A DNA stretch of 64,000 nt from Candidatus Freyarchaeum deiterrae (GTDB lineage Archaea; Asgardarchaeota; Jordiarchaeia; Jordiarchaeales; Jordiarchaeaceae), in the NCBI GenBank assembly GCA_037305845.1, contig CP147778.1, forward strand, positions 2,688,001 to 2,752,000. The letters are read 5' to 3'. Below are positions 1 through 64,000 of this stretch, one piece after another; positions within the stretch are counted from its first letter, which is position 1, and every line of letters begins with the position of its first letter. The notes below the pieces were generated by a model. It ran no database searches. It had not been told where the DNA came from and saw nothing but the letters and a program-made list of their open reading frames with translations. The translations under genes and the position numbers were made by a program.

Positions 1-1971
1 ATACAATTTCCAGCTTTCCTCAAAAGATCTTACTGCATCTTCCCTTTTGGTGCTACGCATATGTTCTGGCAGAAGAATTCTTACAGTTACTCCTTTATTT
101 TTGCTGTAAATAGGATGATTAAAGGCTATTCGCCCAAAGCCTTCATCCTTTCTCAGGCCTATGCCCTCTCTTTCTAATTCCATTAGGAGGTTCAGTAACT
201 CATCGTTATTGTTTGAATTTTTTATTTTGAAACCGATGCTTGACCCCGCAGCGATTCCGGCATCTCTCCATTTTGGCAGGCCTAAGAAAGTATTGAAACC
301 ATCTATATTCTTCGACTTATTGTAGGTATTAATTTCTTCTACATCTACACCAAGCAACTTTTTCAACAATTCTTCATCTAGTGCGGTAAGAAATCTTCCC
401 CAGTTATCTACTAAAATAGCATCTGTTATCAAGGTCATTGTGAGAGGCTGTGTTAAATCTATTACTCGTTCCTTTAGGGGTTTTCCAATAAAGATGTTCT
501 CCTGATTCTCTTCTGGTTGTAACCAGCCTTTTACCTTTCCATATCCGCGAGAGGATGCTTTTCCAATACGCAAATCAAAAGTAATGTTTTCATTATTCTC
601 ATTTATCCCCATAAGATTAGCAAAGTTTGCCCAGTCCTTAATCTCTATGCAGCCATTGAAATATTGCCCGGATTCAATAGAGATGTAACTAAACAAATCT
701 CCTTTAATTGTTCTCCCAGTTTCTGGGTCAATGGTAATATGCATTTCTTCTCTAAGCGCAACATCAATCGCTTTCGCTTTCTCATGAATTGGTAAAAATT
801 TATTCAATGGTTCAAGGGGTACTTCAAACCCTTCTTCTACTTCTTTTTCTCCTTTTAAACATATTTCACAGCACTTGGGTTCGTCTATTTCAATGGCATA
901 GCCTTTCACACCGTGTCCATCCTTGTCAAACTCCGGGGAAAGTTTGCAGGTCAAAAGGTCTTGTGGTGAGATTATTGATGGATGGACGTTATCCCCTATT
1001 TTCCATACGGGGTATAGAGGACTTACTTTAACTTCGCCTCTGCGAAAGAGTTTGATAAATTTTTCATAAACGTCTTCTTCGTTCAAATTCCAGTTCTTTG
1101 CTATTTTCCACGCTAGGGCACCAAGAAAGGTGTAACCCGATATATAGATATTAGTATAGTATCTGTTTCCCGACTCGCCCTTATTGGCTATAAGCAAAGG
1201 CTCTTTTGTGAGCAGAATTACCCTAAAACTTTTCTTATGGGTTTTCACTCCCCTAAGTTCGATTTTGGTGGCTTTTTCAGAGAAACCTAATTCCTTATTT
1301 TCTAACCATTTGGTTCTGAAATTTTTAAGAAAATAGTCTTCTATGAAAGTATCTTTTATTTTTTCTAAACCAGGAGTTACATCAGTAAGATGAATTTGAC
1401 AATGTCCTTTACCTCTTCTGCGTGATGAGCCTAAATTTCTTACCACCCTGAAAGCCGCTACAATAAATGATGCTTCTTCTAAAGTTTGCTTATCATTGTA
1501 TTCGTTACTTACTGTAAAAACAAAATTTACTTCCTTACCAGCCGTTTCTTCTCTAAATAGCTTTCTTGCTTCCGCTGTACGCGTTCTTGGACTTACTCTG
1601 TTACGCCAGACTATTTTTTCGGGAGTTACTATTTTTGGATCTTCTATCTTTGCAGAAGAAATGCGCCATCTTTTATCATATGCAGGTGTTCCCAGAATTC
1701 GGCAAACTGGACACATGAAGTTTATATCATCTGCAGCACAATAGGAAACTTTGGAGTTATTTCCTGATCGCTTGCACTTTCTATGTTGTTCCAGTAAAGA
1801 CAATTGCAGTAATTCCCACATCCCTTGTCGAAGGAGCCCACTGAGAGTTGTGCCTCTTATTACAGGAAAACCATCTTTATCTTTCAGGAGAGCGGAATCT
1901 ACATTTCCACTTCCATAACCCGCACCGACATGGTAATCTGATAAAAGATTTATTTTGAATGTAAGTTTCAT
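1..1971 (-). CDS. csx10: Type III-D CRISPR RAMP fusion, Cas7-Cas5 (Csx10-like), possibly continuing into Cas11; runs off the window edge
   Basis: Not in the ORF track; translated by hand from ATG 1971, which overlaps the cas10 stop (ATGA). MKLTFKINLLSDYHVGAGYGSGNVDSALLKDKDGFPVIRGTTLSGLLR; Zn site C..C..CPVC; G-loops LGSSRRRGKG, IGKASSRGYG and GIGLRKDEGFG; open to position 1. Confidence 0.9.
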   Translation of the reverse strand, partial: MKLTFKINLLSDYHVGAGYGSGNVDSALLKDKDGFPVIRGTTLSGLLRQGMWELLQLSLLEQHRKCKRSGNNSKVSYCAADDINFMCPVCRILGTPAYDKRWRISSAKIEDPKIVTPEKIVWRNRVSPRTRTAEARKLFREETAGKEVNFVFTVSNEYNDKQTLEEASFIVAAFRVVRNLGSSRRRGKGHCQIHLTDVTPGLEKIKDTFIEDYFLKNFRTKWLENKELGFSEKATKIELRGVKTHKKSFRVILLTKEPLLIANKGESGNRYYTNIYISGYTFLGALAWKIAKNWNLNEEDVYEKFIKLFRRGEVKVSPLYPVWKIGDNVHPSIISPQDLLTCKLSPEFDKDGHGVKGYAIEIDEPKCCEICLKGEKEVEEGFEVPLEPLNKFLPIHEKAKAIDVALREEMHITIDPETGRTIKGDLFSYISIESGQYFNGCIEIKDWANFANLMGINENNENITFDLRIGKASSRGYGKVKGWLQPEENQENIFIGKPLKERVIDLTQPLTMTLITDAILVDNWGRFLTALDEELLKKLLGVDVEEINTYNKSKNIDGFNTFLGLPKWRDAGIAAGSSIGFKIKNSNNNDELLNLLMELEREGIGLRKDEGFGRIAFNHPIYSKNKGVTVRILLPEHMRSTKREDAVRSFEESWKLY

Positions 1972-3494
1972 TTTTCCTCCTCCTCATATTCCGAAATATC
2001 CTTTTCAAGGTCATAAGCAAAATCCCAAGCACGTAGAAGGTCAGGTAGTTGATGGAAATACTTACCTTCAATCATCAACCAGTTACCTTCAGTTCCACGA
2101 TCCCCAAGTTCTACTAGCGCCTTATTTACAGTCTTTCTTAACTTCTCCTCCAATCTGTCTAAAATAGAGCTTCCTTCGGGTATCCATTCGTTTTTCATTT
2201 CAGCAAAATCTAATTTTTCTGCTCTTAGGAATAGAGTTTCTAATTGTGCTCTTCTCGTTCCGGGTAAGTTCTTCAGTTTATATCTATAATCTATCAATTT
2301 TTCGAGTTCTTTGACTGTATATGCTGTAAAACCTGCAACGAATCTTTTTTCTTCTTCTGGTGCTTTAACAACCTCACTTCCTGTAAGTACAGTAAAGGAG
2401 ACTGTTGAGGATTTTTCTTTTTTTGCCCTTTTCTTAGCCATTTTCAATAGTTCTTCTGCGATTCCATGAGCAGCCAAATAAGGAAACTTACCCTTACAAA
2501 TGACAACAGCTGCTGAAATTGTAGGTGAAAGTTTGGTTTGGAGCTGAATTTCGCTTAAGAATTCTTCCATATTTTTCTCAAATTCCTTAGAAAATCGTAG
2601 AGTGAAATCGAGTGCCCATCGGGCGGGAAGAAGAGCAAAAACATCATCACCACCAAGAATAAGAGGTAAAACCGGAATTAGGGTTGAACTTTTACCTGGT
2701 TTTTGCAGGAACCCATTTTGCTTTTCCAAGAGAATCTTCGTGGGGTTCGCTAATGATCTATGGATCACGTTATCTAAACCTTCAGATAGTTTTCCTAGTT
2801 GCTCAAAATTATTACTTGAATTGAAGATGGTACCCATATTATTACCATCTGCGACAATATAGGCGATATAGTTTCTTGGTTCTAATTCTGCTACTTCATC
2901 CGCATCCTTTCTTGGAAAATCGAGTTCTTGACGCTCCCCATTTTGTATATCCGTTAGAAATTGTCTGGGAAATCTCTTTTTAATATTTTCTCTTGCCTTT
3001 GCTTTCTTCTCACATACTTCACATAGATAATTTTCCTTTTCATCGGGAAATCTACTTTTATAATCAATCGCGATTCCTATACCACAAGATGCGCATATTG
3101 CTATGTATGGCATTTGTTCTACTGATATGGGAAGTTTATCTCTATGTTTCGCTCTTCTCAAATTTGTTTGTGCTTGCTTTATTGCATCTCGGTCGGACGT
3201 AATCTCTACTCGTTGTGCTATAGTTATTGTTCCGCCTAATTCTCTCCTGTAAAATTCAGATAGATATTCTCCAAATTCTTCTGCTTTTTCTTTTGAATCA
3301 AACAAAATTCTGAAGGACCCTCCATCAGAGATAATCTTCGTACCATTTAACTCTTGAATAAGTTGTGGAACTGCGTCCTTACAGAATTCTTCAAGCATTT
3401 GGCTGCCACCAGAGACTTCTCGCAATTTGGATGAACGAAATAGCAAATCCTGTATTTTGTCTGCTTCTGCAATAAAAAGATACTTATTACTCAT
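1968..3494 (-). CDS. cas10: Cas10, type III-D style (no HD domain, intact Palm2 GGDD)
   Basis: N-terminal IQDLLFRSSKLREVSGGS, Zn finger CASC...CEVC, ADGNNMG, LILGGDD, SAAVVICKGKFPY; 508 aa. Confidence 0.93.
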   Translation of the reverse strand: MSNKYLFIAEADKIQDLLFRSSKLREVSGGSQMLEEFCKDAVPQLIQELNGTKIISDGGSFRILFDSKEKAEEFGEYLSEFYRRELGGTITIAQRVEITSDRDAIKQAQTNLRRAKHRDKLPISVEQMPYIAICASCGIGIAIDYKSRFPDEKENYLCEVCEKKAKARENIKKRFPRQFLTDIQNGERQELDFPRKDADEVAELEPRNYIAYIVADGNNMGTIFNSSNNFEQLGKLSEGLDNVIHRSLANPTKILLEKQNGFLQKPGKSSTLIPVLPLILGGDDVFALLPARWALDFTLRFSKEFEKNMEEFLSEIQLQTKLSPTISAAVVICKGKFPYLAAHGIAEELLKMAKKRAKKEKSSTVSFTVLTGSEVVKAPEEEKRFVAGFTAYTVKELEKLIDYRYKLKNLPGTRRAQLETLFLRAEKLDFAEMKNEWIPEGSSILDRLEEKLRKTVNKALVELGDRGTEGNWLMIEGKYFHQLPDLLRAWDFAYDLEKDISEYEEEEK

Positions 3495-5127
3495 TTCTAT
3501 CCACTCTCCGTTTCGGCAAGAAATCTATTCCACATAAATCGCATAATTCCTCCCAGCTCATTGCTTCAAATTTCCAATTAGTAGAAGCAGTTTTAACCCA
3601 GTTTTCTTTAAACTCTTTTAGATTTTTCTCGGCCATAATCACGGCCACATCAGCTATTTCCTTAGAGAAACTTAAACAAAAATGAATTGCCTTGTTTCTA
3701 AGGGTAAAAACATCATCAGGTAAGTTTAATCCTTCAAATTTTATGTTCTCCCAAAATTTATTAAGCTTAAGTGCATTCTCTGACCGATGAGCTTTAACCT
3801 CACCTGTCACTTGTCCATTAATCAGTATACAATAGTCAGGTTTTGATGATATCCATCTAAGTGACTTAATCAAATAAGGTGCACCTGAAAATTCAAGTAT
3901 TTTTCCATCTATTTTGGATAACAAATCTTGGTCTCTATTTTTCATATTTTCTCTATTGAAGATACTCTCATTCATCTCTATAACAAACTGGTTATTAACC
4001 CACAATCTGACCACTCTCGCCTTGAGTAAAAATTCATTCAAGCCAGTAGCACGAAGCAATGCTGAGCGAAAGTCCTCACCGTATTGGATAAGGCTCCTAA
4101 TTTTTGCAAGTTCATCATCAGCGTATACGAGAATCTCCTCGTCTTTAAGATAGATCGATTTCTCTATGTCCCTCAAGCCTTCTATGGAGTCAATACCACT
4201 TTTAAGATCATTTTTATCTGGCCAGATTTTACCTAACTTTTTCACAGCAGTTGGACAATGTTCATCTGATATTCTCTTACTCATTTCTTTAAAATTCCAA
4301 CTGCCTCTATAATCTCCATCAGCCCACAATCCATAAAAATTCAACCATTCCCAAAGAGAATTTATACTTTTTAACGTTTCATCGTCCAAAAAATTTTCAA
4401 TGCCTTCTTCATCTTTCAAAAAGTTTCTGATACTTTCTTTTATCTCCTCAACCAGTCCTTTAGCGCTCCAGAACGCAAACCTTTCATATAATTGCCTTAC
4501 TCTATCCCACTCACGAAGTTTAAAAAGTTCCATAGGATTTTTTAATTCACTAACTTTACAGGTATATCCATAAGGTTTTCCATACCTTTCACTGAATTCA
4601 TCATCTACATAACACACCGGGGTATTAGTATAAGCAGCAAAAAGATACGCGCCTGAAACCATGCTTTTCTTGGCACCCGTGATATCTATAACAACTCGTT
4701 TACCTTCATTAAGAAGTGGCAGAATATGCTTCCTCAGGTATTTAAAGACAGCTTGCGGCGTGTCTTTTACTGTTTCCCATGGACTTGGTGCAACCTCAGG
4801 TTTAACCTCAACTAAATTTTTATCTTTTAATTTATTTACGAGTTCTTTGTACTTATCTCCTCTTGCTGCCCCTCCAAGTTCACCATACCATTCGTTTAAA
4901 ATCAGGATAACCTCTTTTGGTTTATATGCACAAACAGAAATTAAGAGCGGTTCCCAAGAAAACCCTACCAATTGAACAAGAATTTCCGTAGGTTCAAGGG
5001 TTATTTTAGAGTGTTCTCTCCTATAATCTAATTCTTTGGGCAAAAGCCTTTGAATATATTCTTCCACATCCCATCGTTCAAACCAGTACTGTTCAGTTAA
5101 CTCCCTCAATTCATTATCATTCATCAT
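3487..5127 (-). CDS. CARF-HEPN ancillary ribonuclease (Csm6/Csx1-like)
   Basis: CARF motifs LVGFSWEPL and IDITGAKKSM; C-terminal HEPN R-x4-H motif (RNKAIH); overlaps the cas10 start. Confidence 0.85.
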   Translation of the reverse strand: MMNDNELRELTEQYWFERWDVEEYIQRLLPKELDYRREHSKITLEPTEILVQLVGFSWEPLLISVCAYKPKEVILILNEWYGELGGAARGDKYKELVNKLKDKNLVEVKPEVAPSPWETVKDTPQAVFKYLRKHILPLLNEGKRVVIDITGAKKSMVSGAYLFAAYTNTPVCYVDDEFSERYGKPYGYTCKVSELKNPMELFKLREWDRVRQLYERFAFWSAKGLVEEIKESIRNFLKDEEGIENFLDDETLKSINSLWEWLNFYGLWADGDYRGSWNFKEMSKRISDEHCPTAVKKLGKIWPDKNDLKSGIDSIEGLRDIEKSIYLKDEEILVYADDELAKIRSLIQYGEDFRSALLRATGLNEFLLKARVVRLWVNNQFVIEMNESIFNRENMKNRDQDLLSKIDGKILEFSGAPYLIKSLRWISSKPDYCILINGQVTGEVKAHRSENALKLNKFWENIKFEGLNLPDDVFTLRNKAIHFCLSFSKEIADVAVIMAEKNLKEFKENWVKTASTNWKFEAMSWEELCDLCGIDFLPKRRVDRNE

Positions 5128-5140
5128 TCATCCTCCCTCA

Positions 5141-5422
5141 CTATCCTCTCCTAGAATCTTTTCCCCAGCCGTGAAGTATGGAGGCAGATCCAATAAATCG
5201 AATTAAATCTTCTCCTGCAATCTTTTCCCACACTTCCTCAGAAGGCTTCCCTCTCATCATAAGCTCCTTTACCATAGCAACCATTATTCCCGCTATGAGA
5301 ATCAAATGATCGTAAAGGCTTACTTTTGAAATTCTAGTGTCAGCAAGCACACAGCCTCTATTTTTTAAATCATTTATGAGTTTGTTAATTTTGGAAAAAA
5401 TTTGGTATATTGTTTCGCTCAT
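5141..5422 (-). pseudogene. Truncated CRISPR-type HD nuclease fragment
   Basis: LADTRISKVSLYDHL and LHGWGK (HD motif LHDxGK with D>G); stops a few codons later; 93 aa. Confidence 0.6.
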
Positions 5423-5687
5423 TTTTTTAGTCCTCGCACAGCTTTTATTTCCCTTCCCTATATGGCTTTTTTACGGGGATAAGTGTGTTATACCTCTTTT
5501 AGGGCATGAGGCTCGACTTGCATTTAGAATATATTTTTATTTTGTCATTCACCCTTATAAAGTTAGATGTTTTATGGAAGCTGTGGGATGATTACAGATT
5601 TCATCGAGTCCCCAAAATCGACACCTGTTCCAAATGTAAACGTTTAGTCCGTCAGAAAAAATCTACATAATAGGATATATTAAGCTA

Positions 5688-5725
5688 TTTCGAACAGTGT
5701 TCAAAAAATTTCAATTTTTTCGAAC
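5688..5725. promoter_or_regulatory. Imperfect palindrome TTTCGAACA-G-TGTTCAAAA plus a second TTTCGAAC half-site; candidate operator
   Basis: 8/9 inverted match at 5688-5706; half-site repeated 30 bp downstream at 5718-5725; lies just 3' of an AT-rich TATA-like box in the divergent cas / wHTH-CARF intergenic region. Confidence 0.4.
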
Positions 5726-5782
5726 TTGGGTAACACGGTCCACTTTTGTGGGAGTTTGAATTAAAGGGATGGGAAAGAAGCT

Positions 5783-6457
5783 GTGAGGATTATTGACTAC
5801 AAGTCTGTTCTTGGAAGAAGGAAAACGCGGTCTATTTTAGAGGTGGTGGCTCGTGCAGGTGGGGAGATCAGGTTTAGTGAGCTTTGTCGGGCTGCTGATA
5901 TTTCCAAGTCTACTCTTGACTACAACTTGACTATTCTTGCTAGTAACGGGATTATTACGCGTGATAGAGGCTTGATTAGGCTGGAGTATAAGACTCCTCT
6001 GTGTTACATTTTTGATTCTCCAAGGACAAGGGCTTCTTACGCTTATCTCGGTCTTTTGGGTGAGAGGAGTGGCAGGAGCGAGTCTGAAACTGAGACTGCT
6101 ATCAACCTGCTTGGAGAGGAGGGCTTCGTGTTCAGTAGGGTGGCGGTTGTTACCACGCACAGGTGTGCTGCGGAGTGGGAAGGAGTGGCTCCGGGCAGTG
6201 TTGACTGGTTTCTGTTAAAGGACGAAGAGATAAGTTTGGTGGAAGTTATAGAGGCGAGGGTTGAAGCGAGTCTCTCTGATTTGTTGAGGAACTATGTTTT
6301 GATAATGGACTGCACTTCTGCTACTAAGCCCGCGACCATAGCCTACTATAGACTGGCGACGAGGCATAAAATTCCCTTGGTTTACGTTTATGAGAAGAAA
6401 AAAGAACTCACATGGATCATATCGAGGGAAGACCTACGTGGGGAATTGGTGGGATAA
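5783..6457 (+). CDS. wHTH-CARF protein (Csa3-like regulator with reversed domain order)
   Basis: N-terminal ArsR-like wHTH (IRFSELCRAADISKSTLDYNLTILASNGII); C-terminal CARF (YLGLLG, MDCTSATKPATIAYY, IPLVYV). Confidence 0.8.
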   Translation: MRIIDYKSVLGRRKTRSILEVVARAGGEIRFSELCRAADISKSTLDYNLTILASNGIITRDRGLIRLEYKTPLCYIFDSPRTRASYAYLGLLGERSGRSESETETAINLLGEEGFVFSRVAVVTTHRCAAEWEGVAPGSVDWFLLKDEEISLVEVIEARVEASLSDLLRNYVLIMDCTSATKPATIAYYRLATRHKIPLVYVYEKKKELTWIISREDLRGELVG

Positions 6458-6459
6458 TT

Positions 6460-6604
6460 AGCAGGAGTTCGAATGCTGTTATGCTGGTTACGTATTGTCT
6501 GTCCTTTTCCTCCAATTGTTAAAGGCCGACTTTCCTGGTTCTCTGCCTCTGAGGTAATCTACTATTATGTCTGTGTCGACGCATACCGCATTTATAGTTT
6601 CCAT
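6460..6604 (-). pseudogene. vapC: VapC/PIN toxin N-terminal remnant
   Basis: ATG 6604: METINAVCVDTDIIVDYLRG..., then a frameshift to YVTSITAFELL; truncated against the convergent CARF gene. Confidence 0.7.
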
Positions 6605-6818
6605 TTTTCCACAGCCCATCCACATCTTTCATTATGTTGTCCATTTCCTCGTCCCATGCGCCGGTTAAGTCCTCGAGGGGTATTATCTTCTTCAGAACAG
6701 CTTCTCCCCCACCAGAAACTTCAATTGACATGTAATCACCCTCTTTTATTTCAAGCTCTTTGCGAACGCTTTCGGGTATTGTGATCTGGTAGTTTCTCGT
6801 GCCTTTCACCTTAGCCAA
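6519..6818 (-). CDS. AbrB/MazE/SpoVT-family antitoxin; C-terminus probably frameshift-extended
   Basis: TRNYQITIPESVRKELEIKEGD AbrB signature; one extra A in the run near 6605-6608 would give a natural ...LWKKWKL* end overlapping the VapC start. Confidence 0.85.
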   Translation of the reverse strand: MAKVKGTRNYQITIPESVRKELEIKEGDYMSIEVSGGGEAVLKKIIPLEDLTGAWDEEMDNIMKDVDGLWKNGNYKCGMRRHRHNSRLPQRQRTRKVGL

Positions 6819-7026
6819 GTGGCTTCCCCCTAAAATATTTTATTCCTAGTAAAATATTAAATTCTAATATAAAAAGAATTTCTAGCACTAGCACAACCAG
6901 CCGGGGAGGGTAGTGAGATTTTGTTCTCTTTCTATCTTATCCGTTTCCAAGAAGTATTTAAACGGTGGTATGAGGTTGTTTTATCTGTTGTTTTTTGGTG
7001 TTTCTGTGGGTTTAATTGAGGGGCGG

Positions 7027-7842
7027 TTAAGGGTTTTCGGGGATTGTTTGTTGTGGTGGTTTTGTTTTTTGGTGTTCTATTTTTTGGGTGGCTCCCATTC
7101 CGGTGGTTCTTTTGGCTCCGGTGTTGGCTGTGGTTGCGTACCGTGTGAGTATGTTTATCCAAGGTGCGTATTCATCTGTGCTGTTTAGGAGGTATTCCAG
7201 GGTTCCTGTGAATCCTGCGAGTTTTACCTGTTTTCCTATGTCTATCTCTCTGGTTTGTAGGCTGTATTTGCGTATGTAGACGTTTTTTTCTATCCAATCG
7301 TGTAGTTGCTGGGTGTCTACCTGTACTTGTGGTGGTGCGTTTTGGTTCCATAGTCGGGCTAGGTTTCCGTACACGTACCTTGGATCTGGGAATAGTAGGG
7401 GGAAGTCTCTTCCTATTATTGGGAGCTGGGTGGGTGAGTGGAACCTTATGGTTATTACGGGTTCTGGTTGGGCGGTTTTCACCAGTTCTTCGTGTGTTGT
7501 TCTCTTGAGTTCTATTCTTACGGGTGTGAAAAGGGTTTCTGCGAGTTTGATTTCCGGCCTGCCTTCTAGGATTTTTTGGAAGGCTTTTTCTCCTATGTTG
7601 TCTTGTAGAAAGCCGGCGTGGAATCTTACGTGTTCTCCGGGCTGTATCCACCAGAGGTTTTCGCGTATGTTTCTCTGGTGGGCTACGGGTGCGGCGGGTG
7701 TGACGCTGTAGGGTCTCTGCTGGTGGGGTTCGTGGAGTTTTTGGGCTAGATCGGGGTCGGCGTTTTTGATTAGGTTCAGTAGGGCTCCTCTTATGAGGTG
7801 TCCGGTAAAGGGGTTCACTCTTCCGGAGTCTGTGGCAACCAT
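7027..7842 (-). CDS. cas6: CRISPR precrRNA endoribonuclease Cas6
   Basis: RPYSVTP, IRFHSPT, LFPDP, GFTG and C-terminal G-loop GAKRTTGMG; the frame stays open upstream (IDLWIE) to at least 7860. Confidence 0.92.
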   Translation of the reverse strand: MVATDSGRVNPFTGHLIRGALLNLIKNADPDLAQKLHEPHQQRPYSVTPAAPVAHQRNIRENLWWIQPGEHVRFHAGFLQDNIGEKAFQKILEGRPEIKLAETLFTPVRIELKRTTHEELVKTAQPEPVITIRFHSPTQLPIIGRDFPLLFPDPRYVYGNLARLWNQNAPPQVQVDTQQLHDWIEKNVYIRKYSLQTREIDIGKQVKLAGFTGTLEYLLNSTDEYAPWINILTRYATTANTGAKRTTGMGATQKIEHQKTKPPQQTIPENP

Positions 7843-8007
7843 TTCTATCCAGAGGTCTATCGTCTTCCTTCTCCCTCCATGATTTGTCTCATAAAAAATC
7901 AGTACTAAAATTATACCCCTCTTTTCTTTTATTTTCTTTGGTATTCTGTACTTGATTTACTTCTTATCTTTCCAATACCTTTTCTGCGTTTATCACATTG
8001 CATTGCG

Positions 8008-8672
8008 TCATATCATGACATGTTTTCTTCTCCTCTGGTCGATTATGGGAAGCCCCCTCTTGACTACTTTAGTTGCTCCCGATGCCTTTTCTTTTGTGGA
8101 TTCCAAGAGTTCCGCGGCACGATCACAGTACCGCCTATAAACGTTGAGGTCGCGTTGCATGGTTTCCAAGTCTGATTCCCTTAACTTCTGAGCTTCTCTC
8201 AGGGCGTTTGCGAGGTTTTCTACGGCTTCAAGGAGTTTTTCCGCACTCTTTGAACTTCTCGACGCTGCTTTCGCCTCAGCAAGATATTTCCGTACCTCAG
8301 CTTCAGCCTCCTGCTCCTTGAAAGTAATCGTGTAGAACGAACGGTAAAACGGAAGACAGAATCTGGCAGGGTTAAAAAAGTCGCCTCAATTGATGACTTT
8401 TCAAAAAATCCCAGAGCCTTTTCCAATTCTCTCCTGAAACCCTCTTCACTTTCCGCCTCAGTTGCCCTAAAAATAGACGCCCTGCCCAGAGAATGATTCG
8501 CAGACACCCTCACATCGCTGTCTTTGTCCCTTGTTAGTCTGTGTAGGTCTTCCCATGCTTGTTCCTTGTCTGGGAGGACTGCAAAATTGTCGCGGATTAG
8601 AATTGTTGCCTTTCTGCGTTCTTTGATTTTTCTGCTTTTGGTTTTTCTATGAATCTCGTCCTGACTTACCAA
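8008..8672 (-). pseudogene. HEAT-repeat protein pseudogene (frameshifted, internally deleted)
   Basis: One HEAT unit (PDKEQAWEDLHRLTRDKDSDVRVSANHSLG); after a frameshift in the A-run near 8373-8378 the protein continues NPARFCLPFYRSF...YRRYCDRAAELL...RGLPIID to a stop at 8008. Confidence 0.75.
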
Positions 8673-8818
8673 CCCTCTGCACCATTCATTCTAATAAAGT
8701 CTTAAACTTAATTTTTTCCACCATAGATTCGGCATTAGTTTAAGGAAAGGAATACTTGACTCGAAAATGGAAAAGAAGAAGCTCAAAAATGTAAACCTTT
8801 TAACTTTCTAAGTGGGAA

Positions 8819-9016
8819 CTACTTTTCCAGTAGCCCGTTTATGTTCCTCAACATTTTTACGACTTGTTTCCCCTTCTCCATCAAAGAGACTATGCGTCTT
8901 GGGAGATTCGTTAACCGCTCCTCATCCACCAGCCCCAGCTCTTTAAGTATGGGTATAGCGCGGTATTGGGCGGGTTGGCTGATGTAGCCCTTGTTCTCAT
9001 AGATAATCTCCCTCAT
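8819..9016 (-). CDS. Small winged-helix DNA-binding protein (possibly 5'-truncated)
   Basis: YRAIPILKELGLVDEER...RRIVSLMEKGKQV wHTH wing pattern; in-frame upstream LLGIAERGEAN lacks a clear start. Confidence 0.65.
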   Translation of the reverse strand: MREIIYENKGYISQPAQYRAIPILKELGLVDEERLTNLPRRIVSLMEKGKQVVKMLRNINGLLEK

Positions 9017-9528
9017 GTTCGCTTCTCCACGCTCCGCTATTCCTAATAGTGATTGGTGCGAATCATCTACTCAATTTGAGATTTTGGAAAAATATACAAA
9101 ACTATGTAATTTTTTGGGGAATTTTTACATATTTTTTACAACGACAGTTCCACAACGGATAACCCGCCCTCTTACACTGGAAAAAAGGAACCTCATAAAA
9201 CTCTAAAATGAAAACCAAAAAATAAAAAACCAGATAAATGGATAAAAACAGAAAAAACGCCAAAAGTAATGAAAAAAAGGCTTTAAAAACCTCCAAATCA
9301 AACAAAAACTCCCCAAAAAAACAGGCACACGCCTTTATAAAGGAAAACGTCACCAGAAAACCACTTGGATGCGGCGCAAAATCACCACAATAGTCTTTCT
9401 CACGCAATAACAAAAATCAAATCAAAAAAAATTGTAAAAACAGCGCCGCACCCACAAACAAACAAACAAACGTGTGAATCAAAAAATTGGTTATCCGAAA
9501 CCCAAAAAATGGAGGGAGGTGAACCCTT

Positions 9529-10131
9529 TTGCTCAGCACCATGAAAATGGTGGAAAGATGGGCAGCAGCCACCATAGCACTGCTCGCGGTAAGCATCATC
9601 ACGCTAGCCTACCACTCAACAAAGGTATACTGGTACACCAGCCTAACACTACTGCTGACGCTGGGACCCACGCCCACGGGAATCCTCAGCCTCGCAGTCC
9701 TTAGCGCCTACCCCGCAGAGTTCAGCATAGGGATAAACGCAGGCGTCTTCGCAGGCTTCTGGTACAAACTCTTACTGGACCTAGCCTACCTAGCACCCGT
9801 AGGAGCAGCCCTCTTCACAAGCCTGGTCACTACCCTGTGCTACTCCCTGAGAGAATTTCCGGGCTGCGAAACACCCGACGGCGTAACGGAGAGAATAAGC
9901 CAAATAGCGACTCTGGGCGAAGACCGAGACCAGGTGGAAGTAGCCCTCGCCCTGATCATATTACCATGCATACTAATGAGCGTCCAAACCTACGTCTACA
10001 TCCTAACACCGGTCACAAATCCCCTAAACCTCTTAATCCTAATCATAGTCCTCACACTAAACCTGCTGACCACGTACAATTTCGGCACAAGCATAGGACG
10101 CATCACACAACAGGAAGAAGTGATACGCTAA
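9529..10131 (+). CDS. Hypothetical polytopic membrane protein (about 5-6 TM)
   Basis: GGAGGTG RBS before the TTG start; several 20-residue hydrophobic stretches. Confidence 0.7.
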   Translation: MLSTMKMVERWAAATIALLAVSIITLAYHSTKVYWYTSLTLLLTLGPTPTGILSLAVLSAYPAEFSIGINAGVFAGFWYKLLLDLAYLAPVGAALFTSLVTTLCYSLREFPGCETPDGVTERISQIATLGEDRDQVEVALALIILPCILMSVQTYVYILTPVTNPLNLLILIIVLTLNLLTTYNFGTSIGRITQQEEVIR

Positions 10132-10818
10132 AAAAGTGGATTTGCAATGAAGACGAGAAAAAGAACATGGCAAGGTGTTTAACCACCAAACTCTCCCTAA
10201 GAAACCTGCACAAAACCATAATCATAAAAATAAGATGGGTCAGAAGTATGCGGGGGCAATAAATACCATCATAACAAGAAAACTAAAAAGGATGCTGAGG
10301 CCCAAGCCCTCCAAGGACTTGTTTCAGTCTAGTCTTGGAGATACCCTGTCGACGCGCTCGCTTGGTGCCTCAGCGACCAATTCTTCTAGAAACTCTCTAG
10401 AGATTTGCTCGGTTCAAAATTTTGAGCCGTGCTAAGCGTTAACTGTTTTTCTTATGGTCTGCAATCGCTTCCCGTTTCAGCATCTCTAAGAGTTAGCCTT
10501 CACCGAAATTAAATAAATCTTCCGATTTTTCGACAACTCTTAACTCATATCTGAGAGTGAAAAATACTCACTATACACTCCTAAAACCCGTTTGAACTTT
10601 TCCAACATGGCTCTTTTCGGTCTCTCTTGAAGAATTGAACTCCTTGAAGAATTCAGTTAGGGAAGAAATACTTCTCCACCACTTTAAACCGAACCTATCA
10701 TATAATCATCCGAAAATGGTCTCTCTAAATTATTTTTTCTAAGATTTTTTTACGGTTTAGATTCAATTGAAATAATGAAGACATTTGCTATACGCAATAA
10801 GCCCCTTAAACCAAAAAA

Positions 10819-10832
10819 TTTATAAATATATA
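10819..10832 (+). promoter_or_regulatory. Candidate BRE/TATA box for the giant ORF
   Basis: TTTATAAATATATA preceded by an A-rich BRE-like stretch, about 150-230 bp upstream of the candidate starts. Confidence 0.4.
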
Positions 10833-11048
10833 CAAAGAAAAATAGGGACGATGCGTCGACAGGGGAAAAGAAGCGGATTAACTATCATGCCATGTGCCGT
10901 AAGGCACAAAAACCAACTCAAATCAAAATCCTGCTTAAATAAATGCGAGGAGCTTAGTTGAAGAGGCTGGATGAATAATGAATGTGCCCCAGCAGGGATA
11001 TCGGGTTAACAATCATGGGAGGATGTTACCATAGGGTTCCTAACCTTC

Positions 11049-14000
11049 GTGTTCTTCTGCGCTCTCTTCATAGGAGCGGACGTCCAACAGATGCAAGCCG
11101 TCCAACAGATAATGGATAACATCTACCAGTACGTGAATATGCCCGATATGCAGCAGGCGGAAAGAGATGGAAACATCGCCCAATGCCTTAACACATTCTT
11201 CCAAGGAGGAGCAATAGGACTATACGAAGGGGGATGGCCCTGGGGGCATGGTTACGTAGCCGACGTATGGGGTCCCGATTGGGAAAAGCCGAAACCAGGC
11301 CATGTCTACGTTTACAACGACACCAGCTACGTCGGAGGCAGAAGAACCCTCTACTTCGAAATAATAAGTTATCCGTACTACGACGTGAACAGCCTCCCCG
11401 ACGGCTTGTTGCGTGAACTGTGCGGTAACTACTCAGACCCCTTAGCCAAACCTGATCCGTTGGTAATCTATCACCGGTACAATGATGAAAAGGTTCCCTG
11501 GGCTGGCGACCAAACCTCACTCTCCACATTTATGGGAAGAATGCTTCTGCTCTCCAAGCTCAGGCACATAGACTACAGTAACCCCGTAAATCTGGCGGAG
11601 CAGTGGTCTAATTATCTGGATAGGTATCAGTTCGATTTTAATGATCTGGACTACATATACCGGAACTTTCCGCTGGTACTGCAGAATCCTTGGTTATGGC
11701 TCCAGAGCGGCTCCAGTCTGAACAGTTTAATGGAGCTTGTAGGCTCCGGTGTAAATCTGAACAACTTCAGCTTCGTGTCTGGAGACAACCCACTATACAA
11801 TTTCTTATGCTCCGTTTGGGGGGCGGAGCAACTGTACTCCCTCTGGGAGGCTAATTTTAACCAAACCGATGCTTGGCAGCTGGTACGCTTTGGTAACGAC
11901 ACTTTCGTGCCCTTGCCCTACTTAGTATCATATACCCATGTTTTGGATGAGATGGGGGTTCTTAGCCCGTTTGGTGGGATGGACTCGGATTCTGAAATCT
12001 ATGGGACAGACAGCAACTGGAACCTTACTCGGAATGGGAACGCTTCCCTGTACAGTTACGAGTTCACTCTGAGCAGTATTTTCAACTCTCTAGCAAACAG
12101 CACCCTCATCTCGGATTGTAGCAATGACTCGGAGTGGAATGCAACCGGGCAAAACGTTACCCTCTCAACCGATGGCTACAGCATAATAGTTAACGTAACG
12201 GGAAAATCCTCAAACACCACCACCCTCAGCTACCGTTTAAACCAGCCCTTAAATCTGTCCAATTACCAATCTCTGCTCCTCTGGTTCAACGTGAACGCCA
12301 CCCGAAGCAACTTCACAACCCTAAAAATAACCCTATACGACCAGCAAGGAAACTGGAAAACGTACTCCAATTGGACTTATAACACATCTCAGAGATGGGA
12401 GCGACTCACACTGGACTTGGATGAGCCGGACTCCAAAAATGGAACCTTCGGCAATCTAACCAACATAACGATAACCGCTACCCCCAATCAAAACCTCAAT
12501 TACAGTTTATCAATTGACGATGTGAGAGTTAGTTCCCGTATATTGTGTGAGTGTCTCTGGAACACCGACTGGTCGTATCAGCTCCTCAACGGGACCGGAA
12601 ACCTCACCACCACGGTTTACGGATACCCCTACGTTTACGATTACCCCTACTCCCTCGGCCTAGAATGGAACTTAACCAATGTAAACGGCTCCGCTAAATA
12701 CGTTTACAATCCTCGGGGGAACTGGAGCCTCGACCCCGAGGGCTTCCTAACCTTTATGCTCTACGGGTTTGGGACTGAGCAGCAGAACGCCACCCTAACC
12801 CTGCGTCTGTGCACCGACCAGAACAACTCCTTTAACTACAGTCTGGGAAAAGTCGACTGGTATGGGTGGAGGAAAATCTCCGTCCCCCTGAAGCTGATGA
12901 ACAAGACTGGAAGCGCCAACCTCTCCCGCCTAGATTACCTAGAATTCAAACTGGATAGTATGAGTAACGGAACCGGTAAGCTGGTTGTTAGCGATATTCG
13001 CGTCGAGCCCGCCCAGTGGACTAAAGTAGAATTCGTGGTTCCCGACACTCTGAACAACGCTGACAAAGACAGTTATCCCTTTATAGACCTCTACTGCTGG
13101 AACGGCTCCAAATGGTTAACTGTAGGTCGGTGGGACGCTAACGACTCCAGCGCTAGTGTAGGATACAGCGTTCTCTGGAGCAACCTAACCCTTCTGGACG
13201 GCACCAACGCCAGCAAACTATTCTCCAACCAGAGCCTGTGCCTGTACCCTGTGGGAAACGGTTCCAAAAACCCTTACTCCGGAGCTGCGGGAGCTATAAA
13301 CTACACTACCACTAATAAGAACTCCGCGGGCTTCGCGGTAATGCTTCCACCCCCAGCCTACGGCAACAGGAGCAGCGTCAAGTTCAAGGTGGAGGTACAC
13401 TACAACTCCACGGGGGACGTTATCAACACCAGTAGTTACCCGTTAGCTCTCCTCTATTTCAACTCCACATTCACGAATCTCAGTCTCACCGCTAAGGACT
13501 GCTACGACATCTGGCTGGATCATACCTTTCTGAGCAATTGGACGTATGATAATTGGTCTGTGAACAGCACCCACACCAGCAACGGCGACATACTGGATGT
13601 CTGGACCAAGTACAAGGGCAGCAACGCCAACTACACCTGGTACACAAACCTGTCCAACGTAGTGGACGTAGGGTGTTACCCCAACGTATACCTTGTCGTG
13701 AAAATTACCAGCTACAATAAAACCGACGGCAGTGGCACGAATAAAAACCAGTTGGGAGTGGAAATCTACGATAATGTCAGCAAGGCGTGGAAAATCAGCA
13801 GCACCTACGTCACAGGTAACGCTACCAACTATACCTACGTGTGGCAAATGAATTCCTCCTGGGATGTGGGAAGAGTAGGATTCTTCTTCAATTACCGAAG
13901 CAGCGGCGGGCAGCAGGAGGTCAAAATAGACAGCGTCAAACTGGTAACAGTGCAGAACAGCAGCCAGTACCAGGAAAACCAGTACCCATTATACACGGGG

Positions 14001-17000
14001 AATGGTTCCAGCGTATTGTTCCTGAACCTCAGAACAGCGGCGGGTGCGGGTAAACAGCTTCGGGAGTTCCGAGTTAACGGTGGAAACGTCACCCTGCTGT
14101 CAGCAGTGTTAAGCAGTCTGGGCAACTGGACGGTGGACTCGTTGAACTCCACAGTCTTTGTAGCGGGCGGAGACAGCGTTACCATTCAGGGCTCAAACCA
14201 CATGTACCTGAACTACACTTTCTCTCCCCTGTTGAACATAAATTATAGTAACACCTTCATGGATGTGGTTTACACTTCCTCTTACTCCTATGATGAGAAC
14301 ATCTCAAACCTAACCCTCCGGGTGAAAGTGGATAATAACTGGTTGAACTACACCCTCCCGCCCAACAGTGAGGAATCGCAGAGGTTCCGAATCCCCCTCA
14401 ACGGTTCCAATCTGGGGGCAATCTGCTTTGAGCACAGCACAAACACCAGCGAGGACTGGTTCTCCATTCAGTCCATAAACGTTTTCCATCTCACAAACAT
14501 CACACAGTACTTGCAGACCGCCGTTGGATACTGGAACCAAACCAGTCTCAGCGTCCCCGGCTACTCTCCGAGATTCACTCAGATATTGAATGCCACGGAG
14601 TTGCCCGCGAGTTTATCCGCGTGGGCGTACGTGAACGGAAGCAATAGCAGTTCGCTCACCGTAGAGTTCTTCGATGAGAACGGCACCTTCCTGAAATCGG
14701 ACACGGTATCCGTGAATGGATCCAATTGGCACCCGGTTTGCCTAGTGGACTTTACCCAGCCTGAGAACGCTTCAACTCTGAAGTTTATAGTGGCGGCTGA
14801 TAAACTGGATCACGCTTACCTCTGCCCCTCAATCTTGACCAGCGGTGGAATATATGAGGGTTTCAATAGTCTTAAGGGCTGGACTGCTATAGGCAACGGC
14901 ACAGCGGAGAATAACAGTCAGGGATTAACGGTAACACTAAACAATGGGACTCTAACCCTATGGACCGATGTTTCGGAGCTGGGATTCGACTTTTCAAGTT
15001 TCGACACCATAGCCGCAGCGTACAACATAAGCGACAACGTGAATGCAAGCATAGTTTTTGACTGGCTTCTTGTAGATGCAAACGGAAACCAGACGGATTA
15101 TCAGTCATACGTGAATCTGTCCAAGGATTCAGCGTGCGCCGTTGACTCTATATCCAAATATTATAAGACTTATGCTCCCATACCCTTCCCATTTGAGGAT
15201 TGTGTGGAAAACTTCTCTTACACGAATTTTGATTTGAACCGAATTATGCTCAACTTCTCGGGAACCGGTCAGGCTAACGTATCCTGGGTTCAGACCCAAT
15301 ATATTCCAGATTGGGACTTCATATCGGTAACCGATAACATAACATCAACCCACCTGTACGTTAACTGGCTCACCAAATCCCTAGTGTTCGGAGGCGTCTT
15401 CAACAGCAGTACCATGGGTAAGCCGAACTGGGTGGGGCTTATGCACACCTTCTTAGAGGATGTAAACCTCACAACCAATCCGGTACTGGAAGTGGATTTC
15501 CGAACCCAGAACACCAGCCTCAAACTAGGCTTGGAAGTCTTGGTTTATGATGAGCTGGGCTTTCAATGGGTCTGGAAGCACCTACCAGCCTCAGATGTCA
15601 TTTTCGAGCACCCCGTATACACGCCCGCCTTTGTGAATGTTCCCGATTACCTTCGGTCAAAGGACGGGCGTCTTTACACCTCCCTCCGAGCCATCCGACT
15701 GTACGTGAATGATACTACTGGTAACTATTCAGGACTGGGAAGCATGGAGGTATCAAGCGTTTGGCTGCATCCCGCATGCGGCGCTCCCCTATCGTTCCTA
15801 GTATTGGATGATTTCGAAGCCGACGACCTTTCACGGTGGCAGGAGGAGGCAGGCTGGCTTCTCCCCTACACCGACCTCACCCAGTGGAGCAGCAACCAGA
15901 TAATCTGCGGCGGAAACATAGCATACGGTCCCCCAGGTTGGGAGGACGACAGCTTCCAGACCGGCTGGTACAGCGGATACAACTACTCCTCAAACGGCGA
16001 CGTCCTGACCTGGACCCCCTCCAACTACCCGTTAAACGTCTACAACATCACTGGCGGTACCTCAGACACCGAGGTCGAGTTAAGCACATATCTCAATACT
16101 CGGTGGTTCCGTCAAGGGGACACTCAGATGAGGCTGGGCCGCGAGGACACGACCTGTTGGGTCTACGTACCTCCCTATGCTTATCCTGTGACTGTATATG
16201 TTTACAAGCGATCCTTCGTCCGGTTTCCGCTCTACATCCCCGAGAACGCTATTATAACCAACGCTTGGATAAGCCTCAAGTCTAAGACCAACGAAACCAA
16301 TAGCTTCCCCTGCGCCATAAACCTGCTGGACTCCGGCAACTTTCCAGAATTCACATCCGACCCTTGGGATTGGCCGACATCAGGTGGCGCTGTGGGTTGG
16401 ACCGTGCAAAACACCACTGCGGATTGCTGGTACAACACCTCAAACATTTCATCACTAGTTCAACGCTTCATAAACACGACGGGATACTACCCTGGGAAAT
16501 ACGTGGGATTCAGACTTATGGACAACGATACCGTGGGGGACTGGAAGACTTGGTACACTTACGAGAGCGATCCACAGAACGCCCCAAAGCTCTATGTTTC
16601 CTACACTGTACCACAGAACTACTACATCTCAAAGGAAATCAATGTGGATGTCGGCGAGTATCCCTGCCTCGTTTTCAGAGCCAAGTGTAACGTGGACAAT
16701 AGCACCATCAAGGTGGCGCTGGGAACGCCGGGGGACCGTTACTATTATAAAACTTCCTTCGAACTCAACCAGAACTATCGAACCTTCGCCGTTCCCATAT
16801 CCAACGGCTTCAACGCCACCAGCATCACGGTCTTCTATCCAGAATTTCAAAACGTGAAAGTGGACATAGACTACGTGGGGTTGCTAAGGTCGGTAAGCCT
16901 AGAGGGCACGGTGATGAACAGCTCCCTCTCGGTGAACGGAGGATTCGAAAACGGCGACTTCTACAACTGGACCCTGTCGCAGTGCTACGGGTGCACAGTT

Positions 17001-20000
17001 GAATCCTCTGGGCTGGTTGCTGAGGGGGTTCACGCTGGGAAGATTACCTGCAATGGTGTTGGTCAGTGGCTTTCACGCACTGTGCCTGGTGATAACATAG
17101 TCAAGTTCTCAATCTACAAACCCGGCAGCTTTAACACAAGTAGCAAATACTTCTTCCAACTATACGATGCGGGCTCAGGGAAAAAGATAATTTTCTATCT
17201 GGTGGACTCCTTCGACACGAATGTGAGTTTATACGGGGACAGTAAAAACAAGGCTATCCCATGGTCTCAGAAAAGCGGAACCTATAAAGATTACTACATA
17301 GACCCCCACGCCCTATACAACCTATACTGGAATAATACTGACCCCACCCAGGTTGAGATTAGGTTCGGTGTGGAGGCAAACCAGTCATCATCTTACATGA
17401 TTATTGACGGCTTCGGGGTCTGGGATCGCGGCTCGGGTTTGGCACCAAATAATATTGCGATTGATTCAAGCATGCCTTTGGATAATCATGATTCTCTGAA
17501 GCTCTCGTACTCCTTCCCCAGCGAGAGCACCGACGTCTGTACGTACACCTTCACCATCGATAGAGACTTCAGTCAGGAGAAGTACTTCTCCCTCTGGGTT
17601 TACCGGGACAGCAAGAAGTGGAACAACACTCTAGACATTTGCCTGCGTTGCAAGGACGGTAGCTTCGGCGGCTGGAACATGACCATGAACTGGACGCAGG
17701 ATTGGAAGAAGCTGGTTCTCCCCCTGGACAATTTCACTTACCAGTCTGAATCAGTGGTTTCGGGGCAGTTGGAAAAAATAGTAATCAGTTTGAAAGACCA
17801 GTACGGTTATGTCAAGGAGGACGACTGGATTCTCATAAGCGGTCTGCTCTTCGGACACCAGTACAACTTCACTCTCACCAGTGAGAGCTACAGTGGAAAT
17901 GGAGCGGTGAGAATACAGAACCCGAGCGGAGGCTGGGTAAAGGTATTTGCGTCGGGGAACGAAACGGGCACTATTCCCTTCACCCCCGATGAGCTTCTCT
18001 GCTTCGCGGCTATGCCAAAGGGTGACACTCCCTGGGCGGTCATGGTGGATTTAACTTTAAAGGATGGAAGCACCGCAACCCTCGTCTGGTACCGCGGCAG
18101 TCGCCCCATTCCATCAGAGTATCCTTACGATTACTTAACACAGATTGACTCTAACCCCGACAACTGGAACGAGTATCGCCTGAACCTGTTCGACGCCGTA
18201 AAGAACTACGCCGAGCAGATGGGCAGGGGCGGCTTCCAGAGCATAGATAAGGTCGCATTCCTAGTGGGTCCCGGGGAGGTGGTTTTCGACAGTGTTCTCG
18301 TGAGGAATGTCCCTGAGAACCTAGACACCAGTCCCTTAAGCGTCTTAAGCAGTCCCGTGATATTCTTCTACGATGAGGCTTATCCCTGCAGTTGCGGCGT
18401 GGGAGGAAACGATTGGAGTTTGGTTAACAAGACCTTTACCACACTGGAGGCGGGCCTTAAAAATATGAACATTAGTGTGGTTTGGGCTGATGCTCAAGAG
18501 ACGAGGAAGCTTATGAGCAGCTATCCTCGAAGCCTCCTAGTAATCGCGGGAAGTATTGTGCCCGATACCATCTGCGGAAGGGAGGGATATTCAGTTCTTG
18601 AAAACTTCGTGGAGCGTGGCGGCACTGTTCTATTTCTCAGTGATGATTATGCCCCTGTGAGCGCTGTGGGGCGTGAGGGCTATGAAACACTCTGGCTTAA
18701 TGGTATAGGGTTGGAGTACCTTTTGGACGCCAAGTCTCCGACCACAGAATTATTCAACTATTCAAGCTTGAAGCCTCTGAACATAACTATGGATCCTACA
18801 GAGATGGGGGGTAGTCTCGGGGCTTTGAACCGTTTGAACGCTTCGGGTTTCGCGTGGCTCATACCCTATCTTCGCTATCAAAATCTTTGGGTTGAAACCT
18901 ACTACTATAACTCTTCCGAACAGTTGGGACGGGGAGTGTGTGTACGTCCCCAAGACTCGTTGGGCTACGTGGCGGAGTTCCCTCTGTCCATGGTCTCGGA
19001 AGGGAACGATACCGGTGTGGTCGTGAAGTTTGTATCAGATCACTTTATTAATTTGTGGCTGGACACCTCAGGTTCTAACTTCGACGACTACGAGAGACCC
19101 TTACCCGGGGTCTCCGATGAAAAATTTATGGACTACTATGGAGAGATGAAGGCGGGAAACTGGACATTCACAACTGATATACCGTCTGAAGAATACTACG
19201 CATCCGCAGATTTCTCAGCCTCTTGGCATGTTTACCTTAACACCTCTCTGAGTTCCGATAGAAATGATTCCATAACCGCCACCTATTCGGTGAATCCAAA
19301 CAGCAATATTTCCATATCTGAGTTTCCGTTCTTCACCGCAACTATTCTCACCATAGGCAACTATACCCGTCTCAAGTTGGAAGCAGAAGTTTCGGGACAA
19401 TACTACACACTTTTTGACGATAATGCGTCTGATTGGCGCAAGTACGTCTGGTATCTCCCCAACATTTGCGCGGAGGGCGAATTTCAGGGTATGCGGGTAA
19501 CCATGTATGAGAACTGTTCCGACGGTGCGGGGAACGCGAGCGTCACGCTTACCAATCTGGGAGCTTACACGGTAGCCGTGCCGGAGTACGGTTTCCCAAA
19601 ATCCCTAAATGTGGACTTCCAGAACTCCTCTCTTTATGATTACTTGTTCTCAGGGGACAGTGATTACCCATTCATGGGCTTCAAGTTTAACGACACCAAG
19701 GACAGCGTTTACACTATAACCCGAGAATATCCCCAACCCTATAGTTTCTTGGACTACCCCTACCTTGAGTTCGCCTCATCGGGCACCGAGGGCAACTACA
19801 CGGTGGAGCTGTGGCTTCAGAAGAAGTGCAGCGAGCAGAGCTACGCTTGGTACCTGCTTGACTGCTTCAACGGCTCCGATTCAGGCTCTTCACAAAGGGT
19901 TATGGGATACAACCTCTACGCTAAATTCAACGCTTACTACGAGCAATTCAAGGGTGTAACTGCTGACCTGAAAGGCTGGAAATTGATTTTAAAGGGCAAC

Positions 20001-23000
20001 GCCCAGCAGAACGACTCAAAGAACTGCCTCTTCACACTAAAATACATCGCCCTCACCGATTATTACACCGGTTGGAGAATATACCCCGGAGGAATGAACT
20101 ACAGTGGTGGGCAGGGTTACGGTAACGGAGGAGGAAGCGGTCTTGGCATGGAGCAAGGATTAGGAGCATCAGAAAATAGCAGTCTCAGTCCAAGCGTCAG
20201 CTCGGTGAGTAGTAGTAGCAGTTCGGGGCAGGATTCCCCTGCCATCTCTGAGAGCGTCAAGTCATCTGGAGTGGATGTTTCCGAAATTGTCTCAAAGGAG
20301 GACTACTGCCTGAGCCCCAGCGCCTGGAGCGTATACAATAGCAGCGGGGGAGTAGAAGCCAGAATAGTGTCCGGAGAGTACGTTGAACTCTGGATGAGGC
20401 GGGCGATTGCCGATGACTGGGCGATGTTCCGATACGATCTGGGTGAGGGTGTGAACGTTTCTCAAACCAATTTTCTAGACTTTAAGATGAGAGTGAGACC
20501 TGAGGGTGGACTCAGGCTTGTGGCTTACGTCGAGGTTTCGTCTGGTGGTGGTCTTGTGGAGCTTGGTGAGTACTCGGCTGACGGGGTTTGGATTTCTTGG
20601 AGACTTGATGTTCTTTCTCTGCTGGCGAAGGCGGGTGTTAACAATAGTTTGGTGACAGGGTTGGTGTTCAAGCTGGTGTGTGAGGGCGGCTCTGGCAGAT
20701 ACGACTGCTATGCGGATCTCTCATACCTCAAGTTCTCGGGGTTCGCCTCGTGGCGGGGTGGTCTGTCAACACTGTTCTATAATGATGGTGTCTACTCGGT
20801 TTTCCACTTTGAAAGCCTACGGGGAGCCACAATAATTTACAGTATACCCCCCGACTACCGCGGCTTCAGCCTCACCTTCAATGCCAACTACTTCCTTGAG
20901 AAAACCAGTTGTAAGGGCGTAAATATGTTCTTCTACGACTTCACACAGGGAAGCTGGGTGAATGTATTAACCCTTGACCGAATGGAGTCTTGGGAGAATG
21001 TAAGCGTGGGTGTTGATGGGAACTTTGTGAGAGGTTATGATGGCAGATTCCTGGTGTATTTAGCTCCTCTATACTCCGAGGATATTGATGTGAATCTCAG
21101 ATTGGACTCGGCTGAGGTTGTGGCAACCACCTCTACGCAGAACTACCTTAAGCAGAGCGGCTTATTGACTATGAGTTTGGACGGCACAAGCGGTAGTGGT
21201 GGTGGTTCACTGCCCACAGACTTGGATAAGGTTTTCGATCACTTGGGTGGGGAGGCGGTGTGGTTCGGCGAGGACTACTACCACAGCGGCAGTAGCGTGA
21301 GCGACTGGCTTACTGGTTGGAGTTACCGTAAACCAGTGAGGGTGAATAATAGCGGCTCAGTGAATCTTTACGCTTTTCAGGTTAAGCTGACCCTTCAGGG
21401 AACGAATCCCAGTCAGGTGGGATACGTGGACTTTGGTAAGATTGCTCCCGACGGCAGTGATATCCGGTTTACCGCGGCTGACGGGTTAAACCCTATTAGT
21501 TTTTGGATTGAGAGCTGGAACAACACTAACAAGACTGCCACTGTGTGGATTAAGTGCCCGCTTCTAGGGAATAACTCGGTGACCGTTTACTACATGTACT
21601 ATGGTTTCAAGAATGCGGAGAGCCTGAGCAACGGTGAGGACACCTTCCTGTTCTTCGACGACTTCTCTGGAGACATTCTGAATCCGGGGAAGTGGATTGT
21701 TACGGGAAACGTGACTGTGAACAATGGTGTGGTCACCATAGGCGGGGGCTCCGTTGAGTCGAGGATTGAGAGCACTTACAAGTACGGTAATATGACGATT
21801 GTTCAGTGTCGGGCCCAGGTTTCAGATAACTGGAGTACGCCGACCCAGATAACGAGGAACTACTCTGTAGACGGCTCCGCGTCCGACTCCGAGTTAAAAA
21901 CCACTCCTAGCTTTTTTGGCCCCACTACGTATGAGAATTACTATACTTCGAGCTCAATGAGTCTGGGTTATGACGGCTTTTATACTTTTTACCCTTCTCA
22001 CCGTACCTTTGTTAGATTCAGGCTCGACATTCCTGTGGGTTCAACCATTAGTAACGCCTACATCAGTCTGAAGTCCAGTATCAACGAGAGCACGTCGGGC
22101 AATCAAAGCGATATGTGGTTGCTAAACTATTACAACTGTCCGGACTTCAGCGGCGGCACCCCTCTTCAAGACATGCCTACAGCCGGTAATCCTGTTTACT
22201 GGACTCTGCCGGTTACTTATCAGGACAACTGGTACAACACAGCGGACATTTCAAGCCTCATCCAGAGCTACATAGGTATGGCTAATTATCAGCCGGGTTC
22301 CTGCTACGCGGGTTTCAGAATTGGCGAAGGGACTATGGTATATCCTTTGAAGAGCTGGTACCAGTGTGACAGCAATGCGAGCAATGCGCCCCGTCTTGTG
22401 GTCAGCTATATTCCTCCTCTCAATCAGTCTACTATTAGTGCGGTGGTGTCTCTAAGCGACTATTCAGACCCTGATCCGGGAGATGTTATCACCTTGGGTC
22501 GTGTGGATGGTAACACTTATCCCGGCAAGTGGGTGGGTGTAGTTAGGGATTATCCTCCCTCAAGCTACTATGTGAACAGCACGGGCTGGAGTGCTGACAC
22601 CGACTGGCACGTGTTCCAGGTAGAGTGGAGGGGAGCTAACAGTACCCGATTGTGGCGTGATTCCAGCATTTATGACGGCTTCCTTAATTATAGTAATGTT
22701 CCTGACGGGGATAATCCTCTGCGTGTTATGCATGAGACTAACGCTACCCAGAGGAGCGGCACTAAGCTTTTGGTGGATTACACCTTTGTGAGGAAGTATG
22801 CTCAGGTTGAGCCGACGGTGAGTTACGATTTGGAGCAGCTTCCACCCAGCGTTCCTCCCGCTTCGTCTTCTTATGTTCCTGTGGATCGGTTGAGTGGCTC
22901 GGAGATGGTGCACTTGTACTGGCATATGCTTGCGAATGTTTCGAGTATTGATGATTACTACTTGGAGTTCCGATTGCGGGGTGATGTGGGCGCGGTTTTT

Positions 23001-26000
23001 GAGAATAATGTTCAGGGTGAGGCGAATGCTAAACTAGATTTGTACAAGGAGTTTATGCTTTCTCTCAGAGGTGTTATAGACCCACCGGTGAACTATACTG
23101 CTGGTGGTGACTACCGTAATGTGAATATGACGGTTAGACTGTATGTGCAGTACTTCTACGCGAACAATTCGGCTATCCCGAACGGCACCATTCTGTTCAA
23201 TGAGACCACCATCAACTATCTTGATAATAATAACTGGATTAGCTATGTTCTTGATGTTCCCAGTAAAGCTCCGGCTGGCGCTAGTAAATGGACTCCCCTT
23301 ATCCGGACTGTGGGTCGCCCTGCGGACAGCTTCTGCCACCTGTTCCTCGACGATATGAAGTGCCCCCAGACCTACCAGACTTCGCAGCAGAACACGAGTG
23401 CTAATATTGCTTGGGTGGCGGGAGATGGACACGGGCATGTTTTGAACTGCTCTAGCACTGGTAGCGGGGACTCGACCATTTGGGATCAGGTTTTGAATAT
23501 TCCCTTCTCACCCGACCTAATGTTCAACTTCGACATTAACCCGATTAATGGTGGTGGTGGTGGTGGTGGTGGCTGGTGGTTGGGATTGAAGTTCCGGGTG
23601 CAGCTTTACGAGTTTTTAACCAGCTACAACGTTACGCTGAACGTTACCTCTCCCACCAGTTATGTGGGTCCTATGGATGTTAATCTGAGCTTTGAGAATG
23701 GGACCTGTTTTAAGGGTAGTTTGTTTGTGATGGAGGATAACGCGACTCATGTTCCCTTCACCGTGAGGAATCAGACCGTTTTAGGAGACTATGTTTTGAA
23801 CATGAGTATCAGCATTCTTGCGAATGTTTCTGCGGGTGAGACTAAGCAGTATAAGATATTTTGGTCGGATTACGATAATCCTTTGCCTGATCTGGTTTCT
23901 CCGAATCTTAGGGTTGTGAATTGGACTGATAATACTCAGGGCAAGAATGTTTCCGTGAACTGCACCGCTACGGATGCGAACATGAGCCGAATGGTTCTGC
24001 ACTACTATGATGGTTCTGCTAATTGCAGTAAGGACATGGTTTTGAAGTCTGGTTTCTACGTGGGGAATTTCTCCTACTCTGGGTCTTACCAGTTTTGGGT
24101 AGAGGCTTTCGATAATTGCAGTAATCCGATGAGGACTTGGACTTACCCCGGTAATCCGCCAGTTTTGAATGTTAATATGAGTGAGAGTGAGGTCTATATA
24201 CGCGACAGCATTCCTGCGGGCACCGATTCTGTTTGGCTATATTACAGTGATGGTGCTCAGAAGTGTCTGAATAGCACGGAGGATAGTTTGACTTACGGTT
24301 ACCGGTTGGATTGCGTTAGGGGTGGTTGGAACCAGTTCCTGCGTCTTCCTTATTCGGATATCTTGGAGATTTTCACTCTTCGTTATGAGAGCCTGCCCTC
24401 TTGGCAGCCTATGGTTTTGGAGAGGATTGAGGGAGGCGGTCTTGGTAATAGTAGTTATATGCTTGATAATATTAAGTGGGGGTTGTATCCGAGGACGGTT
24501 CTTGACTACTCTAGTCAGAGCGCTATGAACTTCTACTTCAGCTATGACCCCAGCATTCCCGTGGTGAAAATTGTTTCGGGGCGTATTATTAGCGGCGGTG
24601 CGGCTTTGCTTAATGCTACTTGCAGCGATATTCCTTCACAGACTTTGAATGAAACCACAGCAGGAATTGGACGGGTGGAGTATACTGTTTCTAACAGTAC
24701 GAGTGTGGTTTATAATTCGACCATGGTGAAGCAACATGCGGACAACAACGATACTACTTACGTTTATACTGATTTCTGGTACGATTACTTCGATTCAACT
24801 ACGCTTCCAGACGGCTTCTACAAGCTGAACGTGAGTGCTTGGGATAATTCTGGGAATCGGGCGGATGACACACAGTACATTATAGTTTATAATAGTAGGC
24901 CTAAAGTGGAGTTTCTCAACGTTTATGATAACCTGAGTGTGGGCCGGGTTCTCAGTGTGCTTGCGAGAACCACTGATGTGTTTGATGTGACCAACACTAG
25001 CCTCACGGTTACCAATATTGGTACAGGTAATACTACGGTTTACAATATGAAGGAGGGTTACTTCCAGAAGCAGAATATCTGGACTTATAACGTCCTGTTT
25101 AACCAGAGCGGAAGGTACACCTTGAGCTGTAATGCTACAGACTACTTCGGCGTGGGAAGTGATGTTGTACGTGTGAATATTTCTGTGGACGCGAGTCTGC
25201 CCAGTGTGATTATTAACTCTCCGCAGCCGAATGAGTGGGTTAGTGGGCAGTATCTCCTCAATGTTACAGCTTTTGATGATAACAATATTAGTAGTGTGCG
25301 GTGGAGGGTGTACGTTATCGCGAACGAGACTACCGGGCGTTTGGAGATTCCCTATGGTTACAGTGATGTTTGGAACGATACTTCTTCTATTGGTGGCGGC
25401 ATTTACACGGCTGTTTGGAATACCACTTCTCTTAATGCAAGCGAGTCACTGATTCATCGCTACGTGGTGGTGTTTAAGGTGTCTGACAATAACACCATCC
25501 CGAATACTGTTTATAGCAATGTGACGATTTGCGTGGATAACACTGTGCCCTATATTATTGATGGCCCTAGTGTTGTGGCTCAGAACAATGTGGAGGAGGG
25601 TAAGAATGTTGAGGGCTTCACCAAGGAGACGAATGAGAACGGCACCGTTATCTACACCAAGTTTGTCAACGCTAGTTTGACCTTTGCGGTTAGTGACGAG
25701 AGGCTGATGAAATACTATGATATTGAGCATAATACGAGTCAGGCTAATCTGGAGGCATATCTTGGTTGCTTGGGCATGACAATTCTCGATGAGTATGAGA
25801 ATGGGAGCAGGTTTTACTCTGATTGCTCCGTGATGAGCGGTTCTAACGGGGTTTTCTTTGTCGTTGAGAACTACACTCTGGTTAGTGGAATGCACAATCT
25901 GACATTGACGGTTAGTGACCTGGCTGGGAACACGAACCGAAGCATCCGAAAGGTTGACATAGTAGTGGACCAGACGGCGCCGATTGTGATTCCTATTCTG

Positions 26001-29000
26001 CCTAGAACTGGCATGTGGCTCAAACGAGTTATCAACGCCAACTGGATTCTGGGGTCTTTCATGGGCGCTCTTTATTGGCTTGATAGTCTATTTGATACAG
26101 AAACATCTATCCCTGACTGGAGCGAAGGTGTTCTCTTCGGCGTGTATGTTGACGACCTTGCTTCTCCAGTATTAACCAATACAATCTATTTGGACCTGTC
26201 TAATCGTCTTATACACTTTGGACCAATGACACCAGACTACTATCCATGGATAGGTATGTTTAATGATTTCTCTGAACGAGGAGCGTTAAACCGTATTGTT
26301 CAAGCTATAAATAATTTAAGTGACTCTGATGCAGATTTGCTTTATTCGTTTCTTGCATGCAGCGGGTACAATGATTTAGGTCTCATGAAATTTGAAAGAT
26401 TGTACAGCGATAAGGTTTTCTGGTACGGTGTGGCTTTCACACCACTTGATTTCTTATTTAACATTTTGAGCCTTAGCTGCCTTAATCCTACTACATTTAC
26501 ATGCAAATTCACGGCTTGGGATAAGGCAGGCAATGAAGGATACGCTTATTCCACGTTTGGCATTATTCCTTACGCTGATCGATTTTTCCTTCAAATGCAA
26601 GGATCAGATAATTGTTTCTATGGATACGCATCGTTTGATGCTTACGTTAAAACGATTCAGCAGGAGATTGAGAACGCCCACCAGCAGGGAAACGGAACCA
26701 GTCAGGGAACCAGTTCAAGTCAGGGAAACGGAACCAGTCAGGGGGGAGCTGTCCAGTATGTAGACATGTCAGTTTCCACGCCTCTATCAAACATTATTGT
26801 GAATTCTAGCAGTCTGTCCAGTGGTTCTGATACACTTAACTCCCAGAGTTGTGGTGTTTGTGGCGGAGGAACTGGTAGCGTTAGTGGTAATGAGACTGGC
26901 TGGGCTCCAGTCGAGAACCTGGCTACCGTGGAGCAGGCTTTGAACTATGAATTAAGCGGGGATGTTTCGTTCCTTCCCTGGATGAAATTTAATTTCCGAG
27001 TGTTTGGAGCACCCAGAGACATTAGTTTGAATGTAAAGTTCGGTGTAGCCCCGTGTGTTCGACTGTTCTTTGACCCGCTGAGCTTTGAGGAGTACGGAAG
27101 CAAGGATGATAGTGTGCTTCTACGCGCTACTCCTGATACTTGGAACACTTTCACTATACCCTTGTACCGGATGGCCAGGTCTCTCGGCTTGTTTAATGGT
27201 TTAAACGCTCCCACGAACATTAGCACGATTAGTGTCAGCGCTTACGGTGAGCGTAAGACTTGGGAGAGGCGGGCGGTTTTCGACAACTTCTGGGTCGCGA
27301 CACCGGTTCCTCTGGTTGAGGATTATGCTGAGAAGGCGGCTCTCTCCCGCGACAACTATTACAAGGTTCTAAATGTTACTAAGGAGAGTAATTTTGAGGT
27401 TTTGAAGCAGGACATTTCTGAGGTTTTCGCGGCGAGCTACATGGGGGACTTTGAGTATCTGGCAGCGGTTTTGGGGAATTTCACTCAGCACCTGTTCCCG
27501 TCGGGTGAGATGGCTGAGTTCACGGGCGCCTCTGTCCGAGTCGTGAGCTACAACAACAGTCTGAATGAGAGTGTGCCCCTGTTCGTGGTGTACAGCTTCC
27601 CAGAGGGGCTTGAGAATGTTTCCCTGTTAGCTGCCTATAACTATACTAATATTCCTAACCTGGATCTTTCACGCGAGGCTGTGCTTAATGCTAATATCAC
27701 GCAATTGTGCCAGCTTTTGGCTCAGGGCGGAGGTGTGCTTAAGCCTTACGGCTTGAGTGATGCGGATTTAGCGTACTTGCCGTATGGTGCGGCGAGCTTC
27801 GTTATTGTGAATGATACGGTTTGTATAGACCGTTTGAGTGCGAAGCCGTGTACCATTCAGACTGTGTTGGCTACGATTGCTAGTATTGCGGAGAGGGTGT
27901 GGAATCAAAAGTGTGTGGCTCAGGTTGTGGAGCAGGAACAGGAGGCCCAGCAGATTGAGGCTTTGAGGGCTTTTATTAACGAGGAGGCCTATCGGGTTGA
28001 TACGTTCAATAAGTTGTTGGCTGCCTTGCAGTGGGTTAACTACATGCACCCCTACAACTGGGACCGAAAGAGCTTCGATACCCTTATCGACCCCAACACC
28101 AGTCCTTACTGGCTCTCCTACACTTACGCTAGTTGGGGCAACGCGACCGGTTACGAGTTGCTAAGCGAGTGTCTCGCTAACATAACCCAGATGCTGGACT
28201 TTGGCGACTACTTCGGTGCCCCACCAGTCTTCATCACATCCGGCGAGTATAACCGTACTGCGGATGCAGCGGGCGAGAAATGCGTACTCATCTACAAGGC
28301 CCTGGAGAGAAACCCCAGCTGGAATTACCTTTTGGGCGCGGTTCAGGGAGAGGTTTTATGTGCAGTGTTCAACGACACTAATGTTTTGAACGTAGCTAAG
28401 GAGTTCGGGAGAAGGGCGAACTCCACACTAGCGGATGTTTACGTTTACCTCACGGAAATGGCTTTCATGTACACCAGACCCTACAACACAGAGGAAATAA
28501 TGAATAGCCCGGCACTTGACGCCTTAGGACAACTGTTCAGTGGTGCTACAAACATTGTTGACCAGATTGGTAGCCAAGTTCAGAATCTGATTCAATACTT
28601 CACAGCCGTCCCATTTGTCAACTTGGTTTCCACTCTCAATGCTCTCTTTACTCAGAAGTTCGACCAAAAATGCATATCGCTGGGCATAGATAATTACGTG
28701 GAGTGGCTCGCCCAGCAGGACGAAGCGAGTCTCAATGACTTTGGCGATAATAATACTTATGATTCTGGAACTATATCCGCATTAGACCCTGGAGAGACGC
28801 TAGGCGAATCAGCATCAAATAATTCCATGCCCACAAATGGTTATGATGTTTCCAGCAGCTCAGTGCCTCCAAGCACTGGCCAAGTCATTCAGCAAAACAG
28901 TTTATACTCCAACGTAAACGCCATATGGGATGCAATCTTAACAAATCCGCTTACCATTTACGCCTATGAATACACTAAATCTGATTGGAGAACTCCAAAG

Positions 29001-32000
29001 CAAGGACAAGCGGTTACTCCCCCCAATGGTCCCATTCTCTACATGGGAAGCAGACAAAGCGGCGGGAAGTTAGGTTTCGAATCTTCCAGATTCCTATATA
29101 ACATCATTAAAATCTTGCAGAATACATTCCAAGAAAGAGAAGGCTCTGGCTCCGAATTTACTCGCAGTCTTCTTGCTTATTACATAGGTAAACAACATAG
29201 AGATTTATCGAAACTAGCCAGCCTTTACCCGAATATAGGTGTAGACCAAGCACTAGGAGTTTATATAATTGATACCACAAACACTCTAGTTGACCCAACT
29301 ACAGGCATTGTATTTCCCATCGATGATAAAGAACAACCCACAGGATTCTGGGACTTTGGCATAACCGTCCAACTCTCACTGGTTAGCTACGGCGACGTAG
29401 ACGGCGGATTCATAGATGAGGCATTCATCATCCAAAACGACCCCACCACCTGTCTAGCTAGAAAACTGTGGCTCCAACAAGTAGACAGCCAAGGCAAACC
29501 AATAATCACAAATGATAGACTAATCCGACTAGGACTAGGATACTATGAAAGAACAGGCGAAACTTTACACTTCCAAAGCTGCATAGACGACAAAACAGGC
29601 GCAATAATAAGACTCCCGCTATGGGACATGGGATTCAACCCCAACACTATAGAACCCGGCAAAAGTGACTACGTAATCAAACTAGACCAAATATATGAAG
29701 ATGGACGTAAATTCGACACAGGCAAATTCGATTGGAGTAAGGCACAGCCAACCTTCGAAAAGACAGGAGAAGCGATGATTTGGGGAAAGATAATACCCAA
29801 CGGGGATAAATGCATTCTAAACCTAGTAAGACAAAACATAGATTATTTATTACCAGCATCGACAGACGTAACAGATGACCCTTACAGTATTTGGTGGACC
29901 AGCTCTACTCAATTAGGAACATTTAGTGATGGAACTTTACACGCAAAGTGGAATGGCGGAGATTTACCCTCCCTCTTGGATAACTTGATGAACGCTTTCG
30001 GAGTAAACATAGGCGAACAAGATATGATTCGCCTTTACAGCAAGGATTACATGCGCCCAAGTCAAGGAGGCCAATCTCTTAAAATAATGAAATGCATATC
30101 GCAGATGCTAGATGGAATGAGCATAGCTTGGATGGCTGGCATGGCTCGAAAGCCAATCAGTTTTGATAAGGTCAGAAGTGTTCTTGGACAGACTTTTGTG
30201 GAGCAATACTTTAAAGCATACCTAGAAAATGGAAGACACATCAACGATAAAGGCTTAATGGAAGGAAGCGATAGATACGCTCTGGAAATGCTTCAAGGAA
30301 GCGAAATATGCAACGTGGATCCAAACGGCGGCACCAATCGCATTAACCCAATATTTTATTCAGTCGACATAGACCCCTCAATACTAGATCAAACAACTCA
30401 CACGGGATACAGTTTACCAAGAGGAGACATGCCCCTATTCAAAGTCCCAGCTTCAGAATTCAAAGACCAATTACCAGATTCAATAAAGCCCGACGAAAAA
30501 GGCTATGTTTTACTAGGAATCGACATCCCAACCAGCGAAGAAAAAGGACAACCAGTTGTATTCATACCAATATTCACGAAAGACGCCCCCATAAGCCACA
30601 ATAATAATCCCAGTGACTTTACCCAAAGAATAACGGACACCAAATCCCCAGTACCAGTCGTATCAATTATGCAACAGTTCTGGAACAGCATAGAAAAATA
30701 CGCAGTATACACATATAATGGAAAAGAATACAAACCACTCCTGAAAACAGAAGAACCAACAACTGAGAAGACGAACATCTATTCTGATTCTGAATACACC
30801 CCCACGAGTTTCCTAGAAATATTCCACATGCTAGGCATTCTAGAAAATATATGCGCCTTATTCGCAACACACACTGGTGCTAGCGAAGATGCAAAGACAC
30901 GCAGAGAAACTCTCAGTCTCGCGTATTTCTTTTCCGAATTGAGAGGAGTCTTAGTAGACGAACCTAAAACATGCTTGGAACTATTCAAGGCATTCGGAGG
31001 AGATAAGGTGCTGGCAGAATTACGCAAAATCAAACCAATAATACCGTACTCCAACATGGCACAATTAGGATGGTTTACTCTAACAGGACGAACACTAGAA
31101 GATGTTAAAAATGCTTTCCCTGAATGTAAAAAAGACATCGAATCGCTGCTTCAATTATGTAAATCCGGAGAAAACATAATCCCCACCCAAGTAGATTTAC
31201 TAACCATTCTTCTCTCATACACCGGAGCTCAAAGAGCTATAGGACAAAAAAATATCTATCTCCCCATAAAAGTGGACACCACAGACCACACTTATAAAAT
31301 TGGAAGCGCGGTCTTCAATATTAACACAGAAGACTTAAAATTACTGGACAATGTAGGAGTGCCTACAGACGAGTACGGAATCACCTTCCTAGCGGCTAAC
31401 TATCGTCAGTCTCCAGATTTGAGTTTCACCCAACTTAAAGCAAAAGACGAACAACTATTATTAAAAGTGGGCGGAATACAAATACTCAACACAGTTGAAC
31501 CAGCAAGCATCAGAGAAGTTTTCGGAGGGAGAGTCGCCGGCGTACCAAAGGAGAAGCAAAACCCACAAATTTTCGACAATCTGCTAAAATTCACAGAAGT
31601 GAGTATACCCGGTAGTTACATGAGGGGCGGAGAAGAGATACAGCGTCCTTACTCATCAGGTTATTACTCCTTCGTTGAATGGCTCATGTCAGAAAAAATG
31701 AGACTCGGCGAAATTTTTGATATTGGTAAAAAAGAGGGAATGGACAAATTAAATTACATGGACTTACTGATTAAAGGATGGGGAAACGAGCGCTCCACAA
31801 AAATTCTAGAACAGCAGAAAAGCCTTGACAATGAATACCACACCCGCCTCGAAGACTTATGGGCACTATACCTCCACCAGAGAACCAGAATTTCCCCAAC
31901 CGAAAGAAGCAGCATGGACACATTCGGCACACTGTACCAAATCCTAAAAGGAGACATTACTGAAGAAATGGGCAACCAGCACGCGATAGACTACGTGGCT

Positions 32001-33299
32001 GAAAAATTCATGTGGAGCAACAATCCAGACGTACAAATCATAGGAATAAAAATGAAGCAGATGGAACTAAGACTATTAGACCCCAGCTTCGAAACATTCG
32101 AAGCCCGACCAGAAACCCTAGGCGCCGGCAAAGGCGCACTCGCACTTTACCTAACACAGTACAAAATTTATGAAGGAAGCGAAGGACCATACATCAAAAA
32201 CGTGCCCATTATACAGGGAGGAGCGGAAACAGGAATAGACCCAGTGGCACTAGAAGAAGGAAAAATGCAACTCATGGCCGAAATATTCTACAAAGGAGGA
32301 AGCGTAAAAGAACTACAAGAAATGGGATTCACAAAAAGAGACATCACACTAACACTGGACAGATTCGAAACAAACATACTCGAAGGCAAAACCGGAGAAA
32401 AAATGACATGGATACAACAATGGGGCATACAACACTGGGCAGACAAACAAAGATTCCTCCTGGACCCATCCACAAAAACACTCGGAGAAATGATGAAAAG
32501 TGGACTAATCCTAGACGGAGTCTCAACAGTAATAGGAGCAGCAAAAATGATACCCTTCCTAACAATAGTCGCACCAATCCTAGAAACAATAGGCTACACA
32601 GCAGTCGCAGCCCTAGAATCAATGACAACAGCCCCAACACTAAAGTATAATGCGACATCGGGAGAATTCTATGTTGGTCCAGGCGGAGCCGTAAGCAGCT
32701 TCCTAGGCAACCCCGACTGGAACCTCCTGGCGGGAATAGCGATGACAGTAGGCGTCATGCTCACAAGCCTGATGCAGTTCGGAGCCGGCCCATTCAAAGA
32801 AATCGAGTTCAAAATAGACATGATGAGCGTAAACATAATACTCGCGGGAGCACAGCAGGCAATGATGAGCCTCGGAATGTGCTACGTCCCAGAAAGCACC
32901 ATAGCAGACATAATGAAACCAATACTGGGAATCGTAGGAGTAAGACTACACCCATACATAGGCGCAGCATTCGAAATAGCCGGACTCCTATCCATGCTAC
33001 CACAGGTAGACCAGTTCTACCACGAAAGAATATGGCCCATAGCAAAACTCGCACTCGGAGCATCACTAATGGGCACAGAACAAATAATAGTAGGATCAAT
33101 AGCAACCGCAGCAGCAATGACCGCAATAGGAGCCATCGAAAACGCATGGGAAAACCAAGTATTCGGAGACCCCTGGTACCAAGACATACAAATAGACTTC
33201 AAACCCATACTCGCAAACCTACCGTTAGAAACGTGGGGAGTACAGGACTACGTAAACAGCTGGATAACCAAAAACCTGTACGGAATGTGGTACATGTAA
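11049..33299 (+). CDS. Giant (7416 aa) cell-surface glycoprotein with a C-terminal non-glycosylated region and hydrophobic helical bundle; candidate adhesin/effector-delivery protein
   Basis: Uninterrupted 22,251 bp ORF; hydrophobic N-terminus; very dense N-x-S/T sequons; recognisable CBM-like, DNRLRE-like, DUF2341, GATase-like and Ig-like modules. Confidence 0.9.
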   Translation: MFFCALFIGADVQQMQAVQQIMDNIYQYVNMPDMQQAERDGNIAQCLNTFFQGGAIGLYEGGWPWGHGYVADVWGPDWEKPKPGHVYVYNDTSYVGGRRTLYFEIISYPYYDVNSLPDGLLRELCGNYSDPLAKPDPLVIYHRYNDEKVPWAGDQTSLSTFMGRMLLLSKLRHIDYSNPVNLAEQWSNYLDRYQFDFNDLDYIYRNFPLVLQNPWLWLQSGSSLNSLMELVGSGVNLNNFSFVSGDNPLYNFLCSVWGAEQLYSLWEANFNQTDAWQLVRFGNDTFVPLPYLVSYTHVLDEMGVLSPFGGMDSDSEIYGTDSNWNLTRNGNASLYSYEFTLSSIFNSLANSTLISDCSNDSEWNATGQNVTLSTDGYSIIVNVTGKSSNTTTLSYRLNQPLNLSNYQSLLLWFNVNATRSNFTTLKITLYDQQGNWKTYSNWTYNTSQRWERLTLDLDEPDSKNGTFGNLTNITITATPNQNLNYSLSIDDVRVSSRILCECLWNTDWSYQLLNGTGNLTTTVYGYPYVYDYPYSLGLEWNLTNVNGSAKYVYNPRGNWSLDPEGFLTFMLYGFGTEQQNATLTLRLCTDQNNSFNYSLGKVDWYGWRKISVPLKLMNKTGSANLSRLDYLEFKLDSMSNGTGKLVVSDIRVEPAQWTKVEFVVPDTLNNADKDSYPFIDLYCWNGSKWLTVGRWDANDSSASVGYSVLWSNLTLLDGTNASKLFSNQSLCLYPVGNGSKNPYSGAAGAINYTTTNKNSAGFAVMLPPPAYGNRSSVKFKVEVHYNSTGDVINTSSYPLALLYFNSTFTNLSLTAKDCYDIWLDHTFLSNWTYDNWSVNSTHTSNGDILDVWTKYKGSNANYTWYTNLSNVVDVGCYPNVYLVVKITSYNKTDGSGTNKNQLGVEIYDNVSKAWKISSTYVTGNATNYTYVWQMNSSWDVGRVGFFFNYRSSGGQQEVKIDSVKLVTVQNSSQYQENQYPLYTGNGSSVLFLNLRTAAGAGKQLREFRVNGGNVTLLSAVLSSLGNWTVDSLNSTVFVAGGDSVTIQGSNHMYLNYTFSPLLNINYSNTFMDVVYTSSYSYDENISNLTLRVKVDNNWLNYTLPPNSEESQRFRIPLNGSNLGAICFEHSTNTSEDWFSIQSINVFHLTNITQYLQTAVGYWNQTSLSVPGYSPRFTQILNATELPASLSAWAYVNGSNSSSLTVEFFDENGTFLKSDTVSVNGSNWHPVCLVDFTQPENASTLKFIVAADKLDHAYLCPSILTSGGIYEGFNSLKGWTAIGNGTAENNSQGLTVTLNNGTLTLWTDVSELGFDFSSFDTIAAAYNISDNVNASIVFDWLLVDANGNQTDYQSYVNLSKDSACAVDSISKYYKTYAPIPFPFEDCVENFSYTNFDLNRIMLNFSGTGQANVSWVQTQYIPDWDFISVTDNITSTHLYVNWLTKSLVFGGVFNSSTMGKPNWVGLMHTFLEDVNLTTNPVLEVDFRTQNTSLKLGLEVLVYDELGFQWVWKHLPASDVIFEHPVYTPAFVNVPDYLRSKDGRLYTSLRAIRLYVNDTTGNYSGLGSMEVSSVWLHPACGAPLSFLVLDDFEADDLSRWQEEAGWLLPYTDLTQWSSNQIICGGNIAYGPPGWEDDSFQTGWYSGYNYSSNGDVLTWTPSNYPLNVYNITGGTSDTEVELSTYLNTRWFRQGDTQMRLGREDTTCWVYVPPYAYPVTVYVYKRSFVRFPLYIPENAIITNAWISLKSKTNETNSFPCAINLLDSGNFPEFTSDPWDWPTSGGAVGWTVQNTTADCWYNTSNISSLVQRFINTTGYYPGKYVGFRLMDNDTVGDWKTWYTYESDPQNAPKLYVSYTVPQNYYISKEINVDVGEYPCLVFRAKCNVDNSTIKVALGTPGDRYYYKTSFELNQNYRTFAVPISNGFNATSITVFYPEFQNVKVDIDYVGLLRSVSLEGTVMNSSLSVNGGFENGDFYNWTLSQCYGCTVESSGLVAEGVHAGKITCNGVGQWLSRTVPGDNIVKFSIYKPGSFNTSSKYFFQLYDAGSGKKIIFYLVDSFDTNVSLYGDSKNKAIPWSQKSGTYKDYYIDPHALYNLYWNNTDPTQVEIRFGVEANQSSSYMIIDGFGVWDRGSGLAPNNIAIDSSMPLDNHDSLKLSYSFPSESTDVCTYTFTIDRDFSQEKYFSLWVYRDSKKWNNTLDICLRCKDGSFGGWNMTMNWTQDWKKLVLPLDNFTYQSESVVSGQLEKIVISLKDQYGYVKEDDWILISGLLFGHQYNFTLTSESYSGNGAVRIQNPSGGWVKVFASGNETGTIPFTPDELLCFAAMPKGDTPWAVMVDLTLKDGSTATLVWYRGSRPIPSEYPYDYLTQIDSNPDNWNEYRLNLFDAVKNYAEQMGRGGFQSIDKVAFLVGPGEVVFDSVLVRNVPENLDTSPLSVLSSPVIFFYDEAYPCSCGVGGNDWSLVNKTFTTLEAGLKNMNISVVWADAQETRKLMSSYPRSLLVIAGSIVPDTICGREGYSVLENFVERGGTVLFLSDDYAPVSAVGREGYETLWLNGIGLEYLLDAKSPTTELFNYSSLKPLNITMDPTEMGGSLGALNRLNASGFAWLIPYLRYQNLWVETYYYNSSEQLGRGVCVRPQDSLGYVAEFPLSMVSEGNDTGVVVKFVSDHFINLWLDTSGSNFDDYERPLPGVSDEKFMDYYGEMKAGNWTFTTDIPSEEYYASADFSASWHVYLNTSLSSDRNDSITATYSVNPNSNISISEFPFFTATILTIGNYTRLKLEAEVSGQYYTLFDDNASDWRKYVWYLPNICAEGEFQGMRVTMYENCSDGAGNASVTLTNLGAYTVAVPEYGFPKSLNVDFQNSSLYDYLFSGDSDYPFMGFKFNDTKDSVYTITREYPQPYSFLDYPYLEFASSGTEGNYTVELWLQKKCSEQSYAWYLLDCFNGSDSGSSQRVMGYNLYAKFNAYYEQFKGVTADLKGWKLILKGNAQQNDSKNCLFTLKYIALTDYYTGWRIYPGGMNYSGGQGYGNGGGSGLGMEQGLGASENSSLSPSVSSVSSSSSSGQDSPAISESVKSSGVDVSEIVSKEDYCLSPSAWSVYNSSGGVEARIVSGEYVELWMRRAIADDWAMFRYDLGEGVNVSQTNFLDFKMRVRPEGGLRLVAYVEVSSGGGLVELGEYSADGVWISWRLDVLSLLAKAGVNNSLVTGLVFKLVCEGGSGRYDCYADLSYLKFSGFASWRGGLSTLFYNDGVYSVFHFESLRGATIIYSIPPDYRGFSLTFNANYFLEKTSCKGVNMFFYDFTQGSWVNVLTLDRMESWENVSVGVDGNFVRGYDGRFLVYLAPLYSEDIDVNLRLDSAEVVATTSTQNYLKQSGLLTMSLDGTSGSGGGSLPTDLDKVFDHLGGEAVWFGEDYYHSGSSVSDWLTGWSYRKPVRVNNSGSVNLYAFQVKLTLQGTNPSQVGYVDFGKIAPDGSDIRFTAADGLNPISFWIESWNNTNKTATVWIKCPLLGNNSVTVYYMYYGFKNAESLSNGEDTFLFFDDFSGDILNPGKWIVTGNVTVNNGVVTIGGGSVESRIESTYKYGNMTIVQCRAQVSDNWSTPTQITRNYSVDGSASDSELKTTPSFFGPTTYENYYTSSSMSLGYDGFYTFYPSHRTFVRFRLDIPVGSTISNAYISLKSSINESTSGNQSDMWLLNYYNCPDFSGGTPLQDMPTAGNPVYWTLPVTYQDNWYNTADISSLIQSYIGMANYQPGSCYAGFRIGEGTMVYPLKSWYQCDSNASNAPRLVVSYIPPLNQSTISAVVSLSDYSDPDPGDVITLGRVDGNTYPGKWVGVVRDYPPSSYYVNSTGWSADTDWHVFQVEWRGANSTRLWRDSSIYDGFLNYSNVPDGDNPLRVMHETNATQRSGTKLLVDYTFVRKYAQVEPTVSYDLEQLPPSVPPASSSYVPVDRLSGSEMVHLYWHMLANVSSIDDYYLEFRLRGDVGAVFENNVQGEANAKLDLYKEFMLSLRGVIDPPVNYTAGGDYRNVNMTVRLYVQYFYANNSAIPNGTILFNETTINYLDNNNWISYVLDVPSKAPAGASKWTPLIRTVGRPADSFCHLFLDDMKCPQTYQTSQQNTSANIAWVAGDGHGHVLNCSSTGSGDSTIWDQVLNIPFSPDLMFNFDINPINGGGGGGGGWWLGLKFRVQLYEFLTSYNVTLNVTSPTSYVGPMDVNLSFENGTCFKGSLFVMEDNATHVPFTVRNQTVLGDYVLNMSISILANVSAGETKQYKIFWSDYDNPLPDLVSPNLRVVNWTDNTQGKNVSVNCTATDANMSRMVLHYYDGSANCSKDMVLKSGFYVGNFSYSGSYQFWVEAFDNCSNPMRTWTYPGNPPVLNVNMSESEVYIRDSIPAGTDSVWLYYSDGAQKCLNSTEDSLTYGYRLDCVRGGWNQFLRLPYSDILEIFTLRYESLPSWQPMVLERIEGGGLGNSSYMLDNIKWGLYPRTVLDYSSQSAMNFYFSYDPSIPVVKIVSGRIISGGAALLNATCSDIPSQTLNETTAGIGRVEYTVSNSTSVVYNSTMVKQHADNNDTTYVYTDFWYDYFDSTTLPDGFYKLNVSAWDNSGNRADDTQYIIVYNSRPKVEFLNVYDNLSVGRVLSVLARTTDVFDVTNTSLTVTNIGTGNTTVYNMKEGYFQKQNIWTYNVLFNQSGRYTLSCNATDYFGVGSDVVRVNISVDASLPSVIINSPQPNEWVSGQYLLNVTAFDDNNISSVRWRVYVIANETTGRLEIPYGYSDVWNDTSSIGGGIYTAVWNTTSLNASESLIHRYVVVFKVSDNNTIPNTVYSNVTICVDNTVPYIIDGPSVVAQNNVEEGKNVEGFTKETNENGTVIYTKFVNASLTFAVSDERLMKYYDIEHNTSQANLEAYLGCLGMTILDEYENGSRFYSDCSVMSGSNGVFFVVENYTLVSGMHNLTLTVSDLAGNTNRSIRKVDIVVDQTAPIVIPILPRTGMWLKRVINANWILGSFMGALYWLDSLFDTETSIPDWSEGVLFGVYVDDLASPVLTNTIYLDLSNRLIHFGPMTPDYYPWIGMFNDFSERGALNRIVQAINNLSDSDADLLYSFLACSGYNDLGLMKFERLYSDKVFWYGVAFTPLDFLFNILSLSCLNPTTFTCKFTAWDKAGNEGYAYSTFGIIPYADRFFLQMQGSDNCFYGYASFDAYVKTIQQEIENAHQQGNGTSQGTSSSQGNGTSQGGAVQYVDMSVSTPLSNIIVNSSSLSSGSDTLNSQSCGVCGGGTGSVSGNETGWAPVENLATVEQALNYELSGDVSFLPWMKFNFRVFGAPRDISLNVKFGVAPCVRLFFDPLSFEEYGSKDDSVLLRATPDTWNTFTIPLYRMARSLGLFNGLNAPTNISTISVSAYGERKTWERRAVFDNFWVATPVPLVEDYAEKAALSRDNYYKVLNVTKESNFEVLKQDISEVFAASYMGDFEYLAAVLGNFTQHLFPSGEMAEFTGASVRVVSYNNSLNESVPLFVVYSFPEGLENVSLLAAYNYTNIPNLDLSREAVLNANITQLCQLLAQGGGVLKPYGLSDADLAYLPYGAASFVIVNDTVCIDRLSAKPCTIQTVLATIASIAERVWNQKCVAQVVEQEQEAQQIEALRAFINEEAYRVDTFNKLLAALQWVNYMHPYNWDRKSFDTLIDPNTSPYWLSYTYASWGNATGYELLSECLANITQMLDFGDYFGAPPVFITSGEYNRTADAAGEKCVLIYKALERNPSWNYLLGAVQGEVLCAVFNDTNVLNVAKEFGRRANSTLADVYVYLTEMAFMYTRPYNTEEIMNSPALDALGQLFSGATNIVDQIGSQVQNLIQYFTAVPFVNLVSTLNALFTQKFDQKCISLGIDNYVEWLAQQDEASLNDFGDNNTYDSGTISALDPGETLGESASNNSMPTNGYDVSSSSVPPSTGQVIQQNSLYSNVNAIWDAILTNPLTIYAYEYTKSDWRTPKQGQAVTPPNGPILYMGSRQSGGKLGFESSRFLYNIIKILQNTFQEREGSGSEFTRSLLAYYIGKQHRDLSKLASLYPNIGVDQALGVYIIDTTNTLVDPTTGIVFPIDDKEQPTGFWDFGITVQLSLVSYGDVDGGFIDEAFIIQNDPTTCLARKLWLQQVDSQGKPIITNDRLIRLGLGYYERTGETLHFQSCIDDKTGAIIRLPLWDMGFNPNTIEPGKSDYVIKLDQIYEDGRKFDTGKFDWSKAQPTFEKTGEAMIWGKIIPNGDKCILNLVRQNIDYLLPASTDVTDDPYSIWWTSSTQLGTFSDGTLHAKWNGGDLPSLLDNLMNAFGVNIGEQDMIRLYSKDYMRPSQGGQSLKIMKCISQMLDGMSIAWMAGMARKPISFDKVRSVLGQTFVEQYFKAYLENGRHINDKGLMEGSDRYALEMLQGSEICNVDPNGGTNRINPIFYSVDIDPSILDQTTHTGYSLPRGDMPLFKVPASEFKDQLPDSIKPDEKGYVLLGIDIPTSEEKGQPVVFIPIFTKDAPISHNNNPSDFTQRITDTKSPVPVVSIMQQFWNSIEKYAVYTYNGKEYKPLLKTEEPTTEKTNIYSDSEYTPTSFLEIFHMLGILENICALFATHTGASEDAKTRRETLSLAYFFSELRGVLVDEPKTCLELFKAFGGDKVLAELRKIKPIIPYSNMAQLGWFTLTGRTLEDVKNAFPECKKDIESLLQLCKSGENIIPTQVDLLTILLSYTGAQRAIGQKNIYLPIKVDTTDHTYKIGSAVFNINTEDLKLLDNVGVPTDEYGITFLAANYRQSPDLSFTQLKAKDEQLLLKVGGIQILNTVEPASIREVFGGRVAGVPKEKQNPQIFDNLLKFTEVSIPGSYMRGGEEIQRPYSSGYYSFVEWLMSEKMRLGEIFDIGKKEGMDKLNYMDLLIKGWGNERSTKILEQQKSLDNEYHTRLEDLWALYLHQRTRISPTERSSMDTFGTLYQILKGDITEEMGNQHAIDYVAEKFMWSNNPDVQIIGIKMKQMELRLLDPSFETFEARPETLGAGKGALALYLTQYKIYEGSEGPYIKNVPIIQGGAETGIDPVALEEGKMQLMAEIFYKGGSVKELQEMGFTKRDITLTLDRFETNILEGKTGEKMTWIQQWGIQHWADKQRFLLDPSTKTLGEMMKSGLILDGVSTVIGAAKMIPFLTIVAPILETIGYTAVAALESMTTAPTLKYNATSGEFYVGPGGAVSSFLGNPDWNLLAGIAMTVGVMLTSLMQFGAGPFKEIEFKIDMMSVNIILAGAQQAMMSLGMCYVPESTIADIMKPILGIVGVRLHPYIGAAFEIAGLLSMLPQVDQFYHERIWPIAKLALGASLMGTEQIIVGSIATAAAMTAIGAIENAWENQVFGDPWYQDIQIDFKPILANLPLETWGVQDYVNSWITKNLYGMWYM
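16023..16610 (+). other. DNRLRE-like domain 1 in the giant ORF
   Basis: RSFVRFPLYIPENAIITNAWISLKS...WYNTSNISSLVQ...APKLYVSYT; paralogous to domain 2. Confidence 0.65.
18351..19060 (+). other. Class I glutamine-amidotransferase-like (flavodoxin-fold) domain in the giant ORF
   Basis: VIFFYD...LEAGLKNMNISVVW...LLVIAG...LENFVERGGTVLFL alpha/beta pattern. Confidence 0.5.
21306..21670 (+). other. DUF2341 domain in the giant ORF
   Basis: WSYRKPVRV...DGSDIRFTAADG..ISFWIESW...VWIKCP...YMYYG...NGEDTFLFFDDF; matching tail RKYAQVEPTVSYDLEQ near 22790. Confidence 0.85.
21840..22415 (+). other. DNRLRE-like domain 2 in the giant ORF
   Basis: RTFVRFRLDIPVGSTISNAYISLKS...WYNTADISSLIQ...APRLVVSY. Confidence 0.65.
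23550..23573 (+). repeat. (GGT)7 GGC microsatellite encoding a Gly8 linker
   Basis: Read directly from the sequence. Confidence 0.9.
23890..26570 (+). other. Tandem bacterial-type Ig-like (Big) repeats in the giant ORF
   Basis: Repeated D/N-x-x-P starts and A/S-x-D-x-x-GN ends (SAWDNSGN, ATDYFG, VSDLAGN, AWDKAGN). Confidence 0.75.
26685..26744 (+). repeat. 18-bp tandem repeat (QGNGTS-QGTSSS-QGNGTS-QG linker)
   Basis: CAGGGAAACGGAACCAGT at 26685 and 26721, with a variant unit between. Confidence 0.9.
32502..33150 (+). other. Gly/Ala/Met-rich hydrophobic helical bundle at the giant ORF C-terminus
   Basis: At least five hydrophobic or amphipathic segments, e.g. LLAGIAMTVGVMLTSLMQFGAG and IIVGSIATAAAMTAIGAI. 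Confidence 0.65.
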
Positions 33300-33345
33300 T
33301 TAACAAAACAAAAAATTTTGAGAAGAATATACACTCTAATTGGAG

Positions 33346-34404
33346 TTAGAATCTAACTTTTATTCTTTTTATCAAATTTGGAGGTTTAGCCTTCAGCTCT
33401 TCTTCAGTAATCAGTTCGCTCTGCTTCGGAAGTCTGGGAAGATAAAACCATCTGAAACTAGTAAAGTCCTTATGAGCATCATCCAAACCCCTAGATAACC
33501 CAGCATACCTCTCACAGTTATCACAGTAAACACAAATCACATCCCCCGTTTGAAAATGCCAACCCTCAAAGTCCTCAAGCTCCCACCTCCTCTTAGACAA
33601 CCTGTCCAAATACCCCCATTGAAGACGTTCCCCGCACAGACACAGAAAAAACGGCTTATCGAACTTTCCCACACCATCCACTACCTCCCGCGGCAATTTC
33701 AGCTCCTCAGCCAACACCTCAAACTCATCCAAATCAAAGTCATACTCCCACCGATGGTGCCAACCATGCAAATACTCGTAAGCAGCTTCCTCAACATACT
33801 TATAAAGACTCATCGAAGGCTCGTACCCCGAGGGAGCACCTAGATTATCAGGAGAACCGAAAAACTGATAAACGAGTTCCAAATCATCATTATCCGCTTC
33901 CGGGAAATCCACCGAAGGATTAACAAGGTCAGCTGGAACTATTTTCGAAGCCTCTTCAGAGTCCAACTGTAGAAGCGCCCTACCAGCAACTTCACGAACC
34001 AGTTTCGACTCACTGGAGTCGTTAAAAACCACCTCAAGCGCTGAGAAAGCTTTTCGATCCCCGATTTTGCCGAGAGCGTAGGCGGCGAACTTACGCGTCT
34101 CCGAATGTTCACTCTTCAGAAGCTCCACGAGTGGCTCAACCGATGGCGTACCGACTCCTATAAAGGCGTCAGTCTCGGCTTTCATAAAGTAACGATAGGG
34201 CAAGTCACTTTTCTCTCCATGCTTCTTCATCCACTTTATGAGAGTTGGAATCGCTACTGTATCACCGATAAACCCAAGTACCTGACAGGCAAAAATAAAC
34301 TCACCAAAAGTGACATCCGGATTATCCCTCACCGTTAGTGGATTTTCCAAAAAATCCACAACACGAACTGCAACATCCCTCAAAGTACTATGCTGTTCAT
34401 TCAT
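33346..34404 (-). CDS. HEAT-repeat (PBS-lyase-like) protein with a C-terminal Cys-rich, probable Zn-ribbon domain
   Basis: SVEPLVELLKSEHSETRKFAAYALGKIGD and LVREVAGRAL; CLCG...CVYCDNC. Start set at ATG 34404 because the upstream extension is low-complexity. Confidence 0.8.
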   Translation of the reverse strand: MNEQHSTLRDVAVRVVDFLENPLTVRDNPDVTFGEFIFACQVLGFIGDTVAIPTLIKWMKKHGEKSDLPYRYFMKAETDAFIGVGTPSVEPLVELLKSEHSETRKFAAYALGKIGDRKAFSALEVVFNDSSESKLVREVAGRALLQLDSEEASKIVPADLVNPSVDFPEADNDDLELVYQFFGSPDNLGAPSGYEPSMSLYKYVEEAAYEYLHGWHHRWEYDFDLDEFEVLAEELKLPREVVDGVGKFDKPFFLCLCGERLQWGYLDRLSKRRWELEDFEGWHFQTGDVICVYCDNCERYAGLSRGLDDAHKDFTSFRWFYLPRLPKQSELITEEELKAKPPNLIKRIKVRF

Positions 34405-34680
34405 CACACATCCCACAAAAAAATATATCCGACACAACAATATAAACACAACGCAAACCATACACTCTCCCAAAAAAAACAAATTAGAAAAAACAGACCC
34501 AAAAAAGAAAACAAGAATAAGAAACCTATATCAACAAGCCCCAACAAATAATATAACAACAAAAAACAACCAAAGAAAAAAAGCAAAAGATAAAAGCCAC
34601 AAAACACAGAATTATAACCATAGAAGAAGACAAAGCAAAGAAGAAGCAAAAGAAGAAAAAGAAACGGAGGAAAGCAACAG

Positions 34681-35214
34681 TTGAAATCCCTAGGATTCGT
34701 ATTCAAAATAGTAGTCGTAGGAGACGGAGCAGTAGGAAAAACCAGCCTCATAAAACAATGGACAGAAGGAACATTCAGACAAGATTATATTGTCACCATT
34801 GGAAGCAATTTTGCTGTTAAGAGTTTGGTTGTTGATGAGAAGCCGATTAAGTTGCAGATTTGGGATTTGGCTGGTCAGCCTCATTTTAAGGATGTTCGTG
34901 TTTTGTTTTATAAGGGTAGTATGGGTGCGATTTACGTTTTTGACGTGAGTCATACGGATAGTTATGATAATGTTTTGAACTGGTATAAGGAGTTGAGCAA
35001 TATTTGTGGGGATATTCCAAGAGTTCTTATCGCGAATAAGGTAGACCTTCTTGATCAGCGTAAGATTACTAATGATAAAGTCTGTGCGCTGTCTGAGAAG
35101 CTGGGTGATGTTTCCTTTTTTGAAACTAGTGCTAAGACTGGGCAGCAGGTTCATGATTCTTTTCAAAAGATTGCTCAGCTGGTCTATGATTGGGCTAAGA
35201 AAAAACAGGGTTGA
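34681..35214 (+). CDS. Rab-like small GTPase (Ras superfamily)
   Basis: G1 GDGAVGKT, G2 YIVTIG, G3 IKLQIWDLAGQ, G4 NKVD, G5 ETSAK; no C-terminal Cys prenylation motif. Confidence 0.95.
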   Translation: MKSLGFVFKIVVVGDGAVGKTSLIKQWTEGTFRQDYIVTIGSNFAVKSLVVDEKPIKLQIWDLAGQPHFKDVRVLFYKGSMGAIYVFDVSHTDSYDNVLNWYKELSNICGDIPRVLIANKVDLLDQRKITNDKVCALSEKLGDVSFFETSAKTGQQVHDSFQKIAQLVYDWAKKKQG

Positions 35215-35287
35215 TGGTGTCCTGCTGGAGGACTGGAAAAACGAATTTGGGTTTTTCTCTTTCTTTTAGAAGTCGAACTAATTGGTG

Positions 35288-36034
35288 TTAGTAGAAGATG
35301 ATGCTGCCGTCTGGGTGTGCTTCGTAATAGAGTTTTGTTGTGTCGAGTAAGAGGGGGCTTTTTACTACTTGCATATAGTTCTTTATTTTCTCTCCTTCTT
35401 CTTCTACTTTAAAGTTAATTACAGTGTCCACTAAATGTGTTATTGTGGCTAGAAACTTGGAACTGTGTGCATCCATGTTTACAAAATAGAACGCCATATC
35501 TCCGTACTTTTTGTGTAACCTTATCACGCGCACAAAAAATTTTGTAAGCTCGTCTTCAGGTACTCCGATTGCCAAATCGGTTAGGCTATTAAAATCCCAA
35601 AAAACCCATGTTTCCTCGGGTACTGATTCTCTAGCCATCCTCATAATCGAGTATAATTTATCTGTGTTGAACGGTTCATCCAAAGTATGAACTAAATCCT
35701 TAAACAAGTGGTTTTCGTCTTCAAACACGTTAGAATAACCGTTAATAATCTTCCACCTGTTTAGACTAGAACTAGCTGAAAGGTTATTAACTTCCCCTTC
35801 TTTAGATTGTAACCTCATCGCAAAATCGATGTACTCCTCCGCTGGTATATCATAGTCAATTATGATCGCAAAGAATTTTTTGTCTTTGATATCTATTAGA
35901 TTCCAGTTGTGGAACTCAATGAATCTGGTAGCAGCCTGGAGGGAGAGAAGAATCACCGAATTATCTAAAAAACCACCCCCCAACCGGTCGTTCAATTTTG
36001 GTAAAAATGTTTTAATCATTAAAGGTTTATCCAT
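35288..36034 (-). CDS. RAD55/KaiC-like RecA-fold protein, Walker A degenerate
   Basis: KTFLPKLNDRLGGGF start; LVDTVINFKVEEEG...MQVVKSP end; P-loop position reads LQAATRF. Confidence 0.8.
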   Translation of the reverse strand: MDKPLMIKTFLPKLNDRLGGGFLDNSVILLSLQAATRFIEFHNWNLIDIKDKKFFAIIIDYDIPAEEYIDFAMRLQSKEGEVNNLSASSSLNRWKIINGYSNVFEDENHLFKDLVHTLDEPFNTDKLYSIMRMARESVPEETWVFWDFNSLTDLAIGVPEDELTKFFVRVIRLHKKYGDMAFYFVNMDAHSSKFLATITHLVDTVINFKVEEEGEKIKNYMQVVKSPLLLDTTKLYYEAHPDGSIIFY

Positions 36035-36309
36035 AGAATCTTCCCCTCTAGTCGAAGTTCAAATCATACTCTGCCAGTGTCTAATCTATAAATGTTCTAG
36101 TTTCAATCTAGATTCAACCTCAACCTCTTTGTGACTTCTTATAAATAACTCTTAATAGACTAATATTTTTTTCCTGGCTTTTAGATAACGTAAAACTGTT
36201 AAATGATGAGTGGCAGGTTATAAACAAAAAGGTTCTAAAAATAACATTTCTAGTTTCTTTTTTCACAAAATTATTTTAAGAACTGTATCGTGGAAATATT
36301 TCGATTTAT

Positions 36310-37152
36310 CTAGTAATAAATGAAATTACCGTTAGAGTCTATATCATAGTAAAGTCTTTTGGTGTTAATTAAGAAAGGCCCTTTAATGACCTGTATATAA
36401 TTTTTTAATTTTTCTCCGGTATCCTCTCTCTTAAAGTTGATTATGACATCTGTCATATGGGATATCATGGCTTGAAACTTGGTGGAGTGTGCATCCATAT
36501 TTAAAGGATAGAAAGCCAAGTCGCCGTACTGTTTATGTAAGCGTGAAACGCGTCTAAAAAATCTCGTAATGTAGGGTTCGGATACACCGATAGACAAATC
36601 AGTTAGGCTGAAAAACAGCCAAACAACCCACGCATTCTCGGGCAAACTCTCTCTAACCGTCTTCATAATCGAAAATAATTTATCATTATCAAAGGGGTCA
36701 TCTAAAGTATACATTTTATCATTATACAAGTATTTTTCATTTCCAACCTCACTAGAAAAACAGTTAATAATCCTCATTCTGTCAAGACTAAGAACTCTAT
36801 CATTCTTAACTTTCTCTCCTTTTAATTCAAAAACTCCCATTTTGTAAAAAAGATCCTCTACATGTCTACCATAATCCACTAGGATCAAATAGAATTCTCT
36901 ACCGATCTCAGCTGGCAATATACAGTTTAAGAGTTCAGCGTATCTGTAACTGGCTTGATGGGCAATTAGAACCATCGAATTGCTTAAAAAGCCGCCTCCC
37001 AAACTTCCATCTAGCTTTGGTGTACCTGTGCTAACAATATCATGTCTACCCTCAAATTCTCCTCTTAAACGTGGAGTAGAAGATTTGTTTTTGTAACGAT
37101 TTGATTCCGGCTTTCGCTTATCTTCTTCTTCTTCTTCTTCGATAATGGCCAT
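36310..37152 (-). CDS. RAD55/KaiC-like RecA-fold protein, Walker A degenerate
   Basis: STGTPKLDGSLGGGF; P-loop position reads HQASYRY; paralog of its neighbours; start uncertain (ATG 37152 chosen). Confidence 0.78.
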   Translation of the reverse strand: MAIIEEEEEEDKRKPESNRYKNKSSTPRLRGEFEGRHDIVSTGTPKLDGSLGGGFLSNSMVLIAHQASYRYAELLNCILPAEIGREFYLILVDYGRHVEDLFYKMGVFELKGEKVKNDRVLSLDRMRIINCFSSEVGNEKYLYNDKMYTLDDPFDNDKLFSIMKTVRESLPENAWVVWLFFSLTDLSIGVSEPYITRFFRRVSRLHKQYGDLAFYPLNMDAHSTKFQAMISHMTDVIINFKREDTGEKLKNYIQVIKGPFLINTKRLYYDIDSNGNFIYY

Positions 37153-37494
37153 CCAGCCTCCCCTATTTTCTCTAAACTTGCTTGTTTTATTTTTCACGTT
37201 TTAAGCTAATATACTTTTTGATTTTTGGCGGTGCTGTAAATTGTACGCAGTTGATTTAGGAAGTAGTTTCTGAAACACATTATCTTCTTTTCAATTTTAA
37301 AATTTACGGATATAATAACAGACTTATTAGAATATTTATCATGACAGGGCCTTTCTACTTATGATTCTGAACCTTGAGGGCGGGTATTGCTTGTTCGAAA
37401 GTAGTTTACAAAGTTTTAGAATTTAGTCACTGAAAGTTTTCTAAAAATAGACTTTAGATATAACGCGTTTAATATTTTGTAAAGATTTATTCTT

Positions 37495-37511
37495 CTTACC
37501 TTTTTGGTAAG
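37495..37511. promoter_or_regulatory. Palindromic operator CTTACC-N5-GGTAAG upstream of the ArsR-like gene
   Basis: Perfect inverted repeat; part of a 22-bp block (37490-37511) identical to 38907-38928; TATA-like TTTTAAAT starts at 37532. Confidence 0.75.
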
Positions 37512-37572
37512 TAACTTTATGATAAATAAACTTTTAAATATGGCAACTCCATATTTAGAGTGGGGTTGCCTT

Positions 37573-37971
37573 ATGCGCCCAAGAATCAGAAAAATGAGAA
37601 TCATAACAAAAAGCGGAAGAATCATACTAGAAGAGGATTTAAGTTCCAAAACCGAAGACACCCACGATATTGACACGATTATAGATCTGTTAAGGCTAGT
37701 CTCGAACGAGTCTCGTTACAAGATAATTCGTATAATAGCTGAAAAGCAAGCCATTAGCTTTACCGAGCTACACCAATTAGCTGGCTACAGCCAAAAAACC
37801 ATAGCCCAAGCACTAGATGACCTGCTCCGCATAAAAGCAATATCCAAAGAATACGAGGGATACATGCTCTCTATAATCGGTAAACTACTGCTAAGCAAAC
37901 TCATGGAAATAGCGAGTATAATCAATAAAGTCAAAGAATTACAAGACCTTGAATTAGATTTTGACCTTTAA
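37573..37971 (+). CDS. ArsR-family winged-helix transcription regulator
   Basis: LVSNESRYKIIRII...ISFTELHQLAGYSQKTIAQALDDL...YMLSIIGK; start set at ATG 37573, downstream of the TATA box. Confidence 0.8.
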   Translation: MRPRIRKMRIITKSGRIILEEDLSSKTEDTHDIDTIIDLLRLVSNESRYKIIRIIAEKQAISFTELHQLAGYSQKTIAQALDDLLRIKAISKEYEGYMLSIIGKLLLSKLMEIASIINKVKELQDLELDFDL

Positions 37972-38074
37972 AAAGCTTCAAAAAAAGGATTTAATTTGCC
38001 TTTTTGAGATGCGTCCCCTACCAGATGATGTTCTCAAGAACAGTATTCTTTCTAGTGGCTTCCCATGAACTATT

Positions 38075-38806
38075 TTAATAAAAAATAACTTTCCCAGGTC
38101 CCTTGGATTCATAGTAAAGTTTCTTAGTATCAATAGGGAAAACCCCTTTAACCACCTGCATATAACTCTTCAATCTGTCCTCTTTTTCCTCTACCCGTAA
38201 GTCGATTGCGACATCTACCATCTGAGTTATTATAGCAGGAAAATTTTTGCCATGAGCCCCTATATTCAAAAGATAGAAGGCTAGATCATTGTAACTCTTG
38301 TGAAGACTAAACACTCTTCTAAAAAACTTCGCCAATGCCTCCTCGGAAACAACAACACTCATATCACTTAAAGTATTAAAAACCCAAATACCCCACTTAT
38401 TTTTACCAAGCCCTTCCCTAACTCGCCTCATAGTTGAGTACAGTTTGTCTGTTTCAAAGGGATAAGAAATCTGATGAACACTACCTCCATCAAACTTTTT
38501 AGTTGTTTCGCCTTCTTGTGTAAAGCAATCAATTACGCTGAAAAACTCTCCCTCAGTAACTTTATTTTCCTCATCAAATGCTGCTTTAACATTTGAATGG
38601 TTAAGGATCACTCTAGCAGGAGATATGAAGTTCACTATTATAACATGAGCGTTCTCCATCTGCTTAATAAGGGTCGATTCGGCAAAATCGAGAAATGTTG
38701 TGCCCGTTTGATGGGAAATCAGAACTACTGCGTTGGATGGTATTCCCCCGCCCAAACGTTTATCTAATTCCGGTATTCCGGTCTTAATAGTTTTAACTCC
38801 TTGCAT
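38075..38806 (-). CDS. RAD55/KaiC-like RecA-fold protein, Walker A degenerate
   Basis: IKTGIPELDKRLGGGIP; P-loop position reads HQTGTTF with no GKT. Confidence 0.82.
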   Translation of the reverse strand: MQGVKTIKTGIPELDKRLGGGIPSNAVVLISHQTGTTFLDFAESTLIKQMENAHVIIVNFISPARVILNHSNVKAAFDEENKVTEGEFFSVIDCFTQEGETTKKFDGGSVHQISYPFETDKLYSTMRRVREGLGKNKWGIWVFNTLSDMSVVVSEEALAKFFRRVFSLHKSYNDLAFYLLNIGAHGKNFPAIITQMVDVAIDLRVEEKEDRLKSYMQVVKGVFPIDTKKLYYESKGPGKVIFY

Positions 38807-38911
38807 TAATTGTCACTTCTGTTGGGGACTTTTACTGTCCGCTCATTTAATCTTCTCGATGTCAATAAGGATATATCTATTTTTACCAATTATTTTTTAC
38901 TACTACTTCTT

Positions 38912-38956
38912 CTTACCTTTTTGGTAAGCAACTTCCCCATACGGTAAGTTTATATA
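38912..38956 (+). promoter_or_regulatory. hsp20 promoter: two CTT(A/C)CC-N5-GGTAAG sites and a TATA box
   Basis: Perfect site at 38912-38928; one-mismatch site at 38932-38948 directly abutting TTTATATA (38949-38956). Confidence 0.75.
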
Positions 38957-39026
38957 CCTCTAATTCAATCGAATATATTGACACACAAACTATTCAAGAT
39001 TAAAAGATTTGAAAAGGTGGAAGAAA

Positions 39027-39587
39027 ATGGAACCGAGAAGAAAAAGTTTTTGGGACCTATTCGGGTTCAACGAAATTTTTGGATTTGACGAAATGTTCCA
39101 GAAAATGCAAGAATACATTCAGAAAGCAGCGGAAACCGGAGAACTCGACGAGAAATCCTTCACCATCCCATTCGAAGGCCCAGACTACAAAGGCATCATA
39201 AGATACGAATACTCTAACATACCTCTAAACGAACAAGACATCGAATTAAGATCACCACTTCCCGAAGAACCGGAACCGGAACCAGTACCTCGAAAACCCA
39301 AGAGAATCAGGCCAGAAAAACCACTAGGAGTCCCCGTTCAGAACACAATAGAAGACCCACTGGTGGACGTAATAGAAAACCCCGACGAGTTAGTGGTCAT
39401 AGCAGAAGTTCCGGCGGCCAGTAGAGACGATATCAAACTCAACCTCACCGAGAGAAATCTGGAGATAAGAGTTGATTCACCAGCCATGTTCTACAAAGTG
39501 GTTCAACTACCCTGCGAAGTGGACTGCGACAGCGCTAAAGCCGACTTTAGAAACAGAATACTCGAAATAAAAATAAAGAAAAAATAA
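39027..39587 (+). CDS. hsp20: Small heat shock protein (archaeal Hsp20)
   Basis: EDPLVDVIE..ELVVIAEVP...FYKVVQLPCEVD..SAKADFRNRILEI alpha-crystallin domain. Confidence 0.9.
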   Translation: MEPRRKSFWDLFGFNEIFGFDEMFQKMQEYIQKAAETGELDEKSFTIPFEGPDYKGIIRYEYSNIPLNEQDIELRSPLPEEPEPEPVPRKPKRIRPEKPLGVPVQNTIEDPLVDVIENPDELVVIAEVPAASRDDIKLNLTERNLEIRVDSPAMFYKVVQLPCEVDCDSAKADFRNRILEIKIKKK

Positions 39588-39648
39588 AACCCAGCACCCT
39601 TTACTCAATAAGAGTTTATTCGGGATAAAGGAGGGCGTAAACAAATAT

Positions 39649-40383
39649 ATGTCCGAATCAAGCACGGCGGTTCCAATAAAATTTGAGAAGAATAAACCCA
39701 ACTATTTAAAATATGTTGAATTTATTGGATCCGCTCATTTTAGCAAAACGAGCATTATGGAAGTCATGGAGAGAGTGCAGGAACTAAGACCAGACGCCGT
39801 AGCACTAGAGCTATGTCCTCCCCGCTACTACCACTTGCAGCGAGTATGCTTGAATTGCCCGAGAAGAGGAAATTGCGACCGCAAATGTGAGTTCATCATC
39901 TCAACAGATTACCTCGCCAATAAGGATACGGACATCTGGCTCATAGATATGGAAGAACCAGAAATCCAAACCCGAATAAGACGCACCGCCACAAATAGAG
40001 AGGTTAGAGAATGGCTCAGAGCCTCCAGATACGTAGCATCTAAAGAGAAAGAGGGATTACAACTCTGGGAGGCCGGTCGCAAAGAAGAAGCCATGCATGT
40101 TTTCGACACCAATACCGAAATAATGAGAAGAACCTTCCCAAGCCTCTGGAAAGTTCTCATTGAACAGAGAAACGCGTTAATGGCCGCAAGACTCTACTAC
40201 ATTATAAAGAGCTATCTAGACAAAGGACTGAAGGATTTCAAAATTCTCGCGGTAACCGGAGCCGCGCACGTTCCGGGTTTGGAAGAACTGCTTCGCAACC
40301 CCGAATTGGCCTTTGAAACTATGAAAAAATACGGAATAAAACCCACACCTCCCTTCCGAATTAGAAGAATAAGAATAGACTAA
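39649..40383 (+). CDS. TraB/PrgY/GumN-family domain protein
   Basis: IGSAHFSKTS, RPDAVALELCPPR, LIEQRNALMA, AVTGAAHVPG. Confidence 0.85.
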   Translation: MSESSTAVPIKFEKNKPNYLKYVEFIGSAHFSKTSIMEVMERVQELRPDAVALELCPPRYYHLQRVCLNCPRRGNCDRKCEFIISTDYLANKDTDIWLIDMEEPEIQTRIRRTATNREVREWLRASRYVASKEKEGLQLWEAGRKEEAMHVFDTNTEIMRRTFPSLWKVLIEQRNALMAARLYYIIKSYLDKGLKDFKILAVTGAAHVPGLEELLRNPELAFETMKKYGIKPTPPFRIRRIRID

Positions 40384-40599
40384 TACCACAGTATTATTCC
40401 CAACACTTACTTTCTATCATTTTGCAGTCACTCTTCTTCCCTTTATCCTATTTTTGGAAAACATCTTTTGTTTCAATATTTTTGGTAGATGACTTTTTTT
40501 AGAGATAAGATGCATTTTCTATTTTTTTCTGTTATTTATTAACACAAAACTTTTATTATGAACACACCCCTTAGGTTACCACGATAGGAGAAGAGGCCG

Positions 40600-41145
40600 A
40601 TGAGTTCTTGGTTTAACTGGGGACCGGTATCGTACACCTATATAACACTGGAACTAGAAATGAACAGGATTCCCGAAATCAATGTACCAGACGATGTCAA
40701 AGTTAGAAAATATAATCCCGAAAATGATGCCGGGCTTCTAGCAACTCTACACAACGAAATCATGAAAGAATTCCGAGACTTCGCAATCTTAACCGAAGAC
40801 TTCTTGAAAAAGGTATCAACAAACTGTTCATTCATAGCAGAAATCAATGAAGCCCCGGTAGGAATGGGACTGTGCACTGTAGCAGACACCAAAAAAGGGC
40901 GACTCGGATACATCGCAGAATTCTGTGTAATAAAAAATTACCGAAAGAAAAGGGTGGGCTCAGCTCTCCTGAAAAACATATTCGCCTGCTTCAATGCAAA
41001 CAACGTGGAAAAAATCACCTGCGAGGTCTTAGACGAAAACAATCTAACCCTACTCCTTTTGAGAGATAAACTCGGATTCAAAGAGGTAGAAAGAACAACC
41101 ATGATCTCCTCCGGAGCCCCCCCCGACCTATACGGTCAAGGATAA
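40600..41145 (+). CDS. GNAT-family N-acetyltransferase
   Basis: GYIAEFCVIKNYRKKRVGSALL motif A; N..(A)...KLGFKE motif B. Confidence 0.88.
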   Translation: MSSWFNWGPVSYTYITLELEMNRIPEINVPDDVKVRKYNPENDAGLLATLHNEIMKEFRDFAILTEDFLKKVSTNCSFIAEINEAPVGMGLCTVADTKKGRLGYIAEFCVIKNYRKKRVGSALLKNIFACFNANNVEKITCEVLDENNLTLLLLRDKLGFKEVERTTMISSGAPPDLYGQG

Positions 41146-41149
41146 GGAA

Positions 41150-41350
41150 GATGCCATTCCAAGCATTTTATCAGGGGAAAGTCAGCAGGAAGGAACAGGT
41201 GAAGATACTAAAAAGGAACAACTCTACTACTACTAACATTACTGAAAAACTTCAAGAAAAATAGAATAAAAGAATTCCCGATGAAATATATGGAAACAAA
41301 ACTCTCGCAAGAAACCTCTATACTGCAAAAAAATCTCAAATCTAAGCCTT
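41150..41350 (+). pseudogene. Possible degraded GNAT C-terminal fragment
   Basis: Frameshifted pieces GTTLLLLTLLKNFKKNRIKE and EIYGNKTLARNLY resemble the C-terminal half of a GNAT. Confidence 0.3.
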
Positions 41351-41552
41351 TTTTTAAGAAAATTACCAAAAAATTCAACATTTTTTTGAGTATTTAACAA
41401 ATTTGGAAACTTTTTTGCAATAATTTTTATATATTAGAAAGAAAAATAAGAATGCAGTGTACCCCTCTTATAAAATTTGATGTATAATTTGTTTATTTAA
41501 ATTGCGGGTGCGTAGCATCTTTGGAAGAGAAGGAGAATAAATAATCCTCAGC

Positions 41553-41830
41553 AAGAAGAAATAAAAAAAGCAATTGAAACCTTCAGAGTAACAGAGGTTG
41601 AACCTGTAGAGGTTACATATGTAATAGGAAGATTGTTAGGTGAGACTGCTCTAGCGACTGTGGGCAATGTAGAAATAGGGCAAGAGGGTGCTCGAAGTTT
41701 TACTTGTGAAGGAGCTAAAGCAAGTATGTTTAACATATAACACCACAAGGGCGATGTTAGAAAAACTTTTAATGGGATTGAGTAGTTCGGCGGAGAAGCG
41801 ATACACACACAATATACGACGTTAGAAATA
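41553..41830 (+). pseudogene. Degenerate copy of the SDR 5' region
   Basis: Clear nucleotide similarity to ~43530-43840 (ggaagattgtt.ggt.ag..tgctct, tgaaggagc.aaag, tgtttaacatataacacca, agttcggcggaga), with stops and frameshifts. Confidence 0.8.
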
Positions 41831-41898
41831 GCGGGTTGATGCGGGAAATCTAACTAAAAATAAGGGGGGTTATAAAAACTCTGTTCGGAGGTACCTTA

Positions 41899-43455
41899 AT
41901 GCAGATTGATATTAAAGACGAATATGATGTAATAATTTTAGGTAGTGGCCTTACCGGTCTTATGGTAGGAAATGTCTTGCAAAAAAATGGCTTTTCTACT
42001 TTAATCGTGGATAAGATGCCAAAAGCCGGTGGTAAATGTTGTGAACTAAACTGGCATGGAGTAAAATTCGACAATTTTGGCAAATGGGATACTGTATACG
42101 GAACAAGTAATCCAAAGGAAAGTTCGTTCTATCGCGCATGTATGGAAGCCGATTTGGAGCTCAAATTAAATCCTGTGCCTTGGAGAGTCGGATTCCTCAA
42201 GAAGGGAGGAACTAAGCCCGAATACTTATCAATTGACAACTGGGAAGGCGGTAGGGCGATGTTAGATTTCGCTAAAAAGATGACTGGAATAGAATTAACC
42301 GAATCACAAAAAGAAGAATTCACCCAAACTCTCAAGAAGATGCAATCCTACTCCTTTAAAGAACTGATGAAAATGACTAATTTGAGTTTAAAAGAATGGA
42401 TAGATCAAAATGTTAAAGATGAACTGGTAAAACAGTTTTTTAATCTGGGATGTATCGTAACTGATACTCCACCCGAAGAAGCTGGTTTTCCTCATAGTGC
42501 TTGGACGACAGGGAATTTAGTACAAGGGAAGTTTTCTTATGTAACTGTTGCCGGAGGGTCATTATTCAAAACATTGATAACACCGCTGGTTGAGTCAGCT
42601 CAAGAAAAAGGCGCAGACATCTTAACTAATTACACGGTACAAGAAATTGTAATCAAAGATAATGCCGTAGACAGTGTTTGGATTATGGATAATTCAACGT
42701 TTCTAAACTATAAAATCAAGGCGAAAAATATTATAGTTAACATACCGCTCTTCGATGCTTATCCCAAACTGCTAAAGGATGAAATGTTAGACAGTGATGA
42801 ATTAGAATACATTAAACGACTTAAAGAAACAAATACTAACGATTTATCGTGCTATTACATATTGAAAAAAGGCACGATTAAAGATCTTCCTGGGCATTTC
42901 CACTGTTTCGATGTTACTTCGGGCATTCCTATCTATATCGGTGAGATGGCTCAGCAAAAAGTCTTTGGAGCTATTGTGCCAGATGAGTATGATTATCTTC
43001 AGGTTTACATCCCCGGAGGACATGCTGGAGGTTACTTGATGTACAAAGGTGATCCATATGATGTTTCCTATGAAACGCTGGAAAAAGTCAAAAACCAAGT
43101 TCTCGGAATCATCACCCAATGGATGGTGCCCGGTTTCAAGGAAAATATTGTGTACTCCGCAATAACTTGGTCACCTAATTTCGGGCGATACTGCCAGATG
43201 GCATTCCCTACAAATGTTGAATCGAAATCAAAGAAAATCAATGGACTTTACTTCGCAGGTGATACCGTTGATGTCACTTGTATAGGCAAACTCGGCATAG
43301 AAAGATGCGGTGAAGTCGCCCTAAGATGCACTAGAGCATTCTTGGAAGATAATAAAGAAACCCAAAAAGTCACAATAAGTCGGATTAGTGGGGTAAAACC
43401 CGTCACCAAACCTCAAAAAAGAAAAGGTATCTCTAAAAAAGCTGAAGTCACTTGA
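41899..43455 (+). CDS. FAD-dependent oxidoreductase (phytoene desaturase / amine oxidase-like)
   Basis: YDVIILGSGLTG Rossmann motif, D..PKAGG, C-terminal GLYFAGD. Confidence 0.85.
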   Translation: MQIDIKDEYDVIILGSGLTGLMVGNVLQKNGFSTLIVDKMPKAGGKCCELNWHGVKFDNFGKWDTVYGTSNPKESSFYRACMEADLELKLNPVPWRVGFLKKGGTKPEYLSIDNWEGGRAMLDFAKKMTGIELTESQKEEFTQTLKKMQSYSFKELMKMTNLSLKEWIDQNVKDELVKQFFNLGCIVTDTPPEEAGFPHSAWTTGNLVQGKFSYVTVAGGSLFKTLITPLVESAQEKGADILTNYTVQEIVIKDNAVDSVWIMDNSTFLNYKIKAKNIIVNIPLFDAYPKLLKDEMLDSDELEYIKRLKETNTNDLSCYYILKKGTIKDLPGHFHCFDVTSGIPIYIGEMAQQKVFGAIVPDEYDYLQVYIPGGHAGGYLMYKGDPYDVSYETLEKVKNQVLGIITQWMVPGFKENIVYSAITWSPNFGRYCQMAFPTNVESKSKKINGLYFAGDTVDVTCIGKLGIERCGEVALRCTRAFLEDNKETQKVTISRISGVKPVTKPQKRKGISKKAEVT

Positions 43456-43484
43456 AGCATCATTTAAATTATGGAGGCCGTAGC

Positions 43485-44438
43485 ATGACTTTGGAAAAGA
43501 AGGAAATTAAAGAATCATCAGCGAAGAATAAAGAAAAAAAAATAATTGAAACCGTCAAAGTGAGGGCACCTGAATCTGAAGCCGCCTTAGATAAGTCCAA
43601 AATAGCTGTCGAACCTGAGAAAGTCGCGTATGTAAAGGGAAGATTGTTGGGTAAGGTTGCTCTGGTGACTGGGGGCAGTGTAGGAATAGGACAAGGGATT
43701 GCTCGACGTTTTGCTCTTGAAGGAGCGAAAGTCTGTTTAACATATAACACCAACAAAGATGAGGCGAGAAAAACAGTTGATGAGATTGAAGAGTTCGGCG
43801 GAGAGGCGATATATCCGCAATGCGATGTCAGAAATAGAGAACGAATATTGAAGGTTGTGGAAGAAACCGAGGAAAATTTTGGAAGCATAGACATCCTTGT
43901 GAACAATGCTGGGATAATGGAGCCATGTTTTCTTGTCGACATGTCATTCGAAAAATGGCAGGACATGTTCAAAGTTCATGTTGAAGGCACATTCTCATTC
44001 TGCAAATCCGCCCTCAAAAACATGAAGGAGGGTGGAAGAATTATCAACATATCATCAGTATCGGCAATCAACGGAGATGTATTCTTGTCACATTACAGTG
44101 CAGCGAAAGCAGCAATAGTGGGACTTACAAAATCACTAGCAATGGAAGTGGCACACAGGAAAATCACCGTAAATGCGATTGCACCTGGAATGATTCGTAC
44201 GCCCCTGTCGAAACCGTTAGAAGCGGTTTTACCGGATCTTTGGAAAAATATACCTGTTAGAAGGTGGGGCGAAGTAGAAGATGTGGCAGAGGTCGCAGCT
44301 TTCCTGGCTTCACCAGGGGCGAGCTACGTAACGGGGCAGGTAATCGTCGTGGACGGTGGATTCAGCATAACGAAAGCTGGATATGCGATGGCGGATTTAA
44401 TCACGGACTCTAAAGGTATATTAAACATAAAGCAATGA
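43485..44438 (+). CDS. SDR-family oxidoreductase (FabG-like)
   Basis: TGGSVGIG, NNAG, YSAAK, NAIAPG, VDGG; GGAGG RBS before ATG 43485. Confidence 0.92.
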   Translation: MTLEKKEIKESSAKNKEKKIIETVKVRAPESEAALDKSKIAVEPEKVAYVKGRLLGKVALVTGGSVGIGQGIARRFALEGAKVCLTYNTNKDEARKTVDEIEEFGGEAIYPQCDVRNRERILKVVEETEENFGSIDILVNNAGIMEPCFLVDMSFEKWQDMFKVHVEGTFSFCKSALKNMKEGGRIINISSVSAINGDVFLSHYSAAKAAIVGLTKSLAMEVAHRKITVNAIAPGMIRTPLSKPLEAVLPDLWKNIPVRRWGEVEDVAEVAAFLASPGASYVTGQVIVVDGGFSITKAGYAMADLITDSKGILNIKQ

Positions 44439-45135
44439 TTTCTATCTTCGGCTGGAATACAGTTATTTATCTCTTCTACTTTTTTAACACGCACGTTCTG
44501 AAGCTCACCGGATAACCTGGTCCACATAGTTCTGGAATCAGCAATATTCATGTGACCTCTGTGCGAAAACAAACTGCATGTAAGAAAGATCATGCATTGG
44601 GATATCAAGAGAAAATCCGCGGTCTTCTAGGAGACTGTGAAGTAGCTCCACTTCACCAACTCCGACTGTAAGTTGTCTAGGTCCCCTTCAAACCCAAAGG
44701 ATTTAGTTCCTCTACCTTCCTCACGTAGTCCAATGAACTGACGTGGTGTTCTTCTGTGGTGAAGCTCTCCTAGATTGTCAGAACCGTAGACCAGATCCTG
44801 CAGTTCTCCCTACTCCATGTGAATGGTATTAAAACCCCGGCCAGATGGATATAACCTGAAATTTCCCAAAGTTCAGCGGGAATTTAATGGATAGTGTGAA
44901 ATTAAATTTCATTTTTAAAATAATATGCATTATTTCTCTAAAATCATATATTATTACCACATGATTATAAAAAACAGCAAAGTATATAATATTGAAACTT
45001 AATACATTAGTTGTCTAAATAGAATTCGAAATGGAAAGCGTAACCATTATTGAAAACATAGTTAAAAACAGCAACACTTTTCTAAGCTGTTTAGATTACA
45101 CAATTTTTAAAAAATGATGCGAGGTGTATGAGATA

Positions 45136-45600
45136 ATGTCTGTAAAATTAGACCCCTTTATCGATGCTCTCGTTTTCAGTACAGTGGTAAGTTCTCTGGA
45201 TAAGCTGGGACTAAACCCAATGTTGTTAGCTCGCCAAGCTGGTAGAATAATGTCAACCACAATAGGTGTTATGGTCCAACAGCTTTTAGGTAAAAATCTT
45301 CCAAAAACTTTGGAAGAGCATTGCAAGATGTCTGAAGCATTTTTTAAACCCGCCCAAACAGCCGACCCGGATAAGTCTAAAATCTTTGCCTCTAACAATG
45401 CTATCAATATGGAGATAGTTGACTGCGTTTACAAAACCCAGGCTGAGTTGGGAAAAAGCTTGGGATACAAAGCCTGCCCACTATGCATCCAAGCCTTCTG
45501 TGAAGCCGCCTTAACTAAAGGCGTAAATATAGCTGAGATTGAAAATTTTCAAGTGGAACGCAATGGAGAAACTTGCATCATTAAAATAAAACTGGCATAA
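45136..45600 (+). CDS. V4R-like small Cys-rich protein (paralog 1)
   Basis: LDKLGLNPML; DCVY...GYKACPLC...TC; GAGGTG RBS. Confidence 0.7.
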   Translation: MSVKLDPFIDALVFSTVVSSLDKLGLNPMLLARQAGRIMSTTIGVMVQQLLGKNLPKTLEEHCKMSEAFFKPAQTADPDKSKIFASNNAINMEIVDCVYKTQAELGKSLGYKACPLCIQAFCEAALTKGVNIAEIENFQVERNGETCIIKIKLA

Positions 45601-45630
45601 AAATAAAATAAATGCGAGGTGTATGATGTA

Positions 45631-46089
45631 ATGCGTGAAATAGATTCAAATTACCATGCTCTCGTTTTCGGTACCTTGTTTACCGCTTTGGATAAAGTGG
45701 GACTGAATCCCATGTTAATAGCCCGCAATGCCTCCAAGATGTTATCCCAACTGTATGACGGCCCAGCCGAACGAATTTTAGGTGAAAAGCATCCATCTAC
45801 TGTGGAGGAGCTAATTACCCAAATGGAAAAACTAAAAACCAGCAGAACATCAGAAAAGTCTGAAAATTCCTACTCTAACGGCGTTATCACCATGAAGTTT
45901 GTTGACTGTATGTACCTACCCCTGAACAATTATGGAAAGAGCAATGGATACAAATCCTGCCCTATGTGTATCCAAGCCCTTTTGTTATCCTCTTCAATTA
46001 AAGCCCTAAAACTGGGTGAGGTTAAAGATATTCAATTAGAAAACAATGAAAACACTTGCGCCCTCAAACTAAAATTGGCAGAAAAATAA
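45631..46089 (+). CDS. V4R-like small Cys-rich protein (paralog 2)
   Basis: LDKVGLNPML; DCMY...GYKSCPMC...TC. Confidence 0.7.
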   Translation: MREIDSNYHALVFGTLFTALDKVGLNPMLIARNASKMLSQLYDGPAERILGEKHPSTVEELITQMEKLKTSRTSEKSENSYSNGVITMKFVDCMYLPLNNYGKSNGYKSCPMCIQALLLSSSIKALKLGEVKDIQLENNENTCALKLKLAEK

Positions 46090-46415
46090 TCCACATAACA
46101 AGTGTAATTAATAAACTAATTAAGTCAATTTTTTATTTAAAAAACAGGGAAATTAAAAGTAGGGTAAAAAATATGGGTTGACCCTCATTGATACTAAAGG
46201 AGCGATTAGTACTGATTCGCTTGAAAAGCATTACCTTTTTTTACTAATTTTAACCATATCAAAAAATGAGTCGACTAAATAAAAAATTGTGGAAATCTTT
46301 GGACGGCTAATTTTAGACAGAAAACAGTTACTCCTTTTTGCGAATTTTTCATGAGAATAAAATGGGGGTTTTAGACTTGAATTTTCTGAAAAGTGTCGTT
46401 ATTTTTCTCGAATAT

Positions 46416-46640
46416 TTAGATTATGTAACATTTGACTAGGCAATTCTTTTCATTGAATACTTTGACATCGTAATCCCACTCGTAACCAGAAAGTAGTTTA
46501 AGATAGAAGCTTACAGTCATAGCGGCGGCGCACTTCACTTTGACTTTATTTGACTGCTTAAACAGGCCTTCGTCATAGGCTTTTTGGCACCCGTCCATGT
46601 AATGGCATTTTGGCCAAAGGCATTCTACATACTCGGTATA
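46416..46640 (-). pseudogene. C-terminal fragment of a Cys-rich V4R-like protein
   Basis: Open frame YVECLWPKCHYMDGC...VKC...WDYDV...NCLVKCY with no proper 5' part. Confidence 0.45.
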
Positions 46641-46675
46641 AGACTTTTTTATTTTTTTAAAAACAGTAATAAATA

Positions 46676-47008
46676 TTGTCCGTATATATGTTTTTTATTG
46701 GAGGTGAAATAGAGGCGTACCGCATTATTGTAACTGTGAAAGAAGTTAAAGGTCATTGTCCAGTCCACAAGGTGGGAGACCGCTTCGTAGTGGATGAGGG
46801 TCAAATCCTCTCTCTTGACACCGCAAAAAGCCTCTGCGTCCTTGCACTAGCCAGCTTGATTCCGCTCTTTCCCGCCCTATCTAAGGATTTGCCTCTGGAT
46901 GACTGGATGAGTGCAGAAACTCAGTACCTACAGTGTAACGATCCAGGTCCCAAGTATGGCGGCGGTGGCACGGTTATATTCGAAATCAAGAGGGAAAAGG
47001 TTGCTTGA
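46676..47008 (+). CDS. TIGR04076-family Cys-rich protein
   Basis: VKEVKGHCPVHKVGDRFVV...LCVLALASLIP...QCNDPG...GGTVIFEIKRE; true start is probably near the GGAGGTG RBS at ~46700. Confidence 0.8.
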   Translation: MSVYMFFIGGEIEAYRIIVTVKEVKGHCPVHKVGDRFVVDEGQILSLDTAKSLCVLALASLIPLFPALSKDLPLDDWMSAETQYLQCNDPGPKYGGGGTVIFEIKREKVA

Positions 47009-47589
47009 ATTATAAATAATCCTTTTCTTTTTTGCATTATTTACTGCCTAAAAAACCGTAATAAACGGTATCAGGTAACATTTTTATTGGAGGTTAACTT
47101 GAGTCGAAATTAAACATATTTCTAAATTGATATGGGCTGTGTTTAAGCTGTAGTATTTTCAATACTATACCATCAAAAGTCTTTTCGACAGCTTTACCTG
47201 AACTAGCACAAAAATGAAGAAACTCTTTTGCCTCCGCCAGAATCTCTGGTTATCTAATACAGGCAAAGGGATGAAAAAGTTCTTGATAAGACAAGAATTT
47301 TTAATCTTTTTAAACAAGATAAATTAGGTATAAATACTAATATGTAAACAAGACAGAACATTATTGGAGTTAAAGACGTTAGTATCCGGACTTTTCTTCT
47401 GTTTCATTCTTTAAAAGTCGATAACTCCTTTCTACACGAGGGATGTGGAAGTATGTTATGCCCTTGAGATGTAGGTTAGGTATATAAAAATGTAAATGGT
47501 ATAAATAAATATGCAAGTGGGGTTTTTAACGATATATAAAAGAATAAATTGAATAATATCAATTAAAAAATTGAGAGGTGCAAATCATA

Positions 47590-48057
47590 ATGACAAAGAT
47601 AAACCCCTTTTATTCTGCAATGACTTATGGCACGATGTTGACCTCTTTGGACAAGATGGGAATAAATCCCATGCTAGTTATACGCCAGACGGCCAGACTG
47701 CTAAAGCCACAATTGGGAGATATCGCCAGACAAGCTATAGGTCAAACCGCATCATCAAAAATAGAGGAGCTTGTAGGACAAATTGAACAGTTTGGAAATA
47801 TGAGCGGAGTTGCTGAGCCAGGGAGCGTTAAAGTAAGTTTCTCTGACAATGTTCTTAACATAAAATTATCGGGTTGTATGTACCTAGCTATGGCTAATTT
47901 TGGGAAGAGCAAAGGATATCATGCTTGTCCCTTGTGCGCTCAGGGTCTCATCATGATGACCGTCCTTGACGCCCTTGATTTGGGTGAAGTTAAAGCTATT
48001 ACAGCGGAAAATGATGGAAATGATTGTGTCTACAAAATACAAATAATGCAAAAGTAA
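47590..48057 (+). CDS. V4R-like small Cys-rich protein (paralog 3)
   Basis: LDKMGINPML; GCMY...GYHACPLC...DC. Confidence 0.7.
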   Translation: MTKINPFYSAMTYGTMLTSLDKMGINPMLVIRQTARLLKPQLGDIARQAIGQTASSKIEELVGQIEQFGNMSGVAEPGSVKVSFSDNVLNIKLSGCMYLAMANFGKSKGYHACPLCAQGLIMMTVLDALDLGEVKAITAENDGNDCVYKIQIMQK

Positions 48058-48087
48058 TATGTTAAAAAAATTTGGAGGAAAGTTGAG

Positions 48088-48537
48088 GTGACAGGAGAAA
48101 TAATTCCTTTCTATGACGCCCTAATTTTCGGCACGCTGCTGGCCTCCTTGGACAAAATGGGGCTCAGCCCAAAGTTGGTCGAACGTGAGACAGCCAGAAT
48201 GCTTGATTCAGAACAGAGAGAAATATTCAAGCAAATTATGGGTAAGGAGGAAGCCCCGACCAGAGACGGATTTCTAGCTTACGCAAAAAAGCTGTCTGAA
48301 AATGTGGGAAAAGATATAGAGGTTGCTTTCTCTGAAAATGGCTTCTATGTAAAAATAAATGAGTGTATGTGGCTTGAAACTGCTAAGTTTACAAGACCCT
48401 TTGGGTATGATTCTTGTCCCTTTTGCGCCTTGTGCGCTATTTTGATGGGAACCATAAAGGCACTGGGTTTCAATAACAAAGACTTCAAAGTGAAAACGAA
48501 TGATAAAACTTGCACTATGGAAATAAAAGTTGATTAA
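48088..48537 (+). CDS. V4R-like small Cys-rich protein (paralog 4)
   Basis: LDKMGLSPKL; ECMW...GYDSCPFC...TC. Confidence 0.7.
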   Translation: MTGEIIPFYDALIFGTLLASLDKMGLSPKLVERETARMLDSEQREIFKQIMGKEEAPTRDGFLAYAKKLSENVGKDIEVAFSENGFYVKINECMWLETAKFTRPFGYDSCPFCALCAILMGTIKALGFNNKDFKVKTNDKTCTMEIKVD

Positions 48538-48906
48538 AAGCCCATACCGTTATAAAATTTAATTCTCTTTCTTTTTTTTGGACTTAATGTAATATGCATA
48601 TGTTATGATCGGCTATGACAAGGTTTCGGCTTATTGTTTTTTTGGGTTAATATGAGAATTTCAAGCTGAGAATGGGAATCCTAAGCACAAAGAGCATACC
48701 TTTCAATCCATAGCTCCTATAATATATAATTATTAAATTTTGATTTTCGCATAATATAAAGCTTTATATACAAAAAATAACTTATTAATTTGTTATAAAA
48801 ACGATAACTAAGAATATCATAATAAAGAAAAAGAAATTATCCTCTATTAATTAGATTTTCAAATATAAAGGATAATTCACATGATTAACATGAAAGAGGG
48901 ATTTGA

Positions 48907-49800
48907 ATGAGCTCAAGAAAAAAGGAAGACATGAAATCATCAAAAGAAACGACTAAAAAAACAGTAATCGATAGAGTTATTAAAAAGGAAGCTGATAAGG
49001 GAAGACTACCTGGTAAAATCGCCTTAGTGACAGGGGGTGGCTCGGGCATTGGACGAGCGATTGCTTTACGCTTCGCTGAAGAGGGAGCAAAAGTTTGCTT
49101 GACATACAATAATAATCGTGAAGGAGCAGAGCAGGTGACAAGAGAAATTGAAGGCCTGGGTGGAACCGCCCTAGCAGTGCAATTGGATGTGAAAGATGTG
49201 GGGGGGATCAACAAGGTGTTTGAGGAAACTTCAAAAAACCTTGGAAATATTGAAATTCTTGTGAACAATGCTGGCACGTATTCCCTTACTTTGGTCAGAG
49301 ACATGACACCAGAACAGCTACAAGACATGTTCAGAGTTCACGTTGAAGGCACTATTTACTGTTCCAAAGCCGCCGTTAAATCAATGAAGGAGGGTGGCCG
49401 AATAATAAATATGTCTTCTATAACCGCATTATCAGGCGATATAGCAATGTCTCATTATAGCGCAGCTAAGTCAGCGATAATGGCATTCACAAAATCACTC
49501 GCATTAGAAGTGGCACGTAAAGGAATTACCGTAAACGCAATCGCACCCGGAGTCATAGCGACACCCATGTCAAAGATGATGAATGACGTCGCACCAGATT
49601 TCACTAAAAACATACCCATTCCCAGGTTAGGCACACCAGAAGAAGTAGCCAGTCTCGCGGTCTTCCTTGCATCATCAGAGGCAAGCTACATCACAGGAGG
49701 AGTATTTGTCGTAGACGGAGGTCTCTCACTATACACTCCAATGAATCAGACATTATACAAATTATTTTTGGAAGCGGAGCTTAGCCAACAAACAAAATAA
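48907..49800 (+). CDS. SDR-family oxidoreductase (FabG-like)
   Basis: TGGGSGIG, NNAG, YSAAK, VDGG. Confidence 0.92.
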   Translation: MSSRKKEDMKSSKETTKKTVIDRVIKKEADKGRLPGKIALVTGGGSGIGRAIALRFAEEGAKVCLTYNNNREGAEQVTREIEGLGGTALAVQLDVKDVGGINKVFEETSKNLGNIEILVNNAGTYSLTLVRDMTPEQLQDMFRVHVEGTIYCSKAAVKSMKEGGRIINMSSITALSGDIAMSHYSAAKSAIMAFTKSLALEVARKGITVNAIAPGVIATPMSKMMNDVAPDFTKNIPIPRLGTPEEVASLAVFLASSEASYITGGVFVVDGGLSLYTPMNQTLYKLFLEAELSQQTK

Positions 49801-50120
49801 CTTTCTACTGCCACCATTTAGAAAAATATTGATGAAAAAGTGCCTTGAACTTTTGTTTTAATCTTTCAAATTTTCTCTCTACTTTTCTTTTGGCGACTTT
49901 TTTTGGATTGTCGAAATATTCCCAAATTTTATAGACATATTTCTTAATCAAAAACAAAAATCTACTAGAAATAAGAAGAGCCAAGTCCTTTTGATAATAA
50001 AAAAGAAGACAATAAAAGAGAGGGGTGAAGAATATTGAAACACTATAACAAAAGATTTCAATGAACTTTTTTTCAACATTGTTTGCCAAATATGCTCCGA
50101 TGATATTAATTGTTTGAATC

Positions 50121-51116
50121 TTACGTTCTTAAAATTTTTAGTGCATGTTGATTTATTGCGTTGGATAATGTAAGACCTCCATCCACGATGATTACCTGTC
50201 CCGTTATGTAGCTTGCCTCTGATGATGCTAAATAGGCTACAATTCCGGCCACGTCTTCCGGTTTGCCATATCTTTGAACAGGAATATCTTTGTAGAACTC
50301 TGGTGCAACAACATCTATCATTTTTGACAAAGGCGTATATATGATTCCAGGAGCAATTGCATTTACGGTAATTCCCCTGTGTGCCACCTCTAGTGCCAAA
50401 GTTTTCGTAAGTCCTATTATTGCCGACTTCGCTGCAGCGTAGTGAGCTCCTAGGACATCTCCTGAAAGGGCGGTCATTGAAGATATATTAATTATTCTGT
50501 CGCCCTCCTGCATGGATTTAATAACTGCTCTTGAGAAATTGAACGCGCCTTCAACGTGAACTCTGAACATGTTACGCCACTGCTCCAATGTCATATCTGA
50601 AACAGGACTCAGAGTAGAATTTCCCGCATTGTTCACAAGAATACTAACCCTTCCAAGATTCTCCTCAGTTTCCCTAAACGCCTCAAACACTTGATTCTCG
50701 TCTCCCACGTCGCACTCAACCGCTAAAGCCTCACCACCTAGATCTTCAATTTCCTTTATCACATTCTTAGCATTTTTAATATTAAGGTCAACCACAGAAA
50801 CTTTAGCACCCTCCATCGCGAAGCGATAAGCAATACCTCGACCAATACCTGAAGCCGCCCCGGTCACTAAAGCAATCTTACCCAACAATCTTCCCTTAAC
50901 ACCCACGACCTTCACAGATTCCTCTACTCTCTGGATATTTTCGGGAAGCTTTTCTTGCAGCTTTTTAGCCTTAAACTTTGCGTGTTCCGATACTATCTGA
51001 GCAAAAATGGTACCGTATATCTTCTCAGTTTCTTCGACTGTGCTTTTTGCAAAAGGTGCTAGAACCTGTCCATCTTTTTCGCTATCTACAATAATTTCAT
51101 TCTTATCATTAGACAT
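50121..51116 (-). CDS. SDR-family oxidoreductase with an unrelated ~65 aa N-terminal extension
   Basis: TGAASGIG, NNAG, YAAAK, VDGG. Confidence 0.9.
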   Translation of the reverse strand: MSNDKNEIIVDSEKDGQVLAPFAKSTVEETEKIYGTIFAQIVSEHAKFKAKKLQEKLPENIQRVEESVKVVGVKGRLLGKIALVTGAASGIGRGIAYRFAMEGAKVSVVDLNIKNAKNVIKEIEDLGGEALAVECDVGDENQVFEAFRETEENLGRVSILVNNAGNSTLSPVSDMTLEQWRNMFRVHVEGAFNFSRAVIKSMQEGDRIINISSMTALSGDVLGAHYAAAKSAIIGLTKTLALEVAHRGITVNAIAPGIIYTPLSKMIDVVAPEFYKDIPVQRYGKPEDVAGIVAYLASSEASYITGQVIIVDGGLTLSNAINQHALKILRT

Positions 51117-51362
51117 AGGAATCCCGCCTCTTACCTTCTAAAAAACATATATATACACCAATAATTCTCGCCGTAAGAGAAATGCTAGAATTTAAAACAT
51201 TAAATATTTAAAAAGATGTCAAACTTTTTGAAGCACATTTACGCAACTTGAACCCACAATGAGGACGCACAAGGGGGGTATATAAATGATTAAACGTTCT
51301 GTTAAAAGGGATTTCTCAGATACTAAGCAAAAAGGAAGAGACGAGTAATCTCATGTCCAGCA

Positions 51363-51431
51363 CCTGAAGCCGCCCGGTCACTAACGCAATCTTACCCAAC
51401 AATCTTCCCTTCACGCCCACAACCTTTACAG
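51363..51431 (-). repeat. ~70-bp near-duplicate of SDR segment 50848-50917
   Basis: cctgaagccgccc(c)ggtcactaa.gcaatcttacccaacaatcttccctt... occurs at both places. Confidence 0.85.
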
Positions 51432-51573
51432 TTCCAAGAACTATTTCGGACTACCGCTTAGAATCATATAAACCACATTGTATAATGAGATGTTACATGG
51501 TCTAATCATTCCTTTGGACGAGAGACTTTGTATCTCCTCTCTAAATTACGAAGTTGGTGTAGCATTTTATTCT

Positions 51574-52611
51574 TCAGGTAACGGTTTTGAGCGTCTCTGT
51601 GAGTAGTTTTATGGTGTTTTCTATGTCCTTTAGATCCACTATCTCTACTGGTGAGTGAGTGTATCTTAAGGGTACGCATAGGGGACAGGTGGCAATTCCT
51701 TCGCGGGAGAGTTGTACTGCGGCGCCGTTTGTGGAACCCATAGCCACCGCTACCTGATAGGGTATGTTCAGTTTTTCAGCCGTTTCTATTAGCATTTCTC
51801 TCGGCTGACTATCAGAAACGAATTTTACATCCACGGCTCGAATCACGGGTCCCTTTCCTATCTCTATCGTTGTAGTGTATGGTCTTACACCCGGGAAATC
51901 TGCTGCACCGGTAGTGTCCACTGGGAACGCTATTTCGGGTTTAAGACTGTAAGCGGAGACGGTGGCTCCTCGGAGTCCTCTCTCCTCCTCTACACTGAAG
52001 GAGTATAGTATATCTGCTTCCAGTTCTTGGTCATTTAGGTTCTTTAGGCATTCCATTGCCACGAGGCAACCTATCCTATCGTCAAAAGCTTTACCGCAGA
52101 TGCGTGTGCCTAGTAACTCGTCTAGACCGCGTTGGAGGGTTATTGGGTCAATTACTCTGACTCCGGCCTCAACCGCCTCCTCCTTGTTGGTGGCTCCAAT
52201 GTCTATGAATAAGTTCTCAGCCGGAATTACACTGTCCCGCTCCTTACCAGTGGTAAAGTGCGGTGGTACGGCACCTATGCTGCCATTGATGTCTCCCTTT
52301 TTGGTGTGGATCACTACTCTCTGCGCTGGGAGAACCCTGTCGTCCAGCCCTCCCATAACTTCAAACCTTATGAAGCCCTTGTCGTCGATGGCTTTAACGA
52401 TGAGCCCCACCTCGTCCATGTGGGCGTCGATAAGAACTCTGGCCGCTCCCTTCCCTGAAACTTTGGCTAAAACGTTCCCCAATCGGTCGATCTTAACCTC
52501 ATCAACGTAGCCTTCAATTTTGGAAACTATAAATTGAGATATCTCAGATTCGAAACCTGAAACTCCGGGGGTTGATATTAATTCTTTAATTAGCGGAATT
52601 AGTTCACTCAT
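51574..52611 (-). CDS. M42-family (TET) metallo-aminopeptidase
   Basis: PGVSGFE, DAHMDEVG, KAFDDRIG, VEEERGLRGA, RYTHSPVE. Confidence 0.93.
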   Translation of the reverse strand: MSELIPLIKELISTPGVSGFESEISQFIVSKIEGYVDEVKIDRLGNVLAKVSGKGAARVLIDAHMDEVGLIVKAIDDKGFIRFEVMGGLDDRVLPAQRVVIHTKKGDINGSIGAVPPHFTTGKERDSVIPAENLFIDIGATNKEEAVEAGVRVIDPITLQRGLDELLGTRICGKAFDDRIGCLVAMECLKNLNDQELEADILYSFSVEEERGLRGATVSAYSLKPEIAFPVDTTGAADFPGVRPYTTTIEIGKGPVIRAVDVKFVSDSQPREMLIETAEKLNIPYQVAVAMGSTNGAAVQLSREGIATCPLCVPLRYTHSPVEIVDLKDIENTIKLLTETLKTVT

Positions 52612-52813
52612 ATATTATTCCTCTCTCAGAGTGCCTTCCTTCCATAATCATAGTGTGGACATTTATAAGTTGTTTTCCACAATGCTCATGATTAAGCCAT
52701 TATAGCTTCTTGTAATGAGTTTGCTGTTTATAAGCAAATTAACTACCTGATTTGAGTATGCCTAAAGAAAAAGAGTTTTATCGGCATTGTGCTAAATAGT
52801 TTTAGGGATTATT

Positions 52814-53584
52814 ATGTCAACTGGAAGGCGTTCTGGAGCCGGTGTGGCTTTGGGTCTTAGCATTGTGGGATTTGTATTCTTCTTATTCTTCTTCTGGCCA
52901 ATTGCATTTGCTATACTTTTTGTGGGATTAGCCATTTTTTGCGCCCTACAATCAGGTCAGAGAACGGAACGAGCGCAAATTCGCCAAGAAAGAAGGGCGA
53001 GAAGGCGTCAACCCACAATCCAGCCGCAAAGGCCCCAGAGGGAGCCTTCAGAGCCCAATAGATATGATACTTATAACTTAGGCGGGAGAGTGCCTTCGCG
53101 ACAATCTGGCGTAAGAATACCTGTGGAAGAATCAGAAACTGAAAGTGAAAGTGAAAGTGAAACTGAAACTGGTAGAATCTTCCGTATGCCGACAGAAGAG
53201 GAATCTGAAGCTTCGACATCAATCTCTGAGCGTCTTATACCAAGAGAAGAACCCCGAGTTAGTGGTACAGCCGAAGAGAACACGGAGTTAAAGGACTTGG
53301 AAGAAGAATTAGATGCGACCAGGGCCAAATACGAGAGTATGGGCACCACGGTTGAAGCAACGGAAAAAACAGAAACTCCACCAGAAAAACAAGTTACTGT
53401 ACCTGATGAGAAAGCTGAGCGCATAGAAGACTTGGATAGCGAAGAACAAGCAACCCGGGTTCTACTGGAAGAATTAAAAGACAGATGGATGAGTGGAAAA
53501 ATAGACATTGATATGTACGAGAGGCTCAAAGAGAAGTATGAAAAGAAAATCGAAGACATTGAAAAACAAATAAAGGAAACTTAA
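52814..53584 (+). CDS. Membrane-anchored hypothetical protein with a disordered linker and coiled-coil/SHOCT-like tail
   Basis: Two N-terminal TM helices; ES/ET repeat; C-terminal LLEELKDRWMSGKIDIDMYERLKEKY. Confidence 0.7.
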   Translation: MSTGRRSGAGVALGLSIVGFVFFLFFFWPIAFAILFVGLAIFCALQSGQRTERAQIRQERRARRRQPTIQPQRPQREPSEPNRYDTYNLGGRVPSRQSGVRIPVEESETESESESETETGRIFRMPTEEESEASTSISERLIPREEPRVSGTAEENTELKDLEEELDATRAKYESMGTTVEATEKTETPPEKQVTVPDEKAERIEDLDSEEQATRVLLEELKDRWMSGKIDIDMYERLKEKYEKKIEDIEKQIKET

Positions 53585-53777
53585 AAAGTAACAATCCAAC
53601 TTTAAAGCTCGAATCTCCATTTAACCTTGCACGCTAAAACATACAAACACTACTCGGCTGATCAGCTCTTATTCTTTTTTTGGGTTTACTCTTCACACTG
53701 TGTTGTGAAAAGGGTTAAATACGGATTTTAGTAGAGGGTAGACGATTATTAACCACGTAAAGAAGGACGCGAGAAAA

Positions 53778-55034
53778 ATGGGTAAATTGGCAAGAGGAAT
53801 TGTGGTTATTGGTGCGGGAATGTCCAAGTTTGGTACGTTCCCAGATAAAACTGGCAGGGAACTTATGGTAGATGCGTACCTAGATGCGAAGAAATCCGTG
53901 GACAACGGAATAGACAGCAAAGACATCGAAGCGATGTTTCTGGGAAACTTCACAAGTGATATCTTCGAGGGACAAGGCCACAACGGACCCCTGATGGCTG
54001 ACTGGGTGGGTTTAACCCCTAAACCTTCTACCAGAACTGAGGGTGCGTGTGCTAGCGGTGGTCTTGCGTTAAGAGAAGGTATAACAGCTATTGCATCTGG
54101 ATTATACGATGTCGTTTGTGTTTCTGGTATGGAGAAAATGAGCGACCTTCCTACAGCCAGAGTGACGGACGCCCTGGCGGCGGCTAGTGATATTTCATAC
54201 GAGTTTCCCGTGGGAGCAACCTTCCCCGGACTATACGCAACCATGGCTACAGCGCACATGAAAAAATATGGAACAACCACAAAACAACTCAGAGTAATCG
54301 GCGTCAAAAACCACAACAACGGAAAACTCAACCCCAAGGCTCAGTTCTCCGTCACCATAAAGGAGCTCATGGAAAAGAGAATCGCGAAGCAAAAAGAGAA
54401 GGGAGAAACTTGCCCTCTTTGGAAAGATGAGTTTGACTTTTTGGAAGACCCCCAAGCAAACCCGGTGGTAGCGTGGCCTCTAAGGCTCTACGATTGCTCA
54501 CCCATCACTGATGGTGCCGCTGTAATATTTCTGGCGGCTGAGGAAGTGGCGAAGAAATTCACAGACACTCCCCTGCATATTATTGGCACGGGTCAAGGGA
54601 GCGCCCAACCAGCACTGCACGACAGAGCCGACATCACAACCATAATAGCAGCCAAGGAAGCTTCAAGAACAGCATACAAAATGGCTGGTGTGAAACCAGA
54701 AGACATACAAATAGCTGAAGTGCACGACTGCTTTACAATAGCGGAAATAATAGCAACTGAAGACCTAGGATTCTTCAAACCCGGCGAAGGGGGAAAGGCC
54801 GCAGAAGAAGGAATAACGGCACGCGACGGAGAAAAACCAATAAACACATCAGGTGGACTCAAATCAAAGGGACACCCGGTCGGAGCAAGTGGAGTGGCTC
54901 AAGTTCTCGAGATCTGGAAACAGCTTCGCGGTGAAGCGGGGCCGAGACAAGTGCCTGATGTAGAGCTTGGACTTACCCACAATGTGGGTGGTACCGGCGG
55001 TACCTGTGCAGTTCACATTTACAGGAGGCAATAG
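53778..55034 (+). CDS. Thiolase (SCP2/archaeal type)
   Basis: EGACASG, EVHDCF, GHPVGASG. Confidence 0.93.
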   Translation: MGKLARGIVVIGAGMSKFGTFPDKTGRELMVDAYLDAKKSVDNGIDSKDIEAMFLGNFTSDIFEGQGHNGPLMADWVGLTPKPSTRTEGACASGGLALREGITAIASGLYDVVCVSGMEKMSDLPTARVTDALAAASDISYEFPVGATFPGLYATMATAHMKKYGTTTKQLRVIGVKNHNNGKLNPKAQFSVTIKELMEKRIAKQKEKGETCPLWKDEFDFLEDPQANPVVAWPLRLYDCSPITDGAAVIFLAAEEVAKKFTDTPLHIIGTGQGSAQPALHDRADITTIIAAKEASRTAYKMAGVKPEDIQIAEVHDCFTIAEIIATEDLGFFKPGEGGKAAEEGITARDGEKPINTSGGLKSKGHPVGASGVAQVLEIWKQLRGEAGPRQVPDVELGLTHNVGGTGGTCAVHIYRRQ

Positions 55035-55036
55035 AA

Positions 55037-55441
55037 ATGCTGACACCAGAAGCATCGGTCAAATCATTTTACGATTTCCTAAAACAGAAAAAAATTATGG
55101 GCACCAAGTGCGCGGATTGCGGTAAAATATCTCTGCCGCCAAGACCTTTATGTCCAAAATGCATGAATTCCAACCTTGAGTGGGTAGAGCTTGAGGGTAA
55201 AGGAAAACTAGCAGCATTCACTTCGATAGCAGTGGGCCCCACGCATATGATAAACGCAGGGTACACAAGGGATAATCCGTATGTATTTGGCATCGTTAAA
55301 CTTGATTCCGGTCCCAGCATAAGTGCACAAATCCTTAAAGTCGACCCCAAAAAACCGGAAAGCATCGTAATAGGTTCCAAGATGACTGTCGAATTCATTA
55401 CAAGGGGAGACAAAGTGCTTTTAGGATTCAAACCAGCTTAA
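55037..55441 (+). CDS. DUF35 Zn-ribbon/OB-fold thiolase partner
   Basis: CADCG...PPRPLCPKC; PYVFGIVKLDSG; immediately follows the thiolase gene. Confidence 0.92.
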   Translation: MLTPEASVKSFYDFLKQKKIMGTKCADCGKISLPPRPLCPKCMNSNLEWVELEGKGKLAAFTSIAVGPTHMINAGYTRDNPYVFGIVKLDSGPSISAQILKVDPKKPESIVIGSKMTVEFITRGDKVLLGFKPA

Positions 55442-55699
55442 TAAATCACACTTTTAAAACCCTTTTTCTTTAATTTTAATAAATTAAAAAGTCTATTTTT
55501 ACCAAACAGGGCTTAAATAATTGTAAAAAGCGTATCCTCAGTAAAATTTATAATAGAAACGCACTCCAAATCTTGTTTATACTCAAAAATTATTGCGGAT
55601 TAAACATATAATACAAAACATCAATTTTTCTAGAAAGTATCTCTGAACACTGTACAAGCCAACAATCATTAACGCTGGTTAGAGGTAGAGGTGTTATAA

Positions 55700-56854
55700 A
55701 TGGATTTCGAACTAACCGAAGAACAAGAAATGATAAGGCAGAGTGTAAGAGAATTCGCCGAAAAAGAATTAGCACCTAGAGTTGATGAGGAAGAAGAAAA
55801 GGGCGAGTACCCATGGGACATCATAAATAAGGCAGCTGACCTCGGTTTCCTAGGAGCAACAGTCCCACAAAAATATGGGGGGTCGGAAGTAGACAGTATT
55901 AGCGCAGCAATTCTCATAGAGGAACTCGCCAGAAAATGGCCTTCTATTGGGACAATCATACACGTTCACAACTCAGTGTGCTGCTGGCCACTGAATCACT
56001 TCGGCACCGAGGAACAGAAAGAGAATTATCTTCCACGGCTCGCCAAAGGAGAGATAATAGGCGCGTTTTCACTAACCGAACCTGAAGCGGGATCAGATGC
56101 GTCAAATGTAAAAACTAAAGCAGTACTCGATGGTGATGAGTGGGTTATAAATGGATTCAAACAATGGGTAACAAACGGTTTTGCAGCTGGAGTTTACCTA
56201 GTTTTCGTTGTAACCGATGGCGCGACTAGCGATCCAAAAAGGAAACCAATTAGTATTCTAATTGTTGATAAAGACTCTCCTGGTATTAAGTTAGGTAAGC
56301 CTGAGAGAAAGCTCGGAATACACAGCTCTGTAACCCCCAAGTCTTTAGTTTTTGAAGATTGTCGCGTTCCGAAGGAAAATGTTCTAGGAAAGGTGGGTGA
56401 AGGGTATAAGATGGGCATGATTATACTTGACCAGGCAAGAATTGGGGTTGCAGCCCAGGGTGTAGGTGTGGCGCAATCTGCGTTTGATGAGGCTCTGAAA
56501 TATTCTCAGCAAAGAGTTCAGTTCGGTCAACCCATAGCAAAGTTCCAAGCCATACAGTGGATGCTTGCCGATATGGCTACGGAAATAGAGGCGGCTCGTT
56601 TGCTTACCTATAAGTCGGCTTATCTTAAGGATAAGGGTGCTAGAATTTCGGTGGAGGCAGCCATGGCAAAACTGGCGGGAGGAGAAATTGCCATGAAAGC
56701 TGCAAATCTAGCGCTGCAGATTCACGGTGGATATGGATACATTAAGGACTACCCTATTGAGAGAATATTCCGGGACTCGAAAATTATGGGCATTTACGAG
56801 GGGACCAACGAAATACAGAAACTAAGAATCGCCAGCGAGCTACTAAAAAAATAA
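55700..56854 (+). CDS. Acyl-CoA dehydrogenase
   Basis: FSLTEPEAGSDA, RVQFGQPIAKFQAIQ, QIHGGYGY, IYEGTNEIQ. Confidence 0.95.
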   Translation: MDFELTEEQEMIRQSVREFAEKELAPRVDEEEEKGEYPWDIINKAADLGFLGATVPQKYGGSEVDSISAAILIEELARKWPSIGTIIHVHNSVCCWPLNHFGTEEQKENYLPRLAKGEIIGAFSLTEPEAGSDASNVKTKAVLDGDEWVINGFKQWVTNGFAAGVYLVFVVTDGATSDPKRKPISILIVDKDSPGIKLGKPERKLGIHSSVTPKSLVFEDCRVPKENVLGKVGEGYKMGMIILDQARIGVAAQGVGVAQSAFDEALKYSQQRVQFGQPIAKFQAIQWMLADMATEIEAARLLTYKSAYLKDKGARISVEAAMAKLAGGEIAMKAANLALQIHGGYGYIKDYPIERIFRDSKIMGIYEGTNEIQKLRIASELLKK

Positions 56855-56986
56855 AATGGAACAGAATGAAAAACACGCTGCCGTGAAACAACATTAAAAC
56901 AAAACAGGGAAAAAGCGGTTGATTTTTTTAATATCCGCTACACCAAACACTATTTTTACCTGCACAAATTTAAAAGAAATATGACA

Positions 56987-58177
56987 TCAAGTCTCTTGAA
57001 GTCCTTTTCGCAATTCTTTGACCAGTTCTGGAACTATTTTGAATAAATCTCCGACGACGCTGTAGTTTGCTATTTTTAGGATGGGTGCGTCTGAATCCTT
57101 GTTTATTGCTACGATCATGTCTGATGTTTGCATACCTACCAGGTGCTGAATCATGCCCGATATTCCCACCGCGATATAGAGTTTCGGGGCGACAGTCTTT
57201 CCCGTCTGACCTACCTGGTGATGGTGAGGAAGCCAATTCTCATCTGCAACCGGTCTTGAGCAGCCCAAAGCGGCGCGGAGTGTCTTAGCCAACTCCTCAA
57301 CAACAGGTATGTTGTCTGGTGACTGGATTCCGCGTCCACACGAAACAATGATGCTTGCTTCCTCCAGATTAACACCTTCAGTAACTTCTTTAACAGTATC
57401 CACAATTTTTGCCTTAACCATTTTAGGAGTGATGCTAGCTTCGACCTTAACAACTTCTCCATTCCGCGATAAGTTAAGTTCTGCCCTTTTCATCACGTTC
57501 GGTCGTACAGTAGCCATCTGTGGTCGAGTGTATCTTGTAAGAATAGAAGCCATAATGTTCCCCCCGAAAGCAGGTCTGGTCTGCAGAAGCAAGCGATCCT
57601 CTGTTATATCCAGCCCTGTGCAATCCGCTGTTAGACCCACTCTTAGCCTTGCGGCGATTCTGGGCGCTAAATCGCGTCCATTGAGTGTGGCTCCGTATAA
57701 CACAATGGAAGGCTTGTATTTGGAAATAACTGCGGTCAGCATCGCAGTGTAAGCGTCGCTATTGTATTTCTCGAGAAGCTCGTGTTCAACTAGGTAAACC
57801 TTATCCGCACCCTGAGCAATAACGGTATCTGTCAAGTGTGATACATCTTTTCCAATGAGAACAGCTGCGAGTTCTTCCCCCAATTTGTCCGCCAGTTTTC
57901 TCCCCTCGCTTAGAAGTTCGAGCGCTGCGTTCTTTAGTTTACCATCGCTCTGCTCGGCGTAAACCCAGACTCCCTTATACTCCGAGGTGTCTACTTCCCC
58001 CCGCTTAGGCCTCTCGATAACAATAGCTTTGACTGGGCAAATCCTTTCACATGCACCGCAAAGGGTACAGGCCTCGGATATCTGCGCCTTTTCGTTAACG
58101 ACCTCAACGGCTCCAAAAGGGCATTGAGAGACGCAGGTTTTACATCCCGTGCACTGGTCTATTATAACTCGAATCAT
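56987..58177 (-). CDS. etfA: Electron transfer flavoprotein alpha subunit with an N-terminal 2x[4Fe-4S] ferredoxin
   Basis: Two CxxCxxCxxxCP motifs; GLTADCT, RPAFGGN, QVGQTGK, GISGMIQH. Confidence 0.93.
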   Translation of the reverse strand: MIRVIIDQCTGCKTCVSQCPFGAVEVVNEKAQISEACTLCGACERICPVKAIVIERPKRGEVDTSEYKGVWVYAEQSDGKLKNAALELLSEGRKLADKLGEELAAVLIGKDVSHLTDTVIAQGADKVYLVEHELLEKYNSDAYTAMLTAVISKYKPSIVLYGATLNGRDLAPRIAARLRVGLTADCTGLDITEDRLLLQTRPAFGGNIMASILTRYTRPQMATVRPNVMKRAELNLSRNGEVVKVEASITPKMVKAKIVDTVKEVTEGVNLEEASIIVSCGRGIQSPDNIPVVEELAKTLRAALGCSRPVADENWLPHHHQVGQTGKTVAPKLYIAVGISGMIQHLVGMQTSDMIVAINKDSDAPILKIANYSVVGDLFKIVPELVKELRKGLQET

Positions 58178-58992
58178 TCTCTGTTTATCCTCCCTCTGAG
58201 ATTTTTTATGATGGGTTCCTCAAGCAATATTCGGGCTAGTTTTTTTGCGGAATCTGCAGGGTTTTCCTCTCTGATAATTACTCCGCCACCTCTCTGCTTG
58301 GGAGTAAATATTCTCACCACTTCTGTGAATGAACCTTTCAAGCCATATGACTGAGGGTCACCCCCTATGTCCGTGAGGGTGAGTTCTTTAATCTCTTTCT
58401 TCTTGGAGAGCATTATTTCTCTGAGGGCTGGGATTCGAGGTTCATTTAGACCTTTGATAGCGGTTAGGAGAACTGGTAATCGACATTCAATGACTTCGTA
58501 GCCTTCTTCGGTTTCTCTGTGAACGGTTACTCGTTTCTTTTCTTCGTCGATATCCACCTTTTTGACGTAGGTTATGGGGGTTATTCCGAGATTTTCGGCT
58601 AGTTCGGGGCCCACTTGGGCTGTGTCGCCGTCGATTGCCCGTGTACCGCATATTATTAGGTCGTATTCCATTTTTTTGACGGCCTGTGCGAGGGTGTAAG
58701 ATGTAGCCCAGGTGTCTGAGCCTGCAAAAGCCCTATCGGTGAGCAGGACTCCCTTATCCGCGCCCATTGCTAAACATCTCATCAGAGCTTGCTTTGCCTG
58801 TGGCGGTCCCATTGTTACGACCGTAACTTCTCCTCCGTGTTTCTCTTTTATCCTCATCGCTTCTTCCACTGCTATTTCGTCGAAAGGATTGACGATGGAT
58901 GGGACTCCCTCACGGACAAGGGTATTAGTCTTTGGGTCTATCCTAACCTCAGCAACTTCAGGAACCTGCTTAATACAAACCACGATCTTCAT
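58174..58992 (-). CDS. etfB: Electron transfer flavoprotein beta subunit
   Basis: VCIKQVP, NPFDEIAVEEA, FAGSDTWATS, DGDTAQVG. Confidence 0.95.
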   Translation of the reverse strand: MKIVVCIKQVPEVAEVRIDPKTNTLVREGVPSIVNPFDEIAVEEAMRIKEKHGGEVTVVTMGPPQAKQALMRCLAMGADKGVLLTDRAFAGSDTWATSYTLAQAVKKMEYDLIICGTRAIDGDTAQVGPELAENLGITPITYVKKVDIDEEKKRVTVHRETEEGYEVIECRLPVLLTAIKGLNEPRIPALREIMLSKKKEIKELTLTDIGGDPQSYGLKGSFTEVVRIFTPKQRGGGVIIREENPADSAKKLARILLEEPIIKNLRGRINRE

Positions 58993-59361
58993 TATTAACA
59001 ACCCTCTCTAATCCGCACCTTATCCATAGCTTTAAGGTGGGGGCGGCTAGAGTTTTGTGTTTTTGTTGTGTGATTAATTTTCTCAACTTAAATTTTTTGG
59101 AGCGTTACAAATCAATCATATGACTAGAACTGTAAGGAATTCAAGTTTCTCCTCAAAATCACAGCTTTATTTCTATTAATCTTTATTGTATTTAACATTT
59201 ATTGGCAGTAAGACTTAATAAGACTGGATTCAAAAACAAAGATTATCCAATCATGCCACAGTAAAGATTAAATTACCAAAGTTTTCATAAAATATCCTTA
59301 GGAATTGACTTCCTACTCTTAATGAAAAAACCTCAAAAATGAATCTGAAGTAGCACAACTT

Positions 59362-59757
59362 TTGCCAGGAGGAATAAAAATAACGAAGCTTAAAGATAAA
59401 ATTCTAATCAAAGAACTCGGAATTGACGATTTAAAAACAACAAAGAAAAAAGTCATTGACGCTGTAACCGAACTAGTTAACAGTTATGAAACATTATGGG
59501 ATCTTCTAAGGGGTTGCATAAGAACTCCTGAATGCTCAATGAACCACGAACTGGAAATAGGCGACATTGTAGAAGAAGCAATAGGCACAGACAGTGACAC
59601 CGTCTATAGTTTAGGAGAAGAAGTTCAAGAAGAAGAACTGGGTTACGAGGAAGAGGAAGAAGAAAAAGAAGAAGAGGAAGAAGAAGAAGAGGAAAAGAAA
59701 GAAGAAAAAGAAGAAGCGTACGATGCGGAAGAAGATGAAGAACACGACGAAGAATAA
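59362..59757 (+). CDS. Hypothetical protein with a highly acidic C-terminal tail
   Basis: 131 aa ORF; last ~45 aa almost all E/D/K; start uncertain. Confidence 0.6.
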   Translation: MPGGIKITKLKDKILIKELGIDDLKTTKKKVIDAVTELVNSYETLWDLLRGCIRTPECSMNHELEIGDIVEEAIGTDSDTVYSLGEEVQEEELGYEEEEEEKEEEEEEEEEKKEEKEEAYDAEEDEEHDEE

Positions 59758-59849
59758 CCGAATTGAAAAAACGTAGTGAAACTAATCATCCTTTTTCCTT
59801 TTTTATAAAACTTAAATCCGCTCAAGAAGTTGACTTTAAGTTTAAACGT

Positions 59850-61100
59850 TTAAACGGTATTGCTTGGTTTTGTAACGTATTCGCAATATTCGTCTCCTTT
59901 GGCTATGCACTTCACTTCCTCTGTTACACCCTTAACACCACTAAGTATCTCGTAGATACCATTTATTATTCCACCATTGTGCGACCCTGCTGGTTTTTTA
60001 ACATTTTTCAAGCCACTGCAAAAGGGTGAGTTGAAATTCTTTATACTGAGAATTTGTTGTTTCTCGTCGAATTCGCCAATAAATTGTCCGAATCCTCTTA
60101 ATGTATTAAATCTGCAATATACTGGAATTCCTTCACTCATCGTCGAGGGTTTGAACTGTCTCATTAAAATTTCAACCATTGATTTACTTCTTCCTAAACC
60201 TTGAGAATAAAGCATTTCATCGGTTTTTTCATAGCCATATTTTTCAAACATGGAGCTCGTAACTTGAGTTATGAAGTTTGCGTCATTAATTACAATTCTT
60301 GAACCTAATAGTTCTATGACTCCTCTTTCTGGCATCTTTAGGTGCTGTTTTAGTCTGTTAAACTCCTCAATTATCTCGGTGCTTAGAACAATGCCTGTTT
60401 TTCCCATCTCAAATGGAATGAGGTCGTCTATATAATCCAGTGTAGGCGATTTGGATACTCTTAGAAATCTTTTATGACCCCTTTCCTCTTCAGAGACTCT
60501 AAGCTCAATAACGTAGTCAAAAATGTGTTTTAAGGTGCTTATACTTTTCTCATCCAGCATACCTTTATCAAAAACAAAAATTGATATACCACATTCACTG
60601 AGTAGAATCTTATTCATATAAATCAAATTGATAACTTTATCCATATCTTGTCCTTTTGATAGCATAACGTTACTCATAAAACATACACTGAAGTACCTGG
60701 ACTTGTGCTCTTTCATGGATTGGATAACATTGTGAAGATAAGAGTTGAGACGTATAAGGTCTCTTGGCTCGTCTATAACCAACTCTTCTTCGGATTGAAG
60801 TTTTCCATAAAGATTCGTAAACCCATCAACTAGGAAAAACTTTTTTTCCTTCTCAAATTCTTTGATTCCGAAATTAAAATGCCCTAACCATTCTTTGATT
60901 CGCGCTGTCGGTATATCAAGGTCCATAATCAATCCGCTGTCTCCCTGCTTCAGTCTGAAGCCCATAATCTGCAAGGGTAAAATTTCACCCATGGATCCGG
61001 TTTCAGTTAACAATAAGATTTGAGCATTCTTCTCAAAACCGCCTCCAGTCAGAAAGTCAAAGGCTGGAATACCCGTACTAGACAACTCCATTAGACTCAC
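59850..61100 (-). CDS. RAD55/KaiC-like (Walker A degenerate) domain fused to V4R
   Basis: STGIPAFDFLTGGGF; P-loop position TETGSMGE; C-terminal RGFG...NSPFC...EEVKCIAKGDEYCEY. Confidence 0.88.
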   Translation of the reverse strand: MSLMELSSTGIPAFDFLTGGGFEKNAQILLLTETGSMGEILPLQIMGFRLKQGDSGLIMDLDIPTARIKEWLGHFNFGIKEFEKEKKFFLVDGFTNLYGKLQSEEELVIDEPRDLIRLNSYLHNVIQSMKEHKSRYFSVCFMSNVMLSKGQDMDKVINLIYMNKILLSECGISIFVFDKGMLDEKSISTLKHIFDYVIELRVSEEERGHKRFLRVSKSPTLDYIDDLIPFEMGKTGIVLSTEIIEEFNRLKQHLKMPERGVIELLGSRIVINDANFITQVTSSMFEKYGYEKTDEMLYSQGLGRSKSMVEILMRQFKPSTMSEGIPVYCRFNTLRGFGQFIGEFDEKQQILSIKNFNSPFCSGLKNVKKPAGSHNGGIINGIYEILSGVKGVTEEVKCIAKGDEYCEYVTKPSNTV

Positions 61101-61158
61101 CCCAAAAAAATATCTAGAAAAACCATAATGTATATGTTTTCTCTCCTTTGAGTGCTAT

Positions 61159-62394
61159 TTAACTTTTTGAACGTTTCACTACAAATTCACAACAATCATC
61201 ACCCTTCGCTATGCATTTTACCTCTTCGCACTCGTAACTGTCTCCAGTGTAGATTTCAAAAGCCCCCGCAAAAAGCCCTGCTGTTGCCCAGCCAGCAGTC
61301 TTACCTAACCCCTTAAAATACGAACAAACTGGGGAATTAATTAATCTAAATCGGTAACCATTTATTTTTTCGTCAAAAATGGTTTCTAATTTACCATTGC
61401 CGCGGAGTTCTATGAGCCTCGCAAAGGAGTCTACCGCTTTTTTCAGATCGGTTATTTTGAACTGTTCCCTGAAATTTTTAACCAAGGGTATTCCCTTTTT
61501 TCCTTGCTGATACATGAATTCACTTGCCTCTTCGTATCCGTATTCGTTCATTATTTTTGTGAAAATCATTGAGTAGAAGTTTGGGTCTAGGATTATCACT
61601 CTTGATCCTAAAAGCTCTAGGACGCCCTCGTCTAGCATCTTCAATTGTTGTTTTATGTAATCAAACTCCTCAATGGTCCTTGTGCTCAGAGCAAATCCTC
61701 CGGGTCTTATCTCATATGGTACAAATTCATCCAGATAGTTATTGGATGGCGATTTAACCACCCTTAAATACTTCTGAAATTTTCTGTCCTTCTCGGATAC
61801 TTTAAAGTCTAAAACATAGTCGAATGCGTGTTCCAATGTCCGTAAACTCTTTTCATCCAGCATACCTTTATCAAAAACAAAGGCGCACAAGCCGAACTGG
61901 CTCAGCATTACTCTAGTTTTATAAATAAAATTAATAACTTTGTCAAGATCCTGTTTTCTAGACAGGAAAAGGTTGCTAGAAAACATCAAGCTAAAAACAT
62001 TGGGTTTATGTTGCTCAACCATTTGAGTGAGTTCAGCTATGTACGCGTTAATATGTACAATATCTTTGGGCTTATCTATAACATACTTTTCCTCAGAAGA
62101 GTGCTCTCCGTACATTTTAGAAAAACCATCTATTATAAAAAACTGCTCATTCTCTTCGAACTTATCGATATCAAGTTTTTTGAATTTAAACCATTCTCTG
62201 ACTCTACGAGGAGGTATATCCAAGTCTATAATAAATCCAGAATCACCTGTGGATAATCTGTTAGTAAAGAGATTCAGGGCAACTATCTCACCCATTCCGC
62301 CCGCTTCGATTAAAAAGAGAATCGAAGAATTTCTAATAAAGCCGCCGCCGAGTAAAGCATCTAGCTCCGAATTACCTGAACTAATAAATTCCAT
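61159..62394 (-). CDS. RAD55/KaiC-like (Walker A degenerate) domain fused to V4R
   Basis: SSGNSELDALLGGGF; P-loop position IEAGGMGE; C-terminal NSPVC...EEVKCIAKGDDCCEF; tandem paralog of 59850-61100. Confidence 0.88.
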   Translation of the reverse strand: MEFISSGNSELDALLGGGFIRNSSILFLIEAGGMGEIVALNLFTNRLSTGDSGFIIDLDIPPRRVREWFKFKKLDIDKFEENEQFFIIDGFSKMYGEHSSEEKYVIDKPKDIVHINAYIAELTQMVEQHKPNVFSLMFSSNLFLSRKQDLDKVINFIYKTRVMLSQFGLCAFVFDKGMLDEKSLRTLEHAFDYVLDFKVSEKDRKFQKYLRVVKSPSNNYLDEFVPYEIRPGGFALSTRTIEEFDYIKQQLKMLDEGVLELLGSRVIILDPNFYSMIFTKIMNEYGYEEASEFMYQQGKKGIPLVKNFREQFKITDLKKAVDSFARLIELRGNGKLETIFDEKINGYRFRLINSPVCSYFKGLGKTAGWATAGLFAGAFEIYTGDSYECEEVKCIAKGDDCCEFVVKRSKS

Positions 62395-62589
62395 GGAAAA
62401 CCCCTTTTTTTGGACGAAGCTTCAAGCCAACAATGTTGACTTTACTTAAAAAATGTAACTGAAAAAAGCTAAATTAACTTGATTTATTTTAATTAGCTTT
62501 CAAAAATGCAAAGTTGAAGGTGAAGATTTTTTAGAATCAGAATAGCTAAAAAGAATACAGACGGGAAAATTGTTAAAACTGGATTCATT

Positions 62590-63459
62590 TTACATTTGCG
62601 TCACTTTTTTAGATTCTTTCTTAATTTTTTCTACTTTTTGCGCCACTTCTTCCGTTAGAGAATATGAGTACTCCTCTGTGGGAAACAGCCCTTTTTCAAC
62701 CTCTTCTTTGTACTGGATAGCCGCGTTTTTTATGGCTTCCCTTACGTTTCCAAATCTCTTCACAAACTTGGGCTTAAAGTCTTGGTTAATTCCCACAGCG
62801 TCATGAAACACCAGTACTTGTCCGTCGCAGTGGATACCCGCACCTATTCCTATAGTTGCAGCCTCTACGTAGTCCGTTATTAGCTCTGCAACCTGCCAAG
62901 GTATACCCTCCAACACGATTGAGAACACACCCGCTTCATCCAGAGCCCTAGCGTCATCCAGTAACAATTTTATCGTCTTATCCGTTCTCGCCTGAACCTT
63001 ATGACCACCGAAAATGTTAACAGACTGAGGAGTCAGTCCAATGTGCCCCATCACCGGAACTCCTAGGTTAATAATCGCCTTCACGACTTCAATAATTCTT
63101 TTTCCGCCTTCTGGTTTAACAGCCTCAGCGCCGCCCTCCTGAACGAGACGCGTAGCGTTTCTTGCAGCAATCTCGGGAGTTATACAGGAGCCAAAAGGCA
63201 AGTCACCAATCAGCAACGCATACTCGATTCCTCTGCGTACAGCAGCTGTGTGTCTAACCATGTCATCCATGGTTACAGGAAGCGTGTTTCTGTATCCCAA
63301 AACATTGTCCCCTAAGGAGTCGCCCACAAGAACCATGTCTACCCCCACCTCGTCCAGAATTCGAGCCGTAGGGGTATCATAGGCTGTTAACATAACAATT
63401 TTCTTTCGGTCTTCCTTCATTTTCTTAATATCAAGCACCGTTATTTTATTCCGTTCCAT
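62590..63459 (-). CDS. panB: 3-methyl-2-oxobutanoate hydroxymethyltransferase
   Basis: MLTAYD, LVGDSLG, GHIGLTPQ, IGIGAG..CDGQVLV. Confidence 0.97.
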   Translation of the reverse strand: MERNKITVLDIKKMKEDRKKIVMLTAYDTPTARILDEVGVDMVLVGDSLGDNVLGYRNTLPVTMDDMVRHTAAVRRGIEYALLIGDLPFGSCITPEIAARNATRLVQEGGAEAVKPEGGKRIIEVVKAIINLGVPVMGHIGLTPQSVNIFGGHKVQARTDKTIKLLLDDARALDEAGVFSIVLEGIPWQVAELITDYVEAATIGIGAGIHCDGQVLVFHDAVGINQDFKPKFVKRFGNVREAIKNAAIQYKEEVEKGLFPTEEYSYSLTEEVAQKVEKIKKESKKVTQM

Positions 63460-63704
63460 TCTGAATCATCAACCAAGAATCCCTTTAGGAAAAAGTGAAA
63501 CAAATTCACCTTAAAAAAGATACTGTACAAAAAAAATTGCGTATGAATTGAGCTCAAAACAAAAAAGCTTTTCAAACTTGTTTTTACTCGAAAGTAGGTC
63601 GTTTTCATTGTATAAATCTTCAAAACTAAAGAAAAGCTTGTAATTACGTATTTTTACAGAATCTAAACTTTTTGAAAACTATTGAAAAAATTCTCATGAA
63701 GAGA

Positions 63705-64000
63705 TTAGCTCTTTTTTATGGTTTTCTTAGTTCTCGGGAGAGGTTCGTTCACATTTTTTCCGGGTTCATAGTTTAGGGCCGTTTTTGAGAGTTCGCTTAG
63801 TCTATGGAATATTAGGCTTGGACCAGGTTCCAGAAAGTTGCATACGGAATCGCAATTACCACAGTTCACACAGCATTCACCCATGTGCCCCATACGTAGT
63901 AGGAAGTAAAAAACCGGGTCTATCTCTTTTCTCTTTTTAATTACACTACAATCTACACAGACACAAATTGGGCATGCTTTGATACACATTCCGCATTTTC
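63705..64000 (-). CDS. C-terminus of a 4Fe-4S dicluster protein (FdhB/F420-dehydrogenase beta-like); partial
   Basis: KCGMCIKACPICVCVDC...HMGECCVNCGNCDSVC...YEPG....EPLP; open to the window edge. Confidence 0.75.
   Translation of the reverse strand, partial: KCGMCIKACPICVCVDCSVIKKRKEIDPVFYFLLRMGHMGECCVNCGNCDSVCNFLEPGPSLIFHRLSELSKTALNYEPGKNVNEPLPRTKKTIKKS

Follow-up and report, generated by a model that had tools for sequence, protein, structure and literature searches.

The 64,000-nucleotide stretch of DNA analysed here (the window) comes from an Asgard archaeon (Freyarchaeia/Jordarchaeia), in line with the origin that the preliminary description had inferred, and contains a giant gene, read as a single unbroken ORF of 7,416 residues. 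It is uninterrupted over its whole length, in agreement with the preliminary description, which had taken it for a surface protein. A small gene on the opposite strand lies 46 bp downstream. The features of this locus (locus A), in window coordinates, are as follows.

9529 to 10131, + strand: multi-pass membrane ORF of 200 aa, duplicated along with the giant gene
11049 to 33299, + strand: giant gene, 7,416 aa (7,402 aa in the database protein entry)
11049 to 11081, + strand: short hydrophobic N-terminus, aa 1-11, kept in paralogue B
11049 to 28499, + strand: sequon-rich glycoprotein scaffold, aa 1-5817, 75-85% identical to paralogue B in nucleotides and ~90% in amino acids
21450 to 21698, + strand: DUF2341 domain, aa 3468-3550 (Pfam E = 1.4e-23)
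24630 to 25970, + strand: Ig-like domain region, aa ~4528-4974 (Big_13, 29.9 bits, above cut-off)
28446 to 28499, + strand: junction with the conserved motif YLTEMAFMYTRPYNTEE, aa 5800-5816, after which homology between loci A and B stops
28686 to 28928, + strand: S/N/G-rich low-complexity linker, aa ~5880-5960, read from the sequence
29163 to 31925, + strand: globular α/β "payload", aa ~6039-6959, of a fold with no known match
31926 to 32495, + strand: helical connector with an HTH-like three-helix unit (aa ~7065-7114)
32496 to 33296, + strand: acidic Gly/Ala-rich hydrophobic helical bundle, aa ~7150-7416, delimited by homologue alignment and helical in the AF2 model
33346 to 34404 or 34482, - strand: convergent partner gene for a soluble HEAT-repeat protein of 352 or 378 aa (HEAT_2, E = 1.6e-11) with a conserved five-Cys C-terminal domain

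The N-terminus of the giant is hydrophobic, as had been proposed, but the segment is short. From the first usable start, which is GTG here and ATG in a second giant protein of this genome (paralogue B), it runs for only 10-12 residues and lacks a charged n-region; when upstream in-frame codons are added it reaches ~16 residues. The database gene call begins at Met15. A hydrophobic segment likewise opens the other 17 ORFs of the genome that are rich in sequons, and the one in the giant probably serves as signal peptide or signal anchor. A tRNA-type (bulge-helix-bulge) intron at the 5' end was considered and rejected: folding of the region around the in-frame ATG...TAA that precedes the start finds nothing significant for either giant gene (z = 0.48 and -0.18).

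The scaffold forms a long stalk of some 5,800 residues ahead of the C-terminal module. DUF2341 and Ig-like domains had been predicted within it and both are present, the latter accompanied by weak matches to Big_3_2, Big_7 and Big_3_3. A CBM-like match is weak (22.6 bits, below cut-off), and the DNRLRE-like and GATase-like modules listed earlier find no match in Pfam (E ≤ 1) or NCBIfam (E ≤ 0.01). Searches of eight tiles of the giant against Pfam (E ≤ 1) reveal no RHS/YD, haemagglutinin/FHA or RTX repeats. The last part of the scaffold (aa ~5300-5817) is rich in Ala and Glu, as suits the helical stalk envisaged there, the helicity being suggested by composition alone.

Paralogue B comprises 7,252 residues and is encoded in the same closed 3.58-Mb genome, which holds no other paralogue of the scaffold. 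Loci A and B are homologous from window position 9099, and the DNA homology breaks off exactly at residue 5817 (position 28499). The motif that precedes the break is common to A, B, L012 and P0004, a giant homologue from another species. Past the junction, the C-terminal 1,600 residues of A and B (the cassette) are 17-35% identical, with 44-54% identity in the terminal bundle, and the downstream genes are non-orthologous, yet both encode HEAT proteins. A conserved scaffold followed by a variable C-terminus and downstream gene is the pattern that the preliminary description had proposed to look for. The scaffold of P0004 is equally near to A and B (65-85%), yet its cassette is of the A type, with 40-65% identity to A versus 17-34% to B. 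Scaffold and cassette hence have different histories, and this discordance implies that they were joined by recombination. The sequence comparisons thus indicate that the scaffold was joined to an exchangeable cassette by recombination at the conserved junction, residue 5817.

Within the cassette, the S/N-rich linker noted earlier is modelled by AF2 as disordered, its adjoining residues have pLDDT below 50, and its length differs among homologues. We asked whether a hidden transmembrane helix lies between scaffold and cassette and found none in A, B or P0004; the only mildly hydrophobic segment (aa ~5849-5868) carries Asn, Lys and Asp in A- and B-types. The payload model is confident (pTM 0.77). 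The ~1,200 residues said to belong to no recognised family indeed have no match in Pfam, NCBIfam, PADLOC or PDB profiles, and Foldseek finds no counterpart of the payload fold in PDB or BFVD, an absence that is weak evidence given that the query was the whole 1,191-residue model. Two ESM Atlas look-ups, with scores of 0.81-0.89 and low recognition, added no information, and word-based protein searches returned only the giant itself and one relative of 1,371 residues. The HTH-like unit of the connector is weak. A toxin or pore-forming payload had been anticipated, but no such domain is recognisable: Pfam, NCBIfam, PADLOC, PDB profiles and the fold search identify no toxin, nuclease, protease or pore-former family in the cassette. 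No motif for release or cleavage could be identified in the giant.

The terminal bundle is the best-conserved portion of the cassette and ends in a conserved aromatic tail, YGMW(YM). It contains ~5 hydrophobic helices, and the three Kyte-Doolittle peaks (aa 7153-7186, 7224-7242 and 7345-7363) bear out the Gly/Ala-rich hydrophobic helical C-terminus described before. The AF2 model is helical and of low confidence (pLDDT 58); its best Foldseek match in PDB has E = 1.5, and PDB profiles give no match. The bundle carries a net charge of -3 to -6 per 100 residues versus a median of +1.9 in the 96 polytopic ORFs of the genome, and its contents of K+R (3.8 per 100 residues) and D+E (7.5 per 100) fall outside the range of those ORFs. 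Neither form of ordinary archaeal anchor, a single TM helix with a basic tail or PGF-CTERM, is seen at the C-terminus of the giant. The preliminary description had allowed for an ordinary membrane anchor; the acidic bundle and the scarcity of sequons in the cassette argue against one.

That scarcity is pronounced. The scaffold contains 228 N-glycosylation sequons (N-x-S/T) versus 77 expected (3.0-fold, z = 20), whereas 15 pooled cassettes contain 0.19 times the expected number, a 5-fold depletion. A reversed-motif control is neutral (1.0-fold in the scaffold, 0.83-fold in the cassettes), and ORFs of the genome lacking TM segments have 0.92 times the expected number. Because the depletion is specific to the sequon, it suggests that the cassette meets the glycosylation machinery and yet must stay bare. 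Such enrichment and depletion within one polypeptide could serve as a simple computable marker for exported unglycosylated domains of archaea.

The convergent partner is the small HEAT/Zn gene of the preliminary description. Its product is 43-45% identical to orthologues beside A-type cassettes in two other genomes, and the five Cys are conserved. A HEAT gene flanks the cassette at every locus for which flanking sequence is available (genomes G000, G006, G009 and G010, and one metagenome contig of 59% GC), although only ~30 ORFs in this 3.58-Mb genome carry HEAT_2. Cassettes and partners pair by type, A with A and B with B. The partners range from 280 to 715 residues, have no hydrophobic segments and are often convergent, their orientation relative to the cassette varying among loci. 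They differ greatly between cassette types while the cassette tail is conserved, and partners of types absent here match this genome only by generic HEAT similarity (40-51%). Pfam shows no longin match in the adjacent HEAT gene.

The cassette family is confined to a single genus and comprises at least six old types, which are paralogues common to several species. All ~20 cassettes align end to end as one homologous family, and their tip is the best-conserved part, so the assortment of unrelated C-termini expected of polymorphic toxins does not hold here. Stand-alone cassettes of ~1,400 residues and 5'-truncated copies also occur with HEAT genes. The orphan copies are listed below.

L020: stand-alone or orphan cassette, 1,441 aa
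L044: stand-alone or orphan cassette, 1,426 aa
L019: stand-alone or orphan cassette, 868 aa
L026: stand-alone or orphan cassette, 116 aa
L007, 11561 to 11802: remnant of a foreign-type bundle just downstream of the locus B HEAT gene

Most orphans have HEAT genes nearby, and they are dispersed in the genome rather than arrayed behind the main gene. The stand-alone cassettes have no signal peptide; nor does P0005, a cassette with an Arg/Glu-rich helical N-terminal domain. A payload-like domain is also found in a TM-free, clearly cytoplasmic-type protein of 1,697 residues, which has an acidic disordered N-terminus and whose gene is followed by a HEAT gene.

Upstream of the giant gene, the 200-residue membrane ORF is 87% identical in amino acids and 82% in DNA to its counterpart at locus B (L006:2828-3430), which implies purifying selection. 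It has no family match. Of the six genomes of the genus compared, only this one carries it, in two copies, and it may or may not belong to the system. The giant gene had been placed beside a defence locus, and a type III CRISPR-Cas locus with Csx1 does lie upstream, but outside the duplicated unit, for which reason its proximity is probably coincidental. A gene for a Ras-family GTPase (E = 4e-50) neighbours the HEAT partner gene in divergent orientation. A mobile element was also considered and rejected, the window containing no tRNA, and the published analysis of the Freyarchaeia genome reports no discernible integrated elements (PMC11529989).

The reading that we place first, tentatively, is delivery of an effector by the cassette. 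A Sec-exported, heavily N-glycosylated fibre of ~5,800 residues would carry the exchangeable cassette, made up of the linker, a glycan-free globular domain of ~1,000 residues and the ~260-residue bundle, and co-inherited with a soluble cytoplasmic HEAT-repeat protein. The fibre would keep the cassette at a distance from the producer cell. The bundle would remain water-soluble until it touches a membrane and would then insert, most probably into that of a neighbouring cell, allowing the unglycosylated domain to act at or beyond the membrane entered. In the producer cytoplasm, the HEAT protein would bind the matching cassette and would thereby either neutralise it, much as an immunity protein does, or chaperone it before export. 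Delivery is favoured by the junction and the discordant histories, by the contrast in sequons, the linkage to HEAT genes and the scaffold-free cassette copies, as well as by the atypical charge of the bundle, the different anchors of other glycoproteins in this genome and the precedent of HEAT-repeat immunity proteins in bacterial polymorphic toxin systems (PMC3482391). It is weakened by a cassette family that is wholly homologous, includes no toxin family and is most conserved at its tip, the reverse of classical polymorphic toxins, and because a Sec-exported chain with terminal hydrophobic helices would by default halt in the membrane of the producer. The missing signal peptides of P0005 and the stand-alone cassettes, the payload-like domain in a cytoplasmic-type protein, the variable HEAT orientation, the want of a cleavage motif, the low pLDDT of the bundle and the age of the types, shared across species, also count against it. 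A fuller version, in which an Asgard-native contact-dependent system sends a glycan-free effector into neighbours by means of a novel translocation domain, acidic and helical, with cassette and HEAT immunity gene swapped together at the fixed junction, is doubtful. Antagonism, predation and immunity are roles that we only infer.

The main rival, for its part rather unlikely, is an adhesin or receptor anchored in the cell that makes it. The bundle would then be a permanent multi-helix anchor, the globular domain a membrane-proximal base, and the HEAT protein an adaptor on the tail or loops, possibly linked to the Ras-like GTPase. The first bundle helix is hydrophobic enough for stop-transfer (Kyte-Doolittle 1.85), the conservation of the bundle and its YGMW tail would suit such an anchor, HEAT/ARM proteins typically bind extended peptides, and the GTPase gene is divergent from the partner gene, although locus B has no GTPase. 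Set against this, the acidic bundle lacks the positive-inside pattern of the polytopic proteins of the genome, in the majority of the 17 other glycoprotein ORFs a single TM helix precedes a charged tail, and the partners diverge between types while the tail that they would bind is conserved. An anchor also leaves the avoidance of sequons in a 1,000-residue outer domain, the sharp junction and the scaffold-free cassettes unexplained.

A device for recognition, tethering or fusion, in which the variable cassette and its partner would serve kin recognition or membrane merging with archaeal or syntrophic cells rather than killing, seems improbable. Fast evolution of the cassette, several types per genome within one genus, a membrane-active-looking tip on a long glycosylated fibre and the lack of a recognisable toxin domain would all fit, but the soluble cytoplasmic partner has no obvious part in surface recognition and nothing resembling a known fusogen or recognition protein comes up in the fold searches. 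More improbable still is a cassette that works inside the cell with the HEAT protein, tethered by its tail and joined to the outer fibre by a linker threading a channel, perhaps formed by the bundle, in the manner of an autotransporter. The Lys/Glu-rich, cytoplasm-like composition of the payload, the signal-less cassettes (stand-alone and P0005-type), the TM-free 1,697-residue protein with its HEAT gene and the weak HTH-like unit would agree with this placement. It conflicts, however, with the finding that in A, B and P0004 no TM helix separates the cassette from the scaffold and with a sequon depletion that cytoplasmic-type ORFs of the genome do not share, and a polar chain threaded through the cytoplasmic membrane is without precedent.

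Asgard archaea are the closest prokaryotic relatives of eukaryotes and, to our knowledge, very little is known about how they touch, compete or exchange material with other cells. The locus offers a defined candidate: an exchangeable cassette of ~1,600 residues with an unmatched fold, a membrane-active-looking tip, a HEAT partner and a clean junction. Should the bundle instead be an anchor, it would represent a novel means of attaching giant glycoproteins to the archaeal membrane and of coupling them to a cytoplasmic HEAT protein.

Among known systems, the giant shares a hydrophobic N-terminus and a strongly sequon-enriched ectodomain with the ordinary surface glycoproteins of its genome, but in place of a single TM anchor it has a 1,600-residue sequon-depleted cassette with ~5 acidic hydrophobic helices. 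In pore-forming colicins and the diphtheria-toxin T domain, a water-soluble helical domain buries its hydrophobic helices, bears acidic residues and enters membranes when triggered; the colicins lack signal peptides and have convergent immunity genes for integral membrane proteins. The proposed soluble-then-inserting acidic bundle, the convergent partner and the signal-less stand-alone cassettes are reminiscent of them. The giant departs from them in its soluble HEAT partners and its order of domains, and no match in sequence or fold was obtained, the bundle model being of low confidence. The Aloposons of Heimdallarchaeum likewise feature giant genes in an Asgard archaeon, but these encode 3,000-6,000 residues, occur in tandem by tRNA integration sites and have ParA-like genes upstream (Wu et al. 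2022, PMC8813620), while here the giant gene is single, with no tRNA in the window and no upstream ParA-like gene.

Overall, the layout resembles that of bacterial contact-dependent toxins. Like the polymorphic toxins CdiA, Rhs/YD and MafB (Zhang et al. 2012, PMC3482391), the giant combines a long surface stalk, a sharp end of homology after a conserved motif, a C-terminal module with its own history, a variable gene directly downstream, here of a HEAT-repeat class recorded as immunity (Imm-HEAT), and further copies of the module, stand-alone or truncated, in other parts of the genome. Unlike them, its modules form one homologous family of ~1,400-1,600 residues in which no toxin domain is recognisable, their extreme tip is conserved rather than variable, the partner is large and often convergent, and there are neither the usual stalk repeats (RHS/YD, haemagglutinin, RTX) nor dedicated secretion genes. 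The host is, moreover, an archaeon, and the 2012 survey describes polymorphic toxin systems as rare in archaea and bacterial in origin (PMC3482391). If the delivery reading is true, archaea would have invented contact-dependent delivery in this lineage in parallel with the CDI and Rhs systems of bacteria, and from wholly new folds.

The giant gene A is a single open frame of 7,416 codons (window 11049-33299, + strand); the window itself lies at C1:2688001-2752000 of a closed 3,576,204-bp genome. A and its paralogue B are mentioned neither in the complete-genome paper on wetland Freyarchaeia (PMC11291895) nor in its companion on mobile elements and defence. Among the modules proposed for A in the preliminary description, DUF2341 (residues 3468-3550, Pfam E 1e-23) and Ig-like domains (residues ~4528-4974, with Big_13 above the Pfam cut-off) are recovered. 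The CBM-like module has a Pfam match, but a weak one, and domain-family searches return no match for the DNRLRE-like and GATase-like modules. The first residues aside, TM-like segments are confined to residues 7153-7363. The first usable start codon, GTG in A and ATG in its paralogue B, is followed by only 10-12 hydrophobic residues. Since a hydrophobic segment also opens all 17 other ORFs of the genome that are strongly enriched in N-x-S/T sequons, A likely carries a short signal peptide or signal anchor. An in-frame ATG stands 78 nt upstream of the giant ORF, and a TAA closes its frame in both copies, giving a mini-ORF of 12-13 codons that ends just ahead of the giant ORF:

Window 10971-11009, + strand: 5' mini-ORF of A
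L006 (locus around B), ~4153-4194: 5' mini-ORF of B

The copies differ by a 3-nt indel that leaves the frame intact, and the element may be a leader peptide or merely a conserved 5' UTR. An intron was considered for this end of the gene; no intron-like structure is predicted around the upstream ATG...TAA.

Paralogue B (7,252 aa, C1:1810195-1831953) reveals that the gene is composite. The DNA of the two loci is 75-85% identical from window 9099 to 28499; this homology takes in an upstream 200-aa membrane ORF (87% identical in amino acids) and stops exactly at codon 5817, where the scaffold meets the C-terminal cassette of linker, payload, connector and bundle. The proteins are ~90% identical across residues 1200-5800 and 57-75% in the N-terminal 1,100 residues and a few internal stretches, versus 17-35% beyond the motif YLTEMAFMYTRPYNTEE and 44-54% in the last 250 residues. 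P0004, a fragment of 2,705 aa from a different species, has a scaffold equally close to A and B (65-85%), whereas its C-terminal part sides with A (40-65% identity, versus only 17-34% with B). It follows that the A and B scaffolds either are younger than the split between the two cassette types or became homogenised later, and that one scaffold was joined to two old cassettes by recombination at the junction. Divergence is faster in the cassette than in the scaffold even when orthologues are compared. Homologues with a conserved scaffold, a variable C-terminus and a variable downstream gene, which had been proposed as a check, are thus found in A and B, whose HEAT partners also differ. GC content is ~0.50 in the scaffold (window 12000-24000), compared with 0.36-0.40 in flanking genes and 0.42-0.45 in the cassette; the step agrees with a mosaic gene, though amino-acid content alone could cause it.

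Searched exhaustively with HMMER, with residues 6217-7416 as query, 1.84 billion representatives yield 18 proteins. In six-frame searches, the family is present in 3-4 of the 5 other genomes of the genus, one of which, a fragmented assembly, holds at least seven copies; it is absent from all 5 sister-family genomes and from ~390 other genomes of the phylum. A tree of the bundle separates at least six cassette types, several of them common to different species. Listed first are the forms that the cassette takes, then three related pieces of the same genome as A, one of them with its HEAT neighbour:

A, B, P0004, L012: ending a giant scaffold
L020, L023, L044, P0009, P0022: stand-alone, ~1,370-1,440 aa, always starting directly past the linker
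P0005, P0018: after an Arg/Glu-rich helical N-terminal domain
868, 205 and 116 aa: 5'-truncated
C1:1600451-1605544, - strand: 1,697-aa ORF lacking bundle and TM segment, with an acidic, disordered, repeat-rich N-terminus and a payload-like C-half
C1:1599602-1600450, - strand: gene for a 283-aa HEAT protein directly after the 1,697-aa ORF
C1:853144-859570, - strand: frameshifted small P0019-like gene with a different 230-aa N-terminal domain and only the last part of the bundle
L007:11561-11802 (C1:1833561-1833802), + strand: pseudogene-like bundle remnant of a foreign type, just 3' of the HEAT gene of B

The C-terminal ~800 residues of the 1,697-aa ORF share 33% identity with the payload of L024, another cassette type. 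Either decay or mini-introns could account for the two frame changes that interrupt the P0019-like gene, after which come two HEAT proteins of ~715 aa and a paralogue of the HEAT/Cys partner. The remnant at locus B most resembles the L020 type (60% over 43 aa) and has the look of an older 3' end that was displaced. In another species (L026:5242-7564/L046:3-1266), 40 nt separate an FG-GAP beta-propeller protein from an A-type bundle fragment of 116 aa behind it, and 2 kb downstream sits an orthologue of the HEAT/Cys partner. The arrangement is either a remnant locus or the same tip on a different carrier.

Sequon content changes from enrichment to depletion at the junction.

Observed and expected sequons
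Scaffold A: N-x-S/T 228 vs 77 (3.0x); reversed S/T-x-N 74 vs 78
15 cassettes pooled: N-x-S/T 20 vs 104 (0.19x); reversed S/T-x-N 86 vs 104 (0.83x)
328 genome ORFs lacking TM segments: N-x-S/T 0.92x of expected

N-x-S/T glycosylation is established for archaea in general, and we presume it for this lineage. Selection for glycosylation sites then argues for an extracellular scaffold, while selection specifically against them argues that the cassette also meets the oligosaccharyltransferase yet must remain bare. Stand-alone cassettes are likewise depleted, which makes sense only if they are exported too or serve as a recombination reservoir.

A HEAT-repeat gene adjoins the cassette, convergent or co-directional, in every locus having flanking sequence (relatives, a 59% GC metagenome contig and three extra loci of the same genome). 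HEAT_2 occurs in only about 30 ORFs of the genome, so chance does not account for the linkage. As first described, a small convergent gene lies 46 bp from A (window 33346-34404, - strand); its HEAT repeats are confirmed, and its C-terminal domain has five Cys conserved in the orthologue. At the same position, locus B has a different, all-HEAT partner of 388 aa. Partner identity tracks cassette type (43-45% among A-type partners, 62% among B-type). No partner has a hydrophobic segment, except for a doubtful upstream extension of the one at A. Other genes of the window are:

Window 34681-35214, + strand: Ras-family small GTPase (Pfam Ras, E 4e-50), divergent from the HEAT/Cys gene; no counterpart found at locus B
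Window 1-7842, - strand: type III CRISPR-Cas genes (RAMP fusion, Cas10 palm domain, Csx1/Csm6 CARF-HEPN at 3487-5127 with PADLOC E 3e-126, Cas6)
Window 36310-37197 and 38075-38806: KaiC-like ATPase genes
Window 43452-44438, 48907-49800 (+) and 50121-51116 (-): three short-chain dehydrogenase paralogues within 8 kb (adh_short_C2, E 1e-67 to 1e-70)

The defence locus reported beside A does exist, but the CRISPR-Cas genes fall outside the duplicated unit and are therefore probably unrelated to the giant gene; no tandem repeat array is found in window 5000-11100.

The AF2 model of residues 5960-7150 (22-row alignment, pLDDT 73, pTM 0.77) shows the payload (~6039-6959) as a mixed alpha/beta, multi-domain body. 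The bundle is predicted as about ten helices at low confidence (pLDDT 58), and this model has no structural match. With K+R 3.8 and D+E 7.5 per 100 residues, the bundle's charge falls outside the span of the 96 polytopic membrane ORFs in this genome (net median +1.9, 2% quantile -2.2). Most other glycoprotein ORFs end in one TM helix and a charged tail. The acidic, hydrophobic tip is thus no ordinary anchor, and its composition fits a domain that would be soluble until insertion. In the main rival reading, somewhat less likely than the first choice given below, the tip would be an unusual anchor fixed permanently in the producer's own membrane, and the HEAT protein a cytoplasmic adaptor. A recognition or fusion device is improbable, and a machine on the cytoplasmic face whose linker is threaded through slightly more so.

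Our tentative first choice is that the locus works like a polymorphic toxin system, close to the contact-dependent delivery originally proposed. It is not classed as one, since its modules form a single family rather than diverse toxins, the cassette has no recognisable toxin domain, and the tip is conserved. Such systems are described as rare in archaea, and HEAT-repeat immunity proteins are on record in them (PMC3482391). As in those systems, a stalk here is followed by a fixed junction and a C-terminal module that is exchanged, the gene downstream is variable and linked, and further copies of the cassette are scattered.
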